From: Okamejei kenojei
Lineage: Eukaryota
Direction: 5' to 3'
NCBI GenBank assembly: GCA_035221665.1
Contig: CM069174.1
Location: 10,850,001 to 10,914,000, forward strand
DNA: 64,000 nt
Below the pieces are notes generated by a model that saw only the letters and a program-made list of their open reading frames with translations, was not told the origin of the DNA and did no database searches. Shown here in pieces: positions 1-64,000 of this stretch (positions are counted from its first letter, which is position 1; each line of letters starts with the position of its first letter). The translations under genes and the position numbers were made by a program.

Positions 1-1401
1 GTCACTCAGAATGTATTTTGAACAGGACAAGTTTAGGAAGCCATTCTTATAATAAATCTTTCTCCCCAAACTAATTTCGCAGCTGAATTTTCAAGTTAGA
101 TTTGTGTTCACTATGCTCTGAATTGATGTCCTCCTCCAGTTCCTTCATACAGGGGGTTTATACTGTGGCATATACAGCCGAAATTTTAGTTCACTTTTGA
201 CAAAGACATTCCCATGTTTAGATTGTGCTTGCAAGTAGCAAGAGAAGCAGGGTCACTATTATTCCATGAGAGTGAGAAAGGCCCCACTTTTGCCAATTCT
301 CCCAGTTTCCACCAAGCTAATGATCGAAGCCTTGAATATACTCAATGACTGAGCCTCTGCAACTCTCTGAGGAGTGGAGAATTCCAAAGATTCACAATCC
401 TCCGAGTGGAGCAATGTCTCCTGATTCACAGTCCCATATGGACAACCCCCTTATCCTGAGCCTGTTAGTTTTATAATCAACTGCCAAGAGGCACTTAGCA
501 ATACCTCTCAGAATCTTGAGTCCCAATTAGATTACTTCTCACTCTTCATAGGGCAATCTCCATAATTTACATTGGCCATCTTACTTCAGGTAATGCAGGA
601 GGTCATGGTACAGGGAGTTCTGGTTTCAAAATTAGAGCAAATTTCAACATTAGAATAAGGAAGATAAAAATAAAAAAAACAAAATATTTTTTGATGTTAT
701 CCGTCTCAAAATAATAAAATGCAGAACTTAAAATCAAACTCTTTGACCTTTTGGGATCAAATTACAACAAAAGCCTCAAACTTTTTTCTTTTTTACATTC
801 CACATGTAAAACATTACCTAATTTGCTTCCACAACATTTTATTCTCTACTAACATAGTGAACAATGTCTAAAAGTGACCCAATATATAACATGCGCTGAA
901 TGTCAACTTGCACTGAGGTAACGCTATCTGTGAACTAATTAAAATGTTTGATTCTGTAAGTACAGCCCAAGAGTGTTAAGTTTCAGCTTGGAATACTGCA
1001 CAATGAAGGGTGTGGCAAAATTCTTTTTACATTGTCCCTTTACTTTATCTCTTGTTCCTCCAAGGAGATGAGTGAAGACACTGTTCCCATATCCTCAGAA
1101 TTAAAATGCAAACTTTTGTTCCTAGCTTTTCATTCCAGAGCCTTTAACACAATGGAACTTAATCTAGTTTCCCTCAATCATATGATCTTGAACTTTGCAA
1201 AACCCAAAGCCTGGTGTTTTGCCCAGTTTGCTTTGTGCCCTGACCTTTGGGCTTTGAGCCTTTGTCTAGGTTTCTTAAGTTAGACCAGACATTAAAAAGC
1301 ATTCTGTAGATAAAATAAGGCACCAACAATTAAAGCAGCAATTATTGGCTTTTCTCTTAATCTTTAAATTTTGTGAAAAATGTTGAGTTCGATGTTATGT
1401 T

Positions 1402-1530
1402 TAAGAAGGAACTGCAGATGCTGGAAAATCAAAAGGTAGACAAAAATGCTGGAGAAACTCAGCAGGTGAGGCGGCATCTATGGAGCAAAGGAAATGGGCA
1501 ACGTTTCGGGACGAGACCCTTCTTCAGACA
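1402..1530 (-). mobile_element. Short Penelope-derived element with hammerhead motif
   Basis: AAGGAACTGCAGATGCTGG family; direct repeat ATGTTATGTT at 1392-1401 and 1531-1540. Confidence 0.75.
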
Positions 1531-2221
1531 ATGTTATGTTACTTTATGTAAAACAGATTACAAAAGGCAGTTTAATTTCAAACAATTACAATTTATTTTT
1601 GTTATTACCTGGGCAAATGCAGCAATTTGCCTTGGTTACTGTGTGTTTTAAGTTCAACCACCACTAGGCACTGACTTGAAGGAACGGATTGCCTTGTAGA
1701 GAATTAATCTTGTCAAATAAAGCAGACACATGCTAATAGGCTGCACTGCCCATAGTTGAGGAGACAACTCTAGTACAAACTTGTGCTCTGTTTAGTGTTT
1801 GTCAGATACTGTTTCTGTGTAGATATTAGGCTCTACTGTACCATCATCATCGAACAAATGGACACTCACATCCTAGTCTTATTCACATGAAGCATGGAGA
1901 CTTGAGCAAAGCACCAGTGGGCCCTTGGATCTTTATGTCAGAGATCAATGGCATTCACAGAAGAAATAAATTATATCACTTTTAAACGAATGAAGCTTTC
2001 CCACAGCTGTTGCATTATTGGTACATGGACAAACCATTACGATTTCGCCCAAGAGACCAACAGGAGTATTTTTGAGTTGGTAGACAGGGTAAAACCTGTA
2101 GCGGAGAACTTCAACCTGCTTCAGAACTTTTATTTGGTTTGCAGCTGCTTTGTAAAACAAAAGGTAGATTTAAAAGCAAGACACCTGTGATAGTCACTGC
2201 CTCTTTCCCTTCTTCAATTTG

Positions 2222-2252
2222 TTTATTTTATAGAACAAGGTAGATCTTTATT
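2222..2252 (-). terminator. Candidate proximal polyadenylation signals of the INPP1-like gene
   Basis: Two TTTATT hexamers on + (AATAAA on -) about 140-170 nt past the stop codon. Confidence 0.4.
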
Positions 2253-2390
2253 CTGGTATATTGTTTGAGTGTTATAAAATAATGTCTATTAAGCCCATTT
2301 AATGTTTATAAAAAATAATTGGCTCGGAATAGGACAATTAGATTATTTTTGGTGACCCATTGCCTCTTAATTGTAGTGTGAAATAATACT

Positions 2391-2880
2391 CTACTCTACC
2401 AAAAGTGCATTAATAATGGTCTCCAGGTGCCGTTGAGACCTGTAAGCCACAAGGCCTCCTGTGTTGGCCCATTTCTCGGTTTCTTTTGACCCTTCATCGG
2501 GCATCTTGTATTGAAGTTCTGGATTGGCCCCGGGGCTTCTGCTCTTCACCTTAGCCAGGGTTTTGGCAAGATTTACAATGCCCCCTCCTATGGATTTCAA
2601 GATGGCATGTGGGGCACAGGTATCCCATTTAAAGGTAGTGTCTGCTGTGACAACATAAGCATCTGCCAAGCCAAGGATTGTACACAGGATTTTGTATCCT
2701 GCCCCAGAAGCATAGTACAGTTTGTCACCACAGAGATGAGCTAGTGCTTTTGTGATGTCTTCCTTCTCACTTGAGCTCATGACTATCGAAAGAAGGTTGT
2801 GATGTGCAGGAGGCTGCTTTGGTATGGAATGGATATTGGTTCCATTGTAGGAAATACCCCAGTAATATTTCCCCTTCCAT
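2391..2880 (-). CDS. INPP1: INPP1-like inositol polyphosphate 1-phosphatase, last coding exon (5/5)
   Basis: Acceptor AG at 2881-2882 after a pyrimidine tract. Encodes (R)WKGKYYWGISY...GAGYKILC...TTFKWDTCAPHAIL...WANTGGLVAYRS, with the WD motif of the Li-sensitive phosphatase family. TAG stop at 2391-2393. Orthologue versus paralogue is unresolved. Confidence 0.93.
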
Positions 2881-3221
2881 CTGCAAAAAGAAAAAAAATA
2901 CACGAGGGAAATAATTTTACACCTTGACAAACCTAATAACTACATGTTATAATGCAGACATTAGTTCCATCAAAAAGCTGTGAAGTGGTGTTGGTTATCT
3001 GCTAATTGTGATCTGGATACTGACATGAACAGACCACTGATTTTCTACAATATGAAAAATTATGCAGAATGCAGCATTCATCATCCATCTCAAAAGGCCC
3101 ATGAGAAGGTGGTAGGTAGCCACCTCTTTGAACTGTGCTATGTTACCCCAATAGTGCTATTTGGTAGGGAGTTTTAGGATTTAGACCCAGCAATGACGAA
3201 CGAATAGTGATATATTTCCAA

Positions 3222-3412
3222 GTTGACACAAAGTGTTGCAATAACTCAGCAGGTCAGGCAGCATCTCTGGAGAAAATGGATAGGTGGCATTTCAGTCTGA
3301 AAAAGGATTCCAATCCTAAACATCACCTATGTTCTCCAGGGATTCTGAATGACCCGCTGAATTACCTCAGCACTTTGTCGTCTTTTGTAAATTAGTATCT
3401 GCAGTTGCTGGT
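3222..3412. mobile_element. Inverted dimer of the same short element (degenerate)
   Basis: GACACAAAGTG..ACTCAGCAGGTCAGGCAGCATC arm and its reverse complement. Confidence 0.7.
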
Positions 3413-3974
3413 CTCTATTTGTCTCGATAGTGCCCAACCCAGGCCACATAAGAAGATTTACAAACTCACATTACAATTGCTCCACAATCTTAAATCTCTA
3501 TTCCTTCACTGTAAATGACTCTATTGTCATCTTGTATTGTTGTACTGCTGACCAGATTGCACGCAACAAAAGCTTTTCACTGTACACGTGACAATAAACT
3601 AAATTCTAACTATTTCCAAGTCGTGGTTGTCTGCAATTTGAAGGGCAACCTGCAGGTGGTGGTGTTCCTATGTTCTGTTACTATTATATTTCTAGGTGGC
3701 AGAGGTCACAGGTTTGGGAGGTGCGGTTGCAGAACCTTTAGCCAGCTATTCTTTTGTATCTTAAAGAATTTTAGAAAATGGGTAGAGTTTTCTGCATGCC
3801 CTCAAAGAAAAGAACAATTGCCTTCAAATGGTACTGGTTTTGATCGTCTTCCTTCTAACATGTATTTGCTCAAGATGCAGTATTTAGATTGGACTCTGAC
3901 CACTCAAAATACTATTCGATTGACCAGGCAGATAACCAACACCCTTTCATTGCAAATACTGAAAATCACTCCAC

Positions 3975-4146
3975 CTTAAGATGGGGTCCACATCGTTAAA
4001 AGGTACATTAATGACTCCCATAATTGGCTGTCCCGAGTTTCTATCAAAGACTCCAATGAGTACAGTAGCAGATTTCAGACCACTTGCGTGAATGCCAGAT
4101 TTGTACTTCTCCTCAAGTTGTCCTTTTATGTATTGATTGGTTGAAT
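3975..4146 (-). CDS. INPP1: INPP1-like coding exon 4/5
   Basis: cag|ATTCAACC...CTTAAG|gtggag, 172 nt. Encodes (D)STNQYIKG...SGLKSATVLIGVFDRNSGQPIMGVINVPF. Completes the DPIDST motif; phases (1 in, 2 out) fit both neighbours. Confidence 0.9.
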
Positions 4147-4670
4147 CTGTAAAACAGAAACATAGAAGATTTAAAATATATATGCAAAGATTTTTTCAAG
4201 GACAAAAAGATTCAGTTCAACTTAATTCAGTTCATTGAAATGTGCAGACCCGGGTAAATCAACGGCATTTGTACTTCTTGCTTTTTCTTTCATTTCTCTC
4301 TGAGAATCCAAGTGTCGCTGACAGGACCAGCATTTATTGCTATGGGTTAGACTGCTCCGAGTCTGGAGTTACATATTCATGTTGGGAATTCTCACAACAC
4401 CCACAAGGAATTTTACTTTTGTCACTTTCCAAAGCAGTTATTGTTCCAATCATCATTAGTCAACTACTGGAGGAAGAAGCAAAAGGGTATGGGGTGATGG
4501 GGAAGGGAACATCTCTATCTGCTTGTGTGGATGCCTCCAAGACAATCAACTTCTTGATTTAGCTTTGCCTTGATCAGCAAAGTCAAAAGAATCCCACCTT
4601 CAGAAAACTTTAATCCACACCTATGTTGGGGAGAATCTATTTTTGTAAGATGGTTAAAGGTTTTACTTAC

Positions 4671-4871
4671 CAATAGGATCAACCCATATTCCTATGGTGT
4701 CCATAGGAATGTCTATATTTAGTTCTTCTGAGGCTGGACCATCAATGTGGATATCTTCGTGGATGCACTTGGCCAGAAGGCCAGCAGCTTTCAGATTCCC
4801 ATCTAGCACTTTACTTATTAATTCTGCAGTTGCTTGCTCTGTTTTGCAGACTTTCACAATAATTGTTTCAC
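4671..4871 (-). CDS. INPP1: INPP1-like coding exon 3/5
   Basis: tacag|GTGAAACA...CCTATTG|gtaagt, 201 nt. Encodes GETIIVKVCKTEQATAELISKVL...IGIWVDPI. Confidence 0.93.
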
Positions 4872-5137
4872 CTGTAATGAAAATAAAGAGCACAAGATTG
4901 TAATTCACCGGGGTCATCAAAAAGAGTACCATGTGCAACTTTGGTCTCCTTATTTCAGGAGATAAATGAGATACTGAGCCCATCCGTGGGAAGGAGACCA
5001 GTTAATGGCAGCCAATGAAGTAATTCACCCAAAGCTGGTTCAGCATTAATGGTTTTTTACTTCAACTCCCTCACATCTAAAAACCTGACTGCACTGTACA
5101 TGCCATGAGATAACTTAAGAAGTGTCTTGTCACATAC

Positions 5138-5198
5138 CCAAACCATTTTCAAAATGATTGGATTCCTCTCCAGCGATGTGAGATGCAAGCTCCGGAAA
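5138..5198 (-). CDS. INPP1: INPP1-like coding exon 2/5
   Basis: ttag|TTTCCGGAG...TTTGG|gtatgt, 61 nt. Encodes FPELASHIAGEESNHFENGL with the metal-binding GEES motif. Confidence 0.92.
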
Positions 5199-5447
5199 CT
5201 AATGGGAGAGAAAGATAACAACTAAAGTATTTAAAGAAATTACACAGTTAATTTAAACAGTCTCCAGCAGATTTTAAAAGAAACCTCATCATGAGTCTGT
5301 CCAAGACAACAACCCAAATTCTCTCCAAGCCAGGATCCCAGTGAAGTAGAGCAATAATTGAGGGCAGATATTCTCTCGCTCTCCCCCTTCCTTCCGATTA
5401 AAATTCATGTCTCACTTGAACTCATCAACATTTCAGAGTATTGAAAT

Positions 5448-5570
5448 AAGGAACAGCAGATGCTGGTTTACCAAGGAAAGACACGAATTGCTGGAGTAAC
5501 AGCGGGTCAGGCAGCATCCCAGCAGAACATGGATAGGTGACGTTTTGGGTCAGGACCCTTCTTCAGACGA
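5448..5570 (-). mobile_element. Short Penelope-derived element (hammerhead core mutated)
   Basis: Family sequence; GAAA changed to AAAA. Confidence 0.7.
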
Positions 5571-5927
5571 AACATCTCATATATTTTCTGGCCCATAAAA
5601 GTGGGAAAGAACCATTCATTAACTATCAGCCAAGGATTCTAATGAATCAGCCACAAGGCAGATATTATGTGCTTCTATCGCACACTCAGGATGCACCTCA
5701 GTCCCTGACCCTCCATTGTGGAGAACAATAACGTTCCATTTCTAACTCTACACCAAAGCAAACTTATCAAAGAAGCACAGAATTTAAGTGTGCCTTGCAC
5801 CGTGTGCTTATGTGACTTATGAATGATACGATTATCACTGATTACAGAAAAGGGATTTCTTGCTTGAACCCTGGTATGGTTCAAGTGTGGTGTTTCACTC
5901 GGCCTACCTTTCGAGCATACACAGTAC

Positions 5928-6131
5928 CTTTTTCTCAAGGTCATGCTTAATCACTTCTTGAATGATGACATCTGCCAGGGTCTTGAAGTCTTGCACAAAC
6001 TTCTTGTTTTTCTCCGGCCCTTTCTTCTCTTCAATCAGAAGCTGGAAGAGCTCTTCTTCTCGTTTGCAAGCCCTCGCTATATTTGCAGATTTCTCAGAAG
6101 CACAGAGCAACGCAGTTAGGAGACCAGCCAT
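5928..6131 (-). CDS. INPP1: INPP1-like coding exon 1/5 (start codon)
   Basis: GCAATGG start context. MAGLLTALLCASEKSANIARAC...DFKTLADVIIQEVIK matches the INPP1 N-terminus. Donor AAG|gtactg; upstream tandem TAG/CAG acceptors at 6156-6160. The five exons sum to 1128 nt = 375 aa plus stop. Confidence 0.93.
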
Positions 6132-6786
6132 TGCTGAGATGTAATCTTTTAAGCACTGCTATAGAGAAAGAAAAACTATTATTGAAGCATGTGATGCTGG
6201 CTGCTCATTTATGGAAGGTCTCCATTGTATTAAAGGAGCAACATACTCTAATCTTGCCTACCAAGGCTTTCTATACTGTAGGAAATTAATTACTCTCAGT
6301 GGACACCCAGTTCTAAGTATGATGGTCTTAGCCAAATAGGATTCTAAGTAAGCACATTTCATCTGATTCTGGTTTCCCATGAGAAACCCAATAGTCAATA
6401 AAACTGGATTTTTGACTCGCTGTGCAAGCTCCTCTGATGGATTGTGTGCAGCTTTATAATTAAAAAAAAATGAGTACATCATTTAATTAAGAGAGACATG
6501 GCGGGGCACCTGATGTGTCGCAAATGCAGTACATGGGAGCCAATGGAAACAATGGTGATCCACACTGAACACCTCTACAGCATTGCAATTAAAGGAGGAA
6601 TTCTTTGAATGAATTATAGTCTCGTCACCTAGATTTAATCTGCAATGCATTGTAACATTAAACATCAATTATCCCTGTCCATTTTCTAGGTGGAATTTTG
6701 TTCTCTGTACTTTTGCTAATCAGCTATGTGTTTCTCAGTAGTATCAAAATTAGCTCATTAGACATTTCAGGTAAATATTACATTTA

Positions 6787-7065
6787 TGCCCCTGTCCCAC
6801 TTAGGAAACCCGAACAGAAACCTCTGGAGACTTTGCGCCCCACCCAAGGTTTCCGTGCGGTTCCCGGAGGTTTTTGTCCTCTGGCCACCACCTTCAACTA
6901 GCATCGCAACTGGCTTTGACTAAAAAAATTACCGATTTTAAAAACGGAAACCACTTTCGACCATTAGGGAGACTGACAAAACCTCCGGGAACCGCACGGA
7001 AACCTTGGGTGGGGCGCAAAGTCTCCAGTGGTTTCCGTTCTGGTTTCCTAAGTGGGACAGGGGCA
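6787..7065. mobile_element. PIF/Harbinger-type MITE (279 bp)
   Basis: About 90-bp near-perfect terminal inverted repeats (TGCCCCTGTCCCACTTAGGAAACC...), flanked by TTA at 6784-6786 and 7066-7068; no transposase. Confidence 0.85.
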
Positions 7066-8659
7066 TTAGCAAACACGGTTAGTACTAGAAGTCCCGTTTA
7101 CTTTGCCACATTTCAGAGAACCAAAGCAAAGGAGGCCATTCAATCCATCATGTAAATTCAAATTGATACTAAATATATAAATAAGTGGCAATTCATGAGA
7201 CCCAAACTTTTAGGGTCTGCCAGTATCCCACCCAGGCAATTTCCTGAATACAAAACCGTCTCTCTTCTGATTTGATCAGACCCAAACTAAAAGGTTAACA
7301 AATGTACTTTGGAGTGGAGAATTTATTAAATCTGGTTCACCAAAATACTACAAAAGGGCATTGCAGCCAACACAAACAGCTGCTTGTAAAGGACCTCTGT
7401 GGGCCGGCTTGGAAATAAAAATATCAGATGTTATGTTGGAATGCAACAGGAAAGGTTTCACAATAACATTTACTCCAACTGCATAGTGTGGTTCTCTGAA
7501 ACAACATTACAACAGGTAAAGGTACACAGGAAAATCTCAATATAAAAATATTACAACCAAAACACTATCCCAGTGCATGATTCCCAAACAGGCTGAAGTA
7601 TTAAGTGCAGAGATTCAGTAATTCCTCTCAATCAAGCTCGGTGACCACAGATGTACTTGACTATAGTTGTTTTACATACATAATTGACATGCAACTGTGC
7701 TTCACTCACTGCATCTTTCTGGAGAAATTGCAGCAGTTTGCTTCCTCTGCTCTTTTAAACAAGTGACTGAGTAAATTGACTTTATTTGCTGTACAAAAGG
7801 CAATTTGGTACGAGGAAAATCATTTGCTAATGCCATGTTTTCACCAAATAATCTGCAATATAAATGTTGATTTAAAGGGAAGCCATTGCAAATGATTTGT
7901 TGGATGTAATGGTATACTCATTTATTAAATTTTAACCTTAGACAACCTCAAAAATTGTCGTCTCAATGGGCAAATTGTTTTATGTTTAAAGCACGTGATT
8001 GTAGATTTGGTACACTGATAACAATGGATTCAATAAACAGTAGCATAGTGGTTATGTTACTGGATTCATAGCTCAGAGAGGTGGACTTATATGTGAATCT
8101 GTTGTGCACTAATGTAATTAATTCCGAACAGTATTCTGAAGTGGTTTAACAAGCCATTCGGTTGAGGCAATTTGAGGTGGGCGATAAATGCCAGAATATC
8201 AGCAACACACACATTCAAAAGGTAAACTGGATTTACTGAATCTCTACACTGTGGCCAGCTAGTGTTCGTACATACAACCTTGTAATTAGAATGGAATGCA
8301 CTATCCTTTAATCAGTGTGTGCCTTACATTGCTTGATGCATTCAGGTTTATGCCTTTAGGCTTGGCCATTCCAAATCTGTGTTTCCTGCCTATAAAACAG
8401 AATTTTGAAAGTGCTTGAGGCTTTTGACTAGTCTAATTGTGCTACCACTTTGAAACAGCAGTCCATTTCATCCCACTACCCTGATCATTTCCTCTAACTT
8501 TTGAACATTTCCATTTAAAAACTTTAATGCACATCCCTTTTTTAAATGATTATGCATTCTGATTTTTCACACTTTCTGGCAGTGCATTTCAAATCTGAAT
8601 ACTTTCCCAACACTCACTTTTAAGTGAGAAGGGTCAGGCTTCAGGTTCCACTCCAGAGA

Positions 8660-8870
8660 CACAATGAACTGCAGATGCTGGTTTACAAAAAAAAGATAAA
8701 CTGCTGCAGTAACTCAGCAGGTCAGGCAGCACCTCTGGAGAACATGGATAGGTGTCATTTCAGATTGGAAGTCTTCTTCGGACTGAAGAAGGGTGCCAAC
8801 CCGAAATGTCACCTATCCATGTTCCCCAGAGATGCTGCCTGTCCCGCTGAGTTGCTCCGGCATTTTGTCG
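8660..8870. mobile_element. Inverted dimer of the short Penelope-derived element
   Basis: Inverted arms; plus-strand CTGAAGAAGGGTGCCAACCCGAAATGTC at 8783-8810. Confidence 0.75.
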
Positions 8871-8916
8871 TCAATGCTGGAGTTGAGTTCTAGTGCAGTG
8901 CTGAAGCTGATATGTA

Positions 8917-10522
8917 CAGTGGCTTGCAAAAGTATTCATACCCCTTGAACTTTTCCACATTTTGTCACGTTACAACCACAAACGTAAATGTATTTTATTG
9001 GGATTTTATGTGATAGACCAACACAAAGTCGTGCATAATTGTGAAGTGGAAAAATGACACATGGTTTCCAAATTTTATTACAAATAAAAAAACTGAAAAG
9101 TGTGGCGTGCAAACGTATTCAGCCCCCCTGAGTCAATACTTTGTAGAACCACCTTTCGCTGCAATTTCAGCTGCAAATCTTTTGGGGTATGTCTCTACCA
9201 GATTTGCACATCTAGAAACTGAAATTTTTGCCCATTCTTCTTTGCAAAATAGCTCAAGCTCAGTCAGATTGGATGGAGAGCGTCTGTGAACAGCAATTTT
9301 CAAGTCTTGCCTGAGATTCTCAATTGGATTTAGGTCTGGACTTTGACTGGACATTCCAACACATGAATATGCTTTGATCTAAACCATTCCATTGTAGCTC
9401 TGGCTGTATGTTTATGGTTGTTGTCCTGCTGGAAGGTGAACCTCCGCCCCAGTCTCAAGTCTTTTGCAGACTCTAACAGGTTTTCTTCCAAGATTGCCCT
9501 GTATTTGGCTCCATCCATCTTCCCATCAACTCTGACCAGCTTCCCTGTCCCTGCTGAAGAAAAGCATCCCCACAGCATGACGCTGCCACCACCATGTTTC
9601 ACAATGGGGATGGTGTGTTCAGGGTAATGTGCAGTGTTAGTTTTCCACCACACATAGCGTTTTGCATATAGGCCAAAAACTTCAATTTTGGTCTCATCAG
9701 ACCAGAGCACCTTCCTCCACATGTTTGCTGTGTCCCCCACATGGCTTGTGGCAAACTGCAAACTTATGGCTTTGTTTCAACAATGGCTTTCTTCTTGCCA
9801 CTCTTCCATAAAGGCCCGATTTGTGGAGTGCACGACTAATAGTTGTCCTGTGGACAGATTCTCCCACCTGAGCTGTGGATCTCTGCAGTTCCTCCAGAGT
9901 TACCATGGGCCTCTATGCTGCTTGTCAGATCAATGCTCTCCTTGCCCGGCATGTCAGTTTAGGTGGATGGCCATATCTTTGTAGGTTTGCAGTTGTGACA
10001 TACTCTTTTCATTTTCAGATGATGGATTGAACAGTGCTCCGTGAGATGTTCAAAGCTTGGGATATTTTTTTATAACCTAACCCTGCTTTAAACTTCTCCA
10101 CAACTTTATCCCTGACCTGTCTGGTGTGTTCCTTGGGCTTCATGATGCTGTTTGTTCACTAATGTTCTCTAACAAACCTCTGAGACCTTCACTGAACAGC
10201 TGTATTTATACTGAGATTAGATTACACACAAGAGGACTCTATTTACTAATTAGGTGACTTCTGAAGGCAATTGGTTGCACTGGATTTTATTTAGTGGTAT
10301 TAGAATTAAGGGGGCTGAATACTTTTGCACGCCACACTTTTCAGTTTTTTATTTGTAAAAAAATTTGAAAACCATGTATCATTTTTCTTCCACTTCACAA
10401 TTATGTGCCACTTTGTGTTGGTCTATCACATAATATCCCAATAAAATACATATACGTTTGTGGTTGTAACGTGACAAAATGTGGAAAAGTTCAAGGGGTA
10501 TGAATACTTTTGCAAGCCACTG
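8917..10522 (-). mobile_element. Full-length Tc1-family (IR/DR, Passport-like) DNA transposon
   Basis: TA target duplication at 8915-8916 and 10523-10524; ~210-bp TIRs starting CAGTGGCTTGCAAAAGTATTCA with inner direct repeats; 1606 bp. Confidence 0.95.
9133..10143 (-). pseudogene. Disrupted Tc1 DD34E-type transposase
   Basis: MKPKEHTRQVRDKVVEKFKAGLGYKKIS..., [24 protein letters not shown]. In-frame TGA stops at 10017 and 10011 plus frameshifts. Confidence 0.9.
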
Positions 10523-10785
10523 TAAAGGTAATATGCTCTCACATATGGATGTTGAAGATCTCATGGCAATATGTAAGAGTAAGCGAGTTAGCCCTACATC
10601 CAGACCAACGTATAGCTCTTACCAACATCATCAAAATGATTTATCAAGTCATTAACACACTTATGTTCATGGGAGCTAGCTATGTGCAAACTGGTTTTCC
10701 TTTAGCATTTCAAATTACCCTTTCCTTAAAGCTCTCAGTAAAATTCCTTCTATTCCTTCATTCTATGCCAATCCTTCTTCAGTTC

Positions 10786-12030
10786 TGATGCTGGATAATT
10801 TCATTCCAAAAAGGAAGAAAGATTCTAAGGGGAGTAGGAGGCAACCGTGGCTGACAAGAGAAGTTAGGGATAGAATAAAACTAAAAGAAAAGATGTATAA
10901 TACAGCAAAGAGTAGCCGGAAGCCAGAGGATTGGGAAACTTTCATAGGACAACAAAACGGGCAATGCTGGCTGAAAGGATGAAGTACGAAGGGAAGCTGG
11001 CCAGGAATATAAAGAAGGACAATAAAAGCTTCTTTAGATATGTTAAGGGAAAAAGAGTAGCAAAGTCAAATGTGGGTCCCTTGAAGGCAGACACGGGTGA
11101 AATTATTATGGGCAACAAAGAAATGGCAGAAGAGTTGAACAGGTACTTCGGATCTGTCTTCACTAAGGAAGACACAAACAATCTCCCAGATTTACTGGAG
11201 GACAGAGGATCTAAGGGGGTAGAGGAACTAAAAGAAATTTTCATTAGGCGAGAAATAGTATTGGGTAGGCTAATGGGACTGAAGGATGATAAATCCCCTG
11301 AGCCTGGTGGTCTGCATCCCAGGGTCCTCAGGGAGGTGGCTCTAGAAATAGTGGACGCATTGGTGATCATTTTCCAATGTTTAATAGATTCAGGATCAGT
11401 TCCTGTGGATTGGAGGATAGCTAATGTTATCCCACTTTTCAAGAAAGGAGCAAGAGAGAAAACGGGGAATTACAGACCAGTTAGCCTGACTTCGGTGGTG
11501 GGAAAGATGCTGGAGTCAATTACTGAAGTGGTAATAATGGAGCATTTGGATAGCAGTAAAAGGATTAGTCCAAGTCAACATGGATTTATGAAAGGGAAAT
11601 CATGCTTGATTATTCTTCTGGAATTTTTTGAGGATGTGACAAGTAAAATGGATGAAGGGGTGCCCGTGGATGTAGTGTATCTAGACTTTCAGAAAGCCTT
11701 TGATAAGGTCCCGCACGGGAGACTGATGACTAAAATTAGAGCACATGGTATTGGGGGTAGGGTGTTGACATGGATAGAAAATTGGTTGGCAGACCGGAAT
11801 CAAAGAGTAGGAGTGAATGGGTCCTTTTCAGAATGGCAGGCAGTGGCGAGTGGAGTGCCGCAAGGCTCGGTGTTGGGGTCGCAACTGTTTACCAAATATA
11901 TTAATTATTTGGAAGAGGGAATTAGGAGCAGCACTAGCAAGTTTGCAGATGACACAAAGCTGGGTGGCAGTGTGAACTGTGAAGAGGATGTTAGGAGGTT
12001 GCAGGGTGACCTGGACAGGTTGAGTAAGTG
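10786..12030 (+). mobile_element. CR1-type LINE ORF2 fragment (reverse transcriptase), truncated at both ends
   Basis: NYRPVSLTS, QHGF, YLDFQKAFDKVPH, GVPQGSVLG and FADDTKL motifs in ORF 10931-12052. Confidence 0.92.
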
Positions 12031-12489
12031 GGTGGGACATACAGCTTATTGAGACAACTTCAGTTTAGAGATGTATACCAGCCTTTTGTAGCAAAGGTTA
12101 ACAAGCCTGGCTCCAGTTGCACAAGGCTTGGTGTGGAATAATATTTTTTATTGTATCCAAGGAAGGATATGCTTAACAAATACAGAAAATGTGAGAAGCA
12201 GTCAGCAGGTCAAGCAACATCCATGGAGGGGAAAATCATTCAACATTTCAGGTCTAGAACTCTTCAAAAGAACTGGAACGGTGAGAAAAATGTGTTTTAA
12301 ATTGCAGAGATAGAAAGACGGTGAACAGTAGAAATGGGTGTGATAGAGTGCAGAACAAACCTGTGAAGGGAACAATTACTTCAAAAACTGATAGTTGGAG
12401 ACAGATTTACATAAAAAATAAACAAATTGAAACAGATATTGCCACATCTGTTGAATAGGAAAATGTGACTACCTGCAATTAGTTTTAAC

Positions 12490-12860
12490 TCGGTATTAAG
12501 TCCCAAGGGGTGCAGCATGCTCGGATTAAATGCAAGTTGATGTTGCTCATGTGGACATCGTTGGAGCAATGTTGATGCCTGAAGACACTGCTCAGAATGG
12601 GAGTGGGATGAACAATTAAAGTGGCAGGTGACTGGGAACATAGGGTTACCGTTGTGTGGAGGCGACCACCATAAACATGGAAAATAAGTGCAGGAGTAGG
12701 CCATTTGGCCCTTTGAGCTAGCATCACCATTCAATGTGATCATGGCTGATCATCCAAAATCGGTACCACTTTCCTGCTTTCTCCCATATCCCTTGATTCC
12801 ATTAGACCCAAGAGTTATATCTAACTCTCTCGAAAACATCTGAAGTAGCCATCCATTTTG
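12490..12860 (-). mobile_element. Decayed Penelope-like fragment followed by a CR1 3' end
   Basis: 12490-12670 resembles the 3' part of the 41.3 kb element; 12672-12860 matches the CR1 tails at 34.9 and 62.2 kb. Confidence 0.55.
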
Positions 12861-13699
12861 GGGGGGGTGGGGGGAAATGAGGTCAGTGATTGGCTGGAAG
12901 ACAACGAGTTGCTGTTCAGTGGTGGGCTAGTTGCCCAGAGAGAGGCATGACCATGAACAGGTATCCAACAGTTGCCGTTCAGCTTATACAAGCTAGAAGG
13001 CAGTTTTACAATGTAAAATGTATTTGAACATTTAAAGAAAAGCAATGCATTTAGTGACCGACCACTTTACAAATCTTTTCATAACATTAAGTGTGGTCAC
13101 CGCCATGCGAAAGAAGTAAGTTTCGACAAACAGTAATGTGAATGCGGCCAGTTTATCTGTTTTAATTGTGTAGAAAGTGTTTTTTTAGTAACATCAGGCT
13201 ATTTCGCGGGTGTGGAAGCCGATAAATATTGCTCAAGAGACAGGAACTTACATCCCGCTCTTCTCAAAACAAAAAAATACCAAGGAGACACAAGGAACTG
13301 CAGATGCCGGTTTACAAAAGAAACACGAAGTGCTGGAGTAACTCAGTGGGTCGGACACGATTTTATTACTTTTACCAAAGAGAACTGACTTCGTATCATA
13401 AAGATGACACCGCCAGGATAACCATCTCTGAGCATGGATGGTTATCCTGTTTTTTTTGTATACTTGTCTCTGGAAGCAGCATGTGGAGCCTTCAGGTAAC
13501 GTTATTTGTCATTTAACATAGAGATGATAAGTTAGGAATCTCTAGGGTTTCTCACACCGAGAGGGCCGTGGAGACACAGTAAGTAGCTAAGCATATTCAA
13601 GGCTGAGCTAGGTTTTGTGCATTAAGGGATCAGTGGATGTGGGCAATTGAGCGATTTTAAGTCGAGGTGTCGGTGACTGCCTATTATTTTTGTTGCATC

Positions 13700-14260
13700 C
13701 GGGGGAATAATTGACAGCGGCCTGCGCTTCTAGCCGACAGAGCGTCGCTCTTTAACCGGGCCGCTCCCTACCTTTCTCGCGAACAGCAGATTTGCGCAAG
13801 GCTTTTGCGGCTATCTCAAGGTGGGCGAGCCATCTGCTATCACTTACCTGCACTTCGCCGTCGACCTTCCACCAGCTCTGCTCCGCGCCGCTTCTAACAA
13901 GGATCAGTGGGGCGGAGGGAGGCAAAGTCGATAGCGCCCACCCATAGAGAAGGGTTCTCAACCTCCCACACAGCAGCTCCGGAAAGGCGACCACAGTGCT
14001 TTAAAGGGACACCGCCACTTAGTATTCCAGGAAAAGGACAAAATATTTCCAGCAAGGGAGCGATTTTACTTAATGGAGGGGGGCGGTGAACTGCTCACTG
14101 ATCATAAATGGAGAGGGAGCGCCGCACAGTGGGAGGGGCGGCAAGGAGGGAGCGTCGCACGACTGAATGGGGCGGTGCCTGTGCCGGGAAAGCGGTTCGC
14201 TGAGTGAGACTGATGGAATGTTGTGATGGGCGGCGCTGGGGGCCTAGCGTCACACTTGCC
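13700..14260. promoter_or_regulatory. CpG-rich promoter region with several GC boxes (INPP1-like promoter)
   Basis: Local CpG enrichment; GGGCGG motifs near 13910, 14081, 14136, 14170 and 14228. Confidence 0.65.
13848..13950 (-). other. Probable non-coding first exon of the INPP1-like gene (5' boundary approximate)
   Basis: Consensus donor CAG|GTAAGTG at 13848/13847 inside a CpG-rich stretch. The ATG exon has a splice acceptor upstream of the start, so an upstream exon is expected. Confidence 0.6.
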
Positions 14261-16005
14261 ATTGGAAAGGAGTTGTGAAAGTTTACCTTGTTACCTTTCT
14301 CACTGAGCATGCCATGGCGTGATATTGAAGAGGAATATGAGTGCTCCCCCCCACTTTTCTGGTGTCATTTATTGTGTTCAATAATGGGCATCAATTTAAT
14401 ATCATTCGTTATTTGTGGGAGTCCACTGTGTGAAACTTGGCTGCCCATTTTTCTACATTTAAAAAAATATACATTTGCAGGAGCCTTTGAAGATTATGCT
14501 TCCTTGCATGGAGTGGGACTCTTATCTGAAGTCTGCATGTACTACTTTCTTTGTCTGTTGATGAGCATAAATGCCTAAAACATCAATAAACTAGAATAAG
14601 GAACAAAATATGCCCCAATTTTTGAAGAGGTCTGATCAATAAATACCAGCTCATGAGTAAAATAGGACATCTGAGGCATTATGACAATCTTCCAAAGCAG
14701 GGAGACATTGGAAAGACTGCAATACTGCAAATAACATTGACAGCTGGAACTATATTTTAATTTCCAAAGTTTCCTTTAAATACAAGGAATGAAACACACG
14801 TAGATAGAGAGTGGTAAAGAAACCATATGGTATGCTTGCCTTCATTGATCAGGGCAATGAATATAAGAACAGAGTTTTGGATGACCTCACCTTTATGGTG
14901 GGTTGAACAAGGGTAATCCCAGAACATTTGGTCACGTACATTAAAGCTTGATGTCACTGTCAAATATCCTTTCTGCAGCCAGTGGTCAGCTTTGGCGATA
15001 GTGCTGTGTTCATCTGTACAGCCATGTTGTGATCTAGGTTTCCCCTCTTTGGTTTTTGAATTTGATACGTTGTTGTATTTTAAGATTCTTTCAGTTTAGC
15101 CAGACAGTTTATTAGATTATTGCCTTGGGAATAGATAAGACCTTGTATTTCATCAATATATTATGCCCTATTATTGTTCTCACCTTTGCAAGTATTTTTG
15201 TAGAAAGAATCTCTGCCTCCATTATCCTGTCATGTAGTGAATTCCAAATTCTCACCACTCACTGAACAAAACTATTTCTTCTCATCTTAAATATATGCTC
15301 CCCAGTAACTGAACTGTTTGATAAGGGATTTTTTTTCTCTGTTTACCCTGTCCAGGGCGCTTATAAATTTATACACTTCAAGTAAATCTCTCATCGATCC
15401 AAAAATATCATCAATCCCTAGTACTTTTTCCCTGGTGACATAACTTCAGTACTTTTTGCCTTGATAACATTGTTATTCCTCTTCTCTGCACTCTAGTGCT
15501 GTCAGATCCTCCCATTATCCTTTATCTGTGCAGTGTTGTCAGCTTGATTGTAGTCATGTATAGTCATTTCTTTGACTGGACAGTAAGCAAACAAGCTTAT
15601 CACTGTAACTTGGTACACGTGACAATAATAAACTAAACAGTAACGTGATAACCACAACTGTGCACTGTACTGTACTGTGGTCTCACTTGTTATAGTTGTA
15701 ACAAAAAACTCCCTGCTCCAGTGCTATATGCCTGAGGTTTTTTTTTGTAATGCAAGTATTCCATATACCTTCTTAACCACTATTTCCTTGTCCTCCTAGC
15801 TTCAGGCCAAGGTTCACCTTTGTGTTTGACTGCTTGCCATTTACCACTCATTAAAACAAAGCAATATGAGGTGAACAGTGCACTCACTTCTGAGTTACAG
15901 ACTTCTGGACCAGTGATCCAGAGACAAGAATATGAATCCCACAATGGCAAATGTAAATGCAAATAATTAAATAAGTGACTGTGAAACTACCAGATTGTCA
16001 TCAAA

Positions 16006-16174
16006 TGTGTAGGAAGGAACCGCAGATGCTGGTTTACACTGAAGGTTTACACCTGGTTTGCACCAAAGAAATCGTCAGACTGAAGAAGAATCCCGACCCG
16101 AAACGTCACCCATTCCTTCCATCCAGAGATGCTGCCTGTCCCGGTGACTTACGCCAACATTATGTGTCTATCTA
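16006..16174. mobile_element. Inverted-structure short element with 14-bp TSD
   Basis: AGATTGTCATCAAA at 15992-16005 and 16175-16188. Confidence 0.8.
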
Positions 16175-16479
16175 AGATTGTCATCAAAGTCTGGTTCATT
16201 TATGTCCTTCGGGCCAGGAAATCTGTCTTCCTTACCCAGACTGGCCTGCATGTGACAACTGGTTGACTCCTGGTTTAGGAGCAATTAAATGCTGTTAGTT
16301 AGAAACAATAAAAGTTAGAAAAAGAAAATCAGGGTGAAAGGACAATTTGTAGTGAAAGGACAATTTGTAAGGATTGTTGTTTTTTTTTGTTACTAAAAAA
16401 GAGAGTTGGCACATCGCTAGGACTGTGTGGATTTTTACATTTTATGTTGAATATTGCTAAAAAGCTTTTTAAATTTACC

Positions 16480-17010
16480 TCCATTGGTTTCTACATTAAT
16501 TTTACTTCAGGGCGCCATAGCAACGGATGACCCAGTTGTAGTCGCGGTCTCACGGGGACCAATGGCGCGGCGTCTTGTTGATCGTGACTAACGCGGCCCA
16601 GGATTGGACAGGTGGCGAGCGGCGGTGGGAGGAGAAGAGTTTGGCAAGATGGCGGACAGGACGGGGGTGGACATTAGCAAATTGAAGGTACAGGGAGCTG
16701 AAACCCAGGCGAGGTTCGGGGGAATCTTTGGGCACAGGATAAGCCGAGGATCGCGAGTCCGGGACTGCATTCAGCAGACGAAGCAGCCGCTAGGCTTCAT
16801 CTGTTACTTGCTTGTCCTCCCGGAGACGCTACGGGGGGTGGGGGGGGCTGTTTGCCGTTTGCCGCTTGCCGCGGTCGATTCCCACCCCTTCCCCCTCTCC
16901 CCGCAACTGCCGCTCTGAGGATGGGGTTATTTTTCCGGTTCAAAGTCACCCACCATTACTGTCTCCCGCCCCAACGCTTTAAGCGGCATAAACGTCGTGA
17001 CGAGTAGCAA
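16480..17010 (+). promoter_or_regulatory. SARNP CpG-island promoter
   Basis: CpG-rich. RFX X-box-like GCCATAGCAAC at ~16514, CCAAT at 16559, ATTGG at 16603, YY1-like AAGATGGCGG overlapping the ATG. Confidence 0.7.
16649..16687 (+). CDS. SARNP: SARNP (SAP domain ribonucleoprotein, CIP29/Tho1) exon 1/11
   Basis: AAGATGG Kozak context; MADRTGVDISKLK|gtacag. Confidence 0.9.
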
Positions 17011-17876
17011 CACATGGCTCCCACACGGCCTAGTGGATTAATGAACCATCGGAACCAGGATCGAGTACACACGCCTGTATCCACATGGGTTACAAGTCGG
17101 ATCACATGGGATGTAATTCCTGAAGGCGTGGATGGATAAGCTTTTATTTATTTTTATTTTTTTCAGAAAAAAAAAATCTGAATCACGTCAAGATATAGTG
17201 TTTAAGTTACTGGAGCTGCATCCAGAGACCTGGAACATTGATCCCGTGACATGAATTCATCCCACCGTAGTGGCTGGGAGATTTAAATTCAAGTAATTCA
17301 ATAAATCTGGATTAACCATTCAGTATCAATAATCAGAAAGCTATCCATATGCCTTATGGGAGGGGGAAAACATAATAATGGCCTGCAGTAAGAAAAATCG
17401 TATTTCTTACCCATTCTAGGTTATTATATGAGGGCAGTCCCAGTAATCTGACGTAACAGCCACCTAAATTTGGAAGCAATTCGGGCTGTATAATAAACGG
17501 CAAATTTTGTTTTTAAATTGTGTGGGGGGTGGCAGGAGCAGGGGCCATGTGCAAATAACTGATTGATCCCCAAATTGTGAGGAGGAACGCTGATACAGTT
17601 TTGAATAAAGGAAAGTATTTTAAATTATAAAAGGCTGTAACAAGGTGAGTAGCAAATGCTGTCTCCTTCAATTGAGGAGTTGAAGGTTTATCAATTTTAA
17701 ACTTCTGGTAGAAAAATTAAGCTCTTCAGAGTTTGAAAATAAAGTAGTTGAGACAGAAACAATTGTATAATGAGGGCAGGATTATTTTTTTTAATACTAG
17801 GATATGGGGAAACAGTAGGATGACTGGATGAATCTAAGCCTCCACAATTCCAAACTTTCTTTTTACGTTATTTTAG

Positions 17877-17976
17877 TTGACTGAACTGAGACAAGAATGT
17901 GTTTCGAGAGGACTAGATTCTAAAGGAAACAAACAGGATCTCATCCAGAGACTGCAGGCTTACCTGGAAGAACATG
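17877..17976 (+). CDS. SARNP: SARNP exon 2/11 (SAP domain)
   Basis: ttag|...G|gtaac, 100 nt; LTELRQECVSRGLDSKGNKQDLIQRLQAYLEEH. Confidence 0.95.
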
Positions 17977-19743
17977 GTAACATTTTAATTACTACTTATT
18001 TCTACTACATATCCCCAACGTTATAAATTTTGTTCAACATTTATAATTTAATCTAGTATGTACTTATGGCAGATTGTGAATTATTTCTTGCTAACCAGAC
18101 ATTGAATTTGCAAACAACAAGTCCATTGAGTTGTTAAGTGTTAATCTAAATTAATTCTAAATCATACACTTCTTGATCGCTATAAAAGGTGACAGCATTA
18201 GCAGTAGTTGATCAAACTGCTCAATCTGTACTCTTCCAAGTTATACTATCATATGATTTCTTCCTGTCACTAATTTATGTTTGAAAACTCATGATTTAGT
18301 GGTTTTGCCTTCAGTGTAATTTTGTTCCAGTTTCTTTAAGCATATGCTTACTGATGTATTATAAAAAAAAATCTCTTTAAATGTAGCCCATGTATCCAAT
18401 TATCCTTTCCACAATGTTCTCAAGTCAGATTCTCTGATACACAAAATATAGCACCAAATGTTTAAGTCGTTTTTTAAGGATTGCTTGGGTAATGAACAAA
18501 GTACACAGTGGGAAACAAACGAGCAAATTCATGATTTTTGAATCAAGAATGATTAGAAATGGACTTTAAGGTTTTTAAGCTAACAAATTCAAAAGTTATG
18601 GCATCCCTTGTCTTAATCAGATGCTTTGACAGGATGGGATGTTTTGCATGTATTTGTGAAAGTGAACCAAATGGTTACCTCATTTTTATTTGCGCCATGC
18701 ATTGTATGTTGTCACGGACTTTGGATGCAATTGCAGCTCTTGTAGCTCATCCCTGTTCAAAGTCGCTATTTTAGATGTGCAGTGGAAGAGTGCTTATTTT
18801 CTCTTCAATCTGTTCAAAAGACCTAGTTGAAACCATAGTCTACTCCATGTGGATTTCTACTGAATTTTTTCATTATGACCTAGACAATATATGTGAGTTT
18901 TATATGTTGAAATGAAAAGAATGTTAAAACGATGGTGAGACACCATTTTAAAACTAAGTCTTAATGTCCATGTGTGAATTTGCAGTCCTTTCGCATGTTT
19001 TGTATTCAGCAATACTATAGGCTTCCTTTAAAATGCATTTAATTGCAATGTGGTTTAAAACCATAATTAAATTAGTTGATATTTATATTGTTTGTGGCTT
19101 CTGTACTGAGTCTGCTGATGTCGGCCATATAAATAGTTGGGTATTCAAACAAAACTTAAAAATAACGGAAAAGCTCACCACTTCAGACAGACTGCACATG
19201 GAGAGCAGGGGAAAGTTACATTATGAGTGCACTTGTCTGTTTTTTTGCTTCTGGGTTAGAGTAGAAAATTAGCATTAATTTTGCATGTGCCAGGCTGTGA
19301 TGCCCCTTTTTGGCTGAATAGTTCAATAAAACACGAATACAATAGATTATTATCAAGAAAAGTAGGTAAGCAAGCAGAGCTGGTTAACAATTACAAATAT
19401 TGAATCCATCTAGAAAATATTTCTGTTGTATACTTTAACAGTGATCTGCAATATGTGTCGTATTGGTTACAGTGCACGAGCTTAATGTCATCACACAGCA
19501 AATGCAGCATATAAGGGGAGGGGCTGAAGATATTTTGTTGTGAAGTATGTGTGCTCTTTAACCCTAATTCTAGGGAAAGTTCTTTATGCTGTGCTTCCTT
19601 TTAAACTACAATTTTCTAATACTTTCTAGAGCTTGACCTTCAATAGAGTGACTGAATATGTAGGTAATTAACTGTTAAATCTAGTTCTTCTGTGAGATCA
19701 AACTAGTAATGGTCCTGTTTAAATATGCTACTTTCTGTTACAG

Positions 19744-19790
19744 CTGAGGAAGAAGTGAATGAAGAAGATGTTCTAGCTGAAGATACAGAG
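19744..19790 (+). CDS. SARNP: SARNP exon 3/11
   Basis: cag|...GAG|gtaga, 47 nt; AEEEVNEEDVLAEDTE. Confidence 0.93.
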
Positions 19791-20439
19791 GTAGATATCA
19801 TCTCAGCGTATCGTTGCTTACCAAAATGCTGTGGCATCAACGTTAAAACACGTAGTTAAGCTATCTTTGTCTAGTTCTACATATGGCAATTCACATCTGG
19901 GGTTCTGCCGTGACTCTTTTTACTGATGGTACTGGGATTGTGGAGATGAGCAAGTCAACATGTCTGCAGTCATTACTTATTGGGTCTGTTTTATGTTTCT
20001 TAAATAGAATATCATTGAAACACTATTCTTGGGCCTTAAGGGAGATGCCAAGAAAGCCTTGGGCTTGGGTGCAATGAGAGCAATCTCGGGCTAAGGGATT
20101 GAACTCGGCTGCGGAGTAATTTCTTTACCCAGTGTTGGGAATCTTTATGTTCTTCGCCCATGAGATTTGAATGCTCGATCGTTAAGTATGTTTGAGGCTG
20201 TGACTGTTTAAATTTTTGCGTTATGAGATTTGGCATTGGAGGCAACATCGTGTTGGGTGATAGGCTGAGATTTATGGGTTTGTATACGTTAGTCAATAAG
20301 TTTGATGAACCTTTTTGAACATTAGATTTCTGGGGGAAATTACATAGCAGTATCTAAATCCTTGGCTGAATGTTGAGAATGTGTATTGCCTTGAAATGAC
20401 CAATGAATAGGTTAGTTTGACATATCGCTTTGCACTGTA

Positions 20440-21165
20440 GAGTCACGCATCGTAGAAACAGACCCTTTGGACAACTTGCCCCTGCTGACCAACATGCGCC
20501 ATCTGCGCTAGTCCCACCTATCTGTATTTGGCCCATATCCCTCTAAATCATTCCTATTCATGTATCTGTCCAAATGTCTTTTAAATCGTGTTATACTATG
20601 TGCCTCAAATACTTCACTCTTTGTGTGGAAAAGGTTGCCCCTCAGTTTCCTATTAAATCTTTCCCCTCTCACTGTAAAATTATGTCGCCTGGTACTTGAT
20701 TCCCCTACTCTTGGTAAAAGACTCTGTGCATTCACCGTATCTATTCCTCTCGTGATCTTGTACACCTTTTTAAGGCAGAGAGAGAGAGGTAGATATTACG
20801 GGTGTCGGGTTATAGGGAGAAGGCAGGAGCATGAGGTTAGGAGAGAGTGAGAGGTCAGCCATGATTGAATGATGGAGTAGGCTTGATGGACTGAATGGCC
20901 CAATTCTGCTCCTATCACTTGGAACACCTCTATAAGATCACCTCTCATCCTCTTGCCCTCTTAAGTAATACAGTCCTAGCCTGTTCAACCTCTCCCTATA
21001 GTTCAGGCCCTCAAGTCCTGGCAACACCCTTGTAAACCTACTAGCCACTATTTCCTGCTTAACAACGTCCTTCATATAGCAGGGTGACCAAAACTGAACA
21101 CTTATTCCAAATGTTGCCTAACGTCTTGTACAACGTTAACATAATATCCTAACTTCTATACTCGG
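20440..21165 (-). mobile_element. CR1 3' fragment with a nested plus-strand CR1 tail (~20775-20920)
   Basis: YKITRGIDTVNAQSLLPRVGES... CR1 ORF2 C-terminus; host sequence resumes after the insert. Confidence 0.75.
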
Positions 21166-21754
21166 TCAGATTAGTTAGAAGAATTTATGCTTTAAAACAG
21201 GGCATTTTAACAGGAAAAATGCCTTTAAGAAATAAGAAAATAAAAGCAAGCTCCAGTTATTTGGTTATTTAGCAAAGTTATGGAATATGGGATATCTGTG
21301 CAAGTGCTGAGCAGTTGTAGTGCATCATATTCTGGGAAGGATGTTGTGGCAATTGGAGTGCAGCAATTTTTTATGCGGACACTGCAGAATACGGGGATTT
21401 TTGGAAGATGAACAGTTTAAATTTGATATGTTTTAATGAGCTGAATGTGTTTTATAGTTAATATTTAGAGATATTTGTCTATCAAAGGTGATTAGGTGGA
21501 ATAAAAACACTACTTTGTGTTGATCTCTCTCCTGCCACTATTCAAGGAGAACAGTCAAAATATTGGACATTCTGGAGATGTGATGGAGCATGATGTCTCT
21601 GTATCTCTCATGTTAGCCACTGGAAAACAGAATGCATTGACATTTTTACCCTGAACTCCTATGTTTCAGCAAAGACTAAAGTGTTTGTTGTTTTAATTGT
21701 AGAGTATAAATACTTATTTCTTGAAAACATTGATGTTCTTCACTTCACACACAG

Positions 21755-21825
21755 GAAGAAGAACAGCAACAGAAAGCTGAGCCAGAAGTTGAAGGTCAAA
21801 CTGTTGCTGCCAAGGAACCGGAAGA
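21755..21825 (+). CDS. SARNP: SARNP exon 4/11
   Basis: acag|...GA|gtaaa, 71 nt; EEEQQQKAEPEVEGQTVAAKEPE; phases fit neighbours. Confidence 0.8.
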
Positions 21826-22319
21826 GTAAATATTACTAATTTCAGTTTCGCATTATTTCGCTGTGTAACTTGCCATCTATATACAAAAAGTTGGAATTGT
21901 GCTGATAAACTACAAATTCTGCTCACATTTTGGATACAATTTCCTAGGAAAAATTATATTTTCTGATATAATGTTGATTGTTCTGACCTGTCCAATGTTG
22001 ATTTGCAGTTCTGGCTATTGAGTACCTCTTTGCAAAAGCAGCTAGCTAGTCTTGTTGGAAATCAAACGTGCACTTGTGCTAGCACTGCATGTAATGGGAA
22101 GATATTGTTCATAACTTAAATATTTTCAATGCAAGGTGGAACTGATCTTATTGACTTTGGTTGCGTGTTGAATATTTGATGTTTCAAATTCTACTGCTAA
22201 ATTAGGCTTATCAAAATTGTTTTGTCTTTCAGCCTACAATCAATCTTAATTCTGCTCTAAGATGCTACTTTAAGATTAATGAGAAGTGTGCTACATATAT
22301 TGTCCTCAACGTTGCTCTT

Positions 22320-22650
22320 TATAGGTTGATTAACCTGTACATTAGATGCACAGTCTTTTCCCCAAAGTAGGGCTAATCAAGAGCCAGATGATATGGGTTA
22401 AATGTGAGAGGGAAAAGAAATAGGTGCTTGAGGGACAATTTTATTCTCACTGATGGTGGTGGGTATATGGAATGAGCTACCAGAGGAGATGGTTGAGGCA
22501 TGTACTAGAGACATTTAAAATACATTTGCACAGGTACTTGGGTAAGAAAGGAGGGTTATGGGCCAAACGCATGCCGTTGAGACTAGTGTAGATGGGGCAA
22601 CTTGGTCGGCATGGACATGTTTGGCGAAAGGGCCTGTTTCCATGCCGTAT
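22320..22650 (+). mobile_element. CR1 3' fragment
   Basis: Similar to 32230-32540 (GTAGATGCACAG...GGGCCTGTTTCCATG). Confidence 0.7.
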
Positions 22651-23003
22651 ATGATCCTAAAGATCACTAGTGATGCCTCAATTTCTGGTTGTCCACCTCA
22701 TACTCTATGACATACTGTGTAGCTGCTGCTTTAAGTAATATTTTAGGAATGGTGATCCAGTGTGGATTTCAAACTGGGTCATTTGAATGTGAATCATTGT
22801 CCCATTCCTAGAACTCTTGCCTTGATGATTGAGTGACATTTTTGGATCTGGTGCAAGATTTTTTTGCAAATTATAATCTACCCCTTTTTCTTAATTTTAA
22901 AACGGTCTCTTCTGGGGTGGGGAAGGGGGAGGAGGGTTATTGCTATTTAAAATGAATATCAGATGTTTTTGATTTCCCTATTCTAAAAGTGTTTATTTTT
23001 CAG

Positions 23004-23055
23004 AACTGCAGCAAAGAAGTTGGTTAAAATAGTGGGACCACTGACAGAGAGCGAG
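23004..23055 (+). CDS. SARNP: SARNP exon 5/11
   Basis: ttcag|...GAG|gtgag, 52 nt; TAAKKLVKIVGPLTESE. Confidence 0.88.
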
Positions 23056-23689
23056 GTGAGTATCAAGGTACTTTTGCAAATTTCCCTGACTTTGTGTTTT
23101 ACTTGCACTAATAATCATTTTTTACGACTGCATGTCTTGTAGTTATTTGATAACCACAATTAAATGTTTAATCTAACAACATAACTAATCCTAGTATCCC
23201 TTTATTATTTGAACATATGTTTCACTCGTTTGTACCTCTAATAACTGGGGTTGCTGGTACAGTCTCCACCACTTGTAGCTGGTGTGTTCATGTGAGTGTG
23301 ATTTGCCCATTACATGATGACTTGTATAACCCGTATGTGGGTTGTGTTTGTGATGCAATAGGTTGAGGTACATTGCAGATGAGTCGCAACAGACGGTTTT
23401 CAGCATAACTTTCGCACAGCTTCAGCATGCCCATGACCTTACCAGTGCTCTTTGTGGTATGTGCAGGACCCATCCACCCGCATTCCTTTTGTTCACTGAT
23501 ATTTCTGAATTTTGATTACAAAAAAACACTGAAGAGTACATACTAAGAGTGTATTGGGGGGCATAACTCTGGTTGCCAACAGTTTAATAACATTGTTGAG
23601 CTCTGGACAAAGGCTGAAAAGTATAACAGTGCTGACTCCAGTGGACTCCTGCAGCATCTAAAAGGACCACTAAACGCAGGCGAATGGCT

Positions 23690-24590
23690 GTGGTAGCAGA
23701 TACAACAGTGTTAATATCTGGACAGTGTAACCAGATAGTTAAGTGTGGACAAGGGCTGCAGGTAAGTGTGCCAAATCTAGACACTGGCAGAAGATTATGT
23801 GCTAAATTCTGCACAATGGCAGCACTAAATTCTGGTCAATGGTGGCAGATTATAGCATCATTCAATTCTGAACCATAGTAGCATTAAAGTCTGTGCACTT
23901 GTTGCAATTAACCTCGGCACAGGCAAGAGACTACTACAGCTGAACATTAGACAACTGCAGCACATTATAGCAGTATTAATCTCTGTACATCGGCGGCTTA
24001 TAATGACGCTAAACTGGGCAGTGGTGGCGGCAGAACAAAACAATGCTAAACATTGCAGCGGCAGAATGAAATGCTAAACTGGCGGCTCTGACAAAAATGG
24101 CACTAAAGTGAGCAGCAAGCAGCAATTTATAATGGCACAAAACTGGGTAGCAGCGGCTCGGCAAAATGGGCAACAGTGGCTCGGAACAAAATGGCGCTAA
24201 ACTGGGCGTTGGCAGTGCTTTATAACGGCACTAAACTGGACATTGGCGGTGGTTTGAAATGGTGAAACCATTGCAGCTCTATGAAATAGCGCTGAATTGG
24301 GCAGTGGCGGCTCAGAGCAAAATGATGCTAAACTGGCTAGTGGCGGCTCAGAACGAAATGGCGCTACATTGGGCAGTGGTGGCACCGGTCCATAATTACA
24401 CTAAACAGTGGCAGTAAATTGGACAATGCGCTAAATTTGTTGGTTGTATTGTGGCAGATTATAGCAATGCTAAAGTCTTATGAGCAAGTGACCACTATCA
24501 TAATTGTACTAAACTCTGAATGTACGCAGCAGGTAAATATGCTAATTCTTGGTCATTGGCACTAAATTATAATGGCGCTAAACATCATTC
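23690..24590. repeat. Degenerate ~33-bp minisatellite in SARNP intron 5
   Basis: Recurring AATGGCGCTAAACTGGGCAGTGGCGGCTC(A/G)GAAC, best preserved at 24000-24390. Confidence 0.75.
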
Positions 24591-24659
24591 TCCCTGTGGC
24601 ACTGGCTACTTTTGAGGTTTTAGTTGCGTCATTTGCCGTTGTTTGAAACCAAATGCAAA

Positions 24660-24750
24660 AGAAGGGTCTCGACCCGAAACGTCGCCTATCTCCTTCGCTA
24701 CCTTAGATGCTGCTGCACCCGCTGAGTTTCTCCAGCCTTTTGTGTACCCG
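24660..24750 (+). mobile_element. Short element, truncated before the CTGA
   Basis: GAAGGGTCTCGACCCGAAACGTCGCC... Confidence 0.7.
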
Positions 24751-25281
24751 CAAAGAATTTGTAAGTTTGTCAATTTCCTGTGCACTATGTTGCAGGTAGG
24801 TGAGTACAATTGTTTCTACCCAAAGTAAAATGGAGCATTTAAGATGCTATAACCATCAGTGTTGAATGAGGTTTGGTCTAAATTACTGTCTGATAAGTAG
24901 TAATGACCATCAGAGGCCTTCCCTCAAGCATATTTAAAAATAATAATGGGTGATATTGGAGTTTGATATTGGATACTCTCTTGGGTACAGTAGTTCCGTA
25001 AGTAGTTGGAAAGTCTTGGATTTGAGCTTGTGTCTGATTTTTAAGTGCCATTGTGTAACTCGATTGTGACCCTTGGGTGATCTCAACCTGGAGGGAAAAT
25101 GACAGCAACACTGGCAATAGTTTTGGCCTAATCTTGACTACTTATTCTGTTTAAAATTACATTTGTACTCCATACACTTGGAGTTACTGTATTGTATTTG
25201 GGATTATTTTACCCCCATAATTTATTTATTTTGCTCTCAAAGAACTTGATGTTATTTAATATTTTTCTTCTCTACATACAG

Positions 25282-25355
25282 AGGCTAAAGAAAAGAGCAG
25301 AGCGCTTCAATGTGCCAGGGACAGCTGAGAGTAAGAAAGCTGCTCGCGCTGCACG
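25282..25355 (+). CDS. SARNP: SARNP exon 6/11
   Basis: cag|...CG|gtaat, 74 nt; RLKKRAERFNVPGTAESKKAARAA(R). Confidence 0.95.
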
Positions 25356-25829
25356 GTAATAACTATTGCATAAAATTAAGATTTGCAAATACATTCCAAC
25401 CTTCAGACTGAAGTGTTGATCTTGTCTTGGGGGATAACAAGAATAAACTTTCAATCATATTGGCAGTGGAACTGTTGTCATATGTGGTGCATATATGACC
25501 AATACCGAGAGCACCATGCAAGGGTGATGTGAGCAACTGTATAGATATTGTCTCGTTCATTGGTGAGCAGCAATGGTAAACATACCTGCTTACTTGAATA
25601 TCTATTATCACATTTACTTGTATCCGCTATCGGCCTTAACTCCAGTTCTTCATTCTCCAGTTTTTCATAGATAATTAGTCGGCAAAATAATTAGAAGTGT
25701 AAATTAATATGATATTTAGGCAATATGCCATTTCAAAATAATTTATTGGGAGAGGCTAAGAATTAATATAGTTAGCACAGAGAATATCACTTGGACAGCA
25801 TTTGGGGGCTGAAGCTTAAGAAAATGAGA

Positions 25830-26373
25830 ACGTATACCAGGATAGAGGTATTTCAGCTACCAGGTTAGATTGGAGAAGCTGTGATGGTCAAGGGATTTTA
25901 TCAGTGTACAAAACTGTTTAGATAGTGTAAGTAGAAGGAGAGTGTACTCATTAGTAGTTGCTCCAAGAATCAGGACACATGATTTTAAACTTTGGGAAAA
26001 AGGGTCAATGAGTGGGGTGGAAACATTTTAATGCAGAATGGTTATGCTGTGGAACTCGTCACATGTTCGGGTGCTGGAATTGGTCCTGGTTTGTGTAGCA
26101 AGATACCGTGAAAAACTCTTTTGTATACCATCCAAGCAGTACATTTTGTACATGAGAAAGTAGCTGAGAATGCCACAGAAGTTGAGCCCAGTTCATTGGC
26201 TATATTTAAGAGTGAGTTGGATGTGGCCCTTGTGGCTAAAGGGATCAGGAGGTATGGAGAGAAGGCAGGAACGGGGTACTGATTGTGGATGATCAGCCAT
26301 GATCACATTGAATGGCGGTGCAGGCTCGAAGGGCCAAATGGCCTATTCCTGCACCTATTTTCTATGTTTCTAT
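25830..26373 (+). mobile_element. Old CR1 remnant plus a young CR1 3' tail (26170-26373)
   Basis: Tail nearly identical to 34710-34920, ending TTTCTATGTTTCTATG. Confidence 0.75.
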
Positions 26374-26890
26374 GAGCGCAACAGGCAGTGCAAAAGAGAT
26401 AATTAACAACGTGCAGAATCTGGTGTGACAGCCACAGAGAAAATACAGATAAAGGGAAGAAAAGTGCACGGGCCACATCGCAATAGATTTGAAGATCAGG
26501 AGTTTGTCCCTAGTATGAGAGATCTGTTCAATAGTGTAACGACGGCGAAGCTGTTCCCTGCTGTCATCGACATAGAATAGTCAATCTGGGCTATAAAAAT
26601 GGAATTGGATAGGAAAAGGCAGAAAGATTTTCAGAGCTTTGGGGAAGGAACTGGGGAATAAGATCAATGACTGTGCTCTGCATGAATTGCTGCCTCTTGT
26701 GCTGTTTTGATTCTGATTCGTCCAAACCATTTCAACTATTTGAATTAAAATACTGTCCAGCAGATGGCAGCATTGATGCAGCAATCTGCTGCGTTTTTCC
26801 CCCAAATGGCCTTTTGGAGCAAGCTGATTCTAACCTACAGTACCTTTTTCTATTCTGAAAATCTAACCATTTTCTTTATTTCTACAACAG

Positions 26891-26916
26891 ATTTGGTCTA
26901 CCTATTGCAGCAAAAG
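26891..26916 (+). CDS. SARNP: SARNP exon 7/11 (26-nt micro-exon)
   Basis: acag|ATTTGGT...AAAG|gtaag; (R)FGLPIAAK. Confidence 0.88.
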
Positions 26917-27400
26917 GTAAGAACAAAATCACTCTGTTCCCAAAATTGTAGATGGTATTAAACTTAGAATTCACCTGAGAAACAAAACCAAGAGCAGCAA
27001 CATCTTCCAACCTCCCCCAAACTTAGTAAACTTGGTGTCAGTGTATTTAAAATAGTGATAATGTCAGTGACTGGTGGAGGAGAAATAACTAATATGTATA
27101 ATGCACATTTTTCCCTTCTCAATATATCCAACAAAATAGATTATTTGTTCCAAGATTAAAAAAAAAATCTTTCTGTTGGACCTGCATTAAATTGTTTTTC
27201 TTGCTGTTGCAATTTAAATTATAATACCCCATATTATTCCAGCATACTTAATCTATGCAATGCAGTACTTGGTGTCAATGCTGCACAAGGCCATTAAAGA
27301 CATGACCATACAGTCAATGTTTGAGCATGTCCTTACTGTTCTCATGCCTTAAAATGTTGCCCAAGCTGATGTGTAAAAATTGGTAATTTTTCTTTTTCAG

Positions 27401-27426
27401 GTACTGCTGGAAATACTAAAACTGTG
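27401..27426 (+). CDS. SARNP: SARNP exon 8/11 (26-nt micro-exon)
   Basis: tttcag|GTACT...GTG|gtaag; (G)TAGNTKTV; restores phase 0. Confidence 0.85.
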
Positions 27427-28093
27427 GTAAGTTTATGAATATACATCCCATCAGTCCTTTATCTCGTCCGTTCTGCATCAGCATTTTTGAGTACTTGATC
27501 TATTCCCTCCACTTTGTGCTCCTATGGAATCAAATATGGTAACAAATAAATTGTTGGAAAGAACATTGTCCAGTGTTTAAAATGGCTTCCATTTGGAATA
27601 GCTTGCAACCTGTGGTCTAAAGGTGGAGTCCATCATATGCAACAATGCTCTAACCTGAATTGACCTTTATGAGTATATGAATTTACATGTATTTGTATAA
27701 GCACATCATTTACAGTCATATGAATTCCAATATCTATTTCAAATTGATCTTAAAGGCCTCTCAGGTTTTTCATCCTTGTTTCATCTCCTGCATTTAATCT
27801 TTGTGTGTGTTCCTGTGCAATCCATTGTAAGATCATCCACATCCAAGGCACAGCATAACCATTGTTTTTCATCTCAATGCTTCAATGTCTGGCTTATGCA
27901 TATCATTTTTTTTAATTGTCCCACGATTTGTGGCCATACACGTTATTAACCCTCCTTTTAAAGGTGCATGTTAGTGTATTATAGGTGGTGAAAGCAGGCG
28001 TTATTCTGACCATATTGGGAGGGAGAAGTACAATTTAGCTAGACTGCAATACATCAAACTTAAATATTCTGAGAGATGACTCTTAATTTTCAG

Positions 28094-28162
28094 ATCAGTG
28101 CAGAAAAATTGAGAGAGAGGGCTGAAAGATTTGGTATGAATGTTTCGTCACTCTCAAAAAAG
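28094..28162 (+). CDS. SARNP: SARNP exon 9/11
   Basis: tcag|...AAG|gtagg, 69 nt; ISAEKLRERAERFGMNVSSLSKK. Confidence 0.95.
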
Positions 28163-30309
28163 GTAGGTGCCACCTCTCAATTTAAGATGCAAATTGGGTT
28201 TTTTTAGTTGGAACTTATTTTCATGCAAGGGCTGGGAAATGGTTGAGTTGCAATTGTTTTAAACAGATAGGCTTAATTTCCAAATTTTGTTCGCTTTTCC
28301 TCCTTTTCATATTGCTTTGTCGTGAACAGCTTCCAAACTAAGCGGAGGGGATGGGCCCCTTCAGCAGTCACTGAGAGGAAGGCAACTTAAAAACATTACT
28401 TGCAAAGAAATGGCACACCTCAGCAGGATGTAAATTCCATTTATTATTTTAATGGCATTTGCACATATTGATTATGAAGAATTGTAGTGGAGGTTCTGGC
28501 TAATAGACTTTTGATTACATGTGTTTGTCTTGATGAGCTTTGAAGGAATTTTGAATGTGTTCGCTACAGATAAGTGTTCCTGGGTCATGGGATACACTTA
28601 TGAAATCATTCTCGGATATTGATGTTATTTGCGTTACTGAAACCATTTATTAGATAATGTATTGTTCAAGCTTCACAAACCTAATGAGAGAATAATGAGT
28701 AGTAGAGCTTTGTTATAATGCTGTTGCAGCGCAAAACAGTAACTGAATTTGTCAATCCCGTCTGTTCCATTTAATAATTGGAGGCGTGTTGACTCTTACG
28801 TCCAATTACTCGTTGCTAACCCGAGTCTGTTGTTCTATTGGAATCTAATTAGCGTTTACAACTGTTGCTGATGCACCTTACAGTTACAATATTTGTTTGA
28901 AGGTTTCCAGTGACCAAAATATATAAATAATACCTCAGAAAATATATATTACACCTAATGTTGTGCATTTTGCAAAGTGCTGGTTGTGGTATTGCTAGTT
29001 GAGTGTGATGAGTAATGTTGATTTGATGCATGGCAGAAAGGAGGGGATGGACAAATTTGGCTTGTAGGTTGGAGATCACCTGTCTTTGCCAGACTGGCTA
29101 ATTGTTTAACACCTACTGTCTTTTTTCCAACCAAGTTTAAAAGTTTAATTATCATAAGGTGTTTGAAATTTTGTCCCCATTTAGACTCCTTGCAGCATGT
29201 TGTGAGATAATGACCCTCTTGCTTTACACTGAAACCACACTTCTCTGCATTAAATATCCACGTTGCCATTACTTTTGAAACTACACATATTTCAGCCATT
29301 ATTCCATTTCGTACATGCAGTGAATGTAAACTTTTATTATGCAGCACACTTCAATGGGCTCCATCTGTCACCTGCGGTTTTTGCTGCCTTGAGTCTGCAA
29401 ACAATTTGGCTTTGTGTTAAGAGTACTGCTTGTGCGAGCCACTTAAGGCAACAATATGTTCTTTCTACCCCCTCCTGAGCTCTTGTGGCGCCCTCCATCA
29501 AGCCACGCTAGTTGATGTAATGAGTGTTGACAGCAGGATGAACACGACTGGCAGTTACGAAAATTGTAGCCCAGTGAAGTTGTCATTGTCATTGGCCGCT
29601 TGCTGTGCGATGGGACTGATTGTGATTGATGTGTGCACCGTCTCTTTGTCTGTCCACAGCACTGTATCGATCTGCTTCATCCCACTCCATAACACAATGG
29701 TAACTGCTTACAATGCAAACCTGAGGGTCCAGGGATTGCAATATCTAAGCCAATGAACAAAACCTGGCCATCAAAGCTAGGTGTGTGTGTGTGTACAGTC
29801 CTGCTTTCCCTCCGGCCTTTTAAATTCCTCCTCAAGACTAATTTTGAAATGAAAAAGATCCTTTCATCACGGAACTGTCACATTTTTCTTAATGTCTTCC
29901 TGTGATGCCCTGAGGTGTCAGCCTCTATGAGATGCTGAACACATTAAAAATACATTTGTGTAATTTCGAAAGTGATCGGTAAACTCTGGCAATCCAGTAA
30001 TATTAAAATGTTTTCTTTAATTGTCTGCATCCAAGGTGCATTAGCCAAAAAAAATATTCTAGTATTTGAATGTGGAGAAAATGGACTTCAACTGCAAGAG
30101 AGGCTGACTGATTTTGTTTTCTCTCCTTTCCTCTTATGACATTGAATCCTAGTGCTTCTCTCAAGATGTACTAAAATATACTTTGGGGCTATTTTGTGAC
30201 ATAATTTCCAAATGTTCCTTATGTTAGTTTTAAATGTCATTTTCTTGGTGTTTAAAGACTAATTTGCAATGTTGAGTTGACTACTTGCGTTGGGGCAATT
30301 TGAATGTAG

Positions 30310-30580
30310 AAAGAAGGAACTACAGATGCTGGTTTACAATAAAAGAAAGTTCTAGATTAATTCAGCGGGTCAGGCAGCATCTCCGGAGAACGTGGATTGG
30401 TGATATTTTGGGTCAGGACCCTTCTTCAGACTTTTTTAGTAGGGTTGGAGAGAATTTCTTTCCTTGCATTCTTTTGCCCCTCTAAATCAGTCTGAAGAAG
30501 TTTCCTGACTCTCAACATCACCTATCCACATTGTCCAGGGATGCTGCTTGACCTACTGAGTTACTTCAGCACTTCGAATC
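30310..30580. mobile_element. Inverted dimer of the short element (degenerate)
   Basis: Arms at 30310-30430 and 30488-30580. Confidence 0.7.
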
Positions 30581-31059
30581 CTTGCAACTTGACAAGGATT
30601 TGCTTTATGCAAGTTATTTTTGATGGGGAGTGCTAGTGAATTAAATTGAGGTTGCTTTATAATTTATATTATAAAAACAAATAATAATCTCCAATGGCCC
30701 TCTGTGTTACATGGGCCTTTAGTTTCTCAGTGTAAGTTGCATTGATGGAAGTAAGTGCAAGAAAGGAAGTTTACATTGCCACAAAGTAAATTCTTTATCA
30801 CCAGTGCGGTTTAACCAACATCATGCATACAGTGCGGAAGAATTTATTTGGTGTAAAAACTTTGCTCCTGTTTGAGAAGCTGCTTTTCAAATTCAGTTGT
30901 TTGGACATTTTTGTAAATAACAACTTTACACCACTTTGTGCAATGGTAACTCCAGCTTTAATGCAGCTAATGCAACAGTTCTGTTCTCCTCTCAAACTTG
31001 TCATCTGATGTTGTATAAACATTTGAAGTTTCAAAAGGGAAAGAGGTTACATTGAATCC

Positions 31060-32540
31060 TCCTGTACTAGTTGTGTTGTCCGGGGAAACGAGAGTTTCCT
31101 GGACAAGCCCTACAGTGAGATTGTCACACCAAGGATACAGGAAGAGTGAAGATGGGTGACTGTGAGAAAGAGCAGTAAACGTGGATTGTAGGAGACCCCG
31201 TTGGCTGTACCTACTGAAAACATGCATGCCCTCTTGGGAGCGGATGACATGACAAGATTGAGTGGTAGCCGAGGCTGTGATTCCAACCCTGGTGCAAGGC
31301 TCAACGGGGAAGAGTGACGTCAGGCAGAGCCATAGTGGTGGGAGACTCCATCGTCAGTGGTGCTGACAGGAGATTCTGCGGCAACAGGCGAGACTCCAGG
31401 ATGGTGTGTTGCCTCCCTGGTGCCCGGGTCCAGGACATCTCGGAGTGAGGGGGGGTAGCCAGAGTAGTAAATGATATAGGTCTGAAGAGGAAGGAGGTTC
31501 TGCAACAAGAATTTACGGAATTGGGTAGAAGACTGAAATGCAGGACTTGCAGGGTAGTGATCTCAGGATTGCTTCCAGTACCTCGTGCTAGTGAAGGTAA
31601 GATTAGGAAGATGGGGGAAATGAATATGTGGCTGAGGAGTTGGTGCAGGGGGCTGGGATTCAGATTTCTGGATCATTGAGATCTCTTCCGGGGCAGGGGT
31701 GACCTGTATAAAAGGGATGGGTTGCACCTAAACTGGAGGGGGACCAACATCATAGAGGGAAGGTTTGCGAATGCTACATGGGAGGGTTTAAGCTAGATTG
31801 GCAGGGGGGGTAGGATCTCGTGCAGGAGCATTCAGTTGGTATGGAGAAAGGTTAGTGGACAGGGCGAGGGAAAAACACTGCACATGTTTTAATGCGGGGG
31901 GGGTTCCTGGGATTGTTGGTGAAGGAGGATGTCACGGCAGTGTTCAGAGGTGACATTACGGACGGTTCGTCTAGTGAGGCTATATGGGTGGAGCTGAGGA
32001 GCAAAAAAAGGATGATCACTTTGTTGGTGGTGTATTACAGACCCCCGGATAGTCAACTGGAATTATAAGAACAAATGTGCCGGGAGATTGCAGACAGCTG
32101 CAGGATGTTGCCAGTACTAGAGGGTGTGAGCTATAGGGAGAGATTCAGTAGGCTGGGTCTCTATTCCATGGAGCACAGGAGGATAAGGGGTGATCTTATG
32201 GAGGTGTATAAGATCCTGAGAGGAATAGATCGGGTAGATGCACAGAGTGTTTTGCCTGGAGTAGGGGAATTGAGGACCAGAGGTCATAGGTTCAAGGTGA
32301 AGGGGAAAAGATTTAATAGGAATCCGAGGGGTAACTTTTTCACACAAAGGGTGGTTGGTGGGTGTATGGAAAAAGCTGCCAGAGGAGGTAGTTGAGGCTG
32401 GGACTATCCCATTGTTTAAGAAACAATTAGATAGGTACATGGATAGGACAGGTTTGAGGGATATCGACCAAGCGCAGGCAAGTGGGACTAGTGTAGCTGG
32501 GACATTGTTGGGCCAAAGGGCCTGTGTCCATACTCTATGA
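31060..32540 (+). mobile_element. Internally deleted CR1 LINE: ORF1 esterase, partial endonuclease and 3' end
   Basis: IVVGDSIV / CLPGARV / DGLHLN (SGNH esterase motifs); SSEAIWVELR..VYYRPP (endonuclease); then directly SYRERFSRLGLYS..RGDLMEVYKI (post-RT C-terminus). Confidence 0.8.
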
Positions 32541-32609
32541 CTATTATGGGGTTTTCAATTTTTCAAATTTGTCTAGCACCATTTAAAAAAATAAAAATAA
32601 AAAATAAAT

Positions 32610-32860
32610 TAGATTTTAGTTTAGAGATAGTGTGGAAACAGGCCCACCGGGTCCGCACCGACCAGCGATCCCCGCAAATTAACACTATCCGACACACTGG
32701 GGACAATTTTTACATTCACCAAGCCAATTAACTTACAAACCTGTACGTCTTTGGAGTGTGGGAGGAAACCTAAAATCTCGGAGAAAACCCACGCAAGTGA
32801 CGGGGAGAACGTACAAACTCCGTGCAGACAGCACTCGTAGTCAGGATTGAACCCGGGTCA
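32610..32860 (-). mobile_element. tRNA-derived SINE (V-SINE/HE1-like), 5' truncated
   Basis: Reverse complement of the 58890-59180 SINE, including the B box and (AAACT)-like tail. Confidence 0.8.
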
Positions 32861-34081
32861 ATAGATGTCTGTTATCTAGATTTCCAGAAGGTATGTAGTA
32901 AGGTGCTGCACACACTCGGAGAAAATTAGGAGGTGAGTGGTAGAATAGCTAGTTATCGGGCATCGACATAAACAGAGTGGCGTAAGGTGGAAAGGTACCA
33001 CAAGGATCAGTGATGGAACATCGTTTGCAATTTGTAACTATTTGGACTTGGAATCAAAAACATACATCTTGGATGCAATCGCAGGGTGGACACAAATCTG
33101 GGGAAAATTGGGGGGAAATTATGCCAGGAACCAAAGAAACAAACGCTGGCCTTCCCACTTACTGAGTTGGAGAAAATTGCTGTTTCTGCAGAGCCAAATG
33201 TCAGGTAAGCATTATGACAGATCTGAGAGAAGCTGCCAATAAGCCCTTGAAATGCAGCCTGTAGACCTGAGGAGAAAAGGGTACTGAGAACAGGCTGTTT
33301 TGTTCCCTGGTTCCAACTTAATGTGTTGCTTTTGAATTGTAGTGTTGTTTGTTGGTATCGTCAACACTAAATAATTTCTCTTCAGTAAGAGCCTCTTGTT
33401 TGTCTTTCAAATAGCTACATAACCAAGACATGGCTATTCTGTGCTTGAGTCCCTTTAATAGGGCAGAATCCCACTTGATACCAACAGATTGTCCTGCTTA
33501 ATTCAGCATAGCATACTTCACCATTTTGAAGCTGCTTTGTATTGCACAGATGAGTGATGTTTGCAAAACAGTGAAAGCTGGGAGGCTGAATTTCAGGGTT
33601 TTTATTACTTGTGTGCATCAAAATAGGTGTATTACCAATAAACTAGAGCATTTAGAGTCTTGTAGCCATTTAATAAGGGATACTCTGAAAGTTTGATATC
33701 CAATGATATGTTTTCTATTTCTCGCTCATTGAGACATGACTACATGAGTTCTTAATGCGGTGGTGTATTATCTGCCCCACCAATGTCATTATGCTTTACT
33801 TGGGTTTAACTGAAGAATTACTTTAACCCTTTGCTGTCCTGGAGGCACAGAAACTTGTGCAATACATTAGCTGTTAGGAATCTTTTTTGACCTATTCATT
33901 TCAAAATTTTAATGATTCTTGGCCACAGGGCAATCCCAGTCCTTGGGTTTTACCCAAGTGTCAATTCTTCAGTACTGTCTGCCTTGTATTATGTTGCATT
34001 GTGCATGCCTGTTGGGCTGAATATTTCTGCCCTCGAACAATTTTGATCACAACCTTTAATGTGTATTTGTTTTTCTTGTAG

Positions 34082-34165
34082 ACTGAAGATGACGAGAAGA
34101 TGAAGAAGAGGAAGGAGCGATTCGGAATTGTGACCAGTTCAGGAGGAGGTGGAGATGATGTGGAG
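34082..34165 (+). CDS. SARNP: SARNP exon 10/11
   Basis: tag|...GAG|gtaat, 84 nt; TEDDEKMKKRKERFGIVTSSGGGGDDVE. Confidence 0.95.
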
Positions 34166-34622
34166 GTAATCAAACTAGTACAATTATCTAACACCTTGGA
34201 AACCCACCAGCTCTGCCCTTTAGATTTGTTCATAATCAGTTGCATAAAGTGCAGGTAAATTAACCTTTGGCTGTTAGTTTTAGTACTTTGAAGTCTATGA
34301 AGTGATTCAATAATGTAATATGATTATAACTGACAAAGTCTTGATTTTAATTATTTTAAATCAAAGATGAATAGACTTTTGCCAGTGTAGATTCAATAGG
34401 CGATGGGACCATGGGTGCGTGGAATTCGGATATGGATCAGCTGTGGCACCATGGAATGCAAGAACTGTCTCAATGGGCTCCTCTCATTCCTATATTCTGA
34501 TCAGTTTATTGTCATATACACCAAGGTGCAATTAAATTCCTTCTTCACATGAAGCTCGCAGAGTGGACTAATTGGATTTAATTGCATTCCAGTTAAACGG
34601 CTGTAGGTATAGCATTAAAAAT

Positions 34623-34920
34623 TAAGACCGAGATGAGAAAGACTTTTTTCACTTAAGACCGAGATGAGAAAGACTTTTTTCACACAGAGAGTGGTGAGTC
34701 TCTGGAACTCTCTGCCACAGAGGGTAGTTGAGGCCAGTTCATTGGCTATATTTAAGAGTGAGTTGGATGTGGCCCTTGTGGCTAAGGGGATCAGAGGGTA
34801 TGGAGAGAAGGCAGGTACGGGATACTGAGTTGGATGATCAGCCATGATCATATTGAATGGCGGTGCAGGCTCGAAGGGCTGAATGGCCTACTCCTGCACC
34901 TAATTTCTATGTTTCTATGT
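34623..34920 (+). mobile_element. Young CR1 3' end with a ~31-bp tandem duplication at its 5' junction
   Basis: TAAGACCGAGATGAGAAAGACTTTTT(T)CAC twice, then the CR1 tail. Confidence 0.8.
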
Positions 34921-35384
34921 TAATATGCTATAGAAACCTTCCACAGGCTGTGCATAATTTATTCCACCAGGAAGAGAATGATGGTGGATGTGAGTGTCCT
35001 GATCACCCATTGATCCATGAGTTGTCATCATGGTAGTTAGATCATTAGAGTCGATCTAATGAACAGGCTGTTCCCAAGTAATGAATGGGTTCCCTTTGTA
35101 CAGGCATCTGTAAGTCGAGTTTCATCTGTAAATACATATAACTCACTTGATATGATAACTATTACCACAGCATTGTAATGAATGGTATCAAAACATAAGA
35201 TTGGTAAGAAAGAACAATTACTATCAGTTGAGAGAAAGACGAGTGTTGTTTTGCCATCTGTAGGGAGGAATGTCAGACTTTTGAATTTATATTACGGGAG
35301 CTTGATCGTATGTAGGCATGCCAATTAGCTGGGCATTAGTAACCAGGAAACTGACGGTAATAAGAAAATTATCGTAATTGTAAA

Positions 35385-35662
35385 TCACCCCTTCTGTTAT
35401 CAAGCTTCTGAACGGTCCTTCCATGAGCTAGGGTACTGTCCGATTCACCTCTACCCCATTGTTGACATTGGACTTTGTCTCTGGAACTGATGAGCTACAA
35501 TGCTGAGAACTATATTCTGCACTCTGTATCTTCCACTTTGCTACACCTAATGCTCTTGAGTTTGACTTGTTTGCATGTATGTATAGTGTTATCTGTTTGG
35601 ATAGCATGCAAAACAAAGCTTTTCACTCTACTCTATACGCGTGACAATAATAAACCTAAACC
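35385..35662 (+). mobile_element. 3' end of a non-LTR retroelement (family uncertain); related tails at 3515-3605 and 15530-15640
   Basis: Shared AAAGCTTTTCACT...C(A/G)CGTGACAATAA(TAA)AC tail in three copies. Confidence 0.6.
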
Positions 35663-35684
35663 TTTCCAATCCTTTTTTTCCTAG

Positions 35685-35726
35685 GCAAAGAAGAGGAAAA
35701 GAGCAGAACGTTTTGGGATTGTCTGA
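35685..35726 (+). CDS. SARNP: SARNP exon 11/11 (stop)
   Basis: ctag|GCAAAG...GTC TGA; AKKRKRAERFGIV*. Total CDS 630 nt = 209 aa, with five RxxRF(G/N) repeats. Confidence 0.95.
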   Translation, partial: AKKRKRAERFGIV

Positions 35727-36167
35727 TAACACCTTGCTTTTTTTTTTACCAAGAATATTTTAAATGTGTATCAAGTAGATTTTTTTTAGGATACTTTTTA
35801 AACTGAAAATGTGCTTTATTTCCCTATTGTGTATCAGTTTGCAGTAATGGTGTTTGCAAGATGTCCGGAATTAGATGACTTATTTAATTACAACTGCTAG
35901 ATTGTACAATTGCCTCGAGGAATAAGATGCTGCAATGGCATGGACTGCGCATCACTGTTGCAGCCACGCGATAATCTTAGTGGAGCTTTGCGCAGGTACT
36001 GTACAACTGAGTGAAATTTGTTAATTAAAGAGGTTGCTTTTGTTTAAAAACAGTGCAAGCTGGAAAAAAAATCTGATTTGTAAATGAAAGTGCACGTGAT
36101 TTATTTGTCGTGATACTATTGCCACACCATGTTTTTAAACATTTAAGCAAATTAAAACCCTGATAGA

Positions 36168-36189
36168 CGGGGGGGGGGGGGGGGGGGGG
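36168..36189. repeat. Poly-G run downstream of the SARNP stop
   Basis: Directly visible. Confidence 0.9.
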
Positions 36190-39100
36190 TGAATAAGATT
36201 GTGGGAACATCTTCAATATGGACTCTGCCAGACACATGATGGAAGTAGTTCTAGAAATAAGGCTACTTGGAGAAGATGCACCACACAACCTATTCCTCAG
36301 CCCGGTGTGGAATATTTCAATTCTATTGAACACAAAGGGGTAGTAGATATGTGATTTTGTTTTATATATATATATAGAGAGAGAGAGAGACAGATGGTGG
36401 TTAATATTTTCTGATATTTGAGTGTTGGCATCAGAGGAAATGGGTTTAGAGATGTTGGTTACCATTGTATACATCAATTGCCATCCATCTGATTTGTTTC
36501 CTAATTTATACTGCATACCACATGACTCGGTCATTATTCATTCTCTTTCCAATCCAAAGGTGGTGAAAACCTGATGACCAGGGTAACTTAGTTTAAGACA
36601 TAAGTTGTACCAAGATTGTGCACAGGTATTTGTCTGATCATTGTACACTCCCTGCTAGCTATGTTTTCTAATATAAACAACTGAAGTAATTGAGACTACA
36701 AGCTTGTGTGTGCAATCAAGAAATGAAGTTGATTTTGTGTCTCATTTGCTTCATTGTTGGCTTTACTTTGATCATGGCAACCAGCATCAAGTACTTTTTT
36801 CCATTTTTAATGGTGGGATTTTTTTTTTTAATGTTCCACTGAGTTTTGTTTATTTTGCTAAAGAGCAAAAGGGACTAATGACAGGTTAGCTGGTCCGTGG
36901 GGAATTGGATAGTAAAATAGCATTGGGTGATATCCAGTGTGTCGTGTACAGACATGAAATAACCTGCTAAATCCTGTTGTGCAGCATTTTCATTTTGAAA
37001 TTCAGGTGGCCCAAAGCATTTTAGTCTGCAACCACCTAACTATCCATTAAGAAAAACGTGACATTCCATTCTCTCATTTCTTTCCAACTCTGTCTTCGAA
37101 CAGGCCTTGATTTACTAGAACAATAAATATTTGATCATAATGGGTGGTATGTGATATAAACCTGGTGACTTGTTTCCTACAGACTGGCAGGTAGTGTGAT
37201 GTGATGTAAAACTCCTTGTCTAAGCACCATTTCACATTGAACTACTTGATAAAAATTTGCAATTTTCATGTTAGATGTATCCACACACGTGAATAGTTTG
37301 AATTGTAATTGGTTTAAAGCTTGTTTCCTCATTTGAAGAAAAAACACCCTTCAGTCCCCCAATAAAGTCAACTTTTCAAGTTGCTGGACTACATTTTCTA
37401 CAAATTCATGTGCCAATATTCTTTGTCGTCTTAATGTTCTTTGTATGTGATCTCTGATACAAGTTCTACAGTCGGTCATTTCATTCTGTCCAGCTTCTTC
37501 CATATCTGGCAGTATCATATTTGTTTTCTTGTTTACATGATATCGTGTCATACCACGCCTGGTTTTTGTTTTTGCAACAGGATATTGGACTGTAGAGGCA
37601 AGTCTTCTCTTGCCTGACTCCAACATTTAATGGCCTCTATCCAGCATGCTCTCATTGACTCGCCTGTAACATTTTCTCTCCGTTGTCCATCCGATCACTC
37701 GTGCAAATATGATGGTAAATGTTAGTGTAGTTTGCCATGGTTAGCTAAAAGCAGCTGATCAGGATCCTGTGCTTACACTGTGTACACTTGTAGCAGAGGT
37801 GACGGAACAGAAGGCCTGTGGATGCCGAGGCCATATGGTGCTGCTGCAAATTCAATCCAACGCAGCAAACAAAATTGGGATCTTCATCGTTGATGCCTCG
37901 ACCCCACAGAAAGAAAATTGTCACAACATGTTTCCCTATGTCTCAAGTGTATTAATGGATGTGGTGGAAAGTGGTTATAAAACAAACTGGTTTCTCGCAT
38001 CTTTACTGACGCCAGACAAGTTTGAAATTTTTCTTTGGATTGTAAGCATCTTGAGAAAAATGAGTTATTTGTGGGGTATTGGCATACAGCACATGATTGC
38101 CTATGGTTTAGCACTAATTAGGTAACCTTTATCTGAAGATCAGAAGGTGGGTTATACGGGAAATGGGGAAAACATGCTCTTGCGATAGGATGCTTTTTAA
38201 TTTTACTTCTATTTTGTCCGACTTGGGGCTTTCGAAATTTATGTTATGGAAGGAACCCATTCAGCCCATATTCTCCCTCGCATTTCCAGAACGGCCTCAC
38301 AGTGTTGAGCTATCCATCCACTTTCCCATCTGAAGAATGCCTCAGATATTCTTTGCATTTTAAAAGGGTTTTTAAATTTTGCTTCTGCCTTTGAATAATG
38401 GGCAGCTTAACTACCTGTAATTTTATTTTGGGACAGAGCAACTTTCAAATTAAATTGAAGAACTGTCCTACACTGAATCATTGAAGAAGTGGAAATGACT
38501 TGATTGCACTGGTGACAGTATATCGAAGTTAACATTTTGGCTGCATCTTTCCTTCTTGCTCGGGGAAACTTGCAAACTAGTTTTCTCCATAATGCAGAGA
38601 TTCTGGACAGTTTAAGCCGACAGCAAAGACATTTCAGATCTTTGAGATTGAAGGGATGCTGAAGAATATTATCATTTGATTAGAATAAATTAGGATGATC
38701 AATTCGGTGTTTCTACTACAGAGGTGTACTTTAGTTTGATTTCATTCTGCTATGTAAGCAATCAGTTAAAAATGCACCCAATGATTCAACAGTACTGGAG
38801 GATACAGCCTTGTTGCAGTGTGTTTTTGAATATAATGTTTGGGTAAAATAGGAAAAAAATATCACTGGTATGTAATTTAGCCCTCAAACTAGGTTCTGTG
38901 ACACATTTGACCTTGTGTAAAATACTCAAGGTACTGTTGTAACAAATTGTGGCATGTGTAGGAATCAATTTGTCATGCATTGTCAAATTACTTGCCCTAC
39001 CCACCACGTTCCTCCTGTTAAAGTGTACTCCTTCATTAAGGAAGTGGATAAATAGTAAACAGTGCTAATGTCACCCCTGTCCTCTGTTAAATGTGTATTG

Positions 39101-40999
39101 TTCTCTTGTTCCACTGTATCTGCAGCAATTTTGCACCTTTTTTGGTCGAGTGTAATACACAGACTTGTTTTTATAAATGTGCTGAGATATTTGATTGTAA
39201 ATATTCAAACATGAAAGTGGTTTCAGCTGAAGAAATCTTGCCATACAAAGGATCTTGCTGTTATCCTTTAAAATCAGAGTATAGTTTTTAGTGTTATCTT
39301 GGGAGAATTGAAGGAAACTGGGATGTGCAGGGTGACTTGTGTTGTCTCTTCACACGTCCCCACTAGTTCCGCTTGCTCTGTTAAATAGCTCCTTGCAGGT
39401 AGATGAGAGAATGAAACCGAGTTTCCTTTCTCACAATTCCCTTTACAACCAAGTGTTTAACTCTTTTGAGGACAACGCCAGCTCTTCCAACTGATGTCTT
39501 CAAGCTCAACAGCTCTTTTCATGGCACTAATGGTACTACTTTTGCTTTGTTCCTTGTCCCCCCTCAATTGCCAGTAAACTTTATTCTATAATTCATTTTG
39601 TGTCAAGAGTTATCTTCGATGCATCTTGCAGAGGTTTCCTAATCACATTGTTCAGAGTGACATTTCTGATGTTTGGAATTTTGCAATAGCAAGCGGGTAC
39701 ATGTGAGTCTAAAAGCTTTATAAATGTAAAGGCTTGATTCAGAGCAAAAAGTACCAGTTATGTGAATCCAGCAGTATCTACTTAACAAGGTGTCGTCAGT
39801 CCCTCTCCCAGCTCTCTGCTTCCGGTGCACAGGAAGGTTTTTTTAAATCCACCCAGCCTTGCTCTTTTTGCAATATTTTACCAGTGCTATTCCCTCAGGA
39901 GCTTTTCTATTTGCTCTTTTCTCCCAACCCCCACCCAGCTCTCAGGCTATCAGAGGCCAACCTTTCAACCACTGCTTTAGTAACGACTTGCAAATTAGAA
40001 AGGAGGATCACCGAACAAGCAGCTGATCTATTATCAATAATTTTGCACCTGTCCAAACTGAATTTTCCCCTTTTCTCTCATAAAGGGTTGCGGAATTTGA
40101 TGGTTTGTGCCCACTTGGGCTGTACAGCACAGAAATAATCCGTTTGGCTCTCCACTTCTGCAGTAACTGTCGGTTGTTTCAAGCAGCAGGCTAGTTCACT
40201 AAGGTGATATTGTCTCTAAGCCTTGCTCTAACTGGTATGTGACTTCAAACTGTCTTCTGAACAGCTGCAAAAAGCTGAGATTTTCCACTATTTAATCATG
40301 GGTCAGAACTACATTGACTAATATTTGGCAGCTCTAAGTTAGCAGCAGGTGATGGTCAGTTTTGCAGTGACGTGGTTCAATGTTTTTCCAACAACTGTCA
40401 TTGCTGAAGTAAAAGTATAGTGAAGAAAGTAAGGGCATGAAAAGTTGTAAAGTTTTTTAAAATTCAATGTATCTGTCCTTGGAGCCTGGGTTGGGAAGGG
40501 TTAAACAGTTTATCCCTATTTTGCCACCAGAGCAGAATAAACAGTAATTAGAGTGGAATTCCTAAACGTGTTGTTGTTGGTTTATGGAGAACAGGTAGGG
40601 GTCTTCCTCCTCACATCTGTTCCATGTGGGAAAAGCTTGTCTTCAAACAGAGGGCGTCTTAAACAATTTGCATCTAAAGGGTGTGGGATCAAATCTTATA
40701 CTGTTCCCATCCCTGGGTTATTTGTGAAGATCTGAGAGTGGTAACAATTAATTTACTTAATTGAATGTGTTCCAAAATACATTCTTTCAACTTATAGGTG
40801 GTGATAGCGAATGCTAGTATATCTGAGCAGCTCGCGTTTCACATTTGATTATTCATTTTACCACTCAAACCATCACTCCTGAGGTACCAGTCCATGGGCC
40901 TTCTCCAGTACCTCACTCAGATGACCCATCTGTTGTTGATGGAGTATTTGATCATGAGGGTAATCTCACTGCAGGCAGAATAATAGATGTAGTAATAGA

Positions 41000-42230
41000 A
41001 AGGAACTGAAAATGCTGGTTTATACCAAAGAGAGAAAATGCTTGAGTAACTCAGCTGATCGGGCAGTTAGGTGACGTTTTGGGTCGGGACCCATCTTCAG
41101 ACTGATTGTAGTTGTGGGAGTGCACGGGAAAGGAAACGAACCAAGGTGGGGAAAAAACAGGACAAATTGGGGCCAGCAACAGATTACCTCAGGCATGATC
41201 GGCTGATTGTTGGCTGGATGAGGCCAAGAGGAATACATTATTGCAAACGAGCTGGTTAATGGACCTTGAGTAGAGGAAGGACAGGGGAGGGAGGTATTTG
41301 TAAAGGTTACATGAAATTAGAAAATTCAACGTTCATACCGTTGCAAGCTACCCAAGTGAGATATGAGGTGCTGCTCTTCCAATTTGCATGTGTCCTCACT
41401 CTGGCAATGCTGGAGACCCACGACAGGAAGGTCAGTGTGGGAATGGTAAGGAGAGTTAAAATGGTTAGCAACTGGGAGATGCACTTGGCTTTGCCAGACC
41501 GAGCATCAGCTTTCAGCGAAGCGGTCGCTGAGTCTATGCTTTGTCTCACCGATGTACAGGAAACATCAGGAACACACGTATGAGAACCTCGGTCCCACCA
41601 GGAAGGACTGCGGGGTCCCTGAATGGAGTTGAGGGTGGAAGTGTGAGGACAGGTGTTGCATCTCCTGCGATTGCTGGGGAAGGTACCTGGGGAGGGGGTG
41701 GAATGGGATGAGGGAACCAAGGAGTTGCAGAGGGAGCGGAAAGGTGTGGAGATGGGAAGATGTGATTTGTGGTGGGATCACATTGGAGGTTACGGAAATG
41801 TTGGAGGATGGTGTGTTAGATGCGGAAACTGGTGAGTTGAAAGATGAGGACCAGGAGAATTGTCCTTGTGTGGGGAATTGGTAGGTTTGTAGTAGACATC
41901 GGGTAATAGTCTATCTCCTGTGATGGAGACAGAGAGATGAAGAAAGGGGAGAGAGGTGTCCGAGATTAGTCCAGGTGAATTTGAGGGCAGGATGGAAGTT
42001 AGTGATGAGGTTCATGAATTCTATGCTGATGCAGGAAGCAGTCGTCAATGTAGCTGAGAAAGTTGAGGGAGAGGGCCAGTGTATGCCTGGAACAAGGATT
42101 GTTTGACGTACTCAACAAAAAGGCAGGGATAGCTGGGGCCAATGTGGGGGCCCATGGCTACACCTGTTAACGGAGATAATGGGAGGAGTCAAAAGAGATG
42201 TTGTTGAGAGCGAGGACAAGTTTATAAGAG
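41000..42230 (-). mobile_element. Decayed Penelope-like element: RT, GIY-YIG endonuclease and 3' pseudo-LTR with hammerhead motif
   Basis: Minus-strand remnants GVAMG..GPSYPCLFV, YIDD, CNTCP, LYIGETKHRLSDRFAE, GMNVEFSNF*, followed by the short repeat family terminus at 41000-41105. Confidence 0.8.
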
Positions 42231-42239
42231 GGTAGTGTT

Positions 42240-42535
42240 GAAGAAGGAACTGCAGATGCTGGAGAATCGAGGGTTACACAAAAAGCTGGAGAAACTCAGC
42301 GGGTGCAGCAGCATCTAAGGAGCGAAGGAGATAGGCGACGTTTCGGGTCGAGACCCTTCTTCAGACTGGTCAGGGATCAGGGAAACGAGAGATATAGACG
42401 GTGATGTGGAGAGATAAGGAACAATGAATGAAAGATATGCAAAAAAGTATCGATGATAAAGGGAACAAGCCATTGTAAGCTGTTTGTGGTGTGAAAATGA
42501 GAAGCTAGTGCGACTAGGGTGGGGGAGGGAGATAG
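42240..42535 (-). mobile_element. Longer, young copy of the short Penelope-derived element
   Basis: Family terminus plus ~170 bp body; possible AGAGGGTAG duplication at the flanks. Confidence 0.75.
42334..42367 (-). ncRNA. Minimal type I hammerhead ribozyme motif
   Basis: Minus strand AGU-CUGAAGA-A-GGGUC(UC)GACCC-GAAA-CG-UC: full conserved core, stem II, palindromic ACGU in place of stem III. Stem I is very short. Activity untested. Confidence 0.6.
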
Positions 42536-43511
42536 AGGGTAGATGTAGTCGGCAGCCACAGTGAGGTTTGGTATATTCAGAGACGCTGTTACGATTATGG
42601 TACCACTGTTGTAATCAGTCTTACTGCGGAATACGAGCTGTTCAACATGAGTCAGCAAACTTGCTGGCAAACCTCAGTTTGAAATTTTCTTTGCCATACA
42701 GATCAAGTCGCTACGTTAGTCTCTATTAAGCTGCTTGCTTTTATTCAGAACCAGAGTTGCACGGAGCAACAGTGAGGAAAGAGAATCAAATAGGTTCCTG
42801 CTCCTAACCACTGTTTGGCCGCCCCTCTTGAAAGTTGTGCAAGCTTGTCCAGTAGGCTTGCTCGTGGAAAATTGGTAGTTGTTTGAGAGCTCCATTGCCA
42901 CTTTCTGAGCTGTCATAGATAGTGCCTCCTGGGGAGATGAGCTATTTTATAATTGAAAAGAAAATGAGTTACAAAGTGAAAGGCTGCACCAGGAACAACC
43001 TCGCTGTTGAACCTTGCAGGTGGTGTCCATTGATTTATAGCCTTCCCTCTTCAACTCTATGAAGCTCGAGTGCTGTTGCGTGACTTTGAGTGCCAATAAA
43101 AGTTTGCTTCCTCCTACTTCAATGTCTTTAGATTTCCAGAAGTATTTGAGGAAGGGATAGAAGGGTAGCAAAAGTTCCAAAATGAGCTCATAAAAACTCT
43201 ATGCCTGAGGCAGTGAAAGACCAGGTATGCAACGCTGCTGTATTGTTTCAGTTGAGATTTATAGCACAGTGAAGGTGGCTTGTCCTGAGGACACTGAGTC
43301 GGAAGGATGCGAGAGCTAAACTTTGGCATTTTTGTTAATGCAATTTGGGGGATGGGTATTGAATGGAAAAACTGCTCCTCTAGTGTCTCCAAATAAAACC
43401 AACCTAATTTTCTACTCCTTGTAATGGTTTCTGGAGTGTTGAGATTGTACTAATACAGAAATAACAGGAAACAACTCAGCCATTGGCTTGCAGGAGATGA
43501 ATCCTATTCAG

Positions 43512-43642
43512 AGGGGTCTGAAGAAGGGTTTCAACCCGAAACGTTGCCTATCTCCTTCGCTCCATAGATGCTGCTGCACCCGTTGAGTTTTTCCAGCATT
43601 TTGTGTACCCTCGATTTTCCAGCATCTGCAGTTCCTTCTTTA
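43512..43642 (+). mobile_element. Short element with intact hammerhead motif (43518-43545)
   Basis: CUGAAGA-A-GGGUU(UC)AACCC-GAAACGUU; flanks AATCCTATTC / AATCCTACTC resemble a TSD. Confidence 0.75.
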
Positions 43643-43676
43643 GCAATCCTACTCCCTTACTTCCTTGATGTATTAT

Positions 43677-43835
43677 CTCCCCCTCTCTTTCCCCTCCCCC
43701 TCTCTTTCCCCTCCCCCTCTCTTTCCCCTCCCCCCTCTCTTTCCCCTCCCCCCTCTCTTTCCCCTCCCCCCTTCTCTTTCCCCCCCCCCCCTCTCTTTCC
43801 TTTCCCTCCCCCCCCCCCCCCCCCCCCCCTCTCTC
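43677..43835. repeat. Polypyrimidine tract with ~20-bp units (TTTCCCCTCCCCCTCTC) and poly-C
   Basis: Directly visible. Confidence 0.9.
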
Positions 43836-43874
43836 TGTTCCGTTTGCCATTAATCTTTGTTCAGGGTAACTGGC

Positions 43875-44030
43875 CATCGTACATCTTTGGGGATGTGGGA
43901 AGAAACTGGAGGATCCAGAAGACACCCACACACACATGGAGATAATGTGCAGACAGCACCTGAGGTTGGATCAGACCCACGTTCCCGGAGCAGCTGACAA
44001 CAGCACTAACTGCTGTGCCACCATGCAGCC
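43875..44030 (-). mobile_element. Degenerate tRNA-SINE head
   Basis: Minus strand has an A-box-like ATGGTGGCACAGCAGTTAG and a core similar to the 58.9 kb SINE. Confidence 0.55.
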
Positions 44031-44505
44031 CTTAATTTTATTATTATAAGCTGTTTTTCTCTGAGATTTTGCTTGTTTTCACATTCCTCACAAACTTCAG
44101 ATTGCTACATAGCATGTGTTATGGCGCATTGGCTTAAAGTTGCCTTGTCAATCATTTAATAGTTTAATTTGCACTACACCACAAAATTAGATTAGAATTT
44201 CCTGATGTGTCAAACAGTTGAATCAAAAAGATTAATCTGCTTGTCACCATGCTGGAACCAGTACAGGAATGTGCGTCAGTTGACCAAGTTACTTGTGGAG
44301 AGACATAAGGTGGAGACTGAAAAATGAGAGAAAACCGTCAAAGGGTTGGTCCGCTGAAATGCTTCATTAATGGAAATTTGGTGGGAGGTGAATTTCAATG
44401 ATGGGTTATAGCTGGTTCTGCACCCACTAAGGAACCAATTGAGATTGCCTCAAGTTATTTCACTTGTAGGAAGTAGATTTTGAATACATAAACTGATCCC
44501 AGATA

Positions 44506-44601
44506 CAAGTCTGAAGAAGGGTCTCGACCCAACCCGACCCATTCCTCTCTTCAAAGATGCTGCCTGTCCCGCTGAGTTACTCCAGCATTTTGTGTCTATC
44601 T
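44506..44601 (+). mobile_element. Short element (GAAA lost)
   Basis: Family sequence flanked by CCAGATA repeats. Confidence 0.65.
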
Positions 44602-47600
44602 CCAGATATTCTAATGTTCTGTGATCTCCAGTGACATTTTACTTGGCCGTAGGTCTTCTGTGCACATTGACCTTTCATATCACATTGTCTCTAAAAGATC
44701 CATGTTTTTGGTTCACCTTTAGAATGCAAAATCAACACTCTTCAGTATAAATGTTTTTATTGCTCTTCAAAGATGTACTCCAAACAACCACAAACTAAAG
44801 GAAAAATCAAAACAACATTTCAACAGTTGACAGAAAAAACATTTTCTTTCTGCAACACATTTAGGTTTCAAAGATACTTCAACTTATAAAATAAGCCCTA
44901 ATTTTACCTGTGTAAATATTTCTTTGTACTGAGAACAAAATTGGACAGATTTAAACGTAATATTTTACACAATATGAACAGAACTAATTCAAGCAACTAT
45001 ATTAAAACTTCAGGTTATACAATATTGTATCTGTAATGCTTACACAACATATTTAGCGCTCATTTAATTTTATCCTCTGAGCAGATTTGTGAAGATTATT
45101 GGTGTGCCATTTTATAATGGTTACAATGAGTTGCCTCCCCTTCAAAAACTAGGTAGCTGTTTGAAATCTGAATAGTGCCTCTCGGCTGCTTTCTGGATAC
45201 ACAATGCCAATGTTGCTCAATACTCTGCTGAACCGTTTTGTTTTGTTCTTTATGGTAGTCCTTGGCCGAACAGCCTGCAGGCTAGCTCTGTGATTTCCCC
45301 CCCCCCCCCCCCCCTGTCCTCAATCCCATTCTATCAACCAAAACATTTATCATCTACAATAACACATTAACTTAATGTGTGCAGTCAAATGGCAATTGAG
45401 CATTTGTAAGATTTAACATCCGTACAATGAACTGTTTTAGCTTGGCCTCAGAGGTTGGCCAACATTGATCTTTAATGGTGATTGTGCTCATGTTGGAAAT
45501 TTGCCAGATTAGCCATTACGCTTCAATGTTCCAATTTTTTTGTTTCCATTAACCCGACCCTACATAGCTAAAAGCACTCACCTGGGTTCAACAGCATCCC
45601 TACTTGCAAACGTTGGTTTCATAAACCACTGCACACTATAATTTCACAAAACCTCAGTGTGATTATGTATTGTATTATTAAAGTTCCTATTTTAATATAC
45701 TTACAAAGTTATACTTGTGAATGTATAATAAACAAGGCCTTATTAACCCCTTATATTTCAGTTTAGTGGTAAAATAACTTTTCCTGAAAAGCTGTGTAAT
45801 ATTAAGATTGTTTTGGTACTTTAAACCATATTGCACTGGAGAGCTGAATGGGCATATGATTCTATTTATATCGAACTCTAGGACTCTCTAACAACGGTAG
45901 TGAATGTGGTTCACTTCTGGAAGTGAAGTTCTTGTAGCGTGCCACTTTCCCCACTGGTACAACAATACAAAATAGGTAAAAGCTGGTATTAACTCGAATT
46001 TGATTTACACATAGTCGCACTTTGAACTTGTACCATGAGTTGTGCCCAATAGGGGTGTGATGCAGTGTGTAATAAACATCCTCTCATTTCTTTGACTTTC
46101 CACAGTGCAACAGTTACCATTTCCAAAATCGAATCTGAACAAGCTTTCGTGCATTCAGAAATCTTTTCCTGAACCATGTTCAATGGCATGGCACTTCTGT
46201 TGCAGCACTGCTCTCCCAGGTACTTTCAGGTTACTTTTAGACTGAATTAATGATGATCTGTGTGCAGGTGGGGAAGGAAGCAACCAAATCTGCAATAGGG
46301 TAGAATTAGGAGCAAACATGGGAAATACGGTGATGCCAGCCACTGTTCTATCTTGAGGTTGTTGGAACCTAATGAAATAAAGGAGGACATTGTTTCCTTT
46401 AATTCAACGAGGAACCCTTAAACTTGAGAAACATTAAGATGAAGGTGATTCTAAAATATTTAACTATAATAATCTTTTGAGCTACTCCCTCTCATACAGC
46501 ATTCTACATTTGCAATAACTGTGACAAAAAAAGATTTGATACATAACCATCAAATCCTATGCACAGGACTTGAAAAATAATGTTAATTTACGAGTTCTTT
46601 ATAAGGGCCAGTTAAAATTGGACTGCACCCAAGCAAACATACTGCACTTCCCAAAACCTGTCTGTTTGGATCTCGCAGTGCTTTTTACAGAAGGATCCTA
46701 CCTTGTACAGCAAGGGCAATCTAGATTTTCCACCCTATTTAGATTTAATCCTGGGCAGAATCAATTTGTTGTGAATGTTTTAGGCAGATGAGGGGGCAGT
46801 TGGTCTTGCTTATATCTTGAGCACATTGCCTGAGATTTTTATTTTAAACACCACTCCATATCTCACCCCCATCCCCCACCACAGCCAAAGGGAATGATGC
46901 ACAGAATTGGTTAAAATCGGCCAAGACCTGGAAATGGTACTGGTTAGTTTTTTTTTTGGGGGGGGGGGGGAGCACCAGCAGCCATTAAGGGGACATACGT
47001 TTCCTACCCTGCACCCACATTTAAAATTGGGTCCACTGTCTCAGTAGATTGTGCCTGAAAATGTCCATGGTTGCAACAAATGTCCTCACTTTATAATCAT
47101 TAGAAATGGGTTCTGTTTATAACCGATGTGAGCATCGTTTTCCTTTAATCTATTTTCAAAGATGAATAAATACACAGTCCTCCTGTGAGGGGAGCAGTCA
47201 CTGTACAGGGCCAAATCATTTGATAGTCATCCAGTATGAGGTGACCTGTAAGTAATTCCTTTGTCGCATTGTATACCTGAGATTGAATCCACTCAATAAG
47301 GCCAGTAATGTCTACAATAATAAGTAACTGGTCTCAGTGATATATTTTAATTAGAATCCCACCAGTCTTCAATGTTTCTCAGTGAAATTAATGCTGATTT
47401 ATATATTTTTAAATGCAGGAAATACTGGCAGCATCTGCAGAGGGAGAAACGGTGTTACATTTCACATTGTCGATGACCTTTAATCAGAGCTAGGAAGATT
47501 TTAAAATTCAAACCTATTTTACATGGCAGACGGAGAGACCAAGAGACACAGGAAGACACATGTGGTAGGGGTGCCAACTGAGAGAGGGTTGTGAAGGCTT

Positions 47601-48089
47601 TTGTCCATCGATCCATAAGGAGGAGGTGGAAATGGGACGGTGAGTGAGGTAGGAGGAGAGAAATACCCAATTCTGGAACAGTGAGATACAGAATACTGCA
47701 GGTGCTGGAAATCTGAAATAAAGGAGAGTGTTGGAGATACTCAGCAAGTTGGTTAGCTTCTGTAACGAGAGACATAGAGTTGACGTTACAGGTTGATTGG
47801 GTTTCATTGGAACTGCCCAGCCTTTCCTGCTGTCCAAAATTGTTGTACTCAGTGGAGTTGTGATGGCTGTCATGCGCCCAGATGGGTAATTAAATGCTGG
47901 TCCTTGAGCTAATACTGAGCTTTGTTGGAATAGTGTAAGATGCGAAAGACAGAGATCAGAGTGAGAGGGGATGCGGAATTAAAGTGACAGGCAATTGGAA
48001 AACCCAGGGCAACCCCTGTGAACTCAGAGCTATAGTGCAAAGTGGTCACCCAACCTGGGCCTGGATCCTTAAGTGGGGACAGCATTCTC

Positions 48090-48325
48090 ATAGAGTCAAA
48101 CAGCACGGAAATAGGCCCTTCAGTCCAACTCATTCATGCCAACCAGGATGCCCCATCTACGGTAGTCTCATTTGCCTGCGTTTGGCCCACATCCAAACCA
48201 ATCCTGTCCATGTACCTGTCAAGTGTCTTTTAAATACTGTTATAGTAGCTGCTTCAACTACCTCCTCTGGCAACTCATTCCATATACTCATCACCCTCTG
48301 TGAAAAAGTTGTCCCCTCTCACCTT
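48090..48325 (-). mobile_element. CR1 3' tail
   Basis: Similar to 20440-20640. Confidence 0.65.
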
Positions 48326-49399
48326 AAAGTGAGCACTGAATGCAACACACTAAATGTTTTCCCATCAACTGTAATGTTTTGTATGTCACAGCTCCGGAAT
48401 ATTTGTTGTATTCATCTCCTGTTTATCTTCTGCAGACAGGTCAGCTCTGATATGCCTTTCCCATCCTGGCTCAGGTAACACCACCACCTCTTGATTAACT
48501 CAGTCTCTTGGTCCCCACCTTGTCACAGACACATCCATTGTAACATCTGCCCCTTCCCTGCAACATAAAACATGTTTGATTACTTTTTTAACTTTTCCTA
48601 TTTCTGATGCAAGGCCATTGACCTGAAATGTTAGCCGTTTCTTTTCACACATGCTGCCTGACCGATTGGTAACATTTTCTGATTTTATTTTAGATTTGCA
48701 GGATCTGCAGTAGTTTTGGAATAATGCAGCACTGGAAGAAGTGATTCAGCCTGGCATGGCCCGTTAGAAAGAGCTGGTTTCACTCCATCCCCTTCGCACT
48801 ACGTTTGTTTTATATCCCTTTCAAAATAGGGACCTATTTCCCTTTTGAGAATTCCTATTTAAACTGCTTCCACTGCCCTTTTAGACTGTGTTCCGGATTA
48901 TAATTTTCCACCTTCTCGTGTCTTCTGATTACTGACCCTCTTGTCCATGTAGTTTCGCCAGATCAAATCTACTAAACCCTCTTAATTTTTCCCAGTTGTC
49001 TTGATGGGCATTTAAAATAACTGAGGTCACTTAAGGCTTTTTGTAAAAAAAATAAAATAAAAGTGGACCTATTATTTTTGCTGCCAACTTTTTTTCCTGT
49101 CCCTCTGTTTGGGTTCCCTCTGCTCCAGCATACAAAGCAGAAAGTGAGCTGGCAAACTCCTCAAATCCCACTGCCAGTTCTGTTTTTTTGATTGCTAGAC
49201 ATAAATGGGTGACAACAATCCAAGTTGGTTCCTCCAGGGTTGTTTGTGTTGTGATAAATGGTTGCTTTTTGCTGTATTGTCCCTTTTACTGACAGTTTCC
49301 ATTTGTACAGTGCCTCTTAATCTAGCCAAACGCTCCAAAACTGGAGCAGGTGACCAAATGTTTAGTTAAGAGTTGAGTTTTGAGGAGTGATTTCAGGAT

Positions 49400-49410
49400 T
49401 GAGAGAGAGT

Positions 49411-49458
<48 letters not shown>
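49400..49458. repeat. (GA)n microsatellite
   Basis: Directly visible. Confidence 0.95.
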
Positions 49459-49459
<1 letters not shown>

Positions 49460-50646
49460 CAGGGAGTTTAAGTGAGGAATTTCATCGCTTGGGAATTCCA
49501 AGTAGCTGAAGGCACCTCGGCTAATGGTAGATCGAATAAAATCAGGGTAGGGCAGAATCGATTCTTAGAGGAACTAATAAAAATCACAGTAACTATTGAT
49601 TGAAAAGCAAGCTGATGCTTACTGGCACAATAAGCTGATTTAATATGTGCAGACTGTTGTGTTTCTCCAAGCTTCTCATTAATATTCCACCATTTGTATC
49701 ACAGCCCAAAAATGACGGTCATGAAATGTGCCACAATTTACTGCAATCTAACTTGCTTAAAGATTCTTTTGATCTTTGCAGTTTGGTGATATTGCCTGTG
49801 CCTTGACGCAGCTGTTTATTAGGTTGCAATATCTGTCAGCACTTTCTCCATCCATTCATGCCACTAATTGCTGATCAGCAGGTTCATGAAGTGGCTTTTG
49901 CAGCATAGCGCGCATATTAAAAAGAGATCCTCATGAATATTGATCACCCAAGGAAGCATTCTGCTGCTCAATAAGGAATTCCTGCCTCCACCACCCGGAA
50001 TGTTTTAAAGTGCCAGTCTTGGCACAAGTTGCAAGAGCCCGATGGGCCTTCTGCCCACCAGGATGTGGGATGGCGTGGATGACAACCAAAGGCTTGATCT
50101 TTTGACTTCATTGATAATTAGAGTACAGTGATGTGATGGAACTAAAGGGTGAGGCAACCAATCTTGCTCAGTGCTCTGTATCTTCCCCAATCTCCCACTT
50201 GGTACCCCTACATGTTATCTCCCCATTCCACCCCTCCTCCCCCCCCCCTTTCCCCATTGTGATCAATTAAGTCTTCGCTCCAACAAAGTGCAGGTTGTAA
50301 ATGATTTGCGCTTGGTGTTTGCAAGGAGCCCCTTCAGCCCCTCTCCAGTCTGTTACATGGGGATAATAGGAGGCCACTTTCAAGGCTATTTCAACAATCT
50401 GCTTTCTACGTTTCTGCAGCCTTTGAAACATTTACTTAACAACCTGTTTTAAAAAAATATATTTTTGTTTGACATCTAGCCACAACAGCAAAAGTTCCAG
50501 ATTTCCTCTATCTTTAAATTATCTGGATATAATTTTAATATTGTGGTTCCCGCCGGGGGAATAGTTTTCTCTCTACCCAGTCAACTCCCTTCATCTCAAT
50601 TGGATCACTCTTAATCTATACTCATGGTAACATGTGCCTTTAATTT

Positions 50647-50862
50647 GTTTAAGAAGGAACTGCAGATGCTGGAAAATCGAAGGTAGACAAATGCTGGAGA
50701 AACTCAGCGGGTGAGGCATCATATATGGAGCGAAGGAAATAGGCAACGTTTCGGGTCGAAACCCGTCTTCAGAAGGAGGGTCTCGACCTGAAACGTTGCC
50801 CATTTCTTTTGCTCCATAGATGCTGCCTCACCCGCTGAATTTCTCCAGCATTTTTGTCTACC
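50647..50862. mobile_element. Inverted dimer of the short element with 14-bp TSD
   Basis: TGTGCCTTTAATTT at 50633-50646 and 50863-50876; minus-strand core CUGAAGA-C-GGGU(UUCG)ACCC-GAAACGUU intact. Confidence 0.85.
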
Positions 50863-51239
50863 TGTGCCTTTAATTTAACCAGTTAACTTCTGCATGTTGA
50901 CTTTTTTTAGACAGATGCACTTAGGGAGCACAGTGCATACTTAGTACAGACTTTAGCAGAATCAAATTTGTCTCTCAAATTTAAATGAAGGTTTCAGAGT
51001 GGGCCAGAGTATTTCCATGGCAATAGCGATACAGCCATCGATTATAGCAGCAAGAATGAATCAGCAAATGCACCCGCACTTCCCTCTGTGACATTGTGAT
51101 CTTTCACTGATCATGGTGCAAACTTATTGATATTTTTATCATTTGGCTTTGTGGAAAGGGATGAACTGTGGCAGCGACGAGGTCTATGGAACGTTAGGCT
51201 TTATAAACAGAAGCAGAGTGTACCGAAAAAAAAACTAAA

Positions 51240-51735
51240 ATACGAGACACAAAGTGCAGGAGGAACTATGTGGGTCAGACGGCATCTGTGGAGGGAAATG
51301 GGCAGATGGTGTTTTGGATATGGGCCCTTCTTCAGACTGATGTAGTGGGAGAAAGCTGCAATAGAGAGTTGGGACAAAGCCTGGCAAGTGATCGGTGGGA
51401 ACAGGTGAGAGGGGAATTTTTCTATCACAGGTGGATGGAGTAAGTGACAAAGGCTCGGTGCGCAATGGATGCAAAAGGTTGTCATGTTTGGAGAAGAGAA
51501 GGACACTCGTGTCTCCTTATCACCTTTAGCTTTTGTCACTCCATCCAGCAGAAATCACCTCCCATCCTCTGTATACACCTATCATTTGCATGGCAATGTC
51601 TCACCCACCGCTCTTTCCAGCTTTCTCCCCCTACTGCAATCGGTCTGATAAAGGATACCAAACCTAAACTCTCATCTGTCCATTTCACTCCACAGACGTT
51701 GAGATCTTACAACACTTTCAAGATTTCAGCACCTA
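51240..51735. mobile_element. Older, longer inverted dimer of the same family
   Basis: Arms at 51240-51500 and 51515-51735 are degenerate reverse complements. Confidence 0.6.
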
Positions 51736-53417
51736 CAGCCTTGCTAAAATACTAAACCTAGCCCAATCCAGATTTAGGCTGCAGTACTGGCATCGGCTGA
51801 GTTCTGATTTGGTCGTGGAAGTCTCAAAATTTAACTTGCTTTCGTTTTAATAACCCATCGAATTAGGAAGTAGCACATGACACAGGAGAGGGAGCTTAAC
51901 TCTGAGCAGAAGTGCTTTTGGTTGATATTGAGTGCACAGTGAGAGAGAGTTCTGCCCCAACATCAAGGTGCAGGTTCACCATTACTCATTGCTTATCAAT
52001 CTTTAGCTTGTGTTTTGCTCTCCCCCCTCCAACCCCAATCCCAAACTGCCTCCAGCTCCACGGCATTTTGTGGGGGACTATTCCAGATTTCCATTGCCAT
52101 TCGGATATGGAATCGTCAACACGACTGCCTGGCTCCAGTTTTAAGGTTCCACTTCCTTGTTCTGGGCTTCTCACAAGAGGAAATAATTTCTCACTGACTA
52201 ACCTACTGGTATCATTTACGCCAAATCAGTTCATGCCTTCATCTTCTCCCCCTAAAGTAATACAAGGCCAGCCATTGCAACCCTTTATCACCCCCCCAGT
52301 GTAATCCTGGTAAATCTTTGCTGGAGCCCCAATGGTGAAGTGTGGGGCACAGATCTGAATGCAGAACTCCAGCTGTGGTGCTTTCAGATCCCTCCCCCCC
52401 CCATTGTCATTCCTCTGCCCTTGTAATCCATCCCCTTTTGAGTAATACCAGAATGGATTGGCTCGGGCCAGGTCAGATCATAAATCGTACGCACACTGTG
52501 TGCCAGTTTCCTAAATCAAAGAAGCTAAAGAAGGTTTTTGGCTTGTCCAGCGCTGACTAGTGAGGCTCCGGGATTCTGCAAGTGATGGCGGGAGGAAACT
52601 AAATGTTGATTGTTTGAAATAAAGCAGCAAAAATGTTGGAATTGCAAAGCAGTATCAGTCAGGACCAGATGAGAGATAGTAGAAGTTAAATCTTCATGGG
52701 AACCAAGCTATGTCTTACTCCAAACCTTCACTGGCTGATACCCCGTGCCTTCCCACCATTTTATCTGTCAGATGAAAAGGAATTCAGCTTTTGAAAGTTT
52801 TCATTTAAACACTGTTGAGGACTTTGCAAAAGTTAAGAGCATATATCTGGTGTGCTGTTTGACTGTGTTTTCCTCTTAAAGAGACAGTCTCACTGCTAGT
52901 GCTCATTCTTACCCTTCCTGGCTTTCCAAACCAAATTCATGACATAAGAACTTTCTCTTTTTTTGTGTTTTTTTGTTTGTTTCAACAGCAACATTAAACA
53001 GGGCAATTACCAAGCCAGGTTGTGGGTTTGCAAAATCTGTGGAATCAAATCTGACAAGTTGATACCAGTTACCAAGGGTCTGCTGCCTTTGCTTATTGAG
53101 AATGTTAATTTATTTTGCAGGTGCTGGTGGCCTCAGTAACTCCTCCCAGACTATTTGCTCTTCTATTGTGATCAGCAGTTACTGTTTCAGTTGTGGGGTT
53201 GGGGGGAGGGGAAGAACCCAGAGACCCGGGATCAATTAGTCCTAGTTCTTATTAACTGGCTGCTTTTTGTTTGGAAAATATGTTTCTGATGAATGAGGCC
53301 CAATTTGTTTTTTTCTCTCTCTGCTTATTGCACAGTGCATGGCATAGTTTGGACATCACATTCTAGAATAATGATGCTTCAAATGACAGGGGGAAAGACA
53401 TTTGGCTGATCTTCATT

Positions 53418-53798
53418 TTAGGAGCAGCCACATCGATCGACCACCATGCCTGGGATTTGCCCGTTGATGATCTCTTGCTTGTCGTTGAAGTAAAGCATGT
53501 TGATAGGCGACATTTTGGTTGGCGTGCAGCAGGGACCTGCGGAGCCTCTGGCATTGGCATGATGTACCAGGTGGGTATGTGGGTATTTCTGCATGAACAT
53601 GTACTCGCATTGACCAGAGCAGTAGTTGGCTTTGTATCGTTTGGGGGCAATAATCCAGTCCCAGCCGAAGGCCTCAAAATCAACGGTTAGCGGAAAGCGA
53701 CAGCAACGTGACTCTGTGGAGTGCTCATCACAATCCAGCCCCAGGTTACGGCGAGTACGTTTGTTTGTTTCTGCCACTTTAACTTCCAGAAATGGTTG
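53418..53798 (-). CDS. GDF11: GDF11 exon 3 (furin site RTRR plus mature TGF-beta ligand)
   Basis: gacag|CAACCA..., 381 nt. Mature peptide starts NLGLDC and has [16 protein letters not shown] and IPGMVV, the GDF11 rather than myostatin signatures. Nine Cys. SARNP neighbour fits GDF11 synteny. Confidence 0.93.
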
Positions 53799-54689
53799 CT
53801 GTCAAAAAGAGAGAGAGGTTTTTTTTTCAATTGAGGTGTACCTGTACACTTTCTTTATGTTATTAAAACTCTAAATCGTCTCTAATATAGTGGGACCAAG
53901 GCCATAAGTGCATTCATTTCTTGTTCTGGACTAATTTGCATCACAGTGCAAGAAAAGAATCTTTACAGCTCCTAGGCCTTTTAAAACCATTACCAGTATT
54001 GATAATCAACTAGCAGATGCCTGAGCTGTAAATGTATTGGAAAGTTACCACCCCTTTGCAGCCAGTTTAAATGTGGATGAAAATTCACCTCCCACTAGCT
54101 GCCATTTTAAGCACATTATCGGGATGCAGTTAAATTGCCAGAACTTGGTTGAAATTCGCTGAGGCTATTAATGGCATCCTAGCAGTAGTTTTAATGTAAA
54201 TTAACCAGATGCTGGAAATTTAAAATAAAGCAGAAAATGACAGAACTGCATAGTAATCCAGATGGGATTGCCTTATTTAGATTTCAATCCTTTTGAATCC
54301 ACAGGCAGATCTCAAAGATGTTTAAAATGCACATTTTAATTTCGGAGTATTATTATAATTTGTATAACTCCATTACCCATTATAAATGCATAGCTAAAAT
54401 TTGCCCTCAGTCCATTGTTAAAATGATGTATGTGAAACAGACATTTTTGATTTTTTCAAATTCAAAGTTGCATATTTTAAAATGCATATATTCACATCCA
54501 ACTAATCGCCTGTTAGAACACAATGTTAAAATGTATGTACTAACAGCAACTTCCATTGCATCTTTTAACCCATTTTTCAGGGTGTGCATAATACCGAAAG
54601 GGTTGGCAATTTATTGCTTATTCCCAAATGCCTTTGCCACCCCTTCCTTGAACTGCTAGTATGTCATTAAGCACAGGGTTTTTTGGGTG

Positions 54690-55440
54690 AATGGGTCCCA
54701 TGTGCGGCATTTCTGGATATTGGATTGAGGGAGACCGAACAGAGTCCATTGGGGTAGGTAGAGTCCAAAGTTAGTTACGGCATGGAGAAAGATAGGGGGT
54801 GGAGGCCGAGGATACTGAGATAGGATTGAATGTATGTTTGTGTTTAAATGGTGGAAAAGATTAAAGGGGGATAGGAATGTACTGAGGTTGGATTGACAGA
54901 GCATGATGAAGTGAGATGGGAGATGAAATTACTGAGGATGAGCAGTTATTCAACATAGAACCTGAGGAAGGAAAGCAGTGGGAGAATTACTCTGGTATTT
55001 GGATGGGTTGGGAAGGGGAGGGACAGGTGGTGGAGGTAATAAATGAGAGGCAAGAGGTTTGGAACATGGATAGCTTCTCAGAGGAGTAGAGTATGGAAAT
55101 AATACAGTATAGACAGGCCAGGTATTGGATGGCATAGTCAGGTGGAAAGACTTGACATTGGGAAAAGATGTCATTGACCTGAATAACGCTGTTATTGCAA
55201 CAGTCTACAGTCAGCTTGTAGATGGTGAGGGCCATTTTTACAAATGAACAGACATTTTGTAGGGCTGGCAGAGATAGTCAGGACACTGACAGAGTGCACT
55301 GGGTGAGGTGAATTGGATAGGAGGAGTGTAGCGAGATTAGCCCCTAGTGGGCCTGTTGGGCAGGGATGTCGATGAAACTAGGTCAGGGCAATGAAGGTGG
55401 AAGCAGGACATCGAGAGGGTAGTGCACCTGAAAGAGGGGT
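54690..55440 (-). mobile_element. Old L2-like LINE remnant
   Basis: Purine-rich plus strand; minus-strand remnant LTVDCCN resembles the L2 DYCN motif. Confidence 0.45.
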
Positions 55441-56689
55441 AAGAAGAAAAATTAAAATGTGGCCAGTCCAGCCTAATCCCGGCTAAATTAGTTGCAACAT
55501 GTATTGTTTGGTCTGACTTCTGCAAAATAGCCGCATGAGAAAGATAACAGTTGTTGGAGATTGTGGGGCAAACCCTGGTCCCTGGCCAGAGTCTTACAGG
55601 AGCCAAGAATTGTAGGTAGGTTAAGGCAGGTATTGTTCTGGTCATACATTCAGGTTCTGGTTGGGTCAGGACAGGCAGTCTCAATGCATTGTGAGTAGCG
55701 ACAGCAAGCTCTTCCTTCCATTTCTTAGCAAGTGCTTCCCAAAAAGGACTTCCAACTTCATGTGGCCAATAGCACGTTGGGAGCTTGGTTGAATCAGATC
55801 AGGCTGAGTATGGTTTAAACAAAAAAAAAGTGACTCCCCAAGCCGGGCCAGGTTTGGACAAGTCGTGATCAGGTCGGGTTTTAATTTTTTCTCATGCTAG
55901 TCGTTATTATGGAGCTATAGCTCATTGTCAGTGAAATGCCTTCAGGACCACAAGCCAACAAGCATGCTCCAATTGTGCAAGTGGACGTCAGGCACCATTA
56001 TAAAAAGAAAGTAAAGCAAACAGATGAATACTATAAATGTAAGCAAGGAATTTTTGGCCATTATTAACAATAAAAATGATTCTTTATAGCGCCTTTCGCG
56101 ACCTCAGAGAGCACTTAAAAAATGCAGCAGACAATTTGCGCACAGCGAGCTTCCACATATAGCGTTGAGGTAAATGACTGGCAACTTTTGATTTGTACTG
56201 CTGCTCTTACTTGGGATCCTGAGGTTAACACCCTGCTGCATTGCCACAACCTTCGATCAGTATGCTGCCCAACTACTACAGTATCATTTCCATTTCTCAC
56301 TCAACCCAACATGCAGAAACTAATGTTGTCTTTTCCCTTTGCGCTCCATAATTTTCTTTCCAAAAATCAGGGCTAAGGCTCTGAAGCAACTTAATATTCT
56401 GAAGCGTCTGTTTTTGGAAGAACCATTTATAGTTCCTTACTATCCATTGAGAGAGAGATTGGTGGGGAGAGTGGGAGTGCAGGAAATTGGCCAACCCACT
56501 GAACTGGGGATAGTTTGACTGGAGCGACTGAATCATCTGGATCTGTGGCAGTTGTCACATTAACTGGGTTGGAGTGCTGATGCTTCTAAGCTTGAACTGT
56601 TGTGCACTAGCCAGCACTTTGAGTGCCAATTTCCCATCAGAACAAATGAACAGACATTGACTGCTGTAAACTATTAAAAAGCTCAGCTT

Positions 56690-57350
56690 TGATAAGAACA
56701 GAAGAAATAGAAGCAGAAGTTGGCCATTCAAACCCACTTGCCTGCTCTGTCATCTAATCACATTATGGATGACCTTTTTGCCTCAGTTCCAGTTACCCGA
56801 CAATGCCTTTAACGTCCAAAATTCTATCATTCCCTATCAACTATACTCAGTCACTGAGCCTCTACAGCCCTTCTAAGTAGAGAATTCCAAAGACTCTGGG
56901 TAAAGACGTTTCTCCTCATCTCTGGCCCTCGTTTCAAATAACCGAGGCACAGTAACATCTACCTGTCGAGTTGTGAAAATCCCTACGTGTTTCAATGAGA
57001 TTATCCATCTAAACTCTGGAGAGTATCAGCCAGTCTATTTAATCTCTGCTCATGTTATAATCCCATCAGGCAGCATCTTTCAGACCATAAGAACATTAGA
57101 AATAAAAGCAGGAGTTTGCCTTTGGGTTCCTTGAACCTACTTTGACAATCAGTTAGATCAAGAAAATGCGGTTTTATCAAAGGCCTTTCCAATCGCCTTA
57201 ATCTTACACTCCAACCCCTTAGCAATAGAGACCAATACACCATTTGCCTCCTTAGTTGCTTGCTCCTTTCACCCGTTAACTTTTTGCATCTTACGAGCAA
57301 TCACATCCTTTATGGAGTGACATTCATTTGCCACCTATCATGTTAAAAAT
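56690..57350 (-). mobile_element. Decayed CR1 fragments in GDF11 intron 2
   Basis: Two tail-like ATAAGAACA...GCAGRAGT starts and similarity to 62170-62580. Confidence 0.6.
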
Positions 57351-57577
57351 ATTCACAGTTCACTGCACCAAGATTTTTCTTCTCGTCTCTCTATTTCCTT
57401 TATCTGTTGAGTTAAATCAATGACCTTTAGTTCTCAATTGGATGCTTGTTTTTAAACTATAGATGATGATTAGTGACACTATTGCATCTTCAGCCACCAG
57501 TTGCGGGCTCTATTATCTTGAAACCAGAGATATCTGAGCCTCCTTAACACAGAGGGCTTAATGTGAACCATACTCAC

Positions 57578-57951
57578 CAATCCCTTCTCTCCACTTCCCG
57601 GAGATGTGATAGCCAAGTCATTCCCATCCATATCAAAGACGTTGATCTCAATGCCCCAGTTGGTGTGCGGTTGCTTGAACCAGTTCTGCAGAACGTGCTT
57701 AAAGTCGATGCTTTGCCAGCGCCCATTGCGGGTGTCCATGTCTATTTTTAAGGATCGGATCCTCGAGTGCCTGCTGCCTTTTTCCGTCACAGGTTTCAGC
57801 CTGAGGATTTGCAGGTACACTGTGGAGGCGTGCAGTACTGGTCGCAGGTATACCCACAGGTGAGCTCGCACCACGTTTGTAAATGTGACTTTGGGGCTAA
57901 ATTTAAAAAAGCAACATTTTGGACTCCCATCCACTTGGACACAGGGGTCAG
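57578..57951 (-). CDS. GDF11: GDF11 exon 2 (prodomain); exon 1 not found in window
   Basis: tgtag|CTGAC...TTG|gtgagt, 374 nt; DGSPKCCFFKFSPK...LWVYLRP...RIRSLKI...WQSIDFKHVLQNWFKQPHTNWGIEI. Confidence 0.93.
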
Positions 57952-58889
57952 CTACAAAAAGAACAAATCAAAAAAAACAGAATCAAAGCCAACTAATACA
58001 CATTTGACTCGATATAATTATTGTCAACTAACTGGTATGTGAATGGATAGAATTGTAGCAGCTAATACGTGGATGTGGATCGTGCAGGCAGATAAGATTA
58101 GTTCATTTTGGCATCATGTTTGGCACGGCCATTATGGGCTGAAAGGCCTGTTCCTGTACTGTACATGTTCTATGACTGGAAAGAATCGTAGCCAAAAATA
58201 CATATGATTGGATAAAATTGAATCTACTAATACATGTGATTGGATTGAATCGTACCAACTAGCATGCTTCATTAGTTATAACCATCACTGACTAATATGT
58301 ATCAGATTGGATAAGTACCTAGGCAATTGGTAGATGTGACTGTTTGAAATAGAGGCAACTGGCACTTTAGGTGATATAGAATCATGGCCAGTTAATACAT
58401 ATTTGAGTGGATGAGATTAAACCAACTATTATACAGTCAGAATCTTCTCCCCCCCCCCAGGATAGAAATATGGAAATATCAAATACTGGAGGGCATAGCT
58501 TTAAGATGAGAGGGGTAAAGTTTAACGTAAGGGTGGTGAGTACTTGCAGTGCGTTGCTGGGGATGGTGGTGGAGGCAGATCCTTAGTGGCATTTAGGTGA
58601 CTTTTTGATGGGCACATGGATATGGAGGGACATGGATTATGTTCAAGGGTCATTTTCAGCACGGACATTGTGAGCCGAAGGGCCTGTTCCTGTGCGGTAC
58701 CTGAATGGTAGTATAAACCTGATTGGATAGAATTAGAGGCGACTAATACATTTGATTGTACCGAATCATTACGAGCTATACATATCTGGATAGGATCAAA
58801 TACACCAGCACATATATGATTGGATGGTATCGCAGCCAACTAATGCATCAATGATTGGATGGATACATTTGGATAGAATCATCACCAGC

Positions 58890-59180
58890 GGCACGCTGGC
58901 ACAGCGGTAGAGTTTCTGCCTCGCAGCGCCCGAGACCCGGGTTCGATCCCGCCTACGGATGCTGTTTGTACATTCTCCCCGTGTTATTCGGTTTCTCCGA
59001 GATATTCGGTTTCCTCCCACACTCCAAAGATGTACAGGTTTGTAGGTTAATTGGCTTGGTATAGTGTAAAAAAATGTCCCTATTGTGTGTCGGGTAGTGT
59101 TAGTGTGCGGGGATCGCTGGTTGGCGCGGACCCGGTGGGCCTGTTTCCACGCTGTATCACGAAACTAAACTAACTAAACT
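58890..59180 (+). mobile_element. Full-length tRNA-derived SINE (V-SINE/HE1-like)
   Basis: Pol III A box TGGCACAGCGG at 58897, B box GGTTCGATCCC at 58940, central GGTTTCCTCCCACACTCCAAAGA, CR1-like tail with (AAACT)n. Confidence 0.85.
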
Positions 59181-59221
59181 ATCTTATTGGATAGAATCAA
59201 ACCGGTTATACATAGAGCCAG

Positions 59222-59428
59222 AAGGACACAAAGTGCTGGAGTAATTCAGCAGGTTAGGTTGCATCGCTGGAGAACATGGATAGGCAACGTTTTGGTTTGG
59301 GACCCTTCTTCAGACTCAAACGTGACCCAAAACATTGCCTATCCATGTTCTCCAGATATGCTGCCTGACCCACTGAGGTACTCCGCACTTTATGTTCTTC
59401 TTTGTAAACCAGTATCTGCAGTTCCTTG
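59222..59428. mobile_element. Inverted dimer of the short element in GDF11 intron 1
   Basis: Inverted arms; core GAAA mutated. Confidence 0.75.
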
Positions 59429-60599
59429 TTGAACTATCATTAACTTATACGTGTCTGAATACATTTATGGCAAAATAATACATTTGATTGGTTGGAACTT
59501 TGATCTCATCATTGAATTAATTATTGTTAGAAAAGAGAATAGCAACAACTTGAGAAAAATAACATCATCTTTAGATGAACAATTAGAATAAACCTTCACA
59601 GCCATTTATTAAGAGGATAAATTTGTTTTGTAAAAAGGGACAGGCAGTTCAATACTTTGGGTTAATTTACACTGTTCGGCCTCATGGTGAATTAAAGAAT
59701 ACATCTTGAAAACAGGAACATTCAATATTAATTAATGATCCTAAAATTCAAATTCGGTATAAAACGATTATAATACCCACTGTTTCCATTTTATGAAGAG
59801 CTGATCGTGTCAAACTCACAGCTGTGGAGAATTGCACTGGGATTTGTATTCCCCATTATGTGCTGCTCTATTTAATAGTGTCCTGTGGCCACAGGGCAGT
59901 TAGTCAGCTGCAATCCAAACCCATTTGCAGTTAAATGGCCCTATCCTAACAGGCAGGGGTCACGACCCCATATCTCTCTCCCTACATAACATCATCTGCT
60001 TCCCAAAGGATTTGGCCAGAATTGCAAACAAACACTTCACAATATGGAATGGGAAAGAACCCCTTTATGCAATTCCCGCAGGATATTTGATCCACTGTTT
60101 TAAAAATGGAAATCTTGCTGTTTAAATTCACAATAAATGAGCCTCTACTGATGCTAAAGTACATTTACTCTCACAGTGTTTGGCTTAAACTGCCCATTGA
60201 CATTCCAGTTGCCCGGCCCTTGTGGAATGGTTATATATAGATATGCCAAACCAGATAGGAACAACAGCTTGACTTTCTGAAAGAATATCACTGAACTATT
60301 TTTGTTATTGCAACAATCCAGCAGTTTCAGGGTTACTTTTACTGAGATTTCAGTGAAAATAACTTTTCAGATTTGGTTGGGTAGCTTCCAGCCCAATATT
60401 ATGGACATTGAATTCACCAATGTTAGGTAACTAACCAACAAACACCCAATGTGTGGGTGAGAGGACAAATCTGGGGAGAATTGATGGGAACGTGGGGAGA
60501 ATAAATGCGTTACGGTAGGATTAGTGAAAATGGGTGCTTGATGGTTGACTCGGGGCCAACAGCCTGTTTCTGACTTCTATTTCTCTATGGCATGCAAAG

Positions 60600-61550
60600 A
60601 GGTTAAGGATGAATTGACCAAAGAACAGTCCCTTTAGAATGCTGAAAGGGGAGGGGAAGATATGGTGGTGGGAAATTGCTGTCGACAGCAGAAATAGCAA
60701 AGGATGATGTGTTGAAGGTGGAAGTTGGCGGAGTGAAAGGTGAGGACCCGCTTGTTCTGTCCACGAAAAGAGGGCGTGGAAGCAGAGGCGGGACGTAGAT
60801 AAGATGTAGTCAAGAGCTCTGCCAAGTATGGTGCAGGAGAAGCCACAGTTCAGGAAGAAGGAAGACATTTCAGAGGCACCTGCGTGAAATGTGTTATCGT
60901 CAGAACAAATACAATGGAGAAGGAGGAACTGGGAGAATGGAATAGTGTCCTTGCATGGGGCAGAATGGGTTACAGTATGATTGAGATCACTGCAAGAGTC
61001 TGGGCTTCTCTTGGAAATTGCAAGCATCCACATTCTTCAGATGATCCTTTCCAATTTCCATCACCTTCAATGAGATTCCGCTCTCTTCTCCTTTCTTCTC
61101 AATGTTTCAAAAGGATTCTTTCCACCACAGCTCCTGGGGTCTACTCTTCTACTACCCACTACTCCCTTTCTTACGCCGCTTTTCCCACGCAACCATAAGG
61201 GATGCAACACCTATCCATTTACCTCTTCCTTTCCACCATCCAGGCAACCCATCAGACCTTTCAGGGAAGCAGTGATTTACTGGCACTGCTTCCAGTCTAG
61301 TGCACTGTATTCTCTGCATTGAAGGCACCACGTGCATGCTGGTGATCATTTTGAAGAACACCTGCGATCAGGCCACGGCCGGGCGACTCTGAGCTTCCCA
61401 TTCCCTGCCACTTTAATTCCTCATCCCACTCCCATTGTCCTTCTGTCACCTCCTGCAACAAAGCCCAATATAAGCTTCATCTTCTGGCTTGAAATGTTGC
61501 AACCTTCTGGACTTGCATTCAATTCAACAACTTCGGGTAACTTGCTCTCT
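60600..61550. mobile_element. Two Penelope-like fragments in inverted orientation
   Basis: Minus 60640-61030: APCKDTIPFSQFL..ICS, LTFH, PPLSAF. Plus 61030-61550: HHLQ, CNT.P, GDHFEEHLRS. Confidence 0.65.
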
Positions 61551-62164
61551 CTGCTTGTATCAGACATGGCCAGACTCCTGTGGGCCATCAATGCGCAATG
61601 TTGGCTCAGTGGTTTTCTCGCCCTCAGCACCACTAATATTTCCTACGCTCCACATTTCCTTTCTTTGTGTTCTTGCCCTCTAACTGCCCTCGTTAGCTTT
61701 TATGTTCCTGTGTTTATGCTTTCTCTCTGTAAGGGTCCTCATCAACAGGAAGACTGGATCTACAGCCCCAAAACCTGCAGGAAAGGGGAAGGCAAGTCAT
61801 TCATTGATTCGGTTTAAAGTTTTTAGATATTCATAAGTAATTTTAGGTGTTTCTTGTTTACCTTATTTATTTTACTTTTTCAAAGAAAGATCTAATTTCT
61901 TACCAGCAAAGAAATCCTTTTGCTTACTTTTGTTATACGAACAGCTTATTTCAAAATCATTTGCCCGTCGGGTCAAGCAAGAAATGGCAGTTTGTTGTAG
62001 GTTCATGAACTAAACTCCAATGGTTTGTTAAAAGGTCAGTAAACGTAATATAGGAATTGCTGATGATAGACTAGCATGCAAGTCTACAGTCTACAAATTG
62101 CTAATGGGCAAAACATTACGTGAAAAATGACTTCGAATTGACACAAAGTCTTCAAAGTGATTGA

Positions 62165-62580
62165 CAATAGACAACAGGTGCAGGAGTAGGCCATTTGGCC
62201 CTTCAAGCCAGCACCCGCCATTCAATGTGATCATGGCTGATCATCCCCATTCAGTACCCCGTTCCTGCCATCTCCCCATATCCCCTGACTCCGCTATTTT
62301 TAAGAGCCCTATCTAGCTCTCTCTTGAAAGTATCCAGAGAACCGGCCTCCACCGCCCTCTGAGGCAGAGAATTTCACAGACTCACCACTCTCTGTGAGAA
62401 AAAGTGTTTCCTCGTCTCCGTTCTAAATGGCTTACTCCTTATTCTTAAACTGTGTGTGGCCCCTGGTTCTGGACTCCCCCAACATCGGGAACGTGTTTCC
62501 TGCCTCTAGCGTGTCCAAGCCCTTAACAATCTTTTATGTTTCAATGAGAATCCCTCTCATCCTTCTAAACTTCAGAGTGT
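62165..62580 (-). mobile_element. CR1 3' fragment
   Basis: GGTGCAGGAGTAGGCCATT...; reverse complement of the 34.7-34.9 kb tail. Confidence 0.8.
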
Positions 62581-63340
62581 GCAGAAATATTTGCAATTTA
62601 CACATGACCTGTATCTTAATGATAGATTGCAATCACACACTCATACATACAATCTTTGTTTGTTGGTGTAATTGCAGATTACACATACAAACAGTAACTT
62701 AACTATTTGCGACTTGCGTGCAAACTTTAGCTTGAAGTAATGAATTGCGATTTGCACTTTATTTAAAAGCTGAAAATGATTTTGCGACTTAAAGTGCAGA
62801 CTACAGCTTAAAATGATGGATTGCAACAGACATGCTGAGTATATTCTAGAAATTGCTGATGAACATTTTACAAAATAAAAGCTGACGTGGAAATGAAATC
62901 CATCGCTTAGAAATGTCTGGAGCTTAATATGACACTTTGCAACGTACATATTTGGCCAGTAGCTTAAAATGACCATTTGTAGTTTGGGACTTGTATGAGG
63001 ACCCATAAGTGTAAATTAACAATTTATGATTTGCACATACAAGGAAGATCGCTGGAGTTTAAATTGACTGTTTTCAATTCGCATATTTAAAGTGATCATT
63101 TAGGATTTGCACTTGATCTATAAAGAAAAACTGTTGTTTTGCAAATGACAGGTTAAGATGACAATTTGCAATGCGCAGGAAAATTAAAACTACTATTTGC
63201 AATTTAAATGTATGAAAAGCACAATCAGTTAGCTTAGGATGGCTGTTTGCGACTTACACTTATGAACTTAAGCTAAAAATAACTATTTGCAGCTTGCATG
63301 TACAACCCAAAGTTTAAAATAACTTGTAATCTACAGGTGC
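62580..63340. repeat. Degenerate ~40-bp tandem array
   Basis: Recurring GCTTAAAATGAC/ACTATTTGC(G/A)ACTT motifs. Confidence 0.6.
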
Positions 63341-64000
63341 AAATCTAATTATTCCCCCAAGATTACTTTGCTCCTTCTGCAGCAAACATTTAACACATTC
63401 TTATTTCCTCCTTTACTTTTCTCTTTCTGTACAAGCTATTTAATATTTATGGAACTGCTGGAATTCAAGCTGGATCTAACCAAGTTCGGGGGGGAAAGAA
63501 AATTCCTTTGGTTGTTGCTTACGAACTGTGAGGGACTATATTTTGATGGCACCAGTTGTATCTCGGTATTTCTTTCCTGCTCAGCATGTCAGTAGGATTA
63601 ACTCACTAATGACTAACAGCAGATTAACCATGCTCATAAAACGAACTGACTGCACAGGTTGGTAGTTGATGATAATCAGTCAAGTTTTTTTGTTTTGTTT
63701 ATCCTCTTGCTCTCTTGAATAGTTTTATACGAAACTGCTCTAACTTGCATGACTGAGATATGATTTCCAAAAAAGAATCTCACCAAACGAGATATAGATA
63801 AAGCTCCATTAGACATCACCTCTCCAGTAAAGACACATCCCTTCTGCACCATAGTTGCTGGCCAATGTCCTTTCACTACAGACAAGGAAGATGCGTACAA
63901 GGTGATGATGAGGGTTCCCAATGGGCTCCATCAAGCCTGGTACAACCATTAGTTGGGAACTACCTCACCCTCTGAAGTATCAGTTAAAGCAGGGGGTGGG

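Follow-up and report, generated by a model that had tools for sequence, protein, structure and literature searches.

Results

About 20 short insertions of a Penelope-like end piece, most carrying a decayed minimal hammerhead motif, lie in the 64-kb window, that is, the whole stretch of DNA analysed here, which is likely from a cartilaginous fish. These copies of ~95-135 bp are probably dead-on-arrival cDNAs of the pseudo-LTR of Penelope-like elements (PLEs), made from uncleaved RNA by the element's RT/GIY-YIG protein. The identity of the repeat is ordinary: PLE ends with minimal hammerheads, inverted copies and tails are all known from published work. The value of the finding lies in its scale and regularity.

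A dense repeat family in the window

A search profile built from four window copies gave 26 matches in the window at E<=1, of which 25 were kept (23 of them at E<=1.1e-4); the match at 53494-53521 (E 0.14) was discarded because it lies inside a TGF-beta exon. Five shuffles yielded a single match in total (E 0.23), as did the reversed window (E 0.81). The repeat was present at all 14 places named in a previous sequence-only reading, and the profile added copies at 12.2, 13.3, 47.7, 48.6 and 51.6 kb; further pieces were seen at 47.5 kb and, weakly, at 54.2 kb. The loci and associated features are as follows.

1399..1529, minus: tailed single arm of subfamily A, beginning 2 nt ahead of C3; intact core, 3/4 stem II pairs; 10-bp duplication 1392-1401 / 1531-1540
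3219..3415: head-to-head pair, subfamily B; untailed 3219-3295(-) starts inside the motif, tailed 3293-3415(+); core defective
5441..5568, minus: tailed single arm of subfamily B, beginning 2 nt ahead of C3; G12 missing
8655..8870: head-to-head pair, B; tailed 8655-8785(-), untailed 8779-8870(+) with core and stem II intact; arms joined at a short palindrome before CUGA
12176..12276, minus: old decayed subfamily C copy
13284..13354, minus: tailed 3' portion of a B copy, hammerhead gone
16006..16174: lone inverted tail (~16006-16045, minus), filler, untailed arm 16076-16174(+); 14-bp duplication 15992-16005 / 16175-16188
24659..24749, plus: subfamily A untailed arm; starts inside CUGA; core incomplete
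30306..30583: head-to-head pair, B; tailed (-), untailed (+); ~55 nt between motifs; G12 lost in both
40997..41306, minus: PLE 3' end, B; ~200 nt of untranslated body, a hammerhead motif without G12, and a tail
41307..42236, minus: broken, internally deleted PLE ORF; part of RT core, Cys linker (first Cys changed), GIY-YIG
42236..42533, minus: subfamily A copy with ~165 nt upstream body and tail, nested in an older RT remnant; 9-bp duplication 42227-42235 / 42534-42542
42337..42366, minus: intact minimal type I hammerhead motif; C3 at 42364, predicted cut 42337/42336; 2-bp stem I, 4-bp stem II, palindromic ACGU
43510..43644, plus: subfamily A arm with tail; motif intact; starts 2 nt before C3; 7-bp duplication 43500-43506 / 43645-43651
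44509..44601, plus: B untailed arm; core defective; 7-bp duplication; 5' edge ambiguous, may extend 16 nt more
47470..48001, minus: old, rearranged remnant of subfamily C, with a GIY-YIG end at 47855-48001, a decayed motif plus tail at 47683-47800 and a truncated core at 47470-47497
48600..48712, plus: subfamily C copy with tail; stem II base A-U for G-C
50647..50862: head-to-head pair, A; tailed 50647-50773(-) with core intact, untailed 50769-50862(+); 14-bp duplication 50633-50646 / 50863-50876 round the whole pair
51244..51700: head-to-head pair, B; upstream body on both arms; second arm cut short, tail unreadable
54199..54245, minus: weak tail-region remnant, missed by the profile
59224..59432: head-to-head pair, B; 59224-59318(-) lacks a full tail, tailed 59324-59432(+) begins within stem II; neither arm keeps G12
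60809..61018, minus: further PLE ORF remnant (after the RT core), without attached hammerhead copy

The repeat occurs at ~1 locus per 3.2 kb and covers ~5% of the window. The very high copy number proposed earlier is supported; genome-wide, it is probably of the order of 1e5-1e6. At such coverage and probable copy number, the family must be masked and classed as PLE, not as SINE, MITE or microRNA precursor. An Rfam MIR1507 match at 50.7 kb is spurious. The reported absence of Pol III boxes was borne out: using consensus boxes on four copies, the best A/B box pairs were equalled by 69, 135, 117 and 7 of 150 shuffles, none beyond chance. Neither ARAGORN nor Rfam gave a tRNA match to the repeat in the window, so that the repeat shows neither the A/B boxes nor the tRNA-like head of a tRNA-derived SINE.

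Subfamilies and their link to a Penelope-like ORF

The copies had been taken for a single family. Instead, they comprise a young subfamily A (mean pairwise identity 88%), an older subfamily B (73%) and traces of a third, C. A and B have hammerhead modules that are 69% alike, whereas their bodies upstream of it resemble each other no more than shuffled sequence does. All three intact motif copies singled out earlier belong to A; the ORF-linked copy at 41.0 kb is a B copy.

Protein matches confirmed that the repeat at 41.0-41.3 kb terminates a broken RT and GIY-YIG ORF, and this link supports its identification as the hammerhead-bearing end (pseudo-LTR) of PLEs. At E<=0.001, 316 proteins match 41332-41565; RVT_1 and GIY-YIG were both found in 6 of the 13 matching proteins scanned, and one of these six (P0001) is a chimera with a CR1-type RT. 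Matching PLE proteins align back to 41.3-42.2, 47.9 and 60.8 kb, the link of subfamily C to an ORF at 47.9 kb being weaker (E 1.3e-4). The CX2-5CxxC linker between RT and endonuclease keeps two of its three Cys in the window copy and all three in the close relative P0005. By this motif alone the PLE is probably of Neptune type; the linker is also present in Nematis, and the PLEs reported from vertebrates are Neptune and Poseidon only.

The subfamily A copy at 42.3 kb is a nested insertion and has no direct join to the ORF in the window. In contigs of four runs, the A body is found at roughly one third of the core depth and continues as a repeat past 42537, where a weak loose-end consensus (agreement 0.56-0.63) hints at continuation into the end of an ORF. 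The 64-kb window holds no full-length copy with a partial-tandem pseudo-LTR, and scans found no relative or retrieved another element class.

Inverted pairs carry a single tail

Seven head-to-head inverted pairs are present in the window. A ~34-nt tail was found on exactly one arm in all six informative pairs (p 0.003-0.016), as described for PLEs in the sections of PMC3846280 and PMC8557442 used here, and there are two fixed 3' ends ~34-37 nt apart. Exact target-site duplications of 7-14 bp flank 6 of 16 loci, compared with 10 of 400 random pairs (p 1.6e-6), and two of the six enclose whole inverted structures; a clear duplication is absent at the remaining 10 loci. Opposite-strand joints were detected in the contigs at 42274-42367 (3/4 runs) and 42274-42364 (2/4), and these reproduce the structure at 16.0 kb, in which an inverted tail is combined with an untailed arm.

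The hammerhead core has decayed in most copies

The predicted motif (CUGAAGA, an extra base, stem II, GAAA, CG, UH) was confirmed at 42364-42337(-), 43518-43545(+) and 50772-50745(-), and the predicted cut position between 42337 and 42336 (minus) is correctly placed. These copies show the minimal type I features, namely the core, an extra base after A9, G10.1-C11.1 and a palindromic 15.2-16.2. A full hammerhead core, as ascribed to the family, holds for a few copies and fails for most: of 24 aligned arms, 7 are free of core defects and 4 also retain all four stem II pairs, three of these four with ACGU. G12 is altered in 9 of 13 subfamily B arms, the ORF-linked 41.0 kb copy among them. The catalytic core decayed after insertion. 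An Rfam search of the window returned no hammerhead match at E<=1.

The covariation stated for stem II was not confirmed. At 43.53 kb the change from C-G to U-A lies in a fifth pair closing an impossible 2-nt loop, with its G-to-A half at a CpG, and at 50.76 kb the four stem II pairs are identical to those at 42.35 kb. Genuine two-sided changes in the four true pairs amount to two cells among 24 arms; at 48.6 kb, A-U replaces G-C at the stem base. The stem covariation score was 0.205 versus 0.147 (3/500 shuffles), but the copies are related, and three of the eight two-sided cells fall in that impossible fifth pair.

Folding disfavours the active form, and neighbouring copies are inverted, placing two motifs on opposite strands that would pair with each other. 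If the predicted motif cleaves at all, it would do so as a dimer or aided by protein. Selection probably keeps the hammerhead only in active master elements, and cleaved RNA would not be the template for insertion.

A sharp 5' edge precedes the core

Ten of the 22 A/B arms in the window start at -1 to -4 nt from C3, just before the CUGA core. The strongest 5'-side loose ends among the 24 listed of 1,887 in the contigs of four runs fall at 42366-42368, and no 5'-side end among those 24 falls at 42336/7. Flanks at 42366/7 are long, heterogeneous and AT-rich. At 42366/42367 all six cases listed have a sense-strand G as their consensus first loose letter; this extra G is a consensus letter only (agreement ~0.3), shown by just two window arms (43.5 and 59.2 kb). 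It fits a copied cap, and variants of other subfamilies could also give G. The same edge was found in two subfamilies with unrelated upstream sequence, which argues for a PLE mechanism rather than one short master. No fixed 5' edge is described in the parts of the PLE accounts drawn on here (PMC3846280, PMC8557442, PMC11167929).

Proposed mechanism and alternatives

For insertion as cDNA from uncleaved RNA, we draw on the biochemistry of PAc (PMC11167929), an analogy since PAc belongs to the Poseidon clade. The PLE protein would cut both target strands and prime inside the RNA at two sites, the tail end and the tail start. A single arm would result from one primed end, and a tailed arm joined head to head with an untailed one from priming of both ends; with both primings on one RNA, the product would be an inverted tail with an untailed arm, as at 16.0 kb. 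In the portions of the PAc study considered, ribozyme mutants left insertion unchanged, RNA-seq showed no reads ending at the cut position, and the template needs ~55 nt of ORF beyond the priming site. It is plausible, though still tentative, that the 5' edge is the RNA start and that short copies are run-off products from a priming site near the 5' end of the ORF-bearing transcript; long copies would then need tandem read-through RNA.

The edge itself may instead have arisen at the DNA or processing level, through template switching or fold-back at the palindrome, a splice-acceptor effect or endonuclease resolution, an account that agrees with the preferred one except on the origin of the edge. 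At 3.3, 8.7 and 16.1 kb the short palindrome preceding CUGA lies at the centre of the inverted junctions, and palindromes at PLE inverted junctions were earlier read as self-priming. A splice acceptor would likewise match the letters ahead of the core, and the A body has a pyrimidine run before YAG; the intron of Drosophila virilis Penelope stops at the 5' end of helix I, the start lying >100 nt upstream. Against this, single arms at 1.4, 5.5 and 43.5 kb share the edge without a full inverted partner (the 43.5 kb arm has an inverted remnant of only 6 nt), and a spliced template would leave a common first exon, whereas the flanks at 42366/7 are heterogeneous.

That the unit is a non-autonomous mini-element, transcribed from its own internal promoter and recopied in trans by PLE protein like a SINE, we regard as unlikely. 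The sharp edge and the duplications around 130-bp units would suit it, as would very high depth over the unit in the contigs, presence of the family in one run guessed to be RNA, and the rod into which the tailed A unit folds with paired ends (z -1.9 and -1.5); non-autonomous PLEs have been described in Chlamydomonas. However, the edge is common to subfamilies with unrelated bodies, the A body persists at ~1/3 of core depth with the repeat running past 42537, Pol III boxes are lacking, and inserted copies lack the ~55 nt of ORF that the PAc template requires (PMC11167929, as far as used here). Far less probable is a non-LTR retrozyme, in which hammerhead self-cleavage would free units from tandem transcripts for circularisation and reinsertion. 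The unit bearing the motif is indeed short and non-coding, an origin of retrozymes from PLE ends has been reported, as has their presence in the one chondrichthyan sampled, and head-to-tail joints of 93-135 nt occur in three DNA-type runs; these are rare, at depth 30-250 versus ~1e7 in the contigs. The 11 TRF rows for the window include no tandem array of the unit, pairs are inverted, none of the 22 A/B arms starts at the predicted cut site, the motif is minimal rather than canonical, and in four core tests the active-like dimer fold lay 9-23 kcal/mol above the dimer minimum. The earlier label 'retrozyme-like' is therefore not upheld.

Comparison with known systems

As in Neptune-clade EN+ PLEs, in the sections of PMC3846280 and PMC8557442 drawn on, there is an ORF with RT, Cys linker and C-terminal GIY-YIG, an end-repeat hammerhead, head-to-head inverted copies, a 30-40 nt tail at one end and target-site duplications; unlike those described there, most insertions here comprise the last 95-135 nt only, with a sharp edge at the hammerhead 5' boundary. 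The motif resembles the metazoan PLE minimal type I hammerheads of PMC4209133 in its core, one base between 9 and 10.1, G10.1-C11.1, palindromic 15.2-16.2, lack of helix III and mostly single, dispersed occurrence. Its stems are shorter (II 4 bp, I 2 bp) than in Schistosoma (7-8 and 4-5 bp); helix I of the D. virilis hammerhead is likewise 2 bp. No cartilaginous fish is among the carriers of PLE hammerheads named in the sections of PMC4209133 used here.

PAc, the Poseidon element of Anolis carolinensis, resembles the system proposed here in its uncleaved RNA template and its two internal priming sites, which lie on either side of the tail, ~60-100 nt downstream from the cut site of the hammerhead; it differs in clade and, in the parts of PMC11167929 considered, has no reported fixed 5' edge. 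Non-LTR retrozymes (PMC7229834; bioRxiv 10.64898/2026.07.22.740005) are also short, non-coding, hammerhead-bearing and related to PLE ends. They form head-to-tail tandems giving circular RNA, with canonical hammerheads in PMC7229834, whereas the repeats here are dispersed or inverted, with a minimal motif and ends away from the cut site.

Direct predictions on how PLEs make inverted, tailed insertions follow from the fixed 5' edge and the one-tail rule. Conceivably, the PLE starts transcription at the hammerhead 5' edge and primes ~95-135 nt downstream, every monomer transcript yielding a full-length, cap-marked 'leader' retrocopy, with some copies maybe self-propagating mini-elements. If so, there would be hundreds of thousands of copies, many of them two-armed fold-backs from both cut DNA ends, and together they would form a genomic fossil record of the RNA start, the two priming sites and head-to-head joining. 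Within transcripts, fold-back pairs would form RNA duplexes of 70-100 bp, a possible substrate for editing or silencing.

Repeat census and subfamilies

A profile built from four copies in the window returned 26 matches, one of which, in a TGF-beta exon, was discarded as chance; control searches were almost empty. The repeat, the hammerhead-bearing end (pseudo-LTR) of Penelope-like elements (PLEs), occupies 3,410 bp in 20 intervals, or 5.3% of the window. Single copies (arms) were assigned to three or more subfamilies. Members of A (6 arms) are on average 88% alike and those of B (14 arms) 73%; further traces are older. Between A and B the figure is 69%. The bodies upstream of the hammerhead in A and B share no similarity above that of shuffles, yet a module is common to both. 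Retention of this module beside unrelated bodies is a better sign of selection than counts of core conservation.

Contigs of four public runs (of 23 listed; three DNA-type, each from a different coded organism, and one guessed to be RNA) were aligned to 42101-42700. In the DNA-type runs, depth reached ∼1e7 over the core and 2-6e6 over tail and body, and was 4-21 over unique flank. Relative to the flank this amounts to 0.7-1.6e6 for the core, 2-6e5 for the tail and 2-4e5 for the body, values that are sums over overlapping contigs and not copy numbers. Together with density in the window, contig depth suggests a family of ∼1e5-1e6 copies. The guessed-RNA run covered the repeat and left the unique flank uncovered; it is therefore uninformative on this locus.

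The parent element

An exhaustive protein search with the stretch 41332-41565, part of the window's PLE ORF remnant (41307-42236, minus strand), found 316 relatives at E≤0.001. Long relatives carry RVT_1 and GIY-YIG domains and align back to 41.3-42.2 kb, to 60.8-61.0 kb and weakly to 47.9 kb. The alignment of relatives of the adjoining ORF at 41.3-42.2 kb bears out the sequence-only reading that the repeat at 41 kb is the terminus of a Penelope RT/GIY-YIG element. Pfam gave nothing convincing on the broken PLE frames, and a word-based search with 41307-41774 retained 0/250 candidates. A further ORF-bearing locus is as follows.

60350-61018: rearranged PLE remnant; ORF part 60809-61018 (minus), apparent endonuclease end ∼60360-60435 (plus), no hammerhead copy.

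The nearest named relatives of the GIY-YIG remnant came from Leucoraja, Rhincodon, Hypanus, Narcine and Heptranchias (7/10 looked up, by name or accession). These names suggest that the host of this eukaryotic window is a cartilaginous fish, most likely a ray or skate. The CX2-5CxxC linker is complete in a close skate relative, and the window copy keeps 2/3 of its cysteines. Since this motif marks Neptune and Nematis in the available text of PMC8557442, and in vertebrates Neptune and Poseidon alone are reported in the available part of bioRxiv 10.64898/2026.07.22.740005, the parent PLE likely belongs to the Neptune clade. Neptune elements are described as active in fish in the accessible portion of PMC12602865. 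One candidate for the 5′-side pseudo-LTR of the ORF at 41 kb was the 42.3 kb copy; it was rejected because it is of subfamily A, its body is unrelated and a 9-bp duplication of its own flanks it.

In five predicted proteins related to the ORF remnant (P0001, P0005, P0019, P0033 and P0043), a piece of the PLE endonuclease is fused to domains unrelated to it. Four of the five carry names of sharks, skates or rays; these fusions are probably annotation artefacts arising from the abundance of the element. A metagenome scan with P0001, a chimera with a CR1-type RT, yielded 80 loci without repeat or PLE ORF. Viral contigs held no exact match to the motif and no relative of the protein P0091.

The repeat belongs to the endonuclease-bearing PLEs and has a minimal type I hammerhead. 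A SINE test failed by Rfam, tRNA-like match and box scoring, in agreement with the earlier remark that Pol III boxes are missing. Antisense tRNA-like A/B boxes were rejected by shuffles, with one of four copies at 7/150. The literature consulted, mostly open-access, held nothing on this family in cartilaginous fish; supplements of PMC4209133 and of the bioRxiv paper may list motifs or families from this group.

Structure of the insertions

Of 16 loci tested, 6 are bordered by exact duplications of 7-14 bp, compared with 10/400 random pairs. At 16.0 and 50.7 kb the duplications enclose a whole inverted structure, and each of these pairs therefore represents one event. Arms end at two sites ∼34-37 nt apart, the longer form carrying a 3′ tail, and an 18-nt tail probe split them cleanly (0-5 versus ≥7 mismatches). 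Exactly one arm is tailed in 6/7 inverted pairs; the seventh, at 51.3 kb, is unreadable. An inverted 5′ copy and a 30-40 nt tail at one end are the PLE layout given in the available texts of PMC8557442 and PMC3846280.

Among the 15 of at least 201 contig joints listed, those that link opposite strands, 42274 to 42364/42367, match what is seen at 16.0 kb, where an untailed arm follows an inverted tail. Others, at depth 30-250, connect units head to tail, and none corresponds to an empty site spanning the 42.3 kb copy. Direct tandems with a repeat length of ∼32-39 nt, matching the bare motif in size, occur in a few contigs as joints from 42367/42368 back to 42330-42336. Some have one sense-strand G between units; they are rare and may only reflect how other subfamilies align.

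Integrity and predicted activity of the hammerhead

The hammerhead core at 42.3, 43.5 and 50.7 kb reads as had been claimed, and is also present at 1.5, 8.8 and 16.1 kb. The broader statement that the repeat carries a full core with stem II holds for some copies and not for most: the core is undamaged in 7/24 aligned arms, and all four stem II pairs are intact as well in 4/24. The core base G12, inside a CpG, is altered in 9/13 B arms, the ORF-end copy included. Within subfamilies, non-CpG core positions changed in 13/178 cells versus 148/1218 elsewhere (p 0.06), and excess core conservation is not established at this level. Rfam over the window gave four matches at E≤1, all under gathering score and none a hammerhead.

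Covariation of stem II had been proposed on a pair that would close a 2-nt loop, and this part of the proposal falls. In the alignment, just 2 two-sided changes fall within the four true pairs of stem II. The 2-bp stem I alternates between U-A and U-G (10:7), and in the oldest subfamily it has changed on both sides. The overall covariation score exceeds 497/500 shuffles, but because the copies are related by descent it does not establish covariation.

Helix III is unable to form in the monomer. In four core tests, the active-like dimer fold is predicted to be less stable than the dimer minimum by 9-23 kcal/mol, with energies that omit tertiary contacts and protein. Published minimal PLE hammerheads are inactive as monomers and show low activity as dimers in the available accounts (PMC4209133; review PMC6765202), and the ribozyme of PAc, the Poseidon PLE of Anolis carolinensis, cleaves only with protein according to the accessible text of PMC11167929. 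For the window copies, cleavage in the absence of protein is predicted to be slight or nil. The two motifs of an inverted pair occupy opposite strands and would pair into a single long duplex.

In folding predictions, the 3′ end of the tailed A unit pairs with the hammerhead core. The tailed A units 42237-42368 (minus) and 43515-43642 (plus) fold as a rod, tail pairing with body and last bases with core (z -1.9 and -1.5). Such a fold, which gives the unit short inverted ends, could be a ribozyme off-state or a priming signal.

A fixed 5′ edge and a proposed mechanism

Many arms share a sharp 5′ edge. Among 22 A/B arms, 10 begin 1-4 nt before C3 of the CUGA core without upstream body, 7 extend further upstream (one ambiguous) and 5 start further in. 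Edge starts occur at 8/15 loci (p ∼3e-5, allowing for choice of window). Not one of the 22 starts at the predicted cut site (42337/42336, minus strand, in the 42.3 kb copy). Retrozymes are defined in the available texts of PMC7229834 and bioRxiv 10.64898/2026.07.22.740005 by tandem units with ends set by the cut site; the retrozyme-like reading first put forward for this family fails on both points.

The strongest 5′-side loose ends, among the 24 of at least 1,887 rows listed, fell at 42366-42368. In these rows, loose ends at 42366/7 are AT-rich and heterogeneous, with median lengths of 150-255 nt, the pattern expected of insertion junctions, and those at 42368 look like bodies of other subfamilies. 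The loose ends listed at 42537 are only 12 nt long, which indicates that the A family continues there as repeat. In 6/6 rows listed for 42366/42367, the loose end has a sense-strand G as its first consensus letter.

We tentatively favour, with a little less than even confidence, reading the 5′ edge as the start of the RNA, on the strength of this G and of the letters at the edge, which we take to resemble an initiator. Two published features point the same way: Penelope has an internal TATA-less promoter within its pseudo-LTR in the accessible part of PMC2377424, and PAc requires ORF sequence past the priming site in that of PMC11167929. Because the ORF is needed there, by analogy the only competent repeat would be one at the start of an RNA that contains the ORF. 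Against an RNA start, only 2 window arms carry such a G, the edge letters fit a splice acceptor equally well, and in D. virilis an intron ends at the corresponding spot in the available text of PMC4209133.

With an RNA start at the edge, short copies would begin where the RNA begins, hence their sharp boundary. Whatever sets the edge, the PLE protein most likely opens the target on both strands, with priming on uncleaved RNA at the tail end and at the tail start; one primed end would give a single arm, both ends a fold-back. PAc offers a precedent in the accessible account of PMC11167929: its protein cuts and extends both strands, two internal priming sites bracket the tail, and ribozyme cleavage is not needed. 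The mostly open-access literature consulted held no description of a fixed 5′ edge or of two-end priming for PLEs, and the edge is the part worth following.

Neighbouring features

Other features of the window are listed here.

2.4 kb: exons of an inositol monophosphatase-family gene.
6786-7066: young, MITE-like element of 281 bp whose 89-nt inverted arms are 97% complementary; source of a weak Rfam MIR2606 match.
8915-10524: transposase-like frame at 9330-9776 (minus) in an element whose inverted ends of 140 nt are 96% complementary.
10916-12052: RT fragment, 378 codons open (RVT_1, E 2.9e-25).
53418-57967, minus: TGF-beta gene downstream of an INPP1-like gene.

The TGF-beta gene next to the INPP1-like gene presumably marks the myostatin neighbourhood, with a mature domain that we take to be more like GDF11. 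The RT fragment is presumably CR1-like. The element at 8915-10524 begins ∼45 nt past the 8.7 kb repeat pair; its transposase-like frame gave no Pfam match, and we assume from its appearance a Tc1/mariner type. Single arms at 1.4, 5.5, 12.2 and 13.3 kb (4/4, a small number with approximate gene limits) lie in the sense of the minus-strand INPP1-like gene, inside or adjoining it. Further repeat families at 12.7, 22.6, 26.2, 32.5, 34.7, 48.1, 58.1 and 62.2 kb resemble LINE 3′ ends or SINEs.
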